DNA from: an uncultured Nitrospinota bacterium
Lineage (GTDB): Bacteria; Nitrospinota; Nitrospinia; UBA9942
Assembly: GCA_964391545.1 (NCBI GenBank)
Contig: CAYMMR010000032.1
Coordinates: forward strand, 1 to 14,649
Reading direction: 5' to 3'
Length of the DNA: 14,649 bases
Shown here: positions 1-14,649 of the stretch, piece after piece
Numbering within the stretch: position 1 is the stretch's first letter
How the letters are laid out: every line of letters begins with the position of its first letter
Position numbers and translations under genes: made by a program
Notes under the pieces: model-generated
Seen by the model: only the letters and a program-made list of their open reading frames with translations
Database searches by the model: none
Told to the model about the DNA's origin: nothing

Positions 1-133
1 CTTGACCCTTCCGAATAAACTCCTCCGCCTTATCGTCTATCTCATAAAGCTCGTTATTCTTTATGTCATATATGTAAGGCTTTTCCAGTTTTTTGAGGGA
101 GCAGTGGGGAGAGAGCCTTAAAAATCTATTCAT
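1..133 (-). CDS. Partial CDS whose N-terminus lies in the window and continues beyond the left edge. The N-terminus looks like the PqqD/RRE-type leader-binding domain that opens many radical-SAM RiPP maturases.
   Basis: Reverse complement of 1..133 begins with ATG (131-133) and reads MNRFLRLSPHCSLKKLEKPYIYDIKNNELYEIDDKAEEFIRKGQ with no stop. The pattern xYDIxNNELYEIDDxAxEFI resembles the beta-strand/helix start of RRE-containing rSAM maturases (AlbA/SkfB-like). It is missing from the ORF track only because fewer than 60 aa are visible. Confidence 0.45.
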   Translation of the reverse strand, partial: MNRFLRLSPHCSLKKLEKPYIYDIKNNELYEIDDKAEEFIRKGQ

Positions 134-154
134 AAAAATTATAAAACCTTTTCA

Positions 155-313
155 CCACAAAGGCACAAAGATCACAAAGGAAATAAAAGAAAAAGATTGA
201 GGAGAAATAGAGAAACAGTGAAAGGGAGAAAAAATAATTTTTATTTTTCCCTTTCTTTTCTTCATCTTCTCCCTTCCTCCTTTCCTTTCTTTGTGTCCTT
301 TGTGTCTTTGTGG
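155..313. repeat. Roughly 160-bp imperfect palindrome with a purine-rich left arm and a pyrimidine-rich right arm, terminal CACAAAG / CTTTGTG modules, and an A/T palindromic centre.
   Basis: ccacaaaggcacaaagatcacaaagg (155-180) pairs with cctttctttgtgtcctttgtgtctttgtgg (284-313). The interior is gaggagaaatagagaaacagtgaaagggagaaaaaataa | tttttatttttccctttcttttcttcatcttctcccttcctcc. Confidence 0.6.
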
Positions 314-326
314 TTAATCAGGTTTT

Positions 327-635
327 TTATTCTTCCATTATCCTGTGGAGCAAAATAAAACCGCCGCACGGGGGGGCGATGCCGTAATGCTTTTCGTCTC
401 TGTAATCGCATCCATCGCTTAAAAAATCACACCTCTTACAGAGTATCTCCATAAGGATCGAGTCATATTTAAATACAGAAAGGCAATCTTTTTTACCGGG
501 ATTATTTGCAGGGAGAGGGAAAAATCTCTCGAAAAATTTGAATCCTTCGCAGCACAAATCTTCATTCTTAGATTCTTTGTAATATTTGCAGTATCCCTTG
601 CAGATTAAATCTATAAGATGCTTTTTTGTATCCAT
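327..635 (-). CDS. Cysteine-rich hypothetical protein of about 102 aa (9 Cys: CxxxC, CC, CxxC, DGC, PPCGG). Possible metal-binding protein or radical-SAM substrate/partner.
   Basis: ORF 327..644. The track's first M is a TTG lying inside the upstream GGGTCAAGG palindrome; the first ATG gives MDTKKHLIDLICKGYCKYY.... It lies between two radical-SAM genes on the same strand. No family was recognised. Confidence 0.55.
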   Translation of the reverse strand: MDTKKHLIDLICKGYCKYYKESKNEDLCCEGFKFFERFFPLPANNPGKKDCLSVFKYDSILMEILCKRCDFLSDGCDYRDEKHYGIAPPCGGFILLHRIMEE

Positions 636-636
636 A

Positions 637-708
637 GGATTCAAGGGGGCAAGGGTTCAAGGGTAAGTGCCTTTCACTTGAATCCTTGACCCCTTGACCC
701 CTTTTTCA
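637..708. repeat. Imperfect hairpin of GGGTCAAGG-type modules between the radical-SAM stop and the Cys-rich gene start, followed by a T-run on the plus strand.
   Basis: ggattcaagggggcaagggttcaagggtaagtg cctttc acttgaatccttgaccccttgacccc ttttt. The left arm overlaps the TTG pseudo-start of ORF 327..644. Confidence 0.6.
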
Positions 709-767
709 TCAGCAGGAGCTTTTGCATTTGCATAGCCCTTTAGCCACTTTTGCTACTTTTTTAATCT

Positions 768-2180
768 TCATACTCTTTCACCCCCTTTCAATCCCCTTAC
801 CTCTTGAACAACCTCTATGTTTATCATAGAAATGCTGCGTCCTCTTGCATAATCCTCTATGCTCTTTACCGCCTTCTTCCTTACAAAAAAGGGGATCTTC
901 ATTACTGCATCCTTTGCGTCCTGACTCCATGAGAGGCTTAATTCAGGCATAACACTTTCAGCCTCGGCATGGGCCGATTCCACATCTGTGAGGCTAAAAC
1001 CTCGCGCTACATTTTTATCGGATGGCTCATAAGCGCAGAACGGCTCTTCGGATAAATAATTTCCTGTTGCGCTGTATGCCCTCGCCCTGCATCCCTCGCA
1101 GATATGCTTAAACTCGCATACACCGCATTTTCCCTGGAGGAGGTCGGGATTTCTTAGATTTTTAAACACTAAAGAATCGTTCCATATATCCTGAAACCTC
1201 TCTTTTCTTATATCCCCTGCCTTTGCAGGCAGATAGCCGCAGGGAAATACTTCCCCTCTGTTAGATATAAAACATACCCCTGTCCCTGCAAGACACCCCT
1301 TTGTCATCGCAGACAGCCCGTGAGCAGACGCCTTACCTTCCCACTTTCCACCGAGGGACGAGATGGAATTTTTTGGCGTAGTTACCTTGTCCACATGCCC
1401 TGCTTTCAACTGCGTTCCGTGAGGGACGAATGGAGTGGGTTTTAGCCCCGCCTTTTTTTCCGATAGAATCCTCTCCGCCCTTACCCTGAAATAATGAGGG
1501 GCACAGGTAGCCTTCAAATCTATAGAGTGGAGCTTCGACTGGTCGTAAAACCAGTGGAGTATCTTTTCATATTCATCGGCGCTTACCATCTGGTCCTCTG
1601 CGATATCTACGCCGCAACCGACAGGCACAAGTAAAAAGGTATGCAGGGCATCCACACCAAGCTCCAATGCCAAATCCAGAATTTTAGGAAGTTCTTTAAA
1701 ATTATGTTTTGCAATTGTAGTATTTATCTGGGTTGATACGCTAAGCTCTATTAAATTTTTTATGCCTTCTATTGCCTTGTTAAACGAGCCGGGGATTGCG
1801 CGAAATTTATCGTGGGTCTCCGCCCTTGCCCCATCGAAGCTGATAGATATTCTGGCAAAACCTATATCCTTTATCCTCTTTGCCATTTCTTTATCAATCA
1901 TTGTCCCGTTTGTGGCAAGGGAGAGCCTCAACCCCTTTTTAATGCCGTATTCGGCTATCTCAAAAATATCCTTTCTGAACAGAGGCTCGCCGCCTGAAAG
2001 GACAAGTATGGGGTTTGAAAACTCTGCAATCTGTTCGATAAGGTCAAAGCCTTCCTGCGTAGACAATTCCACCTTTGACAATGAGGACTCAGGAACAGCC
2101 CTGCAATGAAGACATCTCAGGTTGCACCCTTTCGTAGTCTCCCAGAATATTAATCGTGGTATATATTGACGCTCTCCCAT
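768..2180 (-). CDS. Radical SAM/SPASM-domain enzyme (AhbC/AhbD/NirJ/PqqE-like) with a C-terminal extension of roughly 65 aa resembling the PCP_red domain (C-terminal domain of protochlorophyllide reductase BchB, PF08369).
   Basis: N-terminal PRLIFWETTKGCNLRCLHCRAV carries the CxxxCxxC motif. SGGEPL glycine-rich SAM motif. ISISFDGARAETHDKFRAIPGSF block. C-terminal Cys cluster GKCGVCEFKHICEGCRARAY (SPASM auxiliary cluster). The tail ...SWSQDAKDAVMKIPFFVRKKAVKSIEDYARGRSISMINIEVVQEV matches the W..A...L.KIPfFVR....E.fA...G...It.ev PCP_red pattern. Confidence 0.88.
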   Translation of the reverse strand: MGERQYIPRLIFWETTKGCNLRCLHCRAVPESSLSKVELSTQEGFDLIEQIAEFSNPILVLSGGEPLFRKDIFEIAEYGIKKGLRLSLATNGTMIDKEMAKRIKDIGFARISISFDGARAETHDKFRAIPGSFNKAIEGIKNLIELSVSTQINTTIAKHNFKELPKILDLALELGVDALHTFLLVPVGCGVDIAEDQMVSADEYEKILHWFYDQSKLHSIDLKATCAPHYFRVRAERILSEKKAGLKPTPFVPHGTQLKAGHVDKVTTPKNSISSLGGKWEGKASAHGLSAMTKGCLAGTGVCFISNRGEVFPCGYLPAKAGDIRKERFQDIWNDSLVFKNLRNPDLLQGKCGVCEFKHICEGCRARAYSATGNYLSEEPFCAYEPSDKNVARGFSLTDVESAHAEAESVMPELSLSWSQDAKDAVMKIPFFVRKKAVKSIEDYARGRSISMINIEVVQEVRGLKGGERV

Positions 2181-2185
2181 ATCTT

Positions 2186-2340
2186 TTATAATACTGCGAA
2201 ACTTTTTTTGGGCGACTTTTTATTTTTCCTTTTGCTCCAACCCCCCTCAATCCCCCCTTTTTTAAAGGGGGGAGGAAGGGGGGTTAAAATAGGACAAAAG
2301 AAAAAATAACGGAAGCGAAAAAAAAGGTTTCGCAGTATAA
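2186..2340. repeat. MITE-like intergenic element of about 155 bp, with 22-bp terminal inverted repeats and a central G6/C6-rich perfect-ish hairpin.
   Basis: Left TIR ataatactgcgaaacttttttt (2189-2210) pairs with right TIR aaaaaaaaggtttcgcagtataa (2318-2340). The centre (2239-2287) is aacccccctcaatccccccttttttaaaggggggaggaaggggggtt. No ORF is inside. Confidence 0.5.
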
Positions 2341-2342
2341 AC

Positions 2343-3554
2343 TTACATCCCCATCTTCTCCCTCGCCTCCTGCAGCACATCTTCCGTTATCTCTTTATAG
2401 CCCTTCTCTACAGCGTAACCGATTATCGCCTTTTTTGCCATATTTCTTACAAAAGGCGGTATCTTCTCGATACGGGACAGCGCCTCTTTTGTCCAGGGCA
2501 ATTCCTGACTTCCGACTTCTGTCTCCTGTCTTCTGTCTTCTTTTAATATATGCTTCTGTGTAACGATAAGAAGATTACAGGACGACTGAATCAGCAGATT
2601 TTCCGTTACGGAGCCCAAGTCAAGCCCGTTATCCGTATGATAACCGACTTTACCTGCTGCTGCCAGAGAAGGATTTTCCTTCTCTATATACTCCAGCACC
2701 TTATCGAACGGCCTGCCCGAAAAAAGGATCGTTTTTATATCCAGCCCCTCTTCTTTTGCAATTTTTTTTGCATTGTCCAGATGCCCCTGATATATCTTCT
2801 CCAGTCCTTTATCGATTATCTCGTCATGCAGCTTCTCCTGCTCTTTAAATTTAAAGAGCTTTCCGGCTTCCTCGGATAGAACCCCTGCAATACTCCTGAA
2901 GGCGACAACATGAAATTGAGGGTCGAATACAGCCACTGCCTCGAGGGGAAGATTAAATGCCTTTGCCAATGCAGCGCATCTTTTAACGGCAGCAAAGGAT
3001 TGGGGGCTTCCGTCAACCGCTACAATAATCTTTCTATCCCACTTTTCGGTTTTTTTTACAACCAGGATGTCGCTTTTAGACCTCCTTGCCACTCTCGATG
3101 TTACGCTTCCTATAAGGCTCCTTTTCAACGCACCAAGACCAAGCAAACCTATTATTACCAAATTGTATCGGCTTTCATTTATATCCTTCACAATCCGGGA
3201 ATAATTTTTGCCTTCCATGGTCTTCCGCTGAAATGCCACTCCGGCGCTCTTGCACATATTCTCGAAATGGTCAAGATATGAATCCGATATTATCTGCAAT
3301 CCCTTCGTTATCAGCGTGTCATGGATTTTTCTTTGACGGTCCAACTCCTCCTCTTCTTGATATTCGGGCGGAAGGCCGCTCTCCATCTGAGAAAATCTCT
3401 GGTCGTGAAGCCTGGCAGCATAAACATGATTTCCAATCAGAGTGGAATTGAATTTTCTTGCCAGAGAAATCCCGACATCTATGGCAAGATTGGAATGCTC
3501 CGAGTTGTCTACAGGGATTAATATGGTTTTAAATTGGCCGTTAAAATCCGACAT
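2343..3554 (-). CDS. Tandem universal stress protein (two UspA domains, both with an ATP-binding G-x2-G-x9-GS motif) fused to a C-terminal PCP_red-like domain.
   Basis: USP1 runs TILIPVDNSEHS...GLLGLGALKRSLIGSVTSRV. USP2 runs KIIVAVDGSPQS...GKVGYHTDNGLDLGSVTENLL. The tail PWTKEALSRIEKIPPFVRNMAKKAIIGYAVEKGYKEITEDVLQEAREK is the same motif as the tail of the neighbouring radical-SAM protein. A strong SD (GAGGAGGAGG) lies 4 nt upstream of the ATG. Confidence 0.85.
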   Translation of the reverse strand: MSDFNGQFKTILIPVDNSEHSNLAIDVGISLARKFNSTLIGNHVYAARLHDQRFSQMESGLPPEYQEEEELDRQRKIHDTLITKGLQIISDSYLDHFENMCKSAGVAFQRKTMEGKNYSRIVKDINESRYNLVIIGLLGLGALKRSLIGSVTSRVARRSKSDILVVKKTEKWDRKIIVAVDGSPQSFAAVKRCAALAKAFNLPLEAVAVFDPQFHVVAFRSIAGVLSEEAGKLFKFKEQEKLHDEIIDKGLEKIYQGHLDNAKKIAKEEGLDIKTILFSGRPFDKVLEYIEKENPSLAAAGKVGYHTDNGLDLGSVTENLLIQSSCNLLIVTQKHILKEDRRQETEVGSQELPWTKEALSRIEKIPPFVRNMAKKAIIGYAVEKGYKEITEDVLQEAREKMGM

Positions 3555-3573
3555 CTACCTCCTCCTCAAAAAT

Positions 3574-3586
3574 AGGAATAATTCCT
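3574..3586. promoter_or_regulatory. 13-bp palindrome AGGAATAATTCCT at the predicted +1 / 5'UTR of the USP-PCP_red gene. Candidate operator.
   Basis: AGGAAT/ATTCCT arms are perfect and sit immediately downstream of the predicted -10 and upstream of the SD. Confidence 0.35.
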
Positions 3587-3615
3587 AAAATATCTCAAAA
3601 TATCAACTTTGTCAA
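3587..3615 (-). promoter_or_regulatory. Sigma-70-like promoter for the USP-PCP_red gene: TTGACA-N17-TATTTT on the minus strand.
   Basis: Minus-strand TTGACA = plus 3610-3615. A 17-nt spacer follows, then TATTTT = plus 3587-3592. This sits about 35 nt upstream of the ATG at 3554. Confidence 0.4.
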
Positions 3616-3628
3616 GGGATTATTTTCA

Positions 3629-3675
3629 CCTCACCTTAATCCTCTCCCCAAAGGGGAGAGGGAAGGGTGAGGGGG
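3629..3675. repeat. GC-rich imperfect hairpin (cctcaccttaatcctctcccc / aaa / ggggagagggaagggtgagg) between the receiver-gene stop and the USP promoter.
   Basis: Stem of about 20 bp with a 3-nt loop. It lies downstream of the stop of the minus-strand receiver gene (3679) and may act as its terminator, although no U-run follows on the minus strand. Confidence 0.45.
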
Positions 3676-3678
3676 AAA

Positions 3679-4047
3679 TTATTTTTCCCTATTCTTAAAC
3701 ACATCTCTTATCGTATTCCTTAATTCACTCAAGTCGGATGATTTTACCACATAGGCATCGGATGCCCATACCCTGAAATCCTGCTTATAATCGCTGTAGG
3801 CTGTGCACATCACTACAGGTATCTTGGCATCGGTCTCTCTTAATTTCCTTAAAAATTCTATGCCGTCCATCCCCGGCATCTTAACATCGAGCGTAATCAA
3901 ATCCGGATAGGATTCTTTCATTTTAATCATAGCATCTTCGGCATCCGAGGCTGTAATAACCTCATATCCCTCGTCTTCAAGCTCCTCCTTATATAGTATT
4001 CTTATATTCTCCTCATCATCGACTACAAGTATCCTCTTTTTTTCCAT
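3679..4047 (-). CDS. Stand-alone response-regulator receiver domain (CheY-like), cognate partner of the upstream GAF histidine kinase.
   Basis: VVDDEE acid pocket, phospho-acceptor LITLDVKMPGMDG, VMCTAY and YVVKS motifs. The track start MGGIM uses a TTG, so the ATG giving MEKKRILVV at 4045-4047 was chosen. A G-rich SD-like stretch (GGGGGG) lies upstream. Confidence 0.88.
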   Translation of the reverse strand: MEKKRILVVDDEENIRILYKEELEDEGYEVITASDAEDAMIKMKESYPDLITLDVKMPGMDGIEFLRKLRETDAKIPVVMCTAYSDYKQDFRVWASDAYVVKSSDLSELRNTIRDVFKNREK

Positions 4048-4062
4048 AATACCCCCCAAAGA

Positions 4063-4135
4063 TAAGCAATGAGCAATGAGTGCCGAGCAATGAGTCTCAT
4101 TACTCGTTGCTCATTGCTCGTTGCTCATTGCTTTT
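4063..4135. repeat. Roughly 70-bp near-perfect palindrome built from the GCAATGA(G) heptamer. The right arm lies inside the last 11 codons of the histidine kinase.
   Basis: agcaatgagcaatgagtgccgagcaatgagtctcattactcgttgctcattgctcgttgctcattgc. The right arm encodes the repetitive C-terminal tail ...[10 protein letters not shown] of the kinase. Confidence 0.7.
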
Positions 4136-6058
4136 TCTTTGCCTTCTCGGCAGATTAATAATGAATGTGGCGCCTTCGCCGACCCTGTTATTTATCTCTA
4201 TCGTTCCTCCGTGGCTCTCGACTATCTTCCTGCTTAACGAAAGTCCGAGACCCGTCCCGTATTTTTTAGTCGTAAAAAAGGGATTAAATATATTCTCTAA
4301 AATATCGGACGGTATCCCGCCGCCGGTATCGCTTATGCTTATCGTTACACCTTCCTCGCCGCTCAGAGTCTCCGTCTTTATTGACATAACCCCACCCTTC
4401 CCTGTCATAGACTCCACTGCATTATATAAAATATTGGTAATAACCTGCTTTATTTGAGGAGGGTCAATGCTTAAAGGACGAATTGCATCCGACATATATT
4501 TTTTAATTTCTATGCCGCTCTCCCAGAATGTATGCTCATAGAACGACAATAGCTCTTCGATTATGCCGTTTATATCGTTTTCCGAAAAATTAGGCTTTAT
4601 ATCCCTCGAATAGTTGAGTATATCCTTGAGGAGTCTTTCCAGCCCCTCCACCTCGCTGATTATTATGCTTGCATAGCTTTTCTCCTCGGATGTCGGCTCG
4701 TATTTTTCGGAGAGCCTCCTTGCAAATCCGCCGATAGTTACCAGAGGATTTTTTATCTCGTGGGCAAGCTCTGCTGCAAGCTCTCCAAGCGCCGAAAGCC
4801 TCTCCGACTGCACAACCTGCTGCTGCGCGGAGACGATTTCCCTATTCGCCTCCTTTAATTTTGCAAAAAGTTTCGAGTTTTCGATCGCCCATCCTGCATG
4901 AACTGCAAACCTTACGAGTGTCTGAAGGTCTTCATCCATTATGGGCTTGCCGGTATAGATATTATCCACTACTATAACGCCAAGCACATTTTCCTTTGCA
5001 ATAATCGGAACCGTGGCAAAGCTTTTAACCCCGCTCTTATTAATAATATCATGATTCACCCTCCTATCGTTCCATGCATCCTTTATATTGAAAGGCTTCT
5101 TTTCCATGACTGTCAGGGCTATAACCCCGCTCTCCACGGCTATAGGCAGTCTTATCCCTTTTATAAATTTATCATACATGGATTCTTTTTTTGCAGGCGC
5201 CTCCCCCTGAGATATAAGCCATGAAGACAGTTCGGTAATATGCGGCATCCTGCTCCATATCTGCTGCGCCTCTTCCCCAGAATCCGGACCAAGCCCCATC
5301 ATGCCCTGAATAGTGTCTGTCTTCTCATTAACAAGCAAGAGTCCTGCCCTGTTAAATCCGAATGCTCCGCCTGCGGTAACACAGCTTAATATTATCCTCA
5401 GCAATCTATCGAGATTAACGGTAGTCTGCATCGCAATGCTCATCTCATAGAGCATGGACAGCTCCCTCAATCTCTGTGTCGCCTTTTCATAGAGTTGCGC
5501 ATTTTTTATTATCCCGGATACCTGATCCGCTATTGTCGCCAGCAGCTTTATATCGTCCTCCGAATAATCGGTTTCTTTAATATTCTGGGTATATATAACG
5601 CCTATGCAGCAGTTCCTATCCATAATCGGAACCACAAGGACGGATTTAAACCTCTCCTCTTCCGTTACCGGGAAATGAATAAAGCGGGGGTCGCTTGCAG
5701 CATCCTTAAGCGACGCCGCCTTTTTGTTCTGGCATACCCACCCTGAAATCCCTTCGCCCATTCTAAGTATGACCTTGTTGATTGAAGCAGGATTTAAGCC
5801 CCTTGTAGCCTTTAACATAAGATTTTTACCTTCTTCGTCAACGAGGAGTATCGAGCAGGCATCTGCATTGGTATATTTTACGATTACCTCGACAATAGAA
5901 TTGAGCCTGTCTTCCAATTCCAGCGATGAATTGGCAATCCTGCTTACCTCGCTTAAAATCTCGAGCCGGTTGACCCCGCCGATTTTTTGCGCGGCTTTTT
6001 CTACCCTTCTTAAATGAGATTTTGATTTGGCCGGTTTCATATAAAAATATAGGGTCAT
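4100..6058 (-). CDS. Cytoplasmic sensor histidine kinase with GAF-GAF-HisKA-HATPase_c architecture.
   Basis: Two GAF-like blocks (…[13 protein letters not shown]…; …[12 protein letters not shown]…). H-box [21 protein letters not shown] boxes ISDTGGGIP...[20 protein letters not shown]. No TM segments. The track start at 6079 is a TTG inside a palindrome, so the true start is probably ATG 6058 ([10 protein letters not shown]) or 6040 (MKPAKS). Confidence 0.88.
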
Positions 6059-6115
6059 GGGGCAAGGGGCATGGGTCAAGAAAAACCTGACCCTTGCTAC
6101 TTGACCCTTGACCCT
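6051..6115. repeat. Imperfect palindrome of GGGTCA(A/T)GG modules spanning the HK start and the glgA stop.
   Basis: Left arm agggtcatggggcaaggggcatgggtcaag, loop aaaaac, right arm ctgacccttgctacttgacccttgaccct. The right arm encodes the glgA C-terminal residues GSRVK*. The left arm creates the spurious TTG-initiated MTHAPCP extension of the kinase ORF. Confidence 0.65.
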
Positions 6116-7596
6116 TTCTTCTCTATTGCCTTCTTATACAGTTCCAAATACTCCCTCGCAGAATGCCCCCATGAATAGTCCTCTCCCATAGCCTTAACCA
6201 TTAATTCCTTCCAATCGGGATGGACTCCGTAAACATCTACAGCCCTTTTAATCGCAGACAGCAGTTCCTTTGACGAATACTCTTTAAATTTAAACCCGTT
6301 TCCTGTCTTTTTTATAGGGTCGTAATTCTCGATGGTATCGTTCAGCCCTCCTGTTGCCCTCACAACCGGCACGGTTCCATATTTAAGGCTGTAAAGCTGG
6401 TTGAGCCCGCAGGGCTCGTATTTAGAAGGCATGAGAAACATATCCGCCCCCGCCTCGATTTTATGAGCCAGCGCATTATCGAAGCCGATCTTTATCCCTG
6501 CCTTTAACGGATATTTCTTTCCGATATCTTCAAAAATTTTTTGATATTTTTCCTTTCCTGTCCCGAGAAATATAAACTGGAGGTCGAGCCCCATCAGGTC
6601 GGCGATAACCTCCGTTACCAGATCAAACCCTTTCTGCTCATCCAAACGGGAGATAGCGGCTATAACGGGTATCTCTTTGGAGGGTGCGAGCCCGTATATA
6701 TCGAGCAAGTCTTTTTTACATTCCCACTTGCCCGACAGATCGTTTACCGAATATTTTGCGGCTAAATATCCATCTGTTTCAGGATTCCATTCTTCGTAAT
6801 CGATTCCGTTCAGGACGCCGCAAAGGTCGTCCTTTCTCTTTAGCAGGACACCGTCGAGCCCGCGTCCATACTCCTCTGTCTGTATTTCGAGGCTGTAGGT
6901 CTTGCTGACTGCCGTGATAATATCGGAATATAAGATGCCTCCTTTGAGAATATTTATCTTTCCATAAAACTCTATCCCCTCCGGTGTAAATATATCCCAC
7001 CCGAGATTTGTAAGGTGCATATCGAAATGCCAGAACAGCCCCTGATACCCTATATTGTGGACGGTGAAAAGGACTGCAGTATCTTTAAAAAACGGGTCGT
7101 TTTTATACAGCGTCTTCAAATAAACAGGCAGCATGCCCGTCTGCCAGTCATTGCAGTGAATAATATCGGGTTTAAATCCTATCGCCTTGCAGGCTTCAAG
7201 AACCGCCCTCGAAAAATATATAAATCTCTCTGCATTATCCGGATAATCCCCCTGCGGCGTTCCGTATAAATACTCCCTGTCGTAATACTCTTTTTTATCT
7301 ATAAAATATACAGGTATGCCTTTACTTGCCCCTTGCCCCCTGCCCCCTGCCTCTGAATTAATGTATCCTTTATATATCTTTGCCTCCTCGATTCTGTTCG
7401 ATATGGGAACGTTGATATTTTTGCCTGTATACTCAAGCCCGAATTTTTTCTCATCCACTATCTTATACTTCGGCATTATGGCGGCAACATCCTCGCCGAG
7501 TCTTTCGAGCGCCTTTGGCAGGGCGCCGGTTACATCTGCCAGTCCCCCGGTCTTTGCAAAGGGGACTATCTCGGGAGAGGATATAAGTATTTTCAT
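6097..7596 (-). CDS. glgA: Glycogen (starch) synthase, ADP-glucose type, GT5 family.
   Basis: MKILISSPEIVPFAKTGGLADVTGALPKAL has the hallmark KTGGL(A/G)DV N-terminus. Length 499 aa, with GT-B fold motifs throughout (…GFDNALAHKIEAGADMFLMPSKYEPCGLNQLYSLKYGTVPVV…). Confidence 0.93.
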   Translation of the reverse strand: MKILISSPEIVPFAKTGGLADVTGALPKALERLGEDVAAIMPKYKIVDEKKFGLEYTGKNINVPISNRIEEAKIYKGYINSEAGGRGQGASKGIPVYFIDKKEYYDREYLYGTPQGDYPDNAERFIYFSRAVLEACKAIGFKPDIIHCNDWQTGMLPVYLKTLYKNDPFFKDTAVLFTVHNIGYQGLFWHFDMHLTNLGWDIFTPEGIEFYGKINILKGGILYSDIITAVSKTYSLEIQTEEYGRGLDGVLLKRKDDLCGVLNGIDYEEWNPETDGYLAAKYSVNDLSGKWECKKDLLDIYGLAPSKEIPVIAAISRLDEQKGFDLVTEVIADLMGLDLQFIFLGTGKEKYQKIFEDIGKKYPLKAGIKIGFDNALAHKIEAGADMFLMPSKYEPCGLNQLYSLKYGTVPVVRATGGLNDTIENYDPIKKTGNGFKFKEYSSKELLSAIKRAVDVYGVHPDWKELMVKAMGEDYSWGHSAREYLELYKKAIEKKGSRVK

Positions 7597-7601
7597 AAAT
7601 T

Positions 7602-7665
7602 AAGGGGTCAAGGGGTCGAGTGAAAATCTAAACGAACCCTTGAACCCTCGAACCCGCGAACCCTT
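7602..7665. repeat. Imperfect hairpin of GGGGTCAAGG / GAACCC modules between the glgA start and the galT-like stop.
   Basis: aaggggtcaaggggtcgag ... gaacccttgaaccctcgaacccgcgaaccctt. The reverse complement of the right arm matches the left arm in about 15 of 19 positions. Confidence 0.55.
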
Positions 7666-7670
7666 CTCCA

Positions 7671-8669
7671 TCATATCTCCGCTTCTCTCAGATACTTTGC
7701 CGCAATCTCCGGCGGCGTGGGATTTATATAAAATCCCGTCCCCCATTCGAATCCTGCCACCTGCGTCAATTTCGGCATTATCTCTATATGCCAGTGATAA
7801 TACTCATTATGCTGCTCTGCCATCGGCGAGGTATGTATCACCAGATTGTAGGGCGGATGATTAAGGGTCTTTCCGATTCTTAAAAGGGTCTCCTTTAATA
7901 TCCCCGATAAAAATTCGAATTCATGCTTCTGCGAGTCTTCGAAGGAAGAATCATGCGCCTTCGGAAGTATCCATGTCTCGAAGGGAAACCTCGGCGCAAA
8001 GGGCGAAAGGACGATAAAATCCGGATTTTCGCTTATAACACGGGTGCCGTCGGACATCTCCTGCCGTATAATATCGCAGAATACGCATCTCTCCTTAAAT
8101 TTGTAGTGATTGAGAGAGCCGTCCAGTTCTTCGCCGACCAGCTTCGGTATGATAGGCAGCGCAATAAGCTGGGAATGCGTATGCTCGAGGGATGCGCCTG
8201 CCTCCTGTCCGTGGTTTTTAAATATAAGTATGTATTTAAACCTCTTATCTTTTCTTAAATCCATGACCCTGTCCCTGAATGCCCAGAATATATCCTCTAT
8301 CCCTCTTTCCGACATGCTCTCCAATGTGGCTTTATGGTCGGGGGTCTCTATTATTACTTCATGCGCGCCTATGCCGTTCATCTTATCGAATATGCCTTCT
8401 CCAACCTTATCGAGCCCCCCCTCTATCTGAAGCGCCGGAAATTTATTCGGCACAACCCTAAGCTTCCAGCCGCTCTTATTGGAAGAGGAGCCGTCGGAGC
8501 GGTAGGCAAGAACCTCGGGCGGCGTTTTGTCCTCGTTGCCGAAACAAAAAGGGCAGAATCTGTTGTTTTCTTTAGGCGGCGGCACTGTAAAATCGGTAGG
8601 CCTCTTGCCTCTATCCGTAGATATTATAACCCACCTTCCAACGATAGGGTCTTTTCTAAGCTCTGGCAT
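7671..8669 (-). CDS. GalT-family (HIT superfamily branch III) hexose-1-phosphate nucleotidyltransferase / NDP-glucose phosphorylase.
   Basis: Alignable by eye to E. coli GalT: CPFCFGNE Zn motif (CFLCAGN), HEVIIETPDH (RVICFSPDH), FKNHGQEAGASLEHTHSQL with the HxHxQ active site (HPHGQ), FETWILPKAH (FETLLLPKAH), HWHIEIMP. AAGGAG SD 6 nt upstream of the ATG. Confidence 0.88.
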   Translation of the reverse strand: MPELRKDPIVGRWVIISTDRGKRPTDFTVPPPKENNRFCPFCFGNEDKTPPEVLAYRSDGSSSNKSGWKLRVVPNKFPALQIEGGLDKVGEGIFDKMNGIGAHEVIIETPDHKATLESMSERGIEDIFWAFRDRVMDLRKDKRFKYILIFKNHGQEAGASLEHTHSQLIALPIIPKLVGEELDGSLNHYKFKERCVFCDIIRQEMSDGTRVISENPDFIVLSPFAPRFPFETWILPKAHDSSFEDSQKHEFEFLSGILKETLLRIGKTLNHPPYNLVIHTSPMAEQHNEYYHWHIEIMPKLTQVAGFEWGTGFYINPTPPEIAAKYLREAEI

Positions 8670-8717
8670 ATAAGTCTCCTTATTTAAAGATTACCTGACT
8701 ACCATTCACGAATAATA

Positions 8718-8736
8718 TGTGATATATTTTATCACA
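8718..8736. promoter_or_regulatory. Perfect 7-bp inverted repeat TGTGATA-N5-TATCACA in the divergent galT-like / PAS-kinase intergenic region. Candidate transcription-factor operator.
   Basis: tgtgatatattttatcaca. The half-sites resemble the TGTGA/TCACA class (CRP/FNR-like) but with non-canonical spacing. Confidence 0.35.
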
Positions 8737-8757
8737 AAAATGAAGTCTTAATGCAAT

Positions 8758-8823
8758 AATAGTTAAGTTGTTGAGTGGTTGAGTTGTTAAACTACTCAAC
8801 TACTTAACAACTCAACTATTTAA
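8758..8823. repeat. Imperfect palindrome of GTTGAGT / ACTCAAC modules upstream of the PAS histidine kinase.
   Basis: atagttaagttgttgagtggttgagttgtt aaa ctactcaactacttaacaactcaactattt. Confidence 0.6.
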
Positions 8824-8835
8824 ACCCACTAATCG

Positions 8836-10356
8836 ATGAAAAAGGCGAAGGAATTAAAAATCTTAACGGACAAATTAGACCGGTCTTTAAAAGAGATAGC
8901 GGGACTAAAGACAAAGCTGGAGGAGTCCGAAAGGAGGTACTATGACCTCTATGAAAATGCGCCGGATATGTATCATACAATAAATACTAAAGGCATAATA
9001 ATTGACTGCAATAAAACAGAGGCAGAGGCATTGGGATATTCGAAGGAAGAGCTCATAGGACGGTCCGTGCTGAATATTCAGACGGAAGAATCTAAAAAAA
9101 TAGGAAAGGCCGCCATGAAAAAACTCTTTTACGCCGGAAAGGTAAAGGGGCTCGAACTCCAGTTTATAAAGAAAAACGGCGAGGTAATGGATGTCAGCAT
9201 AAACGCCACTGTTATATACGATAAAAACGGAAAACCTGCCGGCACAAGATCGGTAATCAGGGATATTACAAAGAAAAAGAGGATGGTGGAAATAATTAAA
9301 AACTCCAGACGCGAACTGCAGGCAACAATAGACGCCATAACGGATGGAATATGCCTGCTGGATAGGGCGTTTAGAATAGAACGGATAAATAAAAGCATGG
9401 CGGGGCTTTTCGGCAAATCACCCGTAGAGTTTATCGGCAAAAAATGCTATACTGTTTTCGAAAACAGGGAAAAGGTATGCGAGGGGTGCAAAATTATGGG
9501 AACATTTACCTCCGGAGAACCTGTGATTTATAACGATATTAAAAATATCGGCTACGGCACATCGCTCGAAGTTGAAATATCGGTATTCCCCGTTAAAGGC
9601 AATAAAAAAAAGGTGGAACAGGTGGTCTATTATATGAAAGATATAACGGAAAAGAGGAGGCTGGAGAGAGAGCTTGAGTATTCCAAAATCATGGCTTCGC
9701 TGGGTGAAATGGTAACAGGCGTCGCCCACGAGATAAGAACGCCGCTTCAGAACATACTTACGGGCATAGACCTTTTGGAATCCGAGGCAAAAAAGAAGGA
9801 TTTGAATCTTGAGGTGGCGGAGAATTTGAGAGATTTTGCAATTGATATGAACTATATCGTTCAGGAGCTTTTAGATTTCTCAAAGCCGGTAAAACTCGAA
9901 ATCGAGGAAAGGGATGTAACGGATATTATCGACGAAACGATAAAATATTTCAACCCGCGGATGAAGAAATGTAATATAATCGTATCCAGAAAATACAGCC
10001 GTCCGATAAAAAAGACATCTATAGATGTAAGGAGGATAAGGCATGTCTTCTTAAATATAATCGAGAATTCCATTAATGCCATGCCCGATGGCGGGGAAAT
10101 TACCGTGTCGGCCGAACCGTATTATGATAATAAGGGGGAATTTATCATAATAGTATTTTCCGATACGGGCCGCGGCATAGCCTCAAAAAACATCGGCAAG
10201 GTGTTCAATCCTTTTTTTTCAACGAGGACGGAGGGGATAGGGATGGGGCTTGCAGTGGCAAAAAAATTCATCAAGCTGCACAACGGCGAGATTAACATAA
10301 CCAGTAAAGAAGGGAAGGGATGCGAGGTAACGATATTACTGCCGGTAAAGAAGTAG
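8836..10356 (+). CDS. Cytoplasmic sensor histidine kinase with coiled-coil-PAS-PAS-HisKA-HATPase_c architecture.
   Basis: PAS1 YYDLYENAPDMYHTINTKGIIIDCNKTEAEALGYSKEELIGRSV. PAS2 carries an unusual C-x10-C-x2-C (CYTVFENREKVCEGCKIMG). H-box VTGVAHEIRTPLQNI. G-boxes FSDTGRGIASKNIGKVFNPFFST…GMGLAVAKKFIKLHNGEI. Confidence 0.88.
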   Translation: MKKAKELKILTDKLDRSLKEIAGLKTKLEESERRYYDLYENAPDMYHTINTKGIIIDCNKTEAEALGYSKEELIGRSVLNIQTEESKKIGKAAMKKLFYAGKVKGLELQFIKKNGEVMDVSINATVIYDKNGKPAGTRSVIRDITKKKRMVEIIKNSRRELQATIDAITDGICLLDRAFRIERINKSMAGLFGKSPVEFIGKKCYTVFENREKVCEGCKIMGTFTSGEPVIYNDIKNIGYGTSLEVEISVFPVKGNKKKVEQVVYYMKDITEKRRLERELEYSKIMASLGEMVTGVAHEIRTPLQNILTGIDLLESEAKKKDLNLEVAENLRDFAIDMNYIVQELLDFSKPVKLEIEERDVTDIIDETIKYFNPRMKKCNIIVSRKYSRPIKKTSIDVRRIRHVFLNIIENSINAMPDGGEITVSAEPYYDNKGEFIIIVFSDTGRGIASKNIGKVFNPFFSTRTEGIGMGLAVAKKFIKLHNGEINITSKEGKGCEVTILLPVKK

Positions 10357-10568
10357 TGTCAAAGTGTCAGAGTGTCAAAGTTTTAAACTAATGGATAGTC
10401 CCACAAATAGCTTTACCATAGTTTGTCATTCTCGCGAAAGCGGGAATCCAGTAAAATCAAAGACTGGATTCCGCATCGAGTGCGGAATGACAGTAAAGGA
10501 ACTTTAGAGACACTCTACTAACTATGACACTTTGATACTTTGATACTCTGACACTGCTTTGAGGTTTT
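10356..10568. repeat. Complex nested palindromic element between the HK and RR genes. Outer inverted arms are made of GTGTCAAAG modules. The inner 67-nt core is symmetric and can fold into a four-way junction.
   Basis: Outer left arm 10356-10380 gtgtcaaagtgtcagagtgtcaaag. Outer right arm 10525-10555 tgacactttgatactttgatactctgacac. Inner core 10425-10491 GTCATTC-tCGCgaaaGCGgga-ATCCAG-taaaatcaaaga-CTGGAT-TCCGCAtcgagTGCGGA-ATGAC. Confidence 0.65.
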
Positions 10569-10961
10569 ATGGACAAAGGCTCTATATTAATCGTGGATGA
10601 TGAGGATTTTGCAAAGAGCGGGCTTGCAAAAATTCTTGCGGAAGAGGGGTTTTCCGTTCATACTGCCGATGACGGAAAATCCGCACTGTCGGAAACAAAA
10701 AACAGAAGATTCGATTTGATTATAACCGACATAAAAATGCCTGAACTGGACGGCATAGAGCTTACAAGAAGCCTGAAGAAAAAAAATCCCAACCAGCATA
10801 TTATCGTTATGACCGCATACGGTAATATCGATTCTTATCTCGAGGTAATGAATTTAGGCTCCTTCGATTATATTCATAAGCCCTTCACTGCAAAGGAATT
10901 GCTGAGAATAGTAAACAAGGTATTTGAAGAGATAAAGGAGAAAGAATTTGACACAACATGA
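10569..10961 (+). CDS. Stand-alone response-regulator receiver domain (CheY-like), partner of the PAS histidine kinase.
   Basis: ILIVDDEDF, phospho-acceptor LIITDIKMPELDG, IVMTAYGN and YIHKPF motifs. GAGG SD 6-7 nt upstream. Confidence 0.88.
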   Translation: MDKGSILIVDDEDFAKSGLAKILAEEGFSVHTADDGKSALSETKNRRFDLIITDIKMPELDGIELTRSLKKKNPNQHIIVMTAYGNIDSYLEVMNLGSFDYIHKPFTAKELLRIVNKVFEEIKEKEFDTT

Positions 10962-10965
10962 GTGA

Positions 10966-11031
10966 ATTGATATAGTGTTAAGTAGTCGAGTGGTTAAACA
11001 ACTCAACAACTTAACTAAAATGGAGGTTAAA
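10966..11031. repeat. Imperfect hairpin of GTTAAGT / ACTCAAC modules between the RR stop and the tatA start.
   Basis: gttaagtagtcgagtggtt aaa caactcaacaacttaac. It uses the same module family as 8758-8823. Confidence 0.55.
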
Positions 11032-11250
11032 ATGTTTGGAATAGGAATGCCCGAGCTGATTGTTATTCTGGTTATTATTCTGATAATATTTGGCGCAGGC
11101 AAGCTTCCCGAGATAGGCGCAGGACTCGGAAGGGGCATAAAGAATTTCAAGAAGGCAACCAAAGAAGTTCAGGATGAGGTTGAGACAACTGCAAAAATCG
11201 AAGAAGAAACAGCCAAAGCAGAGCCTAAGGCCGACGCAAAAAAGGCATAG
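11032..11250 (+). CDS. tatA: Twin-arginine translocase subunit TatA/E.
   Basis: [42 protein letters not shown] is the canonical TatA TM-hinge-amphipathic-helix signature (compare E. coli [42 protein letters not shown]). GGAGG SD 5 nt upstream. The track ORF starts 57 nt earlier, inside the palindrome. Confidence 0.9.
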
Positions 11251-11257
11251 ACTGATA

Positions 11258-11340
11258 ATAGGTAAAGAGGCAAAGAGGTTAAGAGGCTAAAAGGTAAAGG
11301 CAATGCCCCTTGACCTCTTTGCCTTTTAACCTTTTTACCT
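11258..11340. repeat. Imperfect palindrome of AGGNNAAG modules between the convergent tatA and REC-GGDEF genes. Likely bidirectional terminator region.
   Basis: Left modules aggtaaag aggcaaag aggttaag aggctaaa aggtaaagg. Centre caatgcccc. Right arm ttgacctctttgccttttaacctttttacct is the reverse complement of the same modules and is T-rich at its 3' side. Confidence 0.55.
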
Positions 11341-12277
11341 ATTCACCCCTCAAGTCCTTCACATACTTGCTCCCTTTAAGCGATTTGGCATACTTCTTTA
11401 AATCCGCGGCAATGGCGCTTGCCTCTCCGAGGTGGTTTATCTTTCTCTTTTCGTTCGTCACCACTGCGACAGAGATAGTCATAATCGGGAATCTCTCCTT
11501 TTCCCCTTTTCTATTCACTGAATCCATATATCCTCTCACCCTGTCCTCCTCGTCATAAAAGGTGGTTATCAAGAGGTCAAAGTATTTAATAATCTGCCTG
11601 CATGCGCTTTCTACAAGCTCAACCGGCACTATGAATACAAAATCATCGCCGCCTACATGCCCGACAAATGTATCCGGGCAATTTAACTCCCTGACGGCAT
11701 TTGTTACGACACGGGCTGTCATTCTTAGTATCTCGTCGCCCCTGCTAAAACCGTATTTGTCATTATATGGCTTGAAATTATCGAGGTCTATGTAGGCAAG
11801 GGCAAACTTTTTATTCAAATCAACCCTCTTTTGCCCCTCTTTCATAATAGAGTTATTGCCCGGCAGGCGGGTAAGGGGATTGGCATCCAGTTCTCTTGCC
11901 GCTCTTGAAAAAGAAAGAGAAACCCTTAAGGTTAAGTCGTCGGAATTAAGAGGTTTTATAATATAATCGTCTGCCGGAATGGAGTCCCAGACGATTTTAC
12001 CCCGTTCAAATCCGGATGGTATAAGCAGTATCACAGGAAGGTGTCCATATACGGTATCGGACTTTAATTGACGGCAGAGTTCATCCCCTTTTATAGAGGG
12101 CATTTCAATGGCAATTATTATCAAATCCGGAGGCTCGTTGTATATTGCATCGAGCGCATTTTTACTGTCTTCCGTATAATACGCAAGATAGCCCTTTTCC
12201 CCGAGAGTGTTCCGAATAAATTCTGCGGTTCGAGAATCGTCATCTATTATTAAAATTCTCTTTTTACTTTCGGACAT
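11339..12277 (-). CDS. Response regulator with REC plus GGDEF (diguanylate-cyclase) domain. The active-site motif is GGDDF rather than GG(D/E)EF.
   Basis: REC: ILIIDDD, LIIIAIEMPSIKG, IIKPL. GGDEF domain: ALAYIDLDNFKPYNDKYGFSRGDEIL ... TFVGHVGGDDFVFIVP. Confidence 0.88.
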   Translation of the reverse strand: MSESKKRILIIDDDSRTAEFIRNTLGEKGYLAYYTEDSKNALDAIYNEPPDLIIIAIEMPSIKGDELCRQLKSDTVYGHLPVILLIPSGFERGKIVWDSIPADDYIIKPLNSDDLTLRVSLSFSRAARELDANPLTRLPGNNSIMKEGQKRVDLNKKFALAYIDLDNFKPYNDKYGFSRGDEILRMTARVVTNAVRELNCPDTFVGHVGGDDFVFIVPVELVESACRQIIKYFDLLITTFYDEEDRVRGYMDSVNRKGEKERFPIMTISVAVVTNEKRKINHLGEASAIAADLKKYAKSLKGSKYVKDLRGE

Positions 12278-12297
12278 TGCTTAAAGGAAGTAACCAC

Positions 12298-13161
12298 TCA
12301 ACTGCTTTTTTGTTCATTAGCTGCGGCAAACATGGAGTCGTCAATATTCTCGAGGCTTTCTTCCATATCTCCGATAATCTCTTCGAGTATTTCCGGGGTA
12401 ATCTTCAGGCTCTCCCATGCCGCCTTATCTATTAAGGGGACGAGACTGTCGCCGCTGAATCCAAACCCCTTTGCCCTGATAAGAATATCGGACAAATGTG
12501 TCATGGCTGTCTGCCTCGGGGCAAACCTCGCCAGATGAGGCTGATGATGGTAGGCAATCGGGTCCGAAAGGTTTTTAGGCAGATTCCATTTTTCGCAGAG
12601 CCAGCTTCCGACAGTTGCGTGGGTAAAATCAAAAATCTTCATCTCCGCCTCATACATGGAGATATTTTTATCGCCGACCATTTTCTCTATATTTCCAGAT
12701 TCCTCGGGCATCTCCAATTTAATGACAACCTTGCCGAAATCATGCAGAAGAGCCGCAACGGATACCTCTTCCGGTTCGGGCTGATTCAATTTTCTTGCAA
12801 TGGCGCCTGCAGTCATTGCGCATCCAAGAGAATGCTTCCAGAGGTCAACCATGCCTTTGCTCATCATGATGTCGAAGACAGAAGTGCTTAATACCAGCCC
12901 CTTAACCACATTGAAACCCAGCAGCACGAGCCCGTGGGTTACATTGGATATCCTGCCGGGAAATCCATAAAAAGCGGAATTTATAAGCCTCAATACCTTT
13001 GCAGATAGTATCTGGTCGCTGGATATGATCTTTCCAACCTCTTCTGCGGATGTAGAAGAACTCTCCACCATAAGGCTTATTTTCTGAATAACGCCGGGGA
13101 GGGTGGGGAGATTCTTCAATTCCTCGATTCTTCTCCTGATTTTGCTTTTTTCTAAACTCAT
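12298..13161 (-). CDS. HDOD-domain (HD-related output domain) signalling protein, co-operonic with the REC-GGDEF gene across a 20-nt gap.
   Basis: LPTLPGVIQKISLMVESSSTSAEEVGKIISSDQILSAKVLRLINSAFYGFPGRISNVTHGLVLLGFNVVKGLVL is the HDOD signature, followed by a degenerate HD-like region (ALLHDFGK...). Confidence 0.82.
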   Translation of the reverse strand: MSLEKSKIRRRIEELKNLPTLPGVIQKISLMVESSSTSAEEVGKIISSDQILSAKVLRLINSAFYGFPGRISNVTHGLVLLGFNVVKGLVLSTSVFDIMMSKGMVDLWKHSLGCAMTAGAIARKLNQPEPEEVSVAALLHDFGKVVIKLEMPEESGNIEKMVGDKNISMYEAEMKIFDFTHATVGSWLCEKWNLPKNLSDPIAYHHQPHLARFAPRQTAMTHLSDILIRAKGFGFSGDSLVPLIDKAAWESLKITPEILEEIIGDMEESLENIDDSMFAAANEQKSS

Positions 13162-13180
13162 TTTATTTATAAAAACACCG

Positions 13181-13314
13181 GAACACGAATTACACTAATA
13201 TACGAATGGCACGAATAAAAAAATCGAAATTGAGGCAATTTTTTAATTTTAATCTTTGATTTTTAATCTTTGATTTTCATTCGTGTAATTCGTCCATTCG
13301 CGCTATTCGTGTTC
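13181..13314. repeat. About 35-bp inverted repeats of ACGAAT(A/G) modules flanking a roughly 60-bp AT-rich spacer with a tandem 13-mer (ttttaatctttga x2).
   Basis: Left arm gaacacgaattacactaatatacgaatggcacgaat. Right arm attcgtgtaattcgtccattcgcgctattcgtgttc, whose reverse complement shares the outer 10 and inner 6 nt with the left arm. Direct repeat at 13246-13271. Confidence 0.55.
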
Positions 13315-13630
13315 ATGTTTTTATTCCCATCTTCTCTCTTATCCGTTTCTCGAATATCTCCTTTATCATCTTCATCACAGGGTCGGAGGAAATCTTTTCA
13401 AACCGCTTCTCCAAATCCCGAAGCTGCTCTTCGGGGGGCTTTTCTGCAACCCCTGTATCGACAGGATGCCCCTCTACCGTTATCTTCGGAATTCCCATGT
13501 TCGAAAGTCGGGATATAAGTGCATCGCTCAATTCAACACCCTCGCCGCAGAGAACCAGCCCCTTTTCATTCAATACGGATTTTGCCAGCTTCATCCCCGG
13601 TTTTGCCAGACTTAAAGGTATCTTTTGCAT
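13313..13630 (-). CDS. Small protein (about 105 aa) resembling the N-terminal DUF3391-type domain that precedes HD-GYP and other c-di-GMP signalling modules.
   Basis: MQKIPLSLAKPGMKLAKSVLNEKGLVLCGEGVELSDALISRLSNMGIPKITVEG fits the L.pGM.la.dv....G.lL...G..L....i.rL...Gi..i.v pattern. The track ORF's first 14 aa (MFFFSLALTLTCFF, TTG start) are translated palindrome. Confidence 0.5.
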   Translation of the reverse strand: MQKIPLSLAKPGMKLAKSVLNEKGLVLCGEGVELSDALISRLSNMGIPKITVEGHPVDTGVAEKPPEEQLRDLEKRFEKISSDPVMKMIKEIFEKRIREKMGIKT

Positions 13631-13638
13631 AAAAAAAC

Positions 13639-13702
13639 AGGTTAAGGTTAAGGCTAAGGAAAAGAAAAACAATCACTCAACCTCAACCTTAACCTCAACC
13701 TT
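13639..13702. repeat. Imperfect hairpin of AGGTTAAGG / CCTCAACCT modules between the small-protein start and the hflC stop.
   Basis: aggttaaggttaaggctaagg - aaaagaaaaacaatcact - caacctcaaccttaacctcaacctt. Confidence 0.6.
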
Positions 13703-14548
13703 TCATTTCATGTATCTCAAAAACTCGGACTCCGGAGATAAAATAACCGTAGTCTTATCTTTCAGGGATTTTTTATACGCATCGAGTGAGCGGGTAAAGG
13801 TATAAAATTCAGGGTCGGACTGGACAGCATCGGCATATATCTTTATCGCAGATGCATCCCCCTCTCCCTTTGTCCTTTGCTCCTCCCTGTATGCCTCTGC
13901 AAGAAGTATTACCTTTTCCCTGTCGGTCTCCGCCCTTATCTTTGTCGCCTCTTCCTGTCCTTCCGAACGATACTGCATTGCAATCCTCTCCCTCTCTGCC
14001 TGCATCCTTCCGTATATCGCCTTGGCGTTCTCATGGGGGAGGTCTGCCCTCTTTATCCTTACATCCCTTACCTCTATCCCGTAGTCGCCAAATTTCTCAT
14101 TTGTCCTTTTTGTTACAGTCTCCATAATGTCTCCCCTTGTCTCCGATAAGACCTCATGAAGGGTGTGCCGCCCCAATTCTATCCTGAGCTCCGAATAAAT
14201 AATATCATCCAATCTTGCCTGCGCCCCTGTCTCATCTTTCACGGTTATCATGAGCTTTAGCGGGTCTATTATCCTCCATTTGGCATAATTATCCACAAGG
14301 AGATTCTTTTTATCCTTAGTCAGTATTTCGGCGGACGCAGCGTCATAATCCAGAAGTCTCTTATCAAAGAAGCGGGTCTCCTGAAGCATTGGTATTCTGA
14401 AATAAAGACCGGGCTCATAGATAGTATCTATCGGCTTGCCGAGCTGCGTCAGGACTACCTGTTCCGTCTGCCTTACAATAAAGAGAGGATTAAGGAACAT
14501 AAAGAAAATCAGTAACGCACCAATGATTATTAATAAAATATTTTTCAT
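13703..14548 (-). CDS. hflC: HflC, the SPFH/band-7 modulator of FtsH protease.
   Basis: N-terminal TM helix (ILLIIIGALLIFFMF). ...IVRQTEQVV.. LGK..., EPGLYFRIP, VRDVRIKRADLP, AIYGRMQAERERIA, SEGQEEA, GEGDA. C-terminal PESEFLRYMK* matches E. coli HflC ...PDSDFFRYMK. AGGAGGG SD upstream. Confidence 0.9.
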   Translation of the reverse strand: MKNILLIIIGALLIFFMFLNPLFIVRQTEQVVLTQLGKPIDTIYEPGLYFRIPMLQETRFFDKRLLDYDAASAEILTKDKKNLLVDNYAKWRIIDPLKLMITVKDETGAQARLDDIIYSELRIELGRHTLHEVLSETRGDIMETVTKRTNEKFGDYGIEVRDVRIKRADLPHENAKAIYGRMQAERERIAMQYRSEGQEEATKIRAETDREKVILLAEAYREEQRTKGEGDASAIKIYADAVQSDPEFYTFTRSLDAYKKSLKDKTTVILSPESEFLRYMK

Positions 14549-14649
14549 TATTTTCCCTCCTTTCCCTGACCCCTGCCCTGAATTTGTCTAATAGTATCCA
14601 AAGGCAAAAGAGGCAGAACACCAGATTTCCCCTCAACGATATATTTATC
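14548..14649 (-). CDS. hflK: 3' end of hflK (partial; continues beyond the right edge). The stop overlaps the hflC start as TAATG.
   Basis: On the minus strand the frame is open from the window edge: ...DKYIVEGKSGVLPLLPLDTIRQIQGRGQGKEGK*. The VLPLLPLD block resembles E. coli HflK ...LMVLPLDQMLK. Its TAA shares the A of the hflC ATG. Confidence 0.65.
   Translation of the reverse strand, partial: DKYIVEGKSGVLPLLPLDTIRQIQGRGQGKEGK

Follow-up and report, generated by a model that had tools for sequence, protein, structure and literature searches.

The window, the whole 14,649-nt stretch analysed here, derives from an uncultured Nitrospinota bacterium and carries radical-SAM, Cys-rich, Usp/PCP_red, histidine-kinase, response-regulator, glgA, galT, PAS-kinase, tatA, RR-GGDEF, HflC and HDOD genes, together with ORFs of 20 and 105 aa. 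Thirteen palindromic sites jointly occupy 1,280 nt, or ~85% of its intergenic DNA. They are listed below with two solitary arrays (strand where assigned; TRF, Tandem Repeats Finder arrays; z, folding score against shuffled sequence).

150..318: composite palindrome between the Cys-rich ORF stop (327) and the next radical-SAM gene start (133); outer arms of CCAC/CACAAAG(G) units (TRF 156-180/288-312, period 8), inner purine/pyrimidine (GA-rich) palindrome at ~185-295; arms I1 62 nt, 73% complementary; MFE -68.8, z -9.1.
636..703, minus strand: GGGTCAAGG-family module palindrome, core CAAGTGAAA on the minus strand, filling the spacer from the 20-aa ORF stop (709) to the Cys-rich ORF start (635); arms I5 32 nt, 81% complementary; TRF 636-664/684-703, period 8; z -4.6.
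2186..2340: MITE-like element with a 19-nt terminal inverted repeat (ATACTGCGAAACTTTTTTT; I13, 95% complementary) and an inner C-run/G-run palindrome at 2238-2290; z -9.4.
2505..2541, minus strand: solitary heptamer array CTGTCTT, 5.3 copies (TRF), in the Usp/PCP_red protein linker.
3627..3677: plain hairpin CACCTCACC..CCTCTCCCC-AAA-GGGGAGAGG..GGGTGAGG, pyrimidine-rich 5' arm; z -4.7.
4057..4141: GCAATGAG module palindrome (I3, I4, I6; 75-82% complementary); TRF 4065-4080/4096-4132; right arm holding the histidine-kinase stop codon (4100-4102) and last ~13 codons, stem base adjoining the response-regulator RBS (~4052-4057); z -10.7.
6051..6116: GGGTCATGG/GGGGCAAGG module palindrome (I21) with the glgA stop codon (6097-6099) in its right arm; TRF 6051-6080/6088-6116, periods 7 and 14; z -5.9.
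7327..7351, minus strand: solitary heptamer array TGCCCCC, 3.6 copies (TRF), within glgA, encoding a hypervariable surface loop (in the protein alignment, a variable insert between GYINS and IPVYFI).
7602..7665, plus strand: GGGGTCAAGG-family palindrome, core CGAGTGAAA on the plus strand, filling the galT-glgA spacer; asymmetric, two units in the left arm and four in the right; TRF 7602-7617/7633-7664, period 8; z -1.2.
8758..8823: GTTGAGT/GTTAAGT module palindrome (I15) in the divergent galT/PAS-kinase spacer, ending 12 nt before the kinase ATG; TRF 8762-8788/8790-8823, periods 8 and 16; z -9.3.
10351..10559: GTGTCAAAG module palindrome (I11, I16; 88-89% complementary), arms 10351-10381 and 10529-10559 around 147 nt with a second hairpin (~10395-10500), left arm overlapping the PAS-kinase stop codon; TRF 10355-10381/10521-10555; z -9.5.
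10975..11020: small GTTAAGT/GTCGAGT palindrome between a response regulator and tatA; scan match 10977-11015, TRF 10997-11015; z -3.6.
11257..11343: AGGTAAAG/AGGCAAAG/AGGTTAAG module palindrome (I7, I10; 80-84% complementary) between convergent tatA and RR-GGDEF, overlapping the RR-GGDEF stop codon; TRF 11260-11299/11322-11340, period 8, 5 copies; z -6.3.
13173..13322: ACGAAT(N) module palindrome (arms I2 49 nt, 76% complementary) filling the spacer between the 105-aa ORF and HDOD; TRF 13185-13217, inner 14-nt direct repeat at 13247-13277; z -5.7.
13639..13702: AGGTTAAGG/CTCAACC module palindrome (I8, I17) between HflC and the 105-aa ORF; TRF 13639-13659/13676-13701, period 6; minus strand folding at -35.9 and plus strand at -18.9; z -5.0.

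Repeat searching and folding recovered an inverted repeat at every intergenic site where the first-pass annotation had reported one (13/13). When exact element coordinates were folded against 200 dinucleotide shuffles per site, 12 of the 13 gave z values from -3.6 to -10.7 with no shuffle equally stable, and 7602..7665 folded weakly; coding-sequence controls (n=120) had a mean z of -0.17. An assembly artefact is ruled out by contigs 99.95-99.99% identical that carry the same elements in four independent samples. The description of each arm as a short direct-repeat array is accurate for 11 of the 13 sites, whose arms consist of 6-9-nt tandem units, and does not apply to 2186..2340 and 3627..3677, which are palindromic without tandem modules. 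In the arms TRF reports arrays of period 6-8, plus 14-, 16- and 17-nt rows, and a purpose-built scan for module palindromes returned 12 in the window but none in its block-shuffled counterpart. The Cys-rich gene start, originally placed inside a stem, lies outside it (ATG 633-635) and directly adjoins the stem at 636-703.

The expectation that such palindromes are enriched in this lineage was borne out, the density being 5.2 per 10 kb in the clade (69 in 132 kb; 3 elements in shuffled clade sequence) and 0.49 per 10 kb in other taxa (61 in 1.24 Mb). Likewise the window elements do share one architecture built from many different units; the accompanying claims, that the sequence differs at each locus and that this is not a dispersed-repeat family, did not hold. 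Units of the GGGTCAAGG type occur at three window sites (636, 6051 and 7602), the GTTGAGT/GTTAAGT and AGGTNAAG families twice each, and AGGTAAAG and AGGTTAAGG units at both 11257 and 13639; 10977-11015 is a paralogue of 8758-8820 (87.5% alike over 40 nt).

For each window element type, relatives exist at further loci or in further genomes, and among eight related Nitrospinota loci the module families reappear at non-orthologous sites, the matches comprising the GGGTCAAGG, GCAATGAG, GTGTCAAAG, ACGAAT and GA-rich types, the C-run palindrome and the GGGGAGAGG hairpin. Thus 636..703 has 30 nt in common at 100% with a non-orthologous site in L001 (2205-2276), the inner GA-rich part of 150..318 matches non-orthologous loci in L081, L083, L001 and L002, and the inner palindrome of 2186..2340 is 85-92% alike to L226, two L081 sites and L083. 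Copies of 3627..3677 lie at two other loci in L083 (17065-17109 and 2958-2999; 85-91% alike), the GCAATGAG family is found in L003 at one orthologous and one non-orthologous site, and 31 nt of 13173..13322 are 90% alike to L087 4862-4925, which lies at another junction. The GTGTCAAAG family occurs in L001 (11728-11791; 96% over 27 nt) and in L226, there with a 16-nt loop; the second hairpin of 10351..10559 may be an ancestral interior deleted in relatives and not an insertion. Paralogues that include the loop exist within single genomes (L083 9914 and 13958, 94% over 50 nt; L081 2801 and 4382, 86% over 59 nt). An exact GGGTCAAGG-family 17-mer is present in at least 120 metagenome contigs, and 29 of 89 analysed matches fall within detected palindromes, on contigs of 39-70% GC. 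This family has a conserved oriented core, CAAGTGAAA, and 35 GGGTCAAGG-type copies have [C/G][A/G]AGTGA[A/T] in common beside the purine arm; relative to flanking genes the core is sense in 10 and antisense in 4 cases, a bias that is not significant. No window element matched REP tags or Rfam families. Sequence likeness of this kind suggests that the elements are several dispersed repeat families, not separate inventions at each gene boundary.

Whether relatives carry different palindromes at orthologous positions had been posed as a check: among 24 junction comparisons with flanks at least 85% identical, the spacers were unrelated in 17 and conserved in 4. L001 and L087, with coding DNA 91-96% identical, differ wholly and with sharp boundaries at 5-6 junctions, and spacers of 85-190 nt retain no residual similarity between genomes with 96% identical flanks. 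Conversely, L081 and L083 carry a cassette between the tiny ORF and the Cys-rich gene that is 98.75% identical over 80 nt, differing mainly by one 6-nt unit, at a coding identity of ~77%, and another cassette is common to L001 and L003 at 96%, against the gene phylogeny. Judged by these alignments, cassettes fill the whole stop-to-start spacer and are evidently replaced wholesale, much faster than flanking genes diverge, and near-identical cassettes are evidently common to distant lineages. The 2186..2340 element is missing at the same junction in L001, L002 and L083; the Usp-rSAM spacer measures 5-6 nt in these three and 70-165 nt where filled, with the N-terminus of the gene rebuilt there. 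In L081 and L083 the linker that carries the 2505..2541 array contains a C-run/G-run palindrome. At its own junction, 3627..3677 is kept in L081 (90% alike over 63 nt). Some orthologous elements in different lineages look like gradual derivatives of one another: 636-703 still has the AAGTGAA(A)GGCA centre seen in the L081/L083 cassette, and the units GGTTGA, GGATTTGA and GGGTTCAA at the HflC-unk junction look related across lineages. Such cases are as compatible with evolution in place as with replacement. The junction comparisons showed neither target-site duplications nor clean insertion scars. A transposase or autonomous element with matching ends was not found; the one candidate examined, L133, was rejected as it has ordinary genes between two inverted copies. 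Across four population samples from a single species, length polymorphism was absent.

The elements have a common polarity, the 5' arm being purine-rich in 58 and pyrimidine-rich in 7 of 65 copies (a count of copies; by family only ~13 vs 4), as against 108 vs 87 purine-first among generic hairpins of other taxa. The 10 nt 5' of the 5' arm are 41% A and the 10 nt 3' of the 3' arm 41% T.

We propose, at a probability of about 0.55, that the tandem-module palindromes are several dispersed non-coding foldback repeat families, selfish or simply dispersed, that grow by slippage. Within a groundwater Nitrospinota clade these families would have spread into the spacers between genes, the ends of genes and a small number of permissive loops in proteins. 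In layout, each element is an imperfect hairpin with 6-9-nt units arrayed along both arms; its 5' side has an A-rich head and purine-rich arm, its 3' side a pyrimidine-rich arm and T-rich tail. Spread would follow a hairpin-dependent copy-and-paste route: palindromes might template-switch or undergo gene conversion with one another, spacer alleles might be exchanged by homologous recombination, or a transposase might act in trans. The elements would subsequently grow in place by slippage. Any consequences for the host are probably of the REP type and either incidental or exapted: they could serve on either strand as weak bidirectional terminators or protective 3'-end hairpins, since purine-first polarity would place a weak pyrimidine-RNA:purine-DNA hybrid and a T-rich tail directly after the hairpin closes, and the gene directly downstream would have its start region masked as well.

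Such activity could instead be the reason for their existence, as host-selected terminators, attenuators or mRNA-stabilising hairpins that evolve in place under selection for structure only, with slippage as the source of variation; we consider this unlikely, though it fares best among the alternatives. Twelve of the 13 elements overlap the stop codon of the upstream gene or start 0-13 nt from it, the A-rich head and T-rich tail are in keeping with termination, and the polarity would have the hairpin followed, on both strands, by an rY:dR hybrid, a weak one by the accepted ranking of hybrid stabilities. A strict terminator scan detected no canonical terminators in the window spacers, which agrees with the initial remark that most elements lack a U-run, a remark to be qualified by the 41% T that follows the 3' arm. 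Transcript starts or stops are more frequent in the analogous Xanthomonas repeats (PMC4692102). Against selection for termination, elements also lie in the divergent promoter spacer in most genomes, within coding linkers, and directly before start codons, where a promoter would not fit (as at 11 nt upstream of the glgA ATG); stems of 25-40 bp with interiors reaching 147 nt do not resemble those of terminators. Nor is the transcribed strand favoured in folding (better in 5, worse in 5, tie in 1), and this lack of strand asymmetry gives no backing to the RNA-level roles first suggested; conserved pairs show 1 compensatory vs 11 disruptive changes. Selection for structure also fails to explain why unrelated loci, and unrelated organisms, carry copies that are nearly identical.

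Somewhat less probable still is a purely mutational by-product at each site, in which slippage expands an arm and intrastrand template switching (quasipalindrome correction) mirrors it, with no movement between loci and with similar units arising by convergence. Slippage itself, suggested in the first-pass annotation and part of the favoured reading too, is clearly in evidence: higher-order repeats of 14 and 16 nt are limited to one arm (the right arm of 4057..4141 has 2.6 copies of a 14-nt repeat at 95%), and a single 6-nt unit is the exact difference between two orthologous copies, so that within one arm an array changes in steps of whole units or of two-unit blocks. Arms pair almost as well when shifted by one unit (complementarity 0.84 in register, 0.75 shifted, 0.76 within an arm), unit variants form gradients along arms, and related units occupy orthologous sites. 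Heptamer SSRs are over-represented in bacteria, and slippage has been put forward to account for this (PMC4692102). A site-by-site origin is nevertheless hard to reconcile with the non-repetitive loop sequence common to different loci (L083 9914 and 13958), with the CAAGTGAAA core and longer interiors common to many contigs, with the 98.75% cassette identity at ~77% coding identity while close relatives carry unrelated cassettes, or with the absence of residual similarity in 85-190-nt spacers between 96% identical flanks.

Binding arrays or non-B DNA (G-quadruplexes, cruciforms, iteron-like protein sites) that organise the nucleoid or regulate neighbours are highly improbable, because, for all the regular 6-9-nt unit spacing, the G4 structures that the Xanthomonas analogue forms in vitro (PMC4692102) and the four G-tracts of 6051-6080, the window's only G-quadruplex-capable array, most units (GCAATGAG, GTGTCAAAG, GTTGAGT, ACGAATA, CACAAAG) lack G-tracts, an 8-bp period is unlike the helical repeat, the 3' arms resemble TTGACA to no remarkable degree (rank 765 of 4096 hexamers), and at least eight unrelated unit sequences in 14.6 kb make a single binding protein implausible.

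For dispersed foldback families that grow by slippage, published work offers its nearest analogue in the inverted GGGAATC heptamer pairs of Xanthomonas (PMC4692102). A mutational mechanism peculiar to this lineage had been one early suggestion; given the Xanthomonas precedent, the architecture is not confined to it.

The window, a complete contig of 43.6% GC, carries 16 recognisable genes. Its nearest genomes are groundwater MAGs labelled Nitrospinota/Nitrospinae, in which glgA is 74-88% identical and gene order is conserved. The comparison set comprises the window and eight syntenic relatives: loci L081 and L082 form group A with the window (85-94% DNA identity in galT plus glgA), L001, L087, L002 and L083 form group B (81-96%), and the outliers L003 and L004 share about 75-81% with the remaining loci in the same two genes. 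The genes, together with two palindromic elements that lack tandem-module arms, are as follows.

1-133: second radical-SAM gene
327-635: Cys-rich 102-aa ORF
709-771 (-): 20-aa ORF MKIKKVAKVAKGLCKCKSSC
768-2180 (-): radical-SAM/SPASM gene
2186-2340: MITE-like element, 19-nt terminal inverted repeat, no tandem-module arms
2343-3554 (-): 2xUsp protein
3627-3677: plain hairpin, no tandem-module arms
Elsewhere in the window: two histidine-kinase/response-regulator pairs
Elsewhere in the window: glgA, a galT-like gene and tatA
Elsewhere in the window: an RR-GGDEF protein, an HDOD protein, an unknown 105-aa ORF, hflC and hflK

The 20-aa ORF begins on the stop codon of the radical-SAM/SPASM gene and is 90% conserved in L001, L003, L081 and L083; downstream of it lie the Cys-rich ORF and then the second radical-SAM gene, a set that looks like a small RiPP-type maturation cluster. 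PF08369 (PCP_red, the C-terminal domain of the protochlorophyllide-reductase 57-kDa subunit) ends both the radical-SAM/SPASM protein and the double-Usp protein, an unusual C-terminal module for two neighbouring, otherwise unrelated proteins to have in common.

The first-pass annotation proposed that each gene boundary carries a palindrome assembled from its own locus-specific tandem module. Inverted repeats are present at all 13 listed sites, and when each was folded against 200 dinucleotide shuffles, 12 sites gave z scores of -3.6 to -10.7 with no shuffle equally stable; the exception is 7602-7665, a weak fold (z -1.2), and coding controls have a mean z of -0.17. The tandem build of the arms holds at 11 of the 13 sites (Tandem Repeats Finder, period 6-8) and fails at 2186-2340 and 3627-3677. 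The elements measure 46-209 nt, have arms that are 71-95% complementary, and add up to 1,280 nt, thereby covering 8.7% of the window and roughly 85% of the DNA between its genes. A strict array-pair detector returned only two pairs, being too stringent for degenerate arrays, and was replaced by an inverted-repeat-plus-periodicity scan, which found 12 elements with periodic arms in the window versus none in a block-shuffled copy. Arm pairing reaches 0.84 in register; sliding by one unit lowers it only to 0.75, and neighbouring units within one arm score 0.76, so the hairpins are register-tolerant. As an observation on sequence, the palindromes are sound and statistically strong.

The interior of the GTGTCAAAG palindrome (window 10395-10500) is a separate hairpin element (GTCATTCTCGCGAAAGCGGGAATCCAGT ... 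ACTGGATTCCGCATCGAGTGCGGAATGAC) with one relative, on metagenome contig L131 (86.5% over 52 nt); its ATTC(T/C)C-N8-GGGAAT core resembles the Neisseria dRS3 repeats. The loop of the corresponding palindrome in the IMG/VR contig L226 holds a short version of the start of this hairpin (TTTGTCATTTCGC), and the two forms may be related by either an insertion or a deletion. Upstream of tatA in L083, 741 nt (5588-6328) without a called gene have a very stable predicted fold (-238.8 kcal/mol) and end in a CCAC-type composite palindrome, with no Rfam match at the gathering threshold.

The claim that modules are locus-specific does not survive comparison, since the same unit types recur within the window, across genomes and in metagenomes. 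Units of the GGGTCAAGG type occupy three window sites, AGGTAAAG and AGGTTAAGG units occupy two, and the elements at 8758 and 10977 are 87.5% alike. Each window element type also has relatives at non-orthologous positions in other genomes, as listed here.

Relatives of window element types at other loci
GGGTCAAGG units: L001 (HflC/unk junction); L002 and L083 (HK/RR junction)
GTGTCAAAG units: L001, L226
GCAATGAG units: L003, two sites
ACGAAT units: L087, L001, L003
GA-rich inner palindrome: L081, L083, L001, L002
C-run/G-run core of 2186-2340: L226, L081 (two sites), L083
GGGGAGAGG hairpin: two further loci in L083

The likeness can extend beyond the arms: the L083 copies at 9914 and 13958 are 94% identical over 50 nt and have the non-repetitive loop in common as well. 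Elements at different loci can also be alike across genomes, as L001_16663 matches L083_6142 at 94% over 82 nt. The two C-run/G-run copies of L081 apparently fall within the coding regions of the Usp linker and the second radical-SAM gene. The GGGTCAAGG/CAAGTGAAA family numbers 35 copies across loci, in which the purine arm is immediately followed by the asymmetric core CAAGTGAAA; the core is on the minus strand in window 636-703 and on the plus strand in 7602-7665, and its orientation relative to genes (10 vs 4) is not significant. Contigs of one group (51-57% GC) have a longer conserved interior in common besides this core. The exact 17-mer GGGTCAAGGGGTCAAGG was found in at least 120 metagenome stretches; in the 80 loci analysed (39 to 70% GC), 29 of 89 matches lie inside detected palindromes. 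We conclude that the elements are several dispersed, rapidly exchanged foldback repeat families.

Viral vectors were considered as carriers and rejected, as the two 17-mers occur in 13 IMG/VR contigs each, by a rough estimate not clearly above chance, and real palindromes are found in only a few of these contigs (L213, L226 and L232). The module palindromes of L213 and L226 are complete and belong to the GGGTCAAGG and GTGTCAAAG families; L226, with 44% GC and a C-run palindrome besides, may therefore be a phage or a chromosomal fragment of the same clade. One 77.8-kb IMG/VR contig classed as viral (L211 1-89, L217 9908-9924) has at least 11 perfect GGGTCAAGG units at the locus edge. Many contigs, the window included, end in module arrays, and several metagenome contigs end in GGGTCAAGG arrays; the window starts with CTTGACCC (1-10), and near its other end the HflK C-terminus GRGQGKEGK (14553-14590, -) is encoded by GGGTCAGGG-like units. 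Multi-copy repeats have this effect on assemblies, which suggests that assemblies break at the module repeats.

The predicted enrichment in the lineage was borne out. The nine clade loci hold 69 elements in 132 kb (5.2 per 10 kb; 8.2 per 10 kb in the window), compared with 61 in 1.24 Mb from 76 loci of other taxa (0.49 per 10 kb) and three in shuffled clade sequence under the same scan. An assembly artefact is ruled out by a species that was assembled from four different samples: its four contigs agree at 99.95-99.99%, in the elements too, and they show no indels and hence no population-level length variation. The unrelated high-GC metagenome contigs L102 (13.2 kb, 63% GC), L089 and L111 reach window-like palindrome densities of 6-18 per 10 kb, and in L102 one array appears to lie directly after a tRNA-like sequence. 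Further repeat-rich lineages apparently exist besides this clade.

Slippage, one of the mechanisms suggested at first, is borne out by two-unit repeats confined to one arm and by a one-unit difference between orthologous copies. The right arm of 4057-4141 contains a 14-nt two-unit repeat (2.6 copies, 95%) that is absent from the left arm, a pattern also seen at 6051-6080 and 8790-8823, and the copies of one cassette in L081 and L083 are essentially one 6-nt unit apart. Some orthologous elements look like gradual derivatives of one another: an AAGTGAA(A)GGCA centre is common to the window and L081 cassettes, and the HflC/unk junction shows the units GGTTGA, GGATTTGA and GGGTTCAA. In-place evolution and replacement thus both seem to operate.

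Replacement is evident at orthologous junctions, where relatives were expected to carry different modules and mostly do: among 24 junction pairs with 300-nt flanks at least 85% identical, 17 spacers are unrelated and four conserved. The genes of L001 and L087 are 91-96% identical, yet different elements stand at five or six junctions, with sharp boundaries and conserved adjoining non-repeat DNA. Conversely, the tinyORF/Cys cassette is 98.75% identical over 80 nt in L081 and L083, whose genes are only about 77% identical. L001 and L003 have another cassette in common (96%), and at the same junction L001 and L083 carry unrelated cassettes in surroundings about 95% identical. This pattern of cassette sharing is incongruent with the gene tree. 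The elements evolve by at least two processes, slippage on the one hand and wholesale replacement and exchange on the other.

Gene ends are rebuilt at these sites. The Usp/rSAM spacer is empty (5-6 nt) in L001, L002 and L083 versus 70-165 nt elsewhere, and the N-terminus of the radical-SAM protein reads MDNSKF at empty sites versus MKY, MIY or MGERQY at filled ones. The stop codons of glgA and of a histidine kinase lie within arms, and glgA varies from 486 to 511 aa among its nearest homologues. Solitary arrays in glgA and the Usp linker encode hypervariable loops. In glgA, the insert flanked by GYINS and IPVYFI (alignment A1 columns about 88-103) is encoded in the window by a TGCCCCC tandem array (7327-7351, -); each relative has a different insert, and two lack it; the repeat process therefore also makes variable protein loops. 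The linker between the Usp and PCP_red domains contains a CTGTCTT x5 array in the window (2505-2541, -), and in L081 (7958-7999) and L083 (15022-15066) the same linker apparently contains a C-run/G-run palindrome akin to the 2186-2340 core.

As to placement, 12 of the 13 elements start 0-13 nt from the upstream stop codon or overlap it; towards the following gene they stop 0-20 nt short of its start codon. The remaining spacer has no Shine-Dalgarno sequence in front of glgA, the GAF kinase, the Cys-rich ORF, the PAS kinase, HDOD and the 105-aa ORF. The divergent galT/PAS-kinase spacer contains elements in most genomes. Several signs of regulatory function were sought. For 11 elements between co-directional genes the transcribed strand folds more stably in five, less stably in five and equally in one. 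Covariation amounts to one compensatory, 11 wobble and 11 disruptive changes, an uninformative count. Canonical intrinsic terminators (GC-rich stem, loop of 3-8 nt, five or more T among the 8 nt that follow the stem) occur at none of the 13 elements in a strict scan, which returned 14 sites elsewhere versus 15.8 expected; a weaker T enrichment (four or more T among the first six positions) is found for 20 of 69 elements. Tandem outward -35 boxes in the 3' arms were rejected as promoters, TTGACA-like hexamers numbering 30 outward vs 16 inward and ranking 765 of 4096; the real asymmetry of these arms lies in words containing CTT/AAG rather than in -35-like hexamers. Tolerated selfish DNA with REP-like side effects fits better than purpose-built regulators.

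One property hints at a terminator or attenuator role, namely polarity. Of the 65 informative clade elements, 58 have the purine-rich arm on the 5' side, compared with 108 of 195 generic short-loop hairpins from other taxa, and this class is independent of strand because reverse-complementing a palindrome keeps the arm order. The flanks follow the same trend, being 41% A upstream and 41% T downstream. Among the asymmetric words, AAG or GAG cores mark the 5' arm, whereas CTT marks the 3' arm. At family level the polarity is weaker, only about 13 vs 4, so common descent inflates the copy-count statistic. The established order of hybrid stability is rR:dY > dR:dY > rY:dR. Read on either strand, a transcript would close the hairpin on its pyrimidine-rich side and run on into a U-rich tail, a combination that would form the weakest possible RNA:DNA hybrid and, by that stability order, could favour release without a long U-tract. 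Purine-first polarity offers a testable hint of selection for bidirectional termination that needs no U-tract.

With a probability of roughly one in five, tandem-module palindromes may constitute a widespread, undescribed class of prokaryotic foldback element with a dedicated copy-and-paste process that writes them into gene boundaries, yielding 'punctuation cassettes' exchanged much faster than genes diverge. The copying could be hairpin-targeted template switching or the work of a trans-acting enzyme. Spacers would then be exchangeable units moving between loci and lineages. If the overall picture holds, most non-coding DNA of an entire uncultivated clade, and apparently of many other environmental bacteria, consists of rapidly exchanged hairpin cassettes. 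In practice, MAGs fragment at the elements and leave contigs ending in arrays, genes that enter arms have their starts, stops and terminal residues called wrongly, and operon and terminator prediction fails in element-rich genomes. The elements also offer a tractable case for the long-standing question of how REP-like and SSR-built palindromes originate and spread, as many lineages carry different, or unexpectedly identical, cassettes at one and the same junction and can be compared there. In the glgA and Usp-linker arrays this process has also given rise to hypervariable loops in proteins.

Among published elements, the nearest are the GGGAATC heptamer SSRs of Xanthomonas campestris/axonopodis, which form inverted pairs with 2-26 units per arm (Rehm et al. 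2015, PMC4692102). These number 183-186 arrays per genome, 89-93% of them intergenic and on average 28 nt from the upstream ORF, with 70-75 inverted 'convergent' pairs per genome, the form in which about three quarters occur; they differ in length and sequence between sister species, transcripts tend to start or stop in them, and no function was found (PMC4692102). The window elements likewise have arms that repeat a short G/purine-rich unit in tandem, show the 'convergent' polarity that in Xanthomonas puts the G-rich array in front on each strand, and are intergenic, near or overlapping the upstream stop codon and variable among close relatives. In numbers, units are 6-9 nt with at least two per arm, purine-first order prevails by 58 to 7, 12 of 13 lie close to a stop codon and 17 of 24 spacers are unrelated. 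Xanthomonas, however, has essentially one G-quadruplex-capable unit family per genome, whereas at least eight occur here in 14.6 kb, most without G4 ability: by a threshold of at least four GGG runs only 6051-6080 has four G-tracts, and most units have no GGG. Near-saturated spacers, cassette-like replacement, cross-lineage sharing, a composite architecture and the use of divergent spacers further set the window apart.

Bacterial MITEs (Correia/NEMIS, Nezha) are small, non-coding, intergenic, multi-copy elements with inverted ends that form long hairpins (Delihas 2011, PMC3184786). The 19-nt TIR of 2186-2340 and the empty sites in relatives recall them, as do inverted ends within the usual size of about 50-500 bp (arms 71-95% complementary, 46-209 nt in the window) and multiple similar copies at unrelated loci. 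The window arms differ in being degenerate SSR arrays of variable length, not fixed TIRs; no parent IS was found, and neither target-site duplications nor empty-site scars were found in comparisons of the filled/empty Usp/rSAM, rSAM/tinyORF and PASHK/galT sites, where gene termini are rebuilt instead. The one candidate for an autonomous element, in L133, has two inverted copies 1.9 kb apart that enclose ordinary genes (RodZ-like and MerR-like, next to xerD) and no transposase.

The REP/BIME/REPIN repeats of enterobacteria and Pseudomonas are imperfect palindromes outside genes, frequently joined in pairs to give larger hairpins and mostly downstream of genes, and are thought to be selfish yet to affect termination and mRNA stability, in species-specific families (PMC3733652). 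The window elements resemble them in being extragenic imperfect palindromes mostly downstream of genes. REPs, however, are 20-40 bp long, lack tandem sub-units and are marked at one end by an unpaired tetranucleotide, GTAG or CGTC (Di Nocera et al. 2013, PMC3733652), whereas the window elements are 46-209 nt with tandem-array arms of at least eight unit families. They are not REPs because these tags are absent: of the 69 clade elements, two have GTAG near a stem base and none has CGTC there; no RAYT or transposase was noticed in the inspected gene stretches, which are single contigs of genomes.

Cyanobacterial STRR and Beggiatoaceae TAACTGA heptamers are intergenic tandem units, often abutting start codons without a Shine-Dalgarno sequence, and their patchy phylogenetic distribution suggests horizontal spread (PMC4679880). 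The likeness lies in the tandem units directly abutting start codons; the heptamers, however, are almost always direct only (169 direct sets and one inverted set in a Beggiatoa genome; PMC4679880), whereas the window elements are inverted. Bidirectional intrinsic terminators have in common with the window elements the hairpin, A-rich head and T-rich tail just past the stop codon, but the window stems are far longer and elements also lie upstream of and inside genes. Rfam gave no match at the gathering threshold in the window or in 10 further loci, related or metagenomic; below it, matches were confined to eukaryotic miRNA-precursor models, which reflects generic long hairpins. A full-text literature search for the module sequence strings found no paper. 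Drosophila Foldback (FB) transposons, which have long inverted arms of short tandem repeats and variable arm length, are eukaryotic, kilobase-scale and associated with a transposase-bearing partner, so that the resemblance is an analogy that implies no relationship. Among these systems the elements stand as a new and unusually rich form of SSR-built inverted repeat.

What the first reader, a model, noticed from the sequence alone, without database searches (positions are those of the whole stretch)
1..767. Cys-rich 102-aa protein sandwiched between two radical-SAM genes, the downstream one starting with an RRE-like motif
On the minus strand the order is rSAM/SPASM-PCP_red, then a 9-Cys small protein (CxxxC, CC, CxxC, PPCGG), then a gene whose first 44 aa (MNRFLRLSPHCSLKKLEKPYIYDIKNNELYEIDDKAEEFIRKGQ) resemble the PqqD-like RiPP recognition element that opens sacti-/ranthipeptide-type maturases. 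A precursor immediately upstream of an RRE-bearing rSAM is the canonical RiPP arrangement. The 102 aa with Cys spread along the whole length would be an unusually large substrate, and could instead be a thioether-crosslinked small protein, by analogy to QhpC/QhpD. The rest of the left gene is outside the window.
Basis: partly seen in the sequence, partly recalled or inferred. Interest (0 to 1): 0.62.

Follow-up and report, generated by a model that had tools for sequence, protein, structure and literature searches.

The report
Seven-cysteine protein paired with radical-SAM enzyme
A small cysteine-rich protein of an undescribed but widespread family sits beside, and in other bacteria is fused to, one particular radical-SAM enzyme; it is probably that enzyme's protein substrate or its metal-binding partner, and not a classical secreted peptide antibiotic.

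Summary
On the minus strand, 327-635 encodes a 102-aa protein with 9 Cys, and a gene starting at 133 is cut by the contig end after 44 codons.

Orthologous Nitrospinota loci show that this cut gene has an about 95-aa PqqD/RRE-like N-domain, a radical-SAM (rSAM) core and a canonical SPASM Cys motif.

The Cys-rich protein belongs to an uncurated family of about 179 clusters at 50% identity. Its only invariant residues are 7 Cys. It is an internal duplication of a roughly 45-aa unit with 3 Cys.

In 80 metagenomic loci of the rSAM family, 72 of the 75 testable loci carry the module next to the enzyme:
- 8 as a separate full-length gene
- 48 as a single-repeat 54-aa mini protein
- 4 transcribed divergently
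- 12 fused in frame to the enzyme's N-terminus

The upstream AhbD-like rSAM is only Nitrospinota-specific synteny.

No protease or exporter is conserved and there is no leader/core split. A divergent subfamily sits next to pseudouridine synthases with no rSAM.

Best reading (about 0.45): the rSAM modifies this folded Cys protein, in the manner of QhpC or SCIFF. Main rival (about 0.35): it is an Fe-S/Zn accessory subunit.

The parts
2..133 (-). 5' end (44 codons, ATG at 133-131) of the RRE-like/radical-SAM/SPASM enzyme gene. The rest lies beyond the contig end.
   Evidence: Sequence read directly. It is 83% identical over 42 aligned residues to the N-terminus of the full-length 419-aa orthologue P0017. 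Orthologues in L002, L004 and L010 carry Radical_SAM (69-71 bits), CNLSCxHC and CX2CX5CX3C.
134..326 (.). Intergenic spacer forming a hairpin of about 170 nt whose arms are built of CACAAAG-like units. It is not conserved in orthologous loci, where the two genes abut, overlap or are fused.
   Evidence: RNA fold -73.3 kcal/mol; shuffles average -40.5; z = -7.6. Similar hairpins fill most intergenic regions of the window, so it is probably a genome-wide repeat type and not a system-specific attenuator.
327..635 (-). Gene for the 102-aa seven-Cys protein, stop codon included. The conserved Cys are C12, C16, C29, C66, C69, C76 and C90.
   Evidence: ORF and translation. 13 close homologues and 179 clusters in the exhaustive HMM search. 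The seven Cys are the only invariant columns in 119 sequences. No Pfam, NCBIfam or PDB match.
501..635 (-). Repeat 1 of the Cys-rich protein (residues 1-45): helix, C12-x3-C16, loop, C29-E-G-F, helix.
   Evidence: hhalign of the N-half against the C-half: probability 92%, E 6e-7, with C12=C66, C16=C69 and C29=C90. Single-repeat 54-aa homologues align to either half. AF2 secondary structure.
330..473 (-). Repeat 2 of the Cys-rich protein (residues 55-102): helix, C66-x2-C69, an insert carrying C76-D77, then P-C90-G-G-F and a helix.
   Evidence: D77, P89, G91 and G92 are at least 90% conserved.
768..2180 (-). Neighbour, not part of the conserved module: an AhbD-like radical-SAM/SPASM protein with a C-terminal PCP_red domain.
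   Evidence: TIGR04545 heme b synthase, 459.5 bits against a cut-off of 500. It is adjacent only in Nitrospinota loci and absent from the Desulfobacterota-type loci.

Best explanation
The 102-aa protein and the truncated gene to its left form a dedicated two-component module.

The protein is a folded, two-repeat, seven-cysteine small protein of a previously uncurated family. The enzyme is one specific family built as RRE-like domain + radical-SAM core + SPASM domain, presumably holding three [4Fe-4S] clusters.

Shown:
- the pairing
- the co-divergence of the two partners
- the recurrent in-frame fusion of the Cys module to the enzyme's N-terminus
- the internal duplication
- the exclusive invariance of the seven Cys

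Inferred: the Cys-rich protein is the enzyme's own substrate or scaffold. The N-terminal winged-helix domain holds it. The radical-SAM/SPASM core uses 5'-deoxyadenosyl radical chemistry to convert some of its Cys thiols into intramolecular cross-links, most plausibly Cys-S-to-carbon thioethers as made by SkfB, CteB and QhpD. The product would be a cross-linked, or cofactor-bearing, intracellular small protein and not an exported, leader-cleaved peptide antibiotic.

In fused versions the enzyme would mature its own N-terminal domain once, much as fused borosin methyltransferases modify their own tail.

The upstream AhbD-like radical-SAM gene belongs to heme metabolism and is not part of the module.
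For: Pairing. Of 80 metagenomic loci found with the enzyme alone, 72 of the 75 with readable upstream DNA carry a Cys-module HMM hit next to the enzyme: 8 full-length upstream, 48 single-repeat 54-aa upstream and overlapping the enzyme start, 4 divergent, 12 fused. The same order holds in all Nitrospinota loci.

Fusions. L013/L025 reads ...PCGGFIL-MNRFLKLSPHC... in one frame. The 500-529-aa Desulfobacterota proteins P0048, P0073, P0123 and P0063 are also fused.

Enzyme architecture. The enzyme matches peptide/protein-modifying rSAM-SPASM maturases:
- the best PDB sequence hit is SkfB
- the AF2 model (pLDDT 86) aligns over 373 columns with SkfB and 453 with SuiB
- the SPASM motif CX9-15GX4C...CX2CX5CX3C...C is invariant
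- the N-domain gives weak PqqD hits (Pfam in 3 of 19 members, best E 0.021; NCBIfam PqqD E 0.0031), plus CcpM and actinodefensin-B hits

Self-contained unit. No other gene is conserved across the module types. The fused gene stands alone between opposite-strand genes in L017-L019. In the mini-type lineage a second peptide-type modifying enzyme, an ATP-grasp, follows in 26 of 30 testable loci, which fits the small ORF being the thing modified.

Co-divergence. Median identity of module versus enzyme is 70 vs 70%, 77 vs 85% and 54 vs 73% in the three types.
Against: - The module is predicted to be a compact helical protein (pLDDT 78, pTM 0.72). It is conserved along its whole length at about the rate of the enzyme, which is unlike typical RiPP precursors.
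- No leader/core split, protease or exporter is seen.
- A 3-Cys (+His/Asp/4th Cys) unit repeated twice is the arithmetic of metal or Fe-S ligation.
- A fusion of substrate to enzyme means a single turnover and is rare.
- A divergent subfamily keeps all seven Cys but sits next to RluA-type pseudouridine synthases or CutA1 with no rSAM within about 5 kb. Other members are fused to a class-II aaRS-like protein or a cupin. The Cys pattern can therefore be maintained without this enzyme nearby.
- The N-domain model reads bbbb-a-b-a, not the canonical bbb-aaa RRE order (criterion from PMC12710340).
- No acceptor motif is conserved; the PapB-like CX3D is not conserved.
- The enzyme gene of this window is itself truncated, so everything about it rests on orthologues.
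Confidence: 0.45

Rival explanations
1. Accessory metalloprotein. The seven-Cys module is a structural Fe-S- or Zn-binding subunit or domain of the radical-SAM enzyme. It would act as an electron relay to the clusters (as Dph3 does for Dph1-Dph2), as a cluster donor, or as an adaptor. The enzyme's true substrate would be encoded elsewhere.
For: - The only invariant residues are 7 Cys, arranged as two homologous 3-Cys units. The extra ligand candidates are C76/D77 in repeat 2 and His in the mini form CKHC.
- A compact helical fold is predicted, and the protein is conserved at enzyme-like rates.
- N-terminal domain fusions are frequent.
- The mini gene overlaps the enzyme start by 17 nt, which suggests 1:1 translational coupling.
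- The family also occurs without the rSAM and fused to unrelated proteins.
Against: - SPASM enzymes already carry two auxiliary clusters for electron transfer.
- A substrate-binding RRE-like domain would then have no visible client, because no other small ORF or conserved gene accompanies the module across types.
- The ATP-grasp in mini-type loci is left unexplained.
Confidence: 0.35
2. Classical RiPP. The 102-aa protein is a leader-plus-core precursor of a secreted sacti- or ranthipeptide natural product, which is cleaved and exported after thioether formation.
For: A Cys-rich small ORF lies upstream of an RRE-like rSAM-SPASM enzyme. The closest solved relative is the sactisynthase SkfB.
Against: - No protease, ABC exporter or immunity gene is conserved in any of the roughly 100 loci examined.
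- The conserved Cys span residues 12-90, with no variable core.
- The variable part is only the 38-54 linker and the C-terminal tail.
- A folded structure is predicted.
- Fusion to the N-terminus of the enzyme is incompatible with release unless there is a dedicated protease.
Confidence: 0.07
3. Three-gene tetrapyrrole unit. The AhbD-like rSAM with PCP_red, the Cys-rich protein and the downstream rSAM act together in heme or tetrapyrrole modification, and the Cys-rich protein is a heme or Fe chaperone.
For: The order Usp-PCP_red, AhbD-like-PCP_red, Cys-rich, rSAM is conserved in all Nitrospinota loci. One distant member (P0296) lies 2.5 kb from an rSAM/SPASM-HemE-HemH cluster.
Against: Outside Nitrospinota the AhbD-like gene is absent from the neighbourhood. 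The nearby rSAM in L017 resembles a tungsten-cofactor maturase, not AhbD. None of the 48 mini-type or 12 fused-type loci showed it.
Confidence: 0.05
4. Chance neighbour. The Cys-rich protein is a housekeeping metalloprotein with no functional tie to the left gene.
For: rSAM-free subfamily contexts exist.
Against: Adjacency in 72 of 75 testable loci across phyla, and 13 independent in-frame fusions.
Confidence: 0.03

Closest known systems
SCIFF peptides and their maturase CteB/Tte1186 (ranthipeptides; from my own knowledge of the family)
   Same: - A Cys-rich gene product sits directly upstream of an RRE + radical-SAM + SPASM enzyme.
- It is conserved across a whole lineage.
- No dedicated protease or exporter is present.
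- The precursor sequence is unusually well conserved.
   Different: - SCIFF is about 45 aa with 6 Cys clustered in the C-terminal core behind a leader. Here there are 102 aa, two homologous repeats and Cys along the whole length, with a predicted fold.
- No NCBIfam SCIFF or SCIFF-maturase model is matched.
- The module is often fused to the enzyme.
QhpC/QhpD (gamma subunit of quinohemoprotein amine dehydrogenase, cross-linked by a radical-SAM/SPASM enzyme; from my own knowledge)
   Same: A radical-SAM/SPASM enzyme acts on a roughly 100-aa Cys-containing protein that stays a protein. Multiple intraprotein Cys thioethers are formed.
   Different: - No qhpA/qhpB dehydrogenase subunits, QhpE protease or QhpG are nearby.
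- There is no sequence match.
- The conserved Cys-to-Asp/Glu spacing is absent.
- The present module is self-contained.
SkfA/SkfB and SuiA/SuiB (solved RRE-rSAM-twitch/SPASM peptide maturases)
   Same: Best sequence and structure matches to the enzyme. The AF2 model aligns over 373 columns with SkfB and 453 with SuiB. The domain order is the same.
   Different: - Identity is only 15-22%.
- Their substrates are short leader-core peptides.
- The N-domain here lacks the middle helix of a canonical RRE.
Borosins (OphMA-type fused and SonA/SonM-type split systems; from my own knowledge)
   Same: One family exists both as separate substrate and enzyme genes and as a single polypeptide in which the enzyme modifies its own appended substrate.
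   Different: Borosins use SAM-dependent N-methyltransferase chemistry with a C-terminal substrate tail. Here the enzyme is a radical-SAM enzyme and the appended module is N-terminal and folded.
Dph3/Kti11 with Dph1-Dph2 (small Cys4 iron protein donating electrons to a radical-SAM-like enzyme; from my own knowledge)
   Same: A small Cys-rich metalloprotein serves as the dedicated redox partner of a SAM-cleaving [4Fe-4S] enzyme. This is the model for the main rival explanation.
   Different: No sequence or fold similarity was detected. Dph3 is a CSL zinc finger, is never fused to its enzyme, and its partner lacks SPASM and RRE domains.
AhbD heme b synthase (TIGR04545), for the upstream gene only
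   Same: 459.5 bits over both halves of the model; radical-SAM plus SPASM.
   Different: The score is below the 500-bit cut-off. The match is split by an insert of about 55 aa, and the protein carries an extra C-terminal PCP_red domain. It is not linked to the Cys module outside Nitrospinota.

Membership tests
RRE-dependent radical-SAM/SPASM peptide-maturase system (sacti-/ranthipeptide type) | Maturase has a radical-SAM core with CX3CX2C | tested here: met
   Orthologues carry CNLSC(R/K)HC and Pfam Radical_SAM at 69-71 bits. The feature cannot be read in the window itself, because the gene is cut after 44 codons.
RRE-dependent radical-SAM/SPASM peptide-maturase system (sacti-/ranthipeptide type) | C-terminal SPASM domain with the 7-Cys motif CX9-15GX4C...CX2CX5CX3C...C | tested here: met
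   All seven Cys are invariant in 24 and in 40 aligned homologues, and an eighth is at least 90% conserved. The model aligns at full length with the SPASM enzymes SuiB and anSME. Caveats: the Pfam SPASM HMM itself does not score, and mini-type enzymes have CxCX5CX3C.
RRE-dependent radical-SAM/SPASM peptide-maturase system (sacti-/ranthipeptide type) | N-terminal PqqD-like RRE (bbb-aaa winged helix) | tested here: inconclusive
   - Weak hits only: Pfam PqqD in 3 of 19 members (best E 0.021); NCBIfam PqqD E 0.0031 in 1 of 19; actinodefensin-associated B in 6 of 19; the CcpM profile aligns from residue 19.
- The AF2 model shows bbbb-a-b-a, so the middle helix is missing.
- A PDB profile search of the domain found nothing.
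RRE-dependent radical-SAM/SPASM peptide-maturase system (sacti-/ranthipeptide type) | Cognate small ORF adjacent to the maturase | tested here: met
   72 of 75 testable loci.
RRE-dependent radical-SAM/SPASM peptide-maturase system (sacti-/ranthipeptide type) | Precursor with a leader/core organisation, and a leader protease and/or exporter in the cluster | tested here: not met
   Conservation and Cys span residues 1-37 and 55-96; only the linker and tail vary. A folded structure is predicted. No protease or transporter is conserved.
RRE-dependent radical-SAM/SPASM peptide-maturase system (sacti-/ranthipeptide type) | Cys-S to carbon thioether cross-links in the product | not testable with these tools
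   Needs mass spectrometry or NMR of co-expressed protein.
QhpC/QhpD system | Genetic context with qhpA and qhpB (dehydrogenase subunits) plus QhpE and QhpG | tested here: not met
   The window and the orthologous loci carry Usp, an AhbD-like gene, two-component genes, GlgA, GalT and MTHFR instead.
SCIFF (six Cys in forty-five) family | Match to the curated SCIFF peptide or maturase models | tested here: not met
   NCBIfam gives no family for the Cys-rich protein. No SCIFF maturase model appears among the 25 best enzyme hits shown.
PapB-type ranthipeptide precursors | Conserved CX3D/E donor-acceptor motifs | tested here: not met
   C66xxxD70 and C76xxxD80 exist in the window protein. However, position +4 is commonly Pro or another residue across the family (CxxCPF), and only D77 is at least 90% conserved.
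Ferredoxin / rubredoxin / zinc-finger metal-binding domains | Sequence or fold match to a known metal-binding family; bound metal | tested here: inconclusive
AhbD heme b synthase (upstream gene 768-2180) | Score above the TIGR04545 cut-off of 500 bits | tested here: not met
   459.5 bits in two stretches. It is a close relative with an insert and an added PCP_red domain.

The most novel reading that the evidence does not exclude
The seven-Cys module is a tethered or carried scaffold, not a peptide precursor. The radical-SAM/SPASM enzyme would build something new on it: either an intraprotein thioether network that creates a protein-derived redox cofactor, or a remodelled Fe-S cluster assembled on its two 3-Cys sites, in the way NifB works with its carrier domain. 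In the fused forms this would be a self-maturing, single-polypeptide radical-SAM system, a radical-SAM counterpart of the fused borosins. It would be widespread in anaerobic Desulfobacterota, Nitrospirota and Nitrospinota.
Probability: 0.18. Interest if true: 0.85.

Novelty: new variant of a known kind. Interest (0 to 1): 0.58.

Why it matters
Radical-SAM/SPASM enzymes with peptide-binding domains are a main source of new post-translational chemistry. This pair is abundant: at least 567 confirmed loci in one metagenome scan, and 179 clusters at 50% identity for the small protein. It is absent from Pfam, NCBIfam and the PDB, and I found no paper describing it.

It departs from the RiPP paradigm in three ways that can be tested:
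- the partner is a folded, internally duplicated protein
- that protein is repeatedly fused to the enzyme
- no processing or export genes accompany the pair

If the protein is the substrate, this would add a cytoplasmic protein-maturation system to the few known, such as QhpC and the anaerobic sulfatase-maturating enzymes (anSME). It could also reveal new cross-link or cofactor chemistry. If the protein is a metal-binding partner, it would define a new dedicated redox or cluster-handling subunit for SPASM enzymes. Either outcome is reachable with one co-expression experiment.

Tried and rejected
- PapB-like CX3D donor-acceptor motifs. They are present in the window protein but not conserved in the family. 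Rejected as a defining feature.
- Functional link to the upstream AhbD-like rSAM. Rejected, because it is adjacent only in Nitrospinota.
- QhpC and SCIFF membership. No model hits and the wrong context.
- A PDB profile search with the N-terminal domain alone gave only chance hits.
- hhalign of the Cys family against the RRE-like domain gave no relation.
- The genome-contig scan with the close alignment returned only 4 Nitrospinota MAGs, because the search patterns were narrow.
- The metagenome scan with the broad Cys alignment failed for lack of a conserved stretch. I scanned with the enzyme alignment instead.
- Rfam found no RNA family in the window.
- The consensus promoter/terminator scan was at background level.
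- Four literature searches found no description of the family.
- AF2 coordinates and PAE are not returned by the tool. I therefore could not check Cys-Cys geometry in the model, or whether the fused module docks into the active site.
Full report
**1. What is in the window**

On the minus strand the order is as follows.
- 2343-3554: a tandem-Usp protein with a C-terminal PCP_red domain.
- 768-2180: a 470-aa radical-SAM/SPASM protein that also ends in PCP_red.
- 327-635: a 102-aa Cys-rich ORF.
- 134-326: a 193-nt spacer.
- From the ATG at 133: a gene that leaves the contig after 44 codons.

The small ORF has nine Cys, at positions 12, 16, 28, 29, 51, 66, 69, 76 and 90. The other 12 proteins of the window contain 1.1% Cys, which gives a binomial P of about 2e-6.

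Two refinements apply. The true start is the ATG at 635, because every homologue begins MD(N/T)KK. The spacer to the next gene folds into a hairpin of about 170 nt (-73 kcal/mol, z -7.6).

**2. The upstream radical-SAM gene is a bystander**

The upstream gene scores 459.5 bits on the heme b synthase model TIGR04545, whose cut-off is 500. The match is split by an insert.

The string Usp-PCP_red, AhbD-like, Cys-rich, rSAM recurs in every Nitrospinota locus. It does not appear in any locus from other lineages. The radical-SAM gene near the fused form in L017 resembles a tungsten-cofactor maturase, not AhbD.

'Sandwiched between two rSAM genes' is therefore lineage-specific synteny.

**3. The left gene**

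Its 44 residues are 83% identical, over 42 aligned residues, to the start of the full-length 419-aa Nitrospinota protein P0017. The orthologues are 387-429 aa and are built as follows.
- An N-terminal extension of about 95 aa.
- A Radical_SAM core with CNLSC(R/K)HC, scoring 69-71 bits in Pfam.
- A C-terminal region in which CX9-15GX4C...CX2CX5CX3C...C is invariant.

The Pfam SPASM HMM itself does not score. JGI annotates several of these proteins as SPASM-domain radical-SAM proteins.

The best PDB sequence hit is the sactisynthase SkfB. An AF2 model of a fused homologue has pLDDT 86 and pTM 0.83. It aligns with SkfB over 373 columns and with SuiB over 453 columns.

The N-domain gives only sub-threshold PqqD-type signals:
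- Pfam PqqD in 3 of 19 members, best E 0.021
- NCBIfam PqqD at E 0.0031
- actinodefensin-associated protein B in 6 of 19 members
- a CcpM profile alignment that starts at residue 19

Its modelled secondary structure is bbbb-a-b-a. The canonical order required in PMC12710340 is bbb-aaa. I call it RRE-like, not a proven RRE.

**4. The Cys-rich protein family**

A word-indexed search found only 13 close Nitrospinota relatives. An exhaustive HMM search found 179 clusters at 50% identity with E up to 1e-3. Most are stand-alone proteins of 100-130 aa.

In an alignment of 119 diverse members the only invariant columns are seven Cys: C12, C16, C29, C66, C69, C76 and C90. D77, P89, G91 and G92 are at least 90% conserved. 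Mean column identity is 19%. C28 and C51 of the window protein are not conserved.

The protein is an internal duplication. hhalign of the N-half against the C-half gives 92% probability and E 6e-7. It pairs C12 with C66, C16 with C69 and C29 with C90, and places C76 in an insert.

Single-repeat 54-aa versions exist, with consensus M.LDKESLIDLICKHCDFYKESEKDLECGAYKILK.LLEKG.ITPEEI. They align to either half of the full-length protein.

**5. The link between the two genes**

I searched metagenomes with the enzyme alignment alone and collected 80 loci; 567 of the 600 pattern-matching stretches were confirmed by tblastn. I then looked for the Cys-module HMM in six-frame ORFs of those loci. The results were:
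- 8 loci with a full-length module just upstream
- 48 loci with the mini form, overlapping the enzyme's start
- 4 loci with a divergently transcribed full-length gene
- 12 loci with the module fused in frame to the enzyme's N-terminus
- 5 loci with too little upstream DNA to test
- 3 loci with none

That is 72 of 75 testable loci.

Fusions occur even within Nitrospinota: L013/L025 reads ...PCGGFIL-MNRFLKLSPHC... in one frame. They are also common in Desulfobacterota-type proteins of 500-529 aa.

Module and enzyme co-diverge. No other gene is conserved across all types. The fused gene can stand alone between opposite-strand genes. The mini-type lineage adds an ATP-grasp directly downstream in 26 of 30 testable loci, while the full and fused types never do.

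**6. The reverse test**

I looked up six distant Cys-family members.
- P0284 (Nitrospirota) has the enzyme divergently adjacent.
- The subfamily MRS..ERLERLVCAEHCRFFKPW... (P0298, P0300, P0304) keeps all seven Cys but has CRYR in place of CDF. It is followed by an RluA-type pseudouridine synthase, with no such rSAM within about 5 kb.
- P0290 follows CutA1, and no rSAM was called on its 5.5-kb contig.
- P0296 lies at a contig end.

Single representatives are fused to a class-II aaRS-like protein, to a cupin, or to a REC-PAS-HisKA_3 protein. The seven-Cys fold therefore also exists away from this enzyme.

**7. Interpretation**

The data establish a dedicated module of one seven-Cys protein and one RRE-like rSAM-SPASM enzyme. 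The direction of the relationship is inferred.

For the substrate or scaffold reading:
- The enzyme's architecture and nearest solved relatives are all peptide or protein maturases whose substrate is the adjacent small ORF.
- The unit is self-contained.
- The peptide-binding-type domain would otherwise have no client.
- A second peptide-type enzyme, the ATP-grasp, joins in one lineage.
- Fused and split forms of one system have a precedent in borosins (my own knowledge).

For the metal-binding accessory subunit reading:
- Only the Cys are invariant, in a 3+4 arrangement, or 3 Cys plus His in the mini form.
- A compact fold is predicted.
- Conservation is at enzyme-like rates.
- The mini gene is translationally coupled to the enzyme gene.
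- N-terminal fusions are frequent.
- rSAM-free subfamilies exist.

The classical secreted-RiPP reading is the weakest. There is no leader/core split and no protease or exporter, and fusion to the enzyme argues against release.

My estimates are 0.45 for the substrate/scaffold model, 0.35 for the accessory metalloprotein, 0.07 for a classical RiPP, 0.05 for a tetrapyrrole-linked trio and 0.03 for coincidence.

**8. Novelty**

The kind of system is known: a Cys-rich product paired with an RRE-like rSAM-SPASM maturase. Neither family is curated, and four literature searches found no description.

The variant features are unusual: a folded, duplicated 7-Cys protein, recurrent fusion to the enzyme, a single-repeat mini form, and no processing genes. 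I rate it a new variant of a known kind, of moderate to good interest. It can be tested directly by one co-expression and intact-mass experiment plus metal analysis.

**9. Limits**

- The enzyme gene of this window is truncated, so its properties rest on orthologues that are 83% identical over the part that can be compared.
- AF2 coordinates and PAE were not available, so Cys geometry and docking could not be examined.
- The reverse association was sampled in only six look-ups.

Noticed in passing
window 134-330, 629-705, 2191-2338, 4059-4145, 7602-7664, 8760-8823, 10363-10555, 10963-11017, 11257-11343, 13173-13322: Almost every intergenic region carries its own long hairpin whose arms are built from short tandem 6-9-nt units (CACAAAG, CAATGAG, GGGTCAAG, GTTGAGT and others). 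The one at 134-330 folds at -73 kcal/mol (z -7.6). 8760-8823 and 10963-11017 are related to each other. This looks like a genome-wide family of palindromic intergenic elements of unknown role.
   Followed up: partly
L004 8369-9658 compared with L002 8329-9522; the C-terminal tails of P0006 and P0011; L010 6434-7669: Related Nitrospinota genes contain translated copies of such repeats. One is an in-frame insert of about 30 aa (PPNPPLTSPLSPPFKGGEGEVAKGGRGDF) between the rSAM core and the SPASM domain of the L004 enzyme; it is absent in L002. Lys/Arg-rich C-terminal tails look like read-through into CACAAAG-type elements. The GC-rich palindrome at window 2245-2300 is of the same kind.
   Followed up: no
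window 768-2180 and 2343-3554 (minus strand): The 45-aa PCP_red domain (the C-terminal domain of protochlorophyllide reductase subunit B) is appended both to a tandem universal-stress protein and to the AhbD-like radical-SAM/SPASM protein next to it. This pair is conserved in all Nitrospinota loci. It suggests a shared tetrapyrrole-binding or docking function.
   Followed up: partly
L014 9412-10362 and 25 further mini-type loci (for example L033, L041, L047, L088): An uncurated 316-aa ATP-grasp protein (PF02655 at 26 bits; no NCBIfam hit) follows the enzyme directly in 26 of 30 testable loci of the single-repeat (54-aa) type. It never does so in the full-length or fused types.
   Followed up: partly
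L102 5001-6496, L103 467-1962, L105 3489-5154, L106 690-2294: A divergent seven-Cys subfamily (MRS..ERLERLVCAEHCRFFKPW..., with CRYR replacing CDF) is always followed by an RluA-type pseudouridine synthase, and in three of the four loci (not L105) then by SerA. No radical-SAM partner is nearby.
   Followed up: partly
L017 9887-10480 (minus strand), 10855-11184 and 11251-12333; protein P0193: Fused-type loci share two further features. One is a convergent SAM methyltransferase resembling archaeal protein-lysine methyltransferases (73 bits). The other is a 109-aa cupin-like protein, about 2 kb downstream, followed by a rSAM/SPASM that resembles a tungsten-cofactor maturase. The same cupin-like protein is fused to a seven-Cys domain in P0193.
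   Followed up: no
proteins P0255 and P0186: The seven-Cys domain also occurs at the C-terminus of a class-II aminoacyl-tRNA-synthetase-like protein (P0255, 416 aa) and of a REC-PAS-HisKA_3 protein (P0186, 474 aa). I did not check whether these are real fusions or gene-calling or assembly artefacts.
   Followed up: no
window 3679-6079 and 8836-12277: The rest of the window is dense in signalling genes: a GAF histidine kinase with a CheY-like receiver, a PAS histidine kinase, two further receivers (one REC-GGDEF) and an HDIG protein. It also holds glycogen genes (GlgA and a GalT-like gene) and HflC. The GalT-GlgA-HK-RR-Usp string is syntenic with the Cys-rSAM pair across Nitrospinota.
   Followed up: no

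What the first reader, a model, noticed from the sequence alone, without database searches (positions are those of the whole stretch)
768..3554. Radical SAM/SPASM enzyme and tandem-USP protein share a C-terminal PCP_red (BchB C-terminal-like) domain: candidate tetrapyrrole-handling pair
Two adjacent same-strand genes end in near-identical modules of about 45 aa (…KIPFFVRKKAVKSIEDYARGRSISMINIEVV… and …KIPPFVRNMAKKAIIGYAVEKGYKEITEDVL…). These match the PCP_red domain known from the C-terminus of protochlorophyllide reductase subunit B, where it caps the tetrapyrrole substrate pocket. The radical-SAM N-terminus (RLIFWETTKGCNLRCLHCRA) and its SPASM Cys cluster resemble, from memory, the AhbC/AhbD/NirJ/PqqE branch. 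Two of those enzymes, AhbD and NirJ, act on tetrapyrroles. As far as I know, a SPASM enzyme carrying its own tetrapyrrole-capping domain, beside an ATP-binding double-USP protein with the same domain, is not a characterised system. It could be a variant alternative-heme/sirohaem-derived pathway step, or a stress-linked tetrapyrrole chaperone or sensor.
Basis: partly seen in the sequence, partly recalled or inferred. Interest (0 to 1): 0.8.

Follow-up and report, generated by a model that had tools for sequence, protein, structure and literature searches.

The report
AhbD-type haem synthase with USP partner
The radical-SAM gene is an AhbD-type anaerobic haem b synthase carrying an extra small helical domain (PCP_red), and the double universal-stress protein gene next to it carries the same domain. 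This gene pair is conserved in nitrite-oxidising phyla and has not been described, but what the shared domain does is still unknown.

Summary
Two adjacent minus-strand genes, 768-2180 and 2343-3554, each end in a PF08369 (PCP_red) domain scoring 47.4 and 55.8 bits against a gathering score of 32.5. The tails are only 40% identical, not near-identical.

The radical-SAM enzyme is AhbD-type:
- Its best family match is haem b synthase (459.5 bits), against 208-211 bits for AhbC and NirJ.
- It has CX3CX2C and all eight SPASM cysteines.
- It is about 60% identical to unfused proteins that sources name haem b synthase.
- In two Nitrospirota genomes (one a 64% relative), a PCP_red-bearing homologue overlaps a fused ahbA-ahbB siroheme decarboxylase gene.

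The partner is a tandem universal stress protein (USP) with the ATP-binding motif in both halves.

USP-PCP_red followed by rSAM/SPASM-PCP_red recurs in Nitrospinota. It also occurs in 76 of 76 informative Nitrospirota loci, but there the rSAM is a different AhbD/NirJ2-like clade, 32-34% identical.

The idea that PCP_red caps the tetrapyrrole pocket is not supported. The BchB helix that covers protochlorophyllide (residues 398-420) lies outside PF08369 (about 470-520). PCP_red also occurs as arrays of 2-6 copies and has no conserved haem-ligand residue.

I read it as a haem synthase with a tethered docking module and a nucleotide-sensing accessory partner. This is a new variant of a known enzyme, of moderate interest.

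The parts
768..2180 (-). Gene for an AhbD-type radical SAM/SPASM enzyme with a C-terminal PCP_red domain (470 aa)
   Evidence: ORF. Pfam Radical_SAM + SPASM + PCP_red. Best NCBIfam match is TIGR04545 haem b synthase, 459.5 bits. About 60% identical to proteins that sources name haem b synthase.
1668..2141 (-). Radical SAM core (aa 14-171), including CX3CX2C (C19, C23, C26)
   Evidence: motif read from the translation. AF2 pLDDT is about 90-97 over most of this region (lower at its N-terminal end).
1296..1454 (-). Clade-specific insertion of about 50 aa (aa 243-295) between the barrel and the SPASM domain
   Evidence: It splits the TIGR04545 match into two stretches. It is shared with unfused homologues such as P0059 and is absent in P0025 and P0026. 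AF2 pLDDT is below 50 for 254-300.
1023..1295 (-). SPASM domain with seven of the eight auxiliary-cluster cysteines (C296, C314, C352, C355, C361, C364, C382); the eighth is C226
   Evidence: Spacing X17, X37, X2, X5, X2, X17 matches the full AhbD SPASM motif given in PMC10452713. Only the first spacer is long (X69), because of the insertion. Pfam SPASM hit.
930..1022 (-). Flexible linker (aa 387-417) that tethers the PCP_red domain
   Evidence: AF2 pLDDT is below 50 in 378-387, 390-395 and 403-408.
795..929 (-). PCP_red domain of the rSAM enzyme (aa 418-462)
   Evidence: PF08369, 47.4 bits. Predicted helices 420-427, 431-447 and 455-464, with block-mean pLDDT 73-94.
2181..2342 (-). 162-nt spacer between the two genes, folding into one long hairpin
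   Evidence: RNA MFE -77.2 kcal/mol, z = -10.3, 0 of 200 shuffles as good. In the syntenic locus L001 the two genes are only 3 nt apart, so this is an insertion. No terminator-like site was found between the genes.
2343..3554 (-). Gene for a tandem USP protein with a C-terminal PCP_red domain (403 aa)
   Evidence: ORF. Pfam Usp x2 + PCP_red. AF2 mean pLDDT 82.3. Best structural matches are the tandem USPs Rv2623 and TTHA0350-ATP.
3054..3533 (-). USP domain 1 (aa 8-167) with the motif G136-x2-G139-x9-G149-S150
   Evidence: The motif residues are invariant in the 12-sequence cross-phylum alignment A1.
2550..3032 (-). USP domain 2 (about aa 175-335) with the motif G301-x2-G304-x9-G314-S315
2361..2495 (-). 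PCP_red domain of the USP protein (aa 354-398)
   Evidence: PF08369, 55.8 bits. Predicted helices 356-362, 367-384 and 391-401.
3555..3678 (-). Spacer upstream of the USP gene with a sigma-70-like site
   Evidence: TTGACA-17-TATTTT at 3615->3587, 10 of 12 matches. This is a consensus match only. In L001 the response-regulator and USP genes are 4 nt apart.
3679..4059 (-). Single-domain response regulator; conserved upstream neighbour in Nitrospinota
   Evidence: Pfam Response_reg, 94.9 bits. Same position in L001-L004.
4100..6079 (-). Double-GAF histidine kinase; conserved upstream neighbour in Nitrospinota
   Evidence: Pfam GAF x2, HisKA, HATPase_c. Synteny in L001-L004.

Best explanation
Gene 768-2180 encodes an AhbD-type radical-SAM haem b synthase. 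[quoted passage not shown] It uses the SAM-binding [4Fe-4S] cluster and two auxiliary SPASM clusters.

Compared with characterised AhbDs it has two additions: a disordered insertion of about 50 aa, and a three-helix PCP_red module on a flexible linker of about 30 aa.

The gene upstream on the same strand encodes a tandem universal stress protein of the ATP-binding type, ending in the same module. The two genes form a functional pair.

My preferred mechanism is inferred, not shown. PCP_red would be a portable docking module rather than a porphyrin lid. Through it, the USP protein would be recruited to the haem synthase or to a shared partner. The last step of haem synthesis would then be tuned, protected or supplied with electrons according to nucleotide or redox state. 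In longer relatives, extra PCP_red copies and a rubredoxin-like domain fit an electron-transfer or protective role.

In Nitrospinota the pair sits directly behind a double-GAF histidine kinase and a single-domain response regulator, which suggests signal-controlled expression.

Shown: the domain content, the AhbD-type sequence features, the conservation of the pair, and the link of the fused enzyme clade to ahbAB.
Inferred: the catalytic activity, the physical interaction, and the role of PCP_red.
For: Enzyme identity:
- TIGR04545 AhbD scores 459.5 bits, well above AhbC (208), NirJ (211) and PqqE (126).
- CX3CX2C and all eight SPASM cysteines are present with the published AhbD spacing.
- The protein is 58-63% identical over about 82% of its length to hundreds of proteins that JGI names 'heme b synthase / AdoMet-dependent heme synthase'.
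- Those relatives score 471-489 bits on the same model, so the whole clade sits just under the cut-off of 500.
- In L094 (P0016, 64% identical, carries PCP_red) and L098, the gene overlaps a fused ahbA-ahbB. That gene passes both NCBIfam cut-offs: 256/251 and 262/256 bits against 140/125.
- A Nitrospinae MAG also encodes a fused AhbA-AhbB, at 272/256 bits.
- Unfused homologues lie beside multihaem cytochrome clusters.
- The fold search returns SPASM enzymes such as BlsE, SkfB, PqqE, SuiB and anSME.

The pair:
- The same order occurs in Nitrospinota loci L001-L004, where the true gap is 3 nt.
- P0003/P0123, P0004/P0139 and P0015/P0146 have matching longest-contig lengths, consistent with each pair lying on one contig.
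- In Nitrospirota an rSAM-PCP_red gene follows the USP gene in 76 of 80 loci. The other four contigs end too early to tell.
- The USP core is 52-61% identical across phyla, with both G-2x-G-9x-G-S motifs invariant.
- It superposes on the ATP-bound tandem USPs TTHA0350 and Rv2623.

PCP_red as a docking module:
- It is tethered by a low-confidence linker.
- It is gained and lost patchily within the AhbD clade.
- It occurs in 2-6 tandem copies in many proteins. Of 80 long PCP_red proteins, 41 carry Usp, 23 a rubredoxin-like domain and 8 SPASM.
Against: - No ahb, hem or cysG gene lies in the 14.6-kb window or in the 27-33-kb syntenic contigs.
- The AhbD model score is below its curated cut-off.
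- No biochemical data exist for this clade.
- The Nitrospirota partner rSAM is a different, more divergent clade: 32-34% identical, with NirJ2 about equal to AhbD at 316-349 bits. Conservation of the pair there does not directly vouch for this enzyme's function.
- The pairing is not universal. Fused AhbD occurs without an adjacent USP (L094, L095/96, L098). USP-PCP_red occurs without a downstream rSAM (L009, L099).
- Nothing here tests a physical interaction. I had no access to model coordinates or to a multimer prediction.
Confidence: 0.55

Rival explanations
1. PCP_red is itself a tetrapyrrole-binding lid or carrier. On AhbD it would close over coproheme or haem. The USP-PCP_red protein would be a coproheme/haem chaperone or sensor that delivers substrate or removes product.
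For: - Outside the USP proteins and PCP_red-only arrays, the domain's main catalytic hosts are BchB of DPOR and AhbD/NirJ2-like rSAM enzymes, both of which act on tetrapyrroles.
- The AhbD tail motif KIPFFVRKK scores against BchB models.
- A nearly invariant Arg (R19 of the domain alignment) could in principle bind a propionate.
- C-terminal tags on BchB perturb DPOR activity.
Against: - In DPOR, the element described as covering or contacting protochlorophyllide is helix 398-420. PF08369 aligns to about 470-520.
- No His, Cys, Met or Tyr is invariant in the domain. Only W, A, P and A are invariant, with F and R nearly so.
- Proteins made of 2-6 tandem PCP_red copies fit a scaffold better than a lid.
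- The tail is dispensable in close AhbD relatives.
Confidence: 0.25
2. The rSAM enzyme is not a haem synthase. It would act on another substrate: a quinone intermediate (as the Nitrospira neighbourhood might suggest), or the Cys-rich small protein encoded just downstream.
For: - In 43 of 63 informative Nitrospirota loci the pair lies downstream of mpqE (NF052510, 410 bits against a cut-off of 335) and a B12-radical-SAM gene.
- The decarboxylase and the C1 hydroxylase of methyl-plastoquinone synthesis are unresolved in Nitrospira.
- In the window and in L001-L004, a conserved Cys-rich ORF and a second rSAM/SPASM gene follow the AhbD gene.
Against: - The mpqE link is confined to one Nitrospirota sublineage and is absent in 20 of 63 loci.
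- It involves the other rSAM clade, not this one.
- Methyl-plastoquinone genes were reported as not found outside Nitrospirota.
- The window enzyme has no N-terminal peptide-recognition domain, whereas the downstream rSAM has its own N-terminal extension.
- Peptide-maturase models score 80-161 bits, against 459.5 for AhbD.
- Fused homologues are coupled to ahbAB.
Confidence: 0.12
3. The adjacency and the shared domain are coincidental. Two unrelated genes each happen to carry a common small domain.
For: - Each type of gene is sometimes found without the other.
- In this window a 162-nt hairpin element separates them.
Against: - 76 of 76 informative Nitrospirota loci, and all Nitrospinota loci seen, keep the same order and strand, often with gaps of 2-6 nt.
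- The order holds across two phyla and two rSAM clades.
- PCP_red is rare: 2316 clusters among 1.84 billion representatives.
Confidence: 0.05

Closest known systems
AhbD (haem b synthase, TIGR04545; characterised in Desulfovibrio vulgaris and Methanosarcina barkeri)
   Same: - Radical SAM CX3CX2C motif.
- Full eight-cysteine SPASM motif with the published spacing.
- Best-scoring family match.
- Homologues that carry the same tail are encoded next to ahbA-ahbB.
   Different: - An insertion of about 50 aa before the SPASM domain.
- A C-terminal linker plus a PCP_red domain.
- A score 40 bits below the curated cut-off.
- A conserved tandem-USP neighbour.
- No other ahb genes nearby in this window.
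- The host phylum is Nitrospinota, not a sulfate reducer or an archaeon.
BchB/ChlB C-terminal domain of dark-operative protochlorophyllide reductase (PF08369; NMR structure 2KRU)
   Same: The same domain of about 45 aa, with the W...A...P-F-x-R...A signature and a predicted three-helix fold.
   Different: - No nitrogenase-like body.
- The domain sits on a flexible tether or in multi-copy arrays.
- In DPOR the substrate-covering helix (398-420) is a separate element upstream of this domain.
Tandem-type ATP-binding universal stress proteins (M. tuberculosis Rv2623, T. thermophilus TTHA0350)
   Same: - Two USP domains.
- The G-2x-G-9x-G-S/T motif in both.
- Top structural matches: Foldseek E 2.7e-17 for 3cis and 3.5e-15 for 3ab8; target-normalised TM 0.71 for 3cis and 0.83-0.84 for 2jax and 3ab8 (query-normalised 0.50-0.56).
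   Different: - Long conserved helical inserts (aa 47-104 and 214-268).
- A C-terminal PCP_red domain. Relatives carry up to 5-6 PCP_red copies and a rubredoxin-like domain.
- A fixed genomic partner.
NirJ2-type / divergent AhbD-like rSAM-PCP_red of Nitrospira
   Same: - The same architecture: rSAM + SPASM + PCP_red.
- The same upstream USP-PCP_red partner.
   Different: - Only 32-34% identical.
- No insertion.
- Followed in 69 of 70 loci by a CopD/DUF4149-like membrane protein.
- In one sublineage, preceded by mpqE and a B12-rSAM gene.

Membership tests
AhbD haem b synthase (TIGR04545) | Radical SAM CX3CX2C cluster motif | tested here: met
   C19-x3-C23-x2-C26 in the translation; Pfam Radical_SAM, 87.3 bits.
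AhbD haem b synthase (TIGR04545) | Full SPASM motif C-X20-33-C-X17-C-X36-37-C-X2-C-X5-C-X2-C-X17-35-C (PMC10452713) | tested here: met
   C226, C296, C314, C352, C355, C361, C364 and C382 give spacers 69, 17, 37, 2, 5, 2 and 17. All eight cysteines are present. Only the first spacer is longer, because of the insertion.
AhbD haem b synthase (TIGR04545) | Score at or above the curated equivalog cut-off (500 bits) | tested here: not met
   459.5 bits in two stretches. Related proteins that sources name haem b synthase, and the ahbAB-linked homologues, score 471-489 bits. The shortfall therefore applies to the whole clade.
AhbD haem b synthase (TIGR04545) | Closer to AhbD than to the paralogues AhbC, NirJ and NirJ1, or to peptide maturases | tested here: met
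   AhbD 459.5; TIGR04053 364; NirJ2 318; NirJ 211; NirJ1 209; AhbC 208; PqqE 126.
AhbD haem b synthase (TIGR04545) | Genomic association with other siroheme-pathway genes | tested here: inconclusive
   None in the window or in L001-L004. PCP_red-bearing homologues in L094 and L098 overlap a fused ahbA-ahbB. A Nitrospinae MAG has ahbA-ahbB.
AhbD haem b synthase (TIGR04545) | Conversion of Fe-coproporphyrin III to haem b | not testable with these tools
   Needs anaerobic enzymology or complementation.
PCP_red domain (PF08369) | HMM score above the gathering threshold (32.5 bits) | tested here: met
   47.4 bits (rSAM) and 55.8 bits (USP).
PCP_red domain (PF08369) | Small helical fold | tested here: met
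   Three helices predicted in both proteins, with block-mean pLDDT about 73-94 (rSAM) and 80-85 (USP).
DPOR subunit B (BchB/ChlB) | Nitrogenase component 1-type body preceding the domain | tested here: not met
   Only the last 50-70 residues of the BchB models align. Scores are 25-43 bits against cut-offs of 490-912.
Tandem ATP-binding USP (MJ0577/Rv2623 type) | Two PF00582 domains, each with G-2x-G-9x-G-(S/T) | tested here: met
   Two Usp stretches. G136/G139/G149/S150 and G301/G304/G314/S315 are invariant in A1.
Tandem ATP-binding USP (MJ0577/Rv2623 type) | Structural similarity to solved tandem USPs | tested here: met
   Foldseek: 3cis E 2.7e-17; 3ab8 (ATP complex) E 3.5e-15, with target-normalised TM 0.84.
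Tandem ATP-binding USP (MJ0577/Rv2623 type) | Nucleotide binding | not testable with these tools
   Inferred from the motif only.
RiPP-type SPASM peptide maturase | N-terminal peptide-recognition (PqqD-like) domain and a best match to a maturase family | tested here: not met
   The rSAM core starts at residue 9. Maturase models score 80-161 bits.
Methyl-plastoquinone (mpq) gene cluster | Adjacency to mpqE or mpqA and the B12-rSAM gene | tested here: not met
   Absent from the window. Seen only with the Nitrospira-type pair, in 43 of 63 loci.

The most novel reading that the evidence does not exclude
PCP_red is a portable module that defines a previously unrecognised accessory system for the oxygen-sensitive radical-SAM haem synthase in nitrite-oxidising bacteria (Nitrospinota and Nitrospirota). 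A nucleotide-binding tandem USP, in long forms also carrying a rubredoxin-like domain and several PCP_red copies, would dock on the AhbD-type enzyme through PCP_red. There it would gate, protect or re-reduce the enzyme, or hand over coproheme or haem. This would couple the final step of haem synthesis to energy or redox state. It would also give a first function to the C-terminal domain of BchB outside photosynthesis.
Probability: 0.25. Interest if true: 0.7.

Novelty: new variant of a known kind. Interest (0 to 1): 0.5.

Why it matters
AhbD is the oxygen-independent terminal enzyme of haem synthesis. How it receives and releases its reactive substrate and product, and what its physiological electron partners are, is not settled. 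A conserved dedicated partner protein would give a concrete handle on those questions.

The hosts matter too. Nitrospina and Nitrospira are the main nitrite oxidisers in the oceans and in engineered systems. They live with oxygen, yet here they appear to rely on an oxygen-sensitive radical-SAM haem enzyme.

The finding would also give a testable role to PF08369, a domain known for many years only as the tail of BchB. And it would add a rare case of a universal stress protein with a defined client.

Tried and rejected
1. A riboswitch or known RNA in the locus: Rfam found nothing at gathering thresholds.
2. A solved AhbD structure for comparison: none is in the PDB. The best sequence hits are BlsE and PqqE.
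3. Whether the rSAM tails of the two clades are each other's closest relatives, which would indicate a single fusion event: unresolved. Mean identity is 31% between the two rSAM tail types, against 33-37% between either type and the USP tails.
4. An NJ tree of the AhbD core: fused and unfused proteins interleave, so the tail does not define a clade. My regex mislabelled P0018 and P0021 as unfused; Pfam shows they carry the domain.
5. AF2 docking of the tail on the barrel: only pLDDT and secondary structure are returned, and the linker has low confidence, so no contact information was obtained.
6. Reading the original DPOR structure papers (Moser 2013, Bröcker 2010): not held. The assignment of the cap therefore rests on PMC12022308 and PMC4071322.
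7. Context of a PCP_red array protein (P0245): it turned out to be a truncated USP-PCP_red, followed by an unrelated secreted protein.
8. The second rSAM downstream as AhbC: rejected. AhbC scores 74 bits, and the protein has an N-terminal extension and resembles SkfB-type maturases.
9. Literature on the haem pathway in Nitrospinota: nothing found.


Full report
OBSERVATION

The window has two consecutive minus-strand ORFs exactly at the stated coordinates: 768..2180 (470 aa) and 2343..3554 (403 aa).

Pfam finds the following:
- In the first: Radical_SAM at 14-171 (87.3 bits), SPASM at 296-355 (33.8 bits) and PCP_red/PF08369 at 418-462 (47.4 bits; gathering score 32.5).
- In the second: two Usp domains (133.6 bits) and PCP_red at 354-398 (55.8 bits).

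Both tails also align to the extreme C-terminus of solved BchB chains and to the isolated-domain NMR entry 2KRU. The one overstatement is 'near-identical': the two tails share 17 of 42 residues (40%).

THE RADICAL-SAM ENZYME

Against NCBIfam the best model is TIGR04545, haem b synthase AhbD, at 459.5 bits. The other scores are:
- TIGR04053: 364.
- NirJ2: 318. By my recollection this is the older name for AhbD-type proteins.
- NirJ: 211. NirJ1: 209. AhbC: 208. PqqE: 126.

The match falls 40 bits short of the curated cut-off. It is split in two by an insertion at about residues 243-295.

The protein has CX3CX2C (C19, C23, C26). It also has all eight cysteines of the full AhbD SPASM motif described for the M. 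barkeri and D. vulgaris enzymes (PMC10452713): C226, C296, C314, C352, C355, C361, C364 and C382. The spacers X17, X37, X2, X5, X2 and X17 match exactly. Only the first spacer is lengthened, by the insertion.

A search of 5.8 billion proteins returned about 22 clusters with the same fused architecture. Those with a source name are Nitrospinota or Nitrospirota MAGs. It then returned thousands of unfused proteins, 58-63% identical over about 82% of the query. Several of these are named 'heme b synthase' or 'AdoMet-dependent heme synthase' by JGI. These relatives also score 471-489 bits on TIGR04545. The sub-threshold score is therefore a property of the clade, not of this gene.

AlphaFold2 gives a confident barrel. 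The insertion is disordered (254-300, pLDDT below 50) and so is the linker (378-408). The three-helix tail has block-mean pLDDT 73-94. Foldseek returns SPASM enzymes such as BlsE, SkfB, PqqE, SuiB and anSME. No AhbD structure exists in the PDB.

LINK TO HAEM

The strongest functional evidence comes from relatives.
- In two Nitrospirota genomes, a PCP_red-bearing homologue overlaps the start of a gene for a fused AhbA-AhbB siroheme decarboxylase. The loci are L094 (P0016, 64% identical to the window protein) and L098.
- That gene passes both NCBIfam cut-offs: 256/251 and 262/256 bits against 140/125.
- A Nitrospinae MAG also encodes a fused AhbA-AhbB, at 272/256 bits. The siroheme route therefore exists in the window's phylum.
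- Two unfused homologues lie next to multihaem cytochrome c clusters.

Reviews record that AhbD also serves as the anaerobic coproheme decarboxylase in organisms that lack the other Ahb enzymes (PMC13564367). The absence of ahb genes from this 14.6-kb contig and its 27-33-kb syntenic relatives is therefore not an argument against the assignment.

THE PARTNER

The 403-aa protein is a tandem USP.
- In a 12-sequence alignment spanning Nitrospinota, Nitrospirota, Binatia and others, the core is 52-61% identical to the window protein.
- The ATP-binding motif G-2x-G-9x-G-S is invariant in both halves: G136/G139/G149/S150 and G301/G304/G314/S315.
- The AF2 model (pLDDT 82) superposes best on the tandem USPs Rv2623 and ATP-bound TTHA0350.
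- Relatives of 550-700 aa carry two or three PCP_red copies and a rubredoxin-like domain.

THE PAIR

In Nitrospinota loci L001-L004 the order is double-GAF kinase, receiver, USP-PCP_red, then AhbD-PCP_red. The public gene call for the rSAM gene there starts at an internal Met. The true start, which includes CX3CX2C, lies 3 nt after the USP stop codon.

A scan of one genome per GTDB species found at least 552 relatives of the USP protein. In the 80 loci fetched, almost all from Nitrospirota, an rSAM/SPASM-PCP_red gene follows immediately in 76. The other four contigs end too soon to tell.

That Nitrospirota rSAM is a different clade. It is 32-34% identical to the window enzyme, lacks the insertion, and scores about equally on NirJ2 and AhbD (316-349 bits). 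So two divergent AhbD-like enzymes each carry PCP_red and each sit behind a USP-PCP_red gene.

The pairing is not absolute:
- Fused AhbD occurs without a USP neighbour (L094, L095/96, L098).
- USP-PCP_red occurs without a downstream rSAM (L009, L099).

Within the AhbD clade, fused and unfused proteins interleave on a distance tree. The tail is therefore an accessory that is gained or lost.

WHAT PCP_red IS LIKELY TO DO

The papers I could read say otherwise. [quoted passage not shown] That helix is residues 398-420, acting in trans (PMC12022308). PF08369 aligns to about 470-520 of the 525-residue R. capsulatus chain and to 473-531 of a 536-residue BchB chain, 8vqi_B. That is some 50 residues further on.

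A profile of the domain finds 2316 clusters among 1.84 billion representatives. Most of the 150 best-scoring hits have 2-6 tandem copies. Of 80 long hits, 41 carry Usp, 23 a rubredoxin-like domain, 8 SPASM and 6 Radical_SAM. The invariant residues are W, A, P and A, with F and R nearly invariant. No His, Cys, Met or Tyr is conserved.

Taken together, these features fit a docking or scaffolding module better than a porphyrin lid: a flexible tether, dispensability, multi-copy arrays and the lack of a ligand residue. A direct ligand role is not excluded, because the catalytic hosts are all tetrapyrrole enzymes.

MECHANISM PROPOSED

The enzyme makes haem b from Fe-coproporphyrin III. The USP protein is an accessory factor, recruited through PCP_red, that couples this step to nucleotide or redox state. 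In long forms it may also pass electrons. In Nitrospinota, expression is probably under the adjacent GAF kinase and receiver. Only the sequence-level statements are shown. The activity, the interaction and the direction of regulation are inferred.

RIVALS

- A tetrapyrrole-binding lid or chaperone role for PCP_red: confidence 0.25.
- A non-haem substrate: confidence 0.12. In 43 of 63 informative Nitrospirota loci the pair follows mpqE and a B12-rSAM gene. Two steps of methyl-plastoquinone synthesis are unresolved in Nitrospira. However, this concerns the other rSAM clade and one sublineage only, and the pathway was reported as absent outside Nitrospirota.
- Coincidence: confidence 0.05.

NOVELTY

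I found no paper mentioning PCP_red/PF08369 in this context, nor AhbD together with a USP partner. The enzyme is a member of a known kind. The tail and the dedicated partner make it a new variant. Interest is moderate. It would rise if the pair proves to be a control or protection system for an oxygen-sensitive haem synthase in nitrite oxidisers.

Noticed in passing
window 2181-2342, 4055-4150, 8740-8835, 11251-11345, 13165-13312, 10357-10500, 645-767: Almost every intergenic spacer holds a strong hairpin with its own sequence, several built from a short motif repeated in tandem followed by its reverse complement. Z-scores run from -3.6 to -10.3. The 162-nt spacer between the USP and rSAM genes folds at -77.2 kcal/mol, and it is absent from the syntenic locus L001, where the genes are 3 nt apart. 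This could be a genome-wide family of spacer or terminator elements, or small insertions.
   Followed up: partly
window 327-644 (-) and 1-133 (-); L001 11605-13225: Directly downstream of the AhbD gene lies a conserved Cys-rich ORF (105 aa here, 143 aa in L001) with no family match. It is followed by a second radical SAM/SPASM gene with an N-terminal extension of about 95 aa that looks PqqD/RRE-like by eye. Its best PDB match is the peptide maturase SkfB. This may be a peptide-modification cassette. It runs off the start of the window.
   Followed up: partly
L010-L089 (Nitrospirota), e.g. L066 13656-14165: In 69 of 70 informative Nitrospirota loci the rSAM-PCP_red gene is followed, often within 3 nt, by a membrane protein of about 170 aa with weak CopD/DUF4149 similarity. 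This makes a conserved three-gene module there. No counterpart is present in the window.
   Followed up: partly
L066 6690-9560 and 42 other Nitrospirota loci: mpqE (the methyl-plastoquinone C2 methyltransferase, 410 bits against a cut-off of 335) and a B12-binding radical SAM gene related to slr0320 lie on the same strand just upstream of the USP/rSAM pair. This holds in 43 of 63 informative loci. The decarboxylation and C1-hydroxylation steps of that quinone pathway are unassigned in Nitrospira.
   Followed up: partly
window 3679-6079 (-): A double-GAF histidine kinase and a single-domain receiver sit directly upstream of the tandem USP. By my recollection this arrangement resembles the DosS/DosT-DosR-Rv2623 hypoxia module of mycobacteria. 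Rv2623 is the best structural match of the USP protein.
   Followed up: no
L001-L004 gene calls (P0010-P0013) and P0001: The public gene calls for the Nitrospinota AhbD-PCP_red start at an internal codon and omit the CX3CX2C motif (425 or 434 aa instead of about 456-470 aa). This would make the proteins look like non-radical-SAM fragments in databases.
   Followed up: yes
L094 7471-8610 and L098 7095-8234: A geranylgeranyl reductase family gene lies upstream of the AhbD-PCP_red/ahbAB pair in both Nitrospirota loci.
   Followed up: no

What the first reader, a model, noticed from the sequence alone, without database searches (positions are those of the whole stretch)
6097..8669. GalT-family nucleotidyltransferase directly upstream of glgA
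A clear GalT/HIT-branch-III enzyme (CPFC Zn site, HxHxQ active site) sits 74 bp upstream of, and co-oriented with, glycogen synthase. It has its own strong SD. No glgC or Leloir-pathway genes (galK, galE) are visible. Established knowledge: this family includes UDP-glucose:Gal-1-P uridylyltransferase and also ADP-glucose phosphorylase (ADP-Glc + Pi <-> Glc-1-P + ADP; e.g. Arabidopsis At5g18200). An ADP-glucose phosphorylase partnered with GlgA would either supply ADP-glucose from ADP, saving ATP, or provide a degradative or proofreading route for glycogen. This is a non-canonical glycogen module.
Basis: partly seen in the sequence, partly recalled or inferred. Interest (0 to 1): 0.6.

Follow-up and report, generated by a model that had tools for sequence, protein, structure and literature searches.

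The report
ADP-glucose phosphorylase-like gene partnered with glgA
A gene publicly labelled "galactose-1-phosphate uridylyltransferase" is most likely a bacterial relative of the plant ADP-glucose phosphorylase, and it is tied to glycogen synthase across several phyla by gene order and by gene fusion, which points to a step in bacterial glycogen metabolism that I did not find described in the literature I could search.

Summary
On the minus strand, a 332-aa GalT/HIT-fold gene (7671-8669; CPFC, H163-x-H165-x-Q167, AAGGAG Shine-Dalgarno) lies 74 bp upstream of an ADP-glucose-type glgA (6097-7596).

The protein belongs with Arabidopsis At5g18200, the only characterised ADP-glucose phosphorylase, and not with Leloir GalT. 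Scores are 269 bits against 130 and 90. It shares 41 of 44 family-invariant residues with At5g18200. A pLDDT-96 model matches 1z84 best.

The link to glgA is not chance. glgA follows directly on the same strand in 65 of 76 informative genome loci (Nitrospinota, Nitrospirota, Zixibacteria), often with overlapping stop and start. More distant relatives (39-48% identity) keep the pair. Fusions GlgA-GalT-like (814 aa, many independent assemblies) and GH57-GalT-like exist. Streptomyces plasmids pair the gene with a TreT-family glycosyltransferase. No galK, galE or glgC lies within 10 kb in any locus. A GAF histidine kinase and a single-domain response regulator follow glgA in at least 33 loci.

The "ATP-saving supply" reading is only partly supported. 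The coupled net reaction equals glucan phosphorylase run backwards, which is uphill at normal Pi/G1P. Nitrospina gracilis has a canonical glgC. I favour an ADP/ADP-glucose shuttle that mostly drains ADP-glucose or mobilises glucan. Activity and direction are untested.

The parts
8676..8681 (-). Shine-Dalgarno AAGGAG, 6 nt upstream of the GalT-like start codon
   Evidence: Read directly from the sequence. An (A)GAGGAG(A) motif lies at the same place in six close relatives.
7671..8669 (-). At5g18200-type GalT/HIT-fold nucleotidyltransferase, a putative ADP-glucose:phosphate adenylyltransferase (332 aa). Nucleophile His165. First Zn site C39, C42, H112, H163. Second metal site C195, C198, H239, H292.
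   Evidence: phmmer against the PDB: 1z84/2h39 269 bits at full length, against 130 bits for P. aerophilum GalT and 90 for E. coli GalT. It shares 41 of 44 family-invariant columns with At5g18200. The AF2 model (pLDDT 96.3) matches 1z84 best: E 1.4e-37, TM 0.86/0.91, rmsd 2.6 A.
7597..7670 (-). 74-bp intergenic gap with an imperfect hairpin (7602-7664). No clear Shine-Dalgarno sequence for glgA.
   Evidence: RNA fold -26 kcal/mol, z = -0.25 against shuffles. Five of seven close relatives have a hairpin here, but with unrelated arm sequences. Two have only 13-19 nt and no hairpin.
6097..7596 (-). glgA, a GT5 ADP-glucose-type glycogen synthase (499 aa, KTGGL motif). It carries a variable low-complexity insertion at aa 86-94.
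   Evidence: TIGR02095 570 bits (cut-off 328) and Glyco_transf_5 283 bits.
6044..6113 (-). Strong terminator-like hairpin. It overlaps the last glgA codons, is followed by a U-rich run, and sits directly before the likely kinase start codon (ATG at 6040).
   Evidence: RNA fold -42.8 kcal/mol, z = -6.1, 0 of 200 shuffles as stable.
4100..6079 (-). Histidine kinase with no transmembrane or signal domain detected: GAF-GAF-HisKA-HATPase (ORF 659 aa; likely start at 6040). This is the conserved third gene of the cluster.
   Evidence: Pfam. A homologous GAF kinase follows glgA in at least 33 loci across Nitrospinota and Nitrospirota.
3679..4059 (-). Single-domain (CheY-like) response regulator. This is the conserved fourth gene of the cluster.
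   Evidence: REC domain only: all NCBIfam matches cover the receiver alone. It follows the kinase in at least 33 loci.

Best explanation
The 332-aa protein is a bacterial orthologue of the plant At5g18200 enzyme: a HIT/GalT-fold adenylyltransferase that interconverts ADP-glucose + Pi and glucose-1-phosphate + ADP through an adenylyl-His165 intermediate. It is not a Leloir GalT.

It works as a partner of an ADP-glucose-dependent glycosyltransferase, here GlgA. The two enzymes share the ADP/ADP-glucose pair, so ADP acts catalytically and the summed reaction is glucan(n+1) + Pi <-> glucan(n) + G1P.

Cells normally hold far more Pi than G1P. Net flux through the GalT-like enzyme should therefore run from ADP-glucose to G1P + ADP. 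That makes it an energy-conserving drain or buffer of the ADP-glucose pool at the synthase. With GlgA running backwards, it would be an ATP-independent phosphorolytic route out of the glucan. Feeding GlgA from ADP + G1P would be possible only when G1P/Pi is unusually high.

Shown: fold, motifs, subfamily placement, and linkage to glgA (order, overlap, fusions). Inferred: substrate (ADP-glucose, Pi), direction of flux, and any role of the downstream GAF kinase and response regulator.
For: Subfamily. The best solved relative is At5g18200 (269 bits, E 3.6e-79, full length), against 130 and 90 bits for true GalTs. Identity is 42% against 34% and 26%. The protein shares 41 of 44 family-invariant columns with At5g18200, including seven At-type-only residues: E46, R71, H103, R134, A225, W293, N316. 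The NJ clade containing the window protein and At5g18200 excludes both GalTs. The pLDDT-96 model matches 1z84/2h39 ten orders of magnitude better than GalTs.

Linkage. glgA lies directly downstream in 65 of 76 informative loci. In about 30 the two alignments abut or lie within 3 nt; a 4-nt stop/start overlap was checked by ORF coordinates in L014. The pair is kept in relatives of 39-48% identity. A GlgA-GalT-like fusion of 814 aa recurs in at least 9 full-length copies from JGI, NCBI, ENA and Logan. A GH57-GalT-like fusion has 4 members. Both keep all catalytic residues. In three Streptomyces plasmid hits a glycosyltransferase sits directly upstream; one was typed as TreT-family and a second is its 76%-identical homologue. 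TreT reversibly uses ADP-glucose (PMC1769515).

The partner is an ADP-glucose-type synthase (TIGR02095). Direction: Km for ADP-glucose is about 7 uM and the enzyme is described as phosphorolytic (PMC4136846). N. gracilis has a canonical glgC. The fusion contig also carries an NTP-transferase-phosphohexomutase fusion beside a GH57 branching enzyme.
Against: No enzyme assay exists for any bacterial member. 42% identity to the single characterised enzyme does not fix nucleotide or acceptor specificity.

The gene occupies the slot that glgC holds in classical glgC-glgA operons and is fused to GlgA. That is the usual signature of a substrate supplier, not of an enzyme that removes the synthase's substrate. 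No glgC was seen within 10 kb in any of 80 loci, and its presence in this MAG is unknown.

Organisms of this kind already have glucan phosphorylases (N. gracilis lists at least two glgP entries), so a second phosphorolytic route looks redundant. Reverse GlgA flux is thermodynamically small. In Acidobacteria and in Acetoanaerobium the gene has no glycogen neighbours.
Confidence: 0.5

Rival explanations
1. GlgC-independent supply. The enzyme runs ADP + G1P -> ADP-glucose + Pi and feeds GlgA, recycling the ADP that GlgA releases. Glycogen is then built from G1P without spending ATP.
For: It sits in the glgC position, upstream of glgA and often overlapping it. The GlgA-GalT-like fusion fits consecutive enzymes. 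No glgC lies within 10 kb in 80 loci. These are energy-limited lifestyles. The pairing with TreT would give ATP-free trehalose synthesis.
Against: The net reaction is glucan phosphorylase in reverse (textbook Keq Pi/G1P about 3.6), so it is uphill by several kJ/mol at ordinary Pi and G1P. N. gracilis has a canonical glgC. Two lineages place another nucleotidyltransferase-like gene directly upstream of the pair. The Coprothermobacterota fusion contig also carries a sugar-1-P nucleotidyltransferase.
Confidence: 0.22
2. Same fold, different chemistry. The bacterial clade uses another donor or acceptor, for example PPi as acceptor (a non-homologous GlgC-like ATP + G1P <-> ADP-glucose + PPi activity), another NDP-glucose, or another sugar-1-phosphate.
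For: Only one family member has been assayed. Identity to it is 42%. A PPi-linked reaction would reconcile the glgC-like operon position with thermodynamics. HIT-branch relatives (Ap4A and APS phosphorylases) show that the adenylyl-enzyme can accept varied phosphates (my own knowledge, not tested here).
Against: Forty-one of 44 invariant residues, including all At-type-specific ones, are shared with the ADP-glucose phosphorylase. The partners GlgA and TreT are ADP-glucose enzymes.
Confidence: 0.15
3. It is what the databases call it: a Leloir galactose-1-phosphate uridylyltransferase that happens to sit next to glgA.
For: It passes the TIGR00209 galT cut-off (119 against 102 bits). Public records name it galT.
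Against: At5g18200, reported to function as an ADP-glucose phosphorylase rather than a GALT (McCoy 2006, as cited in PMC6329318), passes the same cut-off (107.6 bits), so the model does not discriminate. NF008724 scores 138 against a cut-off of 448. No galK, galE or galM in 80 loci. There is a 7-residue gap where E. coli GalT has residues about 308-314, which I recall as part of the hexose-binding loop, and Q323 is not conserved. True GalT context looks different: Thermus pTT27 galT, 28% identical, sits next to a GH36 glycosidase.
Confidence: 0.03
4. No functional link. The adjacency to glgA is an inherited accident of gene order in one lineage.
For: Acidobacteria, Binatia and Acetoanaerobium members have unrelated neighbours. 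Two Nitrospirota loci lack glgA.
Against: The pair recurs in separate phyla and at 39-89% identity in otherwise different contexts. Independent gene fusions exist.
Confidence: 0.02

Closest known systems
Arabidopsis thaliana At5g18200 ADP-glucose phosphorylase (PDB 1z84, 1zwj, 2h39)
   Same: Full-length homologue: 42% identity, 269 bits. Same HxHxQ nucleophile position (His165 = His186), both CxxC metal sites, and seven subfamily-specific invariant residues. It is the best structural match.
   Different: The plant enzyme is cytosolic and monocistronic, and I know of no physiological partner for it. Here the gene is in an operon-like pair with, and elsewhere fused to, a glycogen synthase. The activity of the bacterial protein is untested.
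Leloir galactose-1-phosphate uridylyltransferase (E. coli GalT 1hxp; human GALT; P. aerophilum GalT 6k5z)
   Same: Same two-lobed HIT-like fold, first Zn site and HxHxQ motif. It passes the broad TIGR00209 model.
   Different: Only 26-34% identity. There is a 7-residue gap where E. coli GalT has residues about 308-314, which I recall as the hexose-binding loop. It fails the NF008724 cut-off and has no galK/galE/galM neighbours.
Classical glgC-glgA (glgBXCAP) glycogen operon
   Same: An enzyme acting on ADP-glucose lies immediately upstream of glgA, often with overlapping stop and start codons.
   Different: The upstream enzyme is a HIT-fold phosphorylase, not the GlgC nucleotidyltransferase. 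It uses ADP/Pi, not ATP/PPi, so it cannot by itself drive synthesis. A two-component system follows, rather than glgP.
Glucan phosphorylase (GlgP/MalP)
   Same: The summed reaction of GalT-like + GlgA is identical to that of GlgP: glucan + Pi <-> G1P (stoichiometric inference).
   Different: It takes two unrelated enzymes and catalytic ADP, with no pyridoxal phosphate. Whether the coupled reaction runs in vivo is unknown.
E. coli AspP (NudF) ADP-sugar pyrophosphatase, reported to restrain glycogen synthesis by hydrolysing ADP-glucose (my own knowledge, not checked here)
   Same: It would lower the ADP-glucose pool available to GlgA.
   Different: AspP wastes the bond (AMP + G1P). The phosphorylase conserves it as ADP and is reversible.
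TreT trehalose glycosyltransferring synthase
   Same: It is another reversible ADP-glucose-dependent glycosyltransferase found directly next to a member of this GalT-like family, in Streptomyces plasmids.
   Different: It is not present in this window. It shows that the partnership is with ADP-glucose enzymes in general and not only with GlgA.

Membership tests
At5g18200-type ADP-glucose phosphorylase subfamily of the GalT/HIT branch | Two-lobed GalT-like HIT fold over the full length | tested here: met
   Pfam GalP_UDP_transf N and C domains. The AF2 model (pLDDT 96.3) matches 1z84 with TM 0.86/0.91 and rmsd 2.6 A.
At5g18200-type ADP-glucose phosphorylase subfamily of the GalT/HIT branch | HxHxQ with the nucleophilic His aligned to At His186 | tested here: met
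   H163-T-H165-S-Q167. H165 aligns with At H186 and Ec H166.
At5g18200-type ADP-glucose phosphorylase subfamily of the GalT/HIT branch | Two Cys-x-x-Cys metal sites (At C63/C66/H133/H184 and C216/C219/H255/H310) | tested here: met
   C39/C42/H112/H163 and C195/C198/H239/H292 align column for column. E. coli GalT lacks the second CxxC.
At5g18200-type ADP-glucose phosphorylase subfamily of the GalT/HIT branch | Closer to At5g18200 than to any characterised GalT, with shared subfamily-specific residues | tested here: met
   269 against 130 and 90 bits. Shares 41/44 invariant columns against 33 and 27. Seven At-only positions are shared. The NJ clade excludes GalTs.
At5g18200-type ADP-glucose phosphorylase subfamily of the GalT/HIT branch | Catalyses ADP-glucose + Pi <-> G1P + ADP and lacks GalT activity | not testable with these tools
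   Needs an enzyme assay. No bacterial member was reported as assayed in the library searched.
[quoted passage not shown] | Reaches the curated equivalog scores | tested here: inconclusive
   TIGR00209 119 bits (cut-off 102) is met, but At5g18200, reported to function as an ADP-glucose phosphorylase rather than a GALT, also passes it at 107.6. NF008724 138 bits against a cut-off of 448 is not met.
[quoted passage not shown] | Hexose-binding C-terminal loop (E. coli K311-Q323; residue roles recalled from memory) | tested here: not met
   There is a 7-residue gap where E. coli has residues about 308-314, and Q323 is not conserved. The motif GFExGxGxxxN replaces it, as in At5g18200.
[quoted passage not shown] | Genomic association with galK, galE or galM | tested here: not met
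   tblastn with E. coli GalK, GalE and GalM gave 0 hits in the window and in 80 related loci of up to 21 kb.
Classical GlgC-dependent glycogen operon | glgC (glucose-1-phosphate adenylyltransferase) linked to glgA | tested here: not met
   No GlgC homologue in the window or within 10 kb in 80 loci. N. gracilis has one elsewhere.
Classical GlgC-dependent glycogen operon | GT5 ADP-glucose-type glycogen synthase | tested here: met
   TIGR02095 570 bits, Glyco_transf_5, KTGGL motif.

The most novel reading that the evidence does not exclude
A widespread, unrecognised two-enzyme module: a HIT-fold ADP-glucose phosphorylase plus an ADP-glucose glycosyltransferase (GlgA or TreT), sometimes fused into one polypeptide. 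It would use ADP catalytically to interconvert glucose-1-phosphate and storage alpha-glucosides without ATP. In genomes lacking glgC it would be the sole source of ADP-glucose. In Nitrospinota and Nitrospirota it would be governed by a dedicated GAF histidine kinase and CheY-like regulator. This would also give the long-orphan plant enzyme a physiological rationale.
Probability: 0.2. Interest if true: 0.85.

Novelty: new variant of a known kind. Interest (0 to 1): 0.6.

Why it matters
As far as I know, ADP-glucose phosphorylase activity has been reported since the 1960s and was assigned to At5g18200 in 2006, yet no physiological role or partner has been established. Bacterial glycogen metabolism is usually described through GlgC, GlgA, GlgB, GlgP and GlgX, or through GlgE.

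A 2024 comprehensive review of prokaryotic alpha-glucan enzymes contains none of the terms GalT, histidine triad or ADP-glucose phosphorylase in the 300,000 characters held. The family is large (8,650 representatives at 50% clustering), and the members seen here that carry a name are labelled galT.

Conserved order and recurrent fusion to GlgA make a concrete, cheap experiment possible: recombinant enzyme with and without GlgA, G1P, Pi and catalytic ADP. That experiment could reveal how energy-limited bacteria tune or bypass the ATP cost of glycogen. It would also correct a likely mis-annotation that inflates predicted galactose metabolism in metagenomes.

Tried and rejected
1. Reading McCoy et al. 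2006 for the residues that select adenine and phosphate. The paper is not held, so specificity was argued from subfamily-conserved columns instead.

2. Finding glgC in this MAG or in a complete relative. A tblastn of E. coli GlgC against PLSDB could not show whether the mis-filed 2.6-Mb Acetoanaerobium chromosome has a hit, because only the 60 best records, all enteric, are listed. This question remains open.

3. Literature searches for a bacterial ADP-glucose phosphorylase or a galT-glgA link found nothing relevant. In the three papers I opened, two used "ADP-glucose phosphorylase" as a slip for GlgC and one meant the plant At5g18200 enzyme.

4. The first AF2 model, built on a shallow alignment (67-74% identity), was poor (pLDDT 63). 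It was replaced by a model from 123 diverse sequences (pLDDT 96).

5. The gap palindrome as a specific attenuator is rejected. It is not more stable than shuffles, its sequence is not conserved in relatives, and similar hairpins fill nearly all intergenic regions.

6. The Zixibacteria upstream NTP_transf_4 gene as a GlgC is not supported. It matches TIGR03991, an "alternative GlmU" hypothetical equivalog. The function of that family is itself only predicted.

7. Ap4A phosphorylase membership is rejected. The Pfam Ap4A_phos_N hit is below cut-off (20.9 against 23.1 bits) and Apa2 structures match poorly (TM about 0.4).
Full report
**What is in the window.** The window is an entire 14,649-nt contig. 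Its closest genome relatives are groundwater Nitrospinota MAGs; the best, L062, is 96% identical at protein level for the gene in question.

The two genes of the finding lie on the minus strand. A 332-aa GalT-like ORF (7671-8669) comes first. A 74-bp gap follows, and then a 499-aa glgA (6097-7596).
- C39-P-F-C42 is present.
- The active-site motif is H163-T-H165-S-Q167.
- AAGGAG lies 6 nt before the start codon.
- The gap holds an imperfect palindrome.

Pfam finds both GalT half-domains in the first protein. It finds Glyco_transf_5 plus GT1 in the second. The second protein also reaches TIGR02095, the ADP-glucose-type glycogen synthase model, at 570 bits.

**Which kind of GalT-fold enzyme.** Against all PDB sequences, the best match by far is Arabidopsis At5g18200 (1z84, 2h39), the characterised ADP-glucose phosphorylase. 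It scores 269 bits over the full length. Pyrobaculum GalT scores 130 bits, E. coli GalT 90 and human GALT 62.

I aligned 128 diverse relatives with these references.
- The window protein is 42% identical to At5g18200, 34% to PaGalT and 26% to EcGalT.
- Of 44 columns conserved in at least 90% of the family, At5g18200 shares 41, PaGalT 33 and EcGalT 27.
- Seven columns (E46, R71, H103, R134, A225, W293, N316) are shared only with At5g18200.
- A neighbour-joining tree places the window protein and At5g18200 in a clade that excludes both GalTs.
- His165 aligns with At His186 and Ec His166. Both CxxC metal sites of the plant enzyme are present.
- A 7-residue gap lies where E. coli GalT has residues about 308-314, which I recall as part of the hexose-binding loop.

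An AlphaFold model built on a diverse alignment (pLDDT 96.3) matches 1z84 best: E 1.4e-37, TM 0.86/0.91, rmsd 2.6 A. GalTs come ten orders of magnitude behind.

The public name "galactose-1-phosphate uridylyltransferase" rests on TIGR00209. At5g18200, which is reported to function as an ADP-glucose phosphorylase rather than a GALT (PMC6329318), also passes that model's cut-off. The label is therefore not informative.

**Is the link to glgA real?** A scan of species-representative genomes returned 80 loci (63-96% identity).
- In 65 of the 76 loci with enough downstream sequence, glgA follows directly on the same strand, with gaps of 0-317 nt.
- In about 30 loci the alignments abut or lie within 3 nt. 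In L014 the ORFs overlap by 4 nt.
- These loci come from Nitrospinota, many Nitrospirota lineages and one Zixibacteria MAG.
- The exceptions are Acidobacteria, Acidiferrales and Binatia loci, several of which were checked and have unrelated neighbours, and two Nitrospirota loci.
- None of the 80 loci, nor the window, contains a homologue of E. coli GlgC, GlgB, GlgP, GlgX, GalK, GalE or GalM.

More distant family members behave the same way. Of five 50%-cluster representatives looked up, P0136 (48% identity) and P0253 (39%) have a Glyco_transf_5 gene 4 nt downstream. P0167 (44%) has a partial GlgA N-terminus downstream. One has no glycogen neighbour, and one contig was too short to tell.

The strongest evidence is gene fusion.
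- An 814-aa protein joins a complete GlgA to a GalT-like domain (48% identical to the window protein). It recurs as at least nine full-length copies from independent JGI, NCBI, ENA and Logan assemblies, two of which carry Coprothermobacterota labels.
- An 840-872-aa protein joins a GH57 domain to a GalT-like domain.
- Both fusions keep every catalytic and subfamily-specific residue.

In three Streptomyces plasmid hits (H2-H4), a glycosyltransferase sits directly upstream of the family member. I inspected two. One was typed by Pfam as TreT-family, and the other is its 76%-identical homologue. TreT catalyses the reversible reaction ADP-glucose + glucose <-> trehalose + ADP (PMC1769515).

Homology and three kinds of partner therefore all point to ADP-glucose as the shared metabolite.

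**The conserved unit is larger than the finding.** Downstream of glgA come a GAF-GAF-HisKA-HATPase kinase, in which no transmembrane or signal domain was detected (4100-6079, likely start at 6040), and a single-domain response regulator (3679-4059).
- The order GalT-like, glgA, GAF kinase, regulator is kept in at least 33 loci across the two phyla.
- Two Nitrospirota loci keep GalT-like, kinase and regulator without glgA.
- Within the close Nitrospinota relatives, this core plus a Usp gene is constant, while the upstream blocks vary.
- In the window a very stable hairpin lies between glgA and the kinase start (-42.8 kcal/mol, z = -6.1, followed by a U-run).
- The hairpin in the GalT-like/glgA gap is weak (z = -0.25). 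Its sequence is not conserved in relatives.

**How it most likely works.** Taking the At5g18200 reaction as given, the GalT-like enzyme and GlgA use the same ADP/ADP-glucose pair in opposite senses. Their sum is G1P + glucan(n) <-> glucan(n+1) + Pi, with ADP acting as a catalyst. This is the glucan phosphorylase reaction. Its textbook equilibrium (Pi/G1P about 3.6) means that net synthesis needs G1P/Pi above roughly 0.3. Cells usually hold Pi in large excess.

Three observations suggest the enzyme coexists with an ATP-driven supplier:
- the canonical glgC in Nitrospina gracilis (PMC3578206 supplement);
- the sugar-1-phosphate nucleotidyltransferase-phosphohexomutase fusion beside a GH57 branching enzyme on the Coprothermobacterota contig;
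- an NTP_transf_4 gene directly upstream of the pair in two lineages.

I therefore favour a near-equilibrium ADP-glucose/G1P shuttle attached to the synthase. In vivo it would mainly convert ADP-glucose back to G1P + ADP. That is an energy-conserving brake or overflow valve. With GlgA or TreT running backwards, it would be a phosphorolytic exit from the glucoside. The low Km of the plant enzyme for ADP-glucose (about 7 uM; PMC4136846) fits scavenging of small ADP-glucose pools.

Against this reading, the glgC-like operon position and the fusion to GlgA are what one expects of a supplier. The supply model keeps substantial weight (about 0.2), as does altered chemistry such as PPi as acceptor (about 0.15). 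A side consequence follows from stoichiometry alone: GlgC plus this enzyme sum to ATP + Pi -> ADP + PPi.

**Novelty.** I found no paper in the searchable library that describes a bacterial ADP-glucose phosphorylase or a galT-glgA linkage. A 2024 comprehensive review of prokaryotic alpha-glucan enzymes does not contain the terms GalT, histidine triad or ADP-glucose phosphorylase in the part held. The family is large: 8,650 representatives at 50% clustering.

The locus itself is one of many similar public loci, so nothing is unique to this window. The module it exemplifies, however, appears to be an undescribed variant of glycogen metabolism. Activity, direction and the role of the two-component system are all inferred and need experiments.

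Noticed in passing
window 636-695, 4059-4145, 6044-6113, 7602-7664, 8760-8823, 10363-10555, 10963-11017, 11257-11343, 13173-13322, 13628-13712: Almost every intergenic region holds a hairpin whose arms are built of tandem 7-8-nt units, with a different unit sequence at each site. At the orthologous GalT-like/glgA gap, close relatives also have hairpins, but with unrelated arm sequences. The structure looks conserved while the sequence is free. This may be a lineage-specific terminator or RNA-stability device, or a hairpin-generating repeat process.
   Followed up: partly
window about 7315-7341 (glgA aa 86-94, GGRGQGASK): glgA carries an in-frame low-complexity insertion. Its DNA (ccttgccccctgccccctgcc) resembles the intergenic repeat units. 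The segment differs in length and sequence in every close relative and is absent in Nitrospirota and E. coli GlgA.
   Followed up: partly
P0150 (814 aa; contigs L083, L084) and P0183 (858 aa; L085-L087): Natural fusions of GlgA to a GalT-like domain (two cluster members labelled Coprothermobacterota) and of GH57 to a GalT-like domain. Each is seen in several independent assemblies.
   Followed up: yes
L096 6498-9089 (Streptomyces sp. F2 pFRL4) and L098 2521-4999 (S. mirabilis pI): A TreT-family glycosyltransferase with a C-terminal YHS domain lies directly upstream of a GalT-like gene. The region is rich in stress and heavy-metal genes (Usp, PspA, HtpX, FtsH, MerA, P-type ATPase).
   Followed up: partly
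L072 8756-9838 (Zixibacteria) and the 70.7-kb JGI contig of P0253: An NTP_transf_4 + hexapeptide-repeat gene (the L072 copy matches TIGR03991, an 'alternative GlmU' that is only a hypothetical equivalog) sits immediately upstream of GalT-like-glgA in two unrelated lineages. It has the same two-part architecture as GlgC and might be an unrecognised glucose-1-phosphate nucleotidyltransferase.
   Followed up: partly
L054 and L067 (Nitrospirota), 10001-14554 and 3633-8222: Here the GalT-like gene is followed directly by the GAF/PAS histidine kinase and the single-domain regulator, with no glgA between them. The link between GalT-like and the two-component system may therefore be independent of glgA.
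   Followed up: no
window 768-2180 and 2343-3554: Two adjacent but otherwise unrelated proteins, an AhbD-like radical SAM/SPASM enzyme and a tandem-Usp protein, both end in a PCP_red domain (the C-terminal domain of protochlorophyllide reductase subunit B).
   Followed up: no
window 8760-11017: The PAS histidine kinase plus response regulator block (8836-10961) is bracketed by 40-nt inverted repeats that are 88% complementary (8770-8809 and 10976-11015). The block is absent from relative L003, and the neighbouring HDOD/RR-GGDEF block is absent from L001, L002 and L004. These look like cassette-like indels next to the constant core.
   Followed up: partly
P0129 (871 aa, Eutreptiella gymnastica transcript): A euglenid protein carries two tandem GalT-like units in one chain.
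   Followed up: no
PLSDB records NZ_CP154629.1 (2.63 Mb, Acetoanaerobium) and several 4.8-5.4 Mb E. coli/Klebsiella 'plasmids': Whole chromosomes are filed as plasmids in the plasmid collection, with almost no annotation.
   Followed up: no

What the first reader, a model, noticed from the sequence alone, without database searches (positions are those of the whole stretch)
10356..10568. Highly structured 212-bp spacer between kinase and receiver: nested palindromes with a four-way-junction core
The kinase-to-receiver gap is far larger than needed. It contains outer GTGTCAAAG-module inverted arms and an inner 67-nt symmetric core: GTCATTC/GAATGAC closing stem, a CGC-GAAA-GCG tetraloop hairpin, an ATCCAG/CTGGAT stem with a 12-nt loop, and a TCCGCA-tcgag-TGCGGA hairpin. 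In mRNA this would sit between the two cistrons and could set their stoichiometry by partial termination or processing. The arms read ATTCTC-N8-GGGAAT and ATTCCG-N9-CGGAAT, which superficially recalls neisserial dRS3 (ATTCCC-N8-GGGAAT), but that is likely convergent. It could also be a small mobile palindromic element or a structured sRNA.
Basis: seen in the sequence. Interest (0 to 1): 0.6.

Follow-up and report, generated by a model that had tools for sequence, protein, structure and literature searches.

The report
Mobile palindrome inside an intergenic hairpin
The oversized gap between a sensor-kinase gene and its partner gene is an 82-base hairpin with a 126-base jumping element inserted at its tip, and that element carries two copies of a hairpin motif that in Neisseria is the target of a nuclease cutting single-stranded DNA.

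Summary
The 212-nt spacer (10357-10568) holds outer inverted arms made of 8-nt tandem units and a 67-nt core that folds as a four-way junction.

It is not one purpose-built structure but two nested, unrelated things.

1. A 126-bp non-coding element (10392-10517) has imperfect terminal inverted repeats. It is flanked by a 4-bp direct repeat, CTAA, at 10388-10391 and 10518-10521. At least 11 near-identical copies lie at different sites in contigs of the same uncultured Nitrospinota population. All six complete copies are 126 bp with YTAR-type duplications, the IS5 signature. Relatives lack it at this and another shared locus.

2. Removing it leaves an 82-nt hairpin of tandem octamers. Hairpins of this kind fill nearly every intergenic spacer of this lineage.

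The element's core is an inverted pair of Ssn-related motifs (NTS/dRS3-like hairpins; Chenal et al. 2025). The same doublet geometry occurs in more than 120 genome stretches from many phyla. The resemblance to dRS3 is therefore homology of motif, not convergence.

A regulatory role in kinase:receiver stoichiometry is neither supported nor excluded. No terminator and no Rfam family was found. Whether this genome encodes an Ssn nuclease could not be tested.

The parts
8836..10356 (+). Upstream gene: PAS-PAS-HisKA-HATPase_c sensor histidine kinase (context). Its stop codon TAG at 10354-10356 lies in the foot of the long stem.
   Evidence: stem foot from inverted repeat I1 (arms 10351-10381 / 10529-10559)
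10355..10381 (+). Left arm of the older hairpin: 8-nt tandem array AGTGTCAA x3.4
10388..10391 (.). Left copy of the 4-bp target-site duplication CTAA. Before the insertion it lay at the loop/stem junction of the hairpin apex.
10392..10517 (+). 126-bp non-autonomous transposable element (MITE-like). It has no ORF. It differs from the family consensus at two positions: C->T at 10432 and G->A at 10508.
10392..10402 (+). Left terminal inverted repeat TGGATAGTCCC
10424..10451 (+). Left Ssn-related motif (type A hairpin): TGTCATTCTCGCGAAAGCGGGAATCCAG. It reads forward on the + strand.
   Evidence: only SRM-pattern hit in the window, 0.065 expected; 26/28 to the NTS consensus
10453..10462 (.). 10-nt loop of the central stem (AAAATCAAAG) between the two motifs
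   Evidence: I7
10464..10492 (-). Right Ssn-related-like motif (type B hairpin). On the - strand it reads TGTCATTCCGCACTCGATGCGGAATCCAG. It fails the strict published pattern, but the same unit type flanks small GIY-YIG genes elsewhere.
10507..10517 (+). Right terminal inverted repeat GAGACACTCTA (consensus GGGACACTCTA)
10518..10521 (.). Right copy of the target-site duplication CTAA
10521..10555 (+). Right arm of the older hairpin: array ACTTTGAC x4.4, reverse complement of the left array
10561..10571 (+). Shine-Dalgarno GAGG (10561-10564) and ATG (10569-10571) of the receiver gene. They start 2 nt after the foot of the stem.
   Evidence: read from the sequence; stem end
10569..10961 (+). Downstream gene: single-domain response-regulator receiver (context)

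Best explanation
The spacer is a composite of two independent palindromes, one nested in the other.

(a) The older part is an 82-nt intercistronic hairpin whose arms are tandem octamers (GTGTCARA). It is one instance of a hairpin style that fills the intergenic spacers of this Nitrospinota lineage.

(b) A 126-bp non-autonomous transposable element landed in a CTAA at the apex of that hairpin and duplicated the CTAA. It has imperfect terminal inverted repeats (TGGAKWGTCCC). It always makes a 4-bp YTAR-type duplication, the signature of IS5-family DDE transposases. It is therefore most likely moved in trans by such a transposase (inferred).

(c) The centre of the element is an inverted doublet of Ssn-related motifs. 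These are the hairpin repeats (NTS/dRS3 in Neisseria) that small GIY-YIG Ssn nucleases bind as single-stranded DNA and cut a few nucleotides upstream. Because the two units are inverted, each DNA strand carries one forward, recognisable motif (inferred consequence).

The 'nested palindromes with a four-way junction' are thus an accident of insertion, not a device built for this operon.

The insertion is probably tolerated because it sits at the tip of the stem. It leaves the foot untouched, where the kinase stop codon and the receiver ribosome-binding site are brought together. Any effect on kinase:receiver expression is secondary and unproven.
For: Multi-copy element.
- An exact 20-mer from the right motif hit at least 119 metagenome stretches.
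- Fourteen of these loci carry near-identical copies of window 10392-10517, one of them two, and two further copies lie in L255.
- There are 11 different left flanks.
- Ten copies are cut by contig ends. Two of three independent assemblies of this very locus (L002, L003) break inside the element.

Same population.
- L255, with two copies, comes from the same sample as L001, which is identical to the window.
- Proteins on L169, L236 and L249 cluster at 90% identity or more with Nitrospinota MAG proteins.

Transposon anatomy.
- All six complete copies are exactly 126 bp.
- They are flanked by direct 4-mers: CTAA/CTAA, TTAG/TTAG four times, and ATAG/TTAG once.
- CTAA and TTAG are direct repeats, not inverted ones, so they are duplications and not part of the terminal repeats.
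- IS5 makes 5'-YTAR-3' duplications (PMC5009759).
- The terminal inverted repeats are shown.

Insertion, not ancestral.
- Orthologous kinase-receiver spacers of relatives are 49-81 nt and lack it.
- The clpP-clpX spacer of relatives lacks the copy present in L255.
- No such motif occurs in about 79 kb of relatives.

Reconstructed empty site. It is 82 nt and folds into a clean hairpin at -34.6 kcal/mol, z = -5.9. With more flank, z = -9.2, and the CTAA lies at the apex.

Motif identity.
- Left unit: the only hit to the published SRM pattern in the window (0.065 expected) and 26/28 to NTS (pattern from PMC11893778).
My own estimate of the chance expectation is about 3 hits.
- 81 full doublets were recovered, with recurrent inner-hairpin types.
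- The inner stem covaries: 97.5% of cells paired, 43 double-change cells against 9.8 in shuffles, 0 of 500 shuffles as high.
- Type B units directly flank small GIY-YIG ORFs (PF01541) in L175, L229 and L160.

Outer arms are generic.
- The window has 23 arrays of period 6-9, of which 17 have a reverse-complement partner.
- Paired arrays number 4.36 per 10 kb in this clade against 0.28-0.29 per 10 kb in 1.47 Mb of other loci.
- The same GTGTCARA hairpin occurs in two other spacers of the same population.
Against: - No transposase with matching ends was found in any held sequence, so the IS5-family assignment rests on the duplication alone.
- No GIY-YIG (Ssn) gene was seen in about 135 kb of this lineage, and the full genome was not available. 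Whether the motifs are functional targets here is unknown.
- The right unit fails the strict published SRM pattern.
- No high-identity empty site exists. The closest relative's contig ends 34 nt after the kinase stop, and the others are 63-65% identical in the kinase.
- Copies were retrieved by exact-match seeds. Their near-identity is partly a selection effect, and copy number per genome is not known.
- The strong fold and the position next to the ribosome-binding site would also suit a regulatory role, which was not tested.
Confidence: 0.8

Rival explanations
1. One reading: the whole 212-nt structure is a dedicated intercistronic RNA element. It would set kinase:receiver stoichiometry by partial termination, processing or occlusion of the ribosome-binding site.
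For: - The spacer lies between two co-oriented cistrons.
- It folds very stably as RNA.
- The stem foot contains the kinase stop codon and ends 1 nt before the receiver's GAGG.
- A second kinase-receiver pair in the window (3679-6079, - strand) also has a strong hairpin in its spacer, z = -8.0.
Against: - 130 of the 212 nt are a recent multi-copy insertion found at unrelated loci.
- Relatives manage with 49-81 nt, and their spacers fold weakly: z = -1.7, -2.5 and 0.0.
- There is no terminator-like site and no Rfam match.
- The same hairpin style occurs between genes of every kind and orientation.
Confidence: 0.1
2. The 126-bp unit is mobilised through its Ssn-related motifs by a GIY-YIG Ssn nuclease, in a REPIN/RAYT-like partnership, and not by a DDE transposase. 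The flanking repeats would then be a target preference of that process.
For: - The SRM-ssnA-SRM architecture is described as IS-like (PMC11893778).
- In L175 the gene-bearing cassette is flanked by gene-less doublets of the same geometry.
- Doublets sit in longer palindromic repeats in several phyla.
Against: - Ssn is only shown to cut ssDNA; no joining activity is reported.
- The two motifs would be cut on opposite strands, which does not excise a unit.
- Terminal inverted repeats lie 32 nt (left) and 25 nt (right) outside the motifs, and a fixed 4-bp YTAR direct repeat is classic DDE behaviour.
- Doublets in other phyla have unrelated outer ends, as expected if different transposons carry them.
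Confidence: 0.12
3. The element or the core encodes a discrete structured small RNA.
For: Strong predicted structure. There are weak sub-threshold Rfam hits: FtrB at E = 0.28 and mir-509 at E = 0.062.
Against: - The hits are far below gathering scores (21 against 64-66 bits).
- There is no convincing promoter.
- Copies occur in both orientations and at varied positions relative to genes.
- Ssn does not bind the RNA form of the motif.
Confidence: 0.03
4. The likeness to dRS3/NTS is convergent: any GC-clamped hairpin with ATTC/GAAT shoulders would look like this.
For: The motif is short. The window copy has a mismatch (ATTCTC) to strict dRS3.
Against: - Identity extends beyond the palindrome to the oriented flanks GTC...CCAG that define NTS.
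- The same 27-nt unit recurs in more than 120 genome stretches across phyla.
- The same unit type flanks GIY-YIG genes, the association that defines the family.
Confidence: 0.05

Closest known systems
Ssn-related motifs (SRM) / Neisseria Transformation Sequence (NTS) and the SsnA GIY-YIG ssDNA nucleases (Chenal et al., Nat Commun 2025, PMC11893778)
   Same: - It is a 27-28-nt oriented hairpin: GTCATTC-stem-loop-stem-GAATCCAG.
- The left unit matches the published degenerate pattern and 26/28 of NTS.
- Most sister copies are within the paper's one-mismatch NTS criterion.
- It is multi-copy and intergenic.
- The same unit types flank small GIY-YIG genes in other retrieved loci.
   Different: - Here the motifs occur as a tight inverted doublet (10-nt loop) inside a transposon-like element. 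They are not single repeats or a pair bracketing ssnA.
- No ssnA was found in the lineage sequence available.
- The host is a Nitrospinota MAG, a phylum the paper's text never names.
- My term searches of the paper found no mention of doublets or MITEs.
Neisserial dRS3 / NIME (ATTCCC-N8-GGGAAT)
   Same: The element's consensus left unit contains an exact dRS3 (ATTCCCGCGAAAGCGGGAAT). dRS3 is now understood as the palindromic core of NTS.
   Different: - The window copy itself reads ATTCTC-N8-GGGAAT, one mismatch.
- There are no 50-150-bp RS segments between dRS3 pairs, as there are in NIMEs (that feature of NIMEs is from my own knowledge).
- The host and the outer element are unrelated.
MITEs mobilised by IS5-family transposases
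   Same: It is small (126 bp), has no ORF, has terminal inverted repeats and is multi-copy. It makes 4-bp direct repeats of the YTAR type, as IS5 does (PMC5009759).
   Different: - The parent IS is not identified.
- The terminal repeats are short and imperfect: 8 of 11 in the window copy, 9 of 11 in sister copies with the TGGAGTGTCCC end, and 13 of 19 when extended.
- The interior is a structured SRM doublet and not a remnant of a transposase gene.
REPINs (REP doublets forming hairpins) and RAYT transposases
   Same: Two inverted copies of a palindromic unit are separated by a short spacer. They are dispersed in intergenic DNA. A small nuclease gene is itself flanked by the units (L175).
   Different: The unit sequence is unrelated. 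The partner enzyme is a GIY-YIG nuclease, not a Y1 (IS200/IS605-like) transposase. The REP GTAG signature is absent. Mobility through the units is not shown.
Intergenic heptamer repeats of Xanthomonas and Nostoc, including cyanobacterial heptamer repeats, and the TAACTGA repeats of Beggiatoaceae (PMC4692102, PMC4679880)
   Same: This comparison concerns the outer arms only. Short tandem units of 7-8 nt are confined to intergenic DNA. Length and sequence turn over quickly between relatives. Some occur as inverted pairs able to form stem-loops.
   Different: Here arrays are usually paired with a reverse-complement array (53 of 101 in the clade's loci, 17 of 23 in the window). Many different units coexist in one genome. 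Almost every spacer has one. The published cases use one or a few units genome-wide and are mostly direct repeats.

Membership tests
Ssn-related motif (SRM) / NTS | Match to the published degenerate pattern HGTCWYN(0-2)YYVSBRHN(0-5)WNVSBRGN(0-2)RNCYNB | tested here: met
   Left unit 10424-10451 (+) matches and is the only hit in 14.6 kb; shuffles give 0.065. The right unit (- strand, 10464-10492) does not match the strict pattern.
Ssn-related motif (SRM) / NTS | Match to the NTS consensus CGTCATTCCCGCGMAVGCGGGAATCYRG with at most one mismatch (the paper's search criterion) | tested here: not met
   The window copy has 2 mismatches, at positions 1 and 9. Eight of the eleven other distinct copies that include this unit, reading TGTCATTCCCGCG(A/T)AAGCGGGAATCCAG, have one, or two with the T-loop variant. 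The window copy is therefore an SRM, not a strict NTS.
Ssn-related motif (SRM) / NTS | Hairpin-forming semi-palindrome with a conserved oriented 5' GTC and a C after the palindrome | tested here: met
   Read from the sequence. The inner stem covaries across 61 distinct units from many phyla: 97.5% paired, 0 of 500 shuffles as high.
Ssn-related motif (SRM) / NTS | Many copies per genome | tested here: inconclusive
   At least 11 distinct insertion sites of the carrying element were found in contigs of this population.
Ssn-related motif (SRM) / NTS | Genome encodes an Ssn (single-domain GIY-YIG, cd10448), typically flanked by the motifs | not testable with these tools
   None in about 135 kb of lineage loci. 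A protein search with the L175 homologue returned only Flavobacteriaceae among its named hits. Elsewhere, type B units do flank GIY-YIG ORFs.
Ssn-related motif (SRM) / NTS | Bound and cut as ssDNA by the cognate Ssn | not testable with these tools
   This needs a biochemical assay.
dRS3 (ATTCCC-N8-GGGAAT, no mismatch) | Exact 20-bp palindromic pattern | tested here: not met
   The window reads ATTCTC-N8-GGGAAT and ATTCCG-N9-CGGAAT. Most sister copies read ATTCCCGCGAAAGCGGGAAT, an exact match.
MITE (non-autonomous DDE-transposon derivative, IS5-like) | Terminal inverted repeats | tested here: met
   TGGATAGTCCC on the left. The reverse complement of the right end is TAGAGTGTCTC in the window (8 of 11 match), TAGAGTGTCCC in the family consensus and TGGAGTGTCCC in four sister copies (9 of 11). 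Thirteen of 19 positions match when extended.
MITE (non-autonomous DDE-transposon derivative, IS5-like) | Target-site duplication of fixed length | tested here: met
   Six of six complete copies have 4-bp direct repeats, five of them perfect, of the form YTAR. This matches the IS5 duplication motif (PMC5009759).
MITE (non-autonomous DDE-transposon derivative, IS5-like) | Short, non-coding, multi-copy, constant length | tested here: met
   All complete copies are 126 bp; there are at least 11 sites.
MITE (non-autonomous DDE-transposon derivative, IS5-like) | Absence at orthologous sites (presence/absence polymorphism) | tested here: met
   It is absent from the kinase-receiver spacer of L005, L008 and L011 and from the clpP-clpX spacer of L252 and L253. 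These relatives are diverged, so no base-exact empty site was seen.
MITE (non-autonomous DDE-transposon derivative, IS5-like) | Autonomous partner IS with the same ends | tested here: inconclusive
   No other occurrence of the ends in any held locus or in viral contigs. The genome was not available.
REPIN / RAYT | REP units with a conserved 5' GTAG and an associated Y1 transposase | tested here: not met
   The units begin with GTCATTC and have no GTAG. The associated genes elsewhere are GIY-YIG. It resembles a REPIN in layout only.
Intrinsic (Rho-independent) terminator | GC-rich stem followed by a U tract | tested here: not met
   0 terminator-like sites in 10250-10700.
Any curated RNA family (Rfam 15) | Score at or above the gathering threshold | tested here: not met
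   No hit in the window. The best sub-threshold hits score 21 bits against 64-66 needed.

The most novel reading that the evidence does not exclude
Inverted doublets of Ssn-related motifs may be a cross-phylum module in their own right. They would be the gene-less counterpart of the SRM-ssnA-SRM cassette, as REPINs are to RAYT genes.

Such a doublet places one cleavable hairpin on each DNA strand. Unrelated transposon-like palindromes in many phyla would have captured it repeatedly. In this Nitrospinota population an IS5-type MITE would then be spreading ssDNA-nuclease sites through the intergenic DNA. That DNA is already packed with tandem-octamer hairpins, which could reflect a lineage-specific palindrome-generating or palindrome-tolerating process.

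If so, Ssn sites would be disseminated by hitch-hiking on transposons. They could mark or fragment single-stranded DNA genome-wide, far outside the naturally transformable pathogens in which they were described.
Probability: 0.25. Interest if true: 0.7.

Novelty: new variant of a known kind. Interest (0 to 1): 0.45.

Why it matters
For this locus, the result removes a tempting but probably wrong reading. The elaborate nested structure is an insertion accident, not a bespoke regulator of a two-component system.

More broadly, three points could guide work on the Ssn nucleases described in 2025, whose role outside Neisseria is open.
1. The dRS3/NTS-type hairpin is present in an uncultured Nitrospinota lineage.
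3. Here, and apparently elsewhere, these doublets travel inside MITE-like elements.

The pervasive tandem-octamer hairpins of this lineage are an unexplained genome feature that deserves its own study.

Tried and rejected
- **Known RNA families.** Rfam at gathering thresholds over the whole window gave nothing. A permissive E-value search on the spacer gave only chance-level hits.
- **Plasmid records.** blastn of the element against PLSDB plasmids found no match.
- **Terminator and promoter scan**. There was no terminator. Two weak promoter-like matches are within the shuffle range.
- **GIY-YIG genes next to doublets in the genome hits.**
  - A first regular expression found nothing, and a phmmer search with a recalled YhbQ sequence found nothing; both were weak tests.
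  - ORFs between distant motif pairs in L103 and L058 are unrelated proteins.
  - A recalled consensus of the small GIY-YIG family then found six real ORFs in the metagenome loci, confirmed by Pfam.
- **Ssn in Nitrospinota.** A protein search with the L175 homologue returned 5039 hits. Every named hit among the top 120 is from Flavobacteriaceae or other Bacteroidota, so it says nothing about this lineage.
- **Parent IS.** The element's ends do not occur anywhere else in the held loci or in viral contigs.
- **Idea that the element prefers hairpin loops: rejected.** Only the window copy sits in a strong hairpin (z = -9.2). The five other reconstructed empty sites have z between +0.7 and -1.0.
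- **Idea that a strong hairpin is conserved in this spacer across the clade: not supported.** Relatives give z = -1.7, -2.5 and 0.0.
- **Literature on tandem-octamer inverted arrays**. No description was found; only partial analogues exist.
- **Viral contigs.** The doublet pattern occurs in only 10 stretches, so there is no sign that it is a phage feature.
Full report
**The observation**

The window encodes a PAS-PAS-HisKA-HATPase histidine kinase (8836-10356) and a single-domain receiver (10569-10961) on the + strand.
- An array AGTGTCAA x3.4 (10355-10381) faces its reverse complement ACTTTGAC x4.4 (10521-10555). The arms are 31 nt and 84% complementary.
- A 67-nt core (10425-10491) has a GTCATTC/GAATGAC closing stem, a CGC-GAAA-GCG hairpin, a 10-bp central stem GGAATCCAGT/ACTGGATTCC and an ATTCCGCA-tcgag-TGCGGAAT hairpin.

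The spacer folds at -74.5 kcal/mol, z = -8.4. The RNA optimum for the core alone is the four-way junction, at -29.5 kcal/mol. With DNA parameters that junction is only one of several near-equal folds.

**Organism and synteny**

The kinase's closest homologues (85%, then 65-63% identity) are annotated as Nitrospinae/Nitrospinota MAG proteins. The identical locus appears in three independent assemblies.

Gene order is conserved in relatives, but the kinase-receiver spacer there is only 81, 65 and 49 nt and holds no GTCATTC core. The contig of the 85% relative stops 34 nt after the kinase stop, inside a different tandem array (AGTTAAG).

**The outer arms are a lineage-wide style**

Repeat searches over the whole window show that almost every intergenic spacer carries tandem units of 6-9 nt facing a reverse-complement array, with different units at different spacers. 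The sites are 156-312, 636-703, 4062-4132, 6051-6116, 7602-7664, 8760-8823, 10963-11017, 11257-11343, 13173-13322 and 13639-13701.

A uniform TRF-based count gives 23 arrays in the window, 17 of them with a partner. In 121.6 kb of this clade there are 4.36 paired arrays per 10 kb. In 1.47 Mb of loci from other organisms there are 0.28-0.29 per 10 kb. Several of these hairpins are very stable, with z from -6 to -8.

The GTGTCARA unit of the finding's arms recurs in the clpP-clpX and clpX-lon spacers of the same population. The outer arms are therefore not specific to this operon.

**The inner part is a mobile element**

An exact 20-mer from the right inner hairpin hit at least 119 metagenome stretches. 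Fourteen of these loci carry near-identical copies of a unit longer than the core, corresponding to window 10392-10517; one of them carries two. Two more copies lie in L255.
- There are 11 different left flanks, so at least 11 insertion sites.
- Ten copies are truncated by contig ends. Two of the three other assemblies of this very locus break inside the unit. Both patterns are typical of a multi-copy repeat.
- L255, with two copies, comes from the same sample as L001.
- Proteins on three other carrier contigs cluster at 90% identity or more with Nitrospinota MAG proteins.

All six complete copies are exactly 126 bp and are flanked by 4-bp direct repeats: CTAA/CTAA in the window, TTAG/TTAG four times and ATAG/TTAG once. 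The two variants are reverse complements of each other, yet each copy has the same 4-mer on both sides. They are therefore target duplications and not part of the terminal repeats.

A 4-bp 5'-YTAR-3' duplication is the documented signature of IS5 (PMC5009759). The ends are imperfect inverted repeats: TGGATAGTCCC on the left and TRGAGTGTCCC for the reverse complement of the right end. The window copy differs from the consensus only at 10432 (C->T) and 10508 (G->A).

This is the anatomy of a MITE. I infer, but did not show, mobilisation in trans by an IS5-family transposase. No parent element was found.

**The reconstructed ancestral spacer**

Deleting 10392-10521 leaves 82 nt, in line with the 81 nt of relative L005. 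It folds into a clean 25-bp hairpin with a 7-nt loop, at -34.6 kcal/mol and z = -5.9. With more flank, z = -9.2. The CTAA target lay at the loop/stem junction.

The other five reconstructed empty sites are unstructured, with z from +0.7 to -1.0. The element therefore has no preference for hairpins, and the nesting here is incidental.

**What the core is**

Each half of the core is one ~27-nt unit, GTCATTC-stem-loop-stem-GAATCCAG, and the two units are inverted.

Chenal et al. (PMC11893778) showed the following.
- Neisserial dRS3 (ATTCCC-N8-GGGAAT) is the palindromic core of a 28-nt oriented repeat, NTS (CGTCATTCCCGCGMAVGCGGGAATCYRG).
- Related 'Ssn-related motifs' occur in many bacteria.
- The 94-aa GIY-YIG nuclease SsnA binds the motif only as single-stranded DNA and cuts a few nucleotides upstream. 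It acts on neither dsDNA nor RNA.
- ssnA genes are typically flanked by the motifs in an IS-like arrangement.

The window's left unit (10424-10451) is the only match to their degenerate pattern in the window (0.065 expected) and matches NTS at 26 of 28 positions. Most sister copies carry an exact dRS3.

The right unit has a 5-nt loop and fails the strict pattern. The same 'type B' unit nevertheless directly flanks small GIY-YIG ORFs (PF01541) in L175, L229 and L160. In L175 the order is doublet, then unit-ssnA-unit, then doublet, all in the same geometry.

**Distribution of the doublet**

My estimate of the chance expectation is about 3. By record title the hits come from:
- Alpha-, Beta- and Gammaproteobacteria, and 'Deltaproteobacteria'/Thermodesulfobacteriota;
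- Nitrospirota, Planctomycetota and Chloroflexota;
- Patescibacteria and Ignavibacteria;
- Verrucomicrobiota, Armatimonadota, Gemmatimonadota, Aminicenantes, Elusimicrobia and others.

Eighty-one are complete doublets with recurrent inner-hairpin types. Across 61 distinct units the four variable stem pairs covary: 97.5% paired, and 43 double-change cells against 9.8 in shuffles. In several phyla the doublet again sits inside a longer palindromic repeat with its own, unrelated ends. The doublet is rare in viral contigs, at 10 stretches.

The likeness to dRS3 is thus membership of one widespread motif family, not convergence.

**How it most likely works**

*Shown:* the spacer equals an older hairpin plus a MITE-like insertion carrying an SRM doublet.

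*Inferred:*
- The element moves by a DDE transposase supplied in trans.
- The inverted doublet places one forward motif on each DNA strand. Whichever strand becomes single-stranded would then offer an Ssn site 5' of the doublet.
- The insertion is tolerated because it sits at the tip of the stem. The foot is left intact; there the kinase stop codon (10354-10356) and the receiver's GAGG and ATG (10561-10571) are juxtaposed.

*Unknown:*
- Whether this genome has an Ssn. None was found in about 135 kb, and a protein search was uninformative.
- Whether either hairpin affects expression. There is no terminator and no Rfam family, and relatives' spacers fold only weakly.

**Verdict**

Its main regulatory reading lacks support. 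Its dismissal of the dRS3 likeness is contradicted.

The element is a new family that combines two known kinds: an IS5-type MITE and Ssn-related motifs. The widespread doublet arrangement, its carriage by transposon-like repeats and the tandem-octamer hairpins of this lineage are the parts worth following up.

Noticed in passing
window 156-312, 636-703, 4062-4132, 6051-6116, 7327-7351, 7602-7664, 8760-8823, 10963-11017, 11257-11343, 13173-13322, 13639-13701: Nearly every intergenic spacer holds tandem 6-9-nt units facing a reverse-complement array, with different units at different spacers. Paired arrays are about 15-fold denser in this Nitrospinota clade than in 1.47 Mb of other loci. Density falls with distance from the window: L004 dense, L005 intermediate, L008 and L011 sparse. 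I found no published description.
   Followed up: partly
window 8760-8823 and 10963-11017: The kinase-receiver pair is bracketed by two hairpins built from the same GTTGAGTN / AACTACTC unit. The arms 8770-8809 and 10976-11015 are 88% complementary (I4). The upstream hairpin has z = -8.2.
   Followed up: no
L255 2367-2719 versus L252 2814-3000 and L253 650-836: The clpP-clpX spacer has two nested tandem-array hairpins. In L255 they are ACGGATAA outside and GTGTCARA inside. The orthologous spacers of relatives keep the nested layout with other units, CGCAGATT and GCAAGAG. The layout is thus conserved while units change in both arms together.
   Followed up: partly
L255 3969-4043: A third GTGTCARA-type hairpin lies in the clpX-lon spacer of the same population. 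This octamer family is therefore dispersed in the genome and not local to the finding.
   Followed up: partly
L087 720-755: A Nitrospirae groundwater MAG carries GTGTCAAAG x4 apparently inside a coding region, reading ...MIKGMCQSVKVSKCQSKI.... The same octamer array thus also occurs outside Nitrospinota and outside spacers.
   Followed up: no
L175 380-980: In a Flavobacteriaceae-like contig, a 100-aa GIY-YIG (Ssn-like) gene sits between a forward and a reverse motif. It is flanked on both sides by gene-less doublets of the same two unit types. This suggests that doublets are gene-less versions of the ssnA cassette.
   Followed up: partly
L049, L080, L091 (Dehalococcoidia); L052, L089 (Thermodesulfobacteriota); L025, L043, L088 (Ca. 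Hatepunaea): SRM doublets in other phyla are also embedded in longer palindromic repeats whose outer ends are shared within a genome, for example ...GGCCTTTTCAAAG... / ...CTTTGAAAAGGCC... These ends are unrelated to the Nitrospinota element.
   Followed up: no
window 3679-6079 (- strand), hairpin 4062-4132: A second kinase (GAF-HisKA-HATPase) and receiver pair also has a strong tandem-heptamer hairpin in its spacer, overlapping the kinase stop region: -40.8 kcal/mol, z = -8.0.
   Followed up: no
L199 about 2985-3030: Next to one copy of the 126-bp element lies another hairpin repeat of the GTCATTGCGAG...CGAAGCAATC type. It may be a further SRM variant in the same metagenome.
   Followed up: no
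window 768-2180 and 2343-3554 (- strand): Both a radical-SAM/SPASM protein and a tandem-Usp protein end in a PF08369 domain, the C-terminal domain of the protochlorophyllide reductase 57-kD subunit. The pairing is conserved in relatives.
   Followed up: no
L258-L267 (IMG/VR contigs): Only 10 stretches on 8 viral contigs contain the SRM-doublet pattern. One 44.9-kb contig carries it at three places.
   Followed up: no
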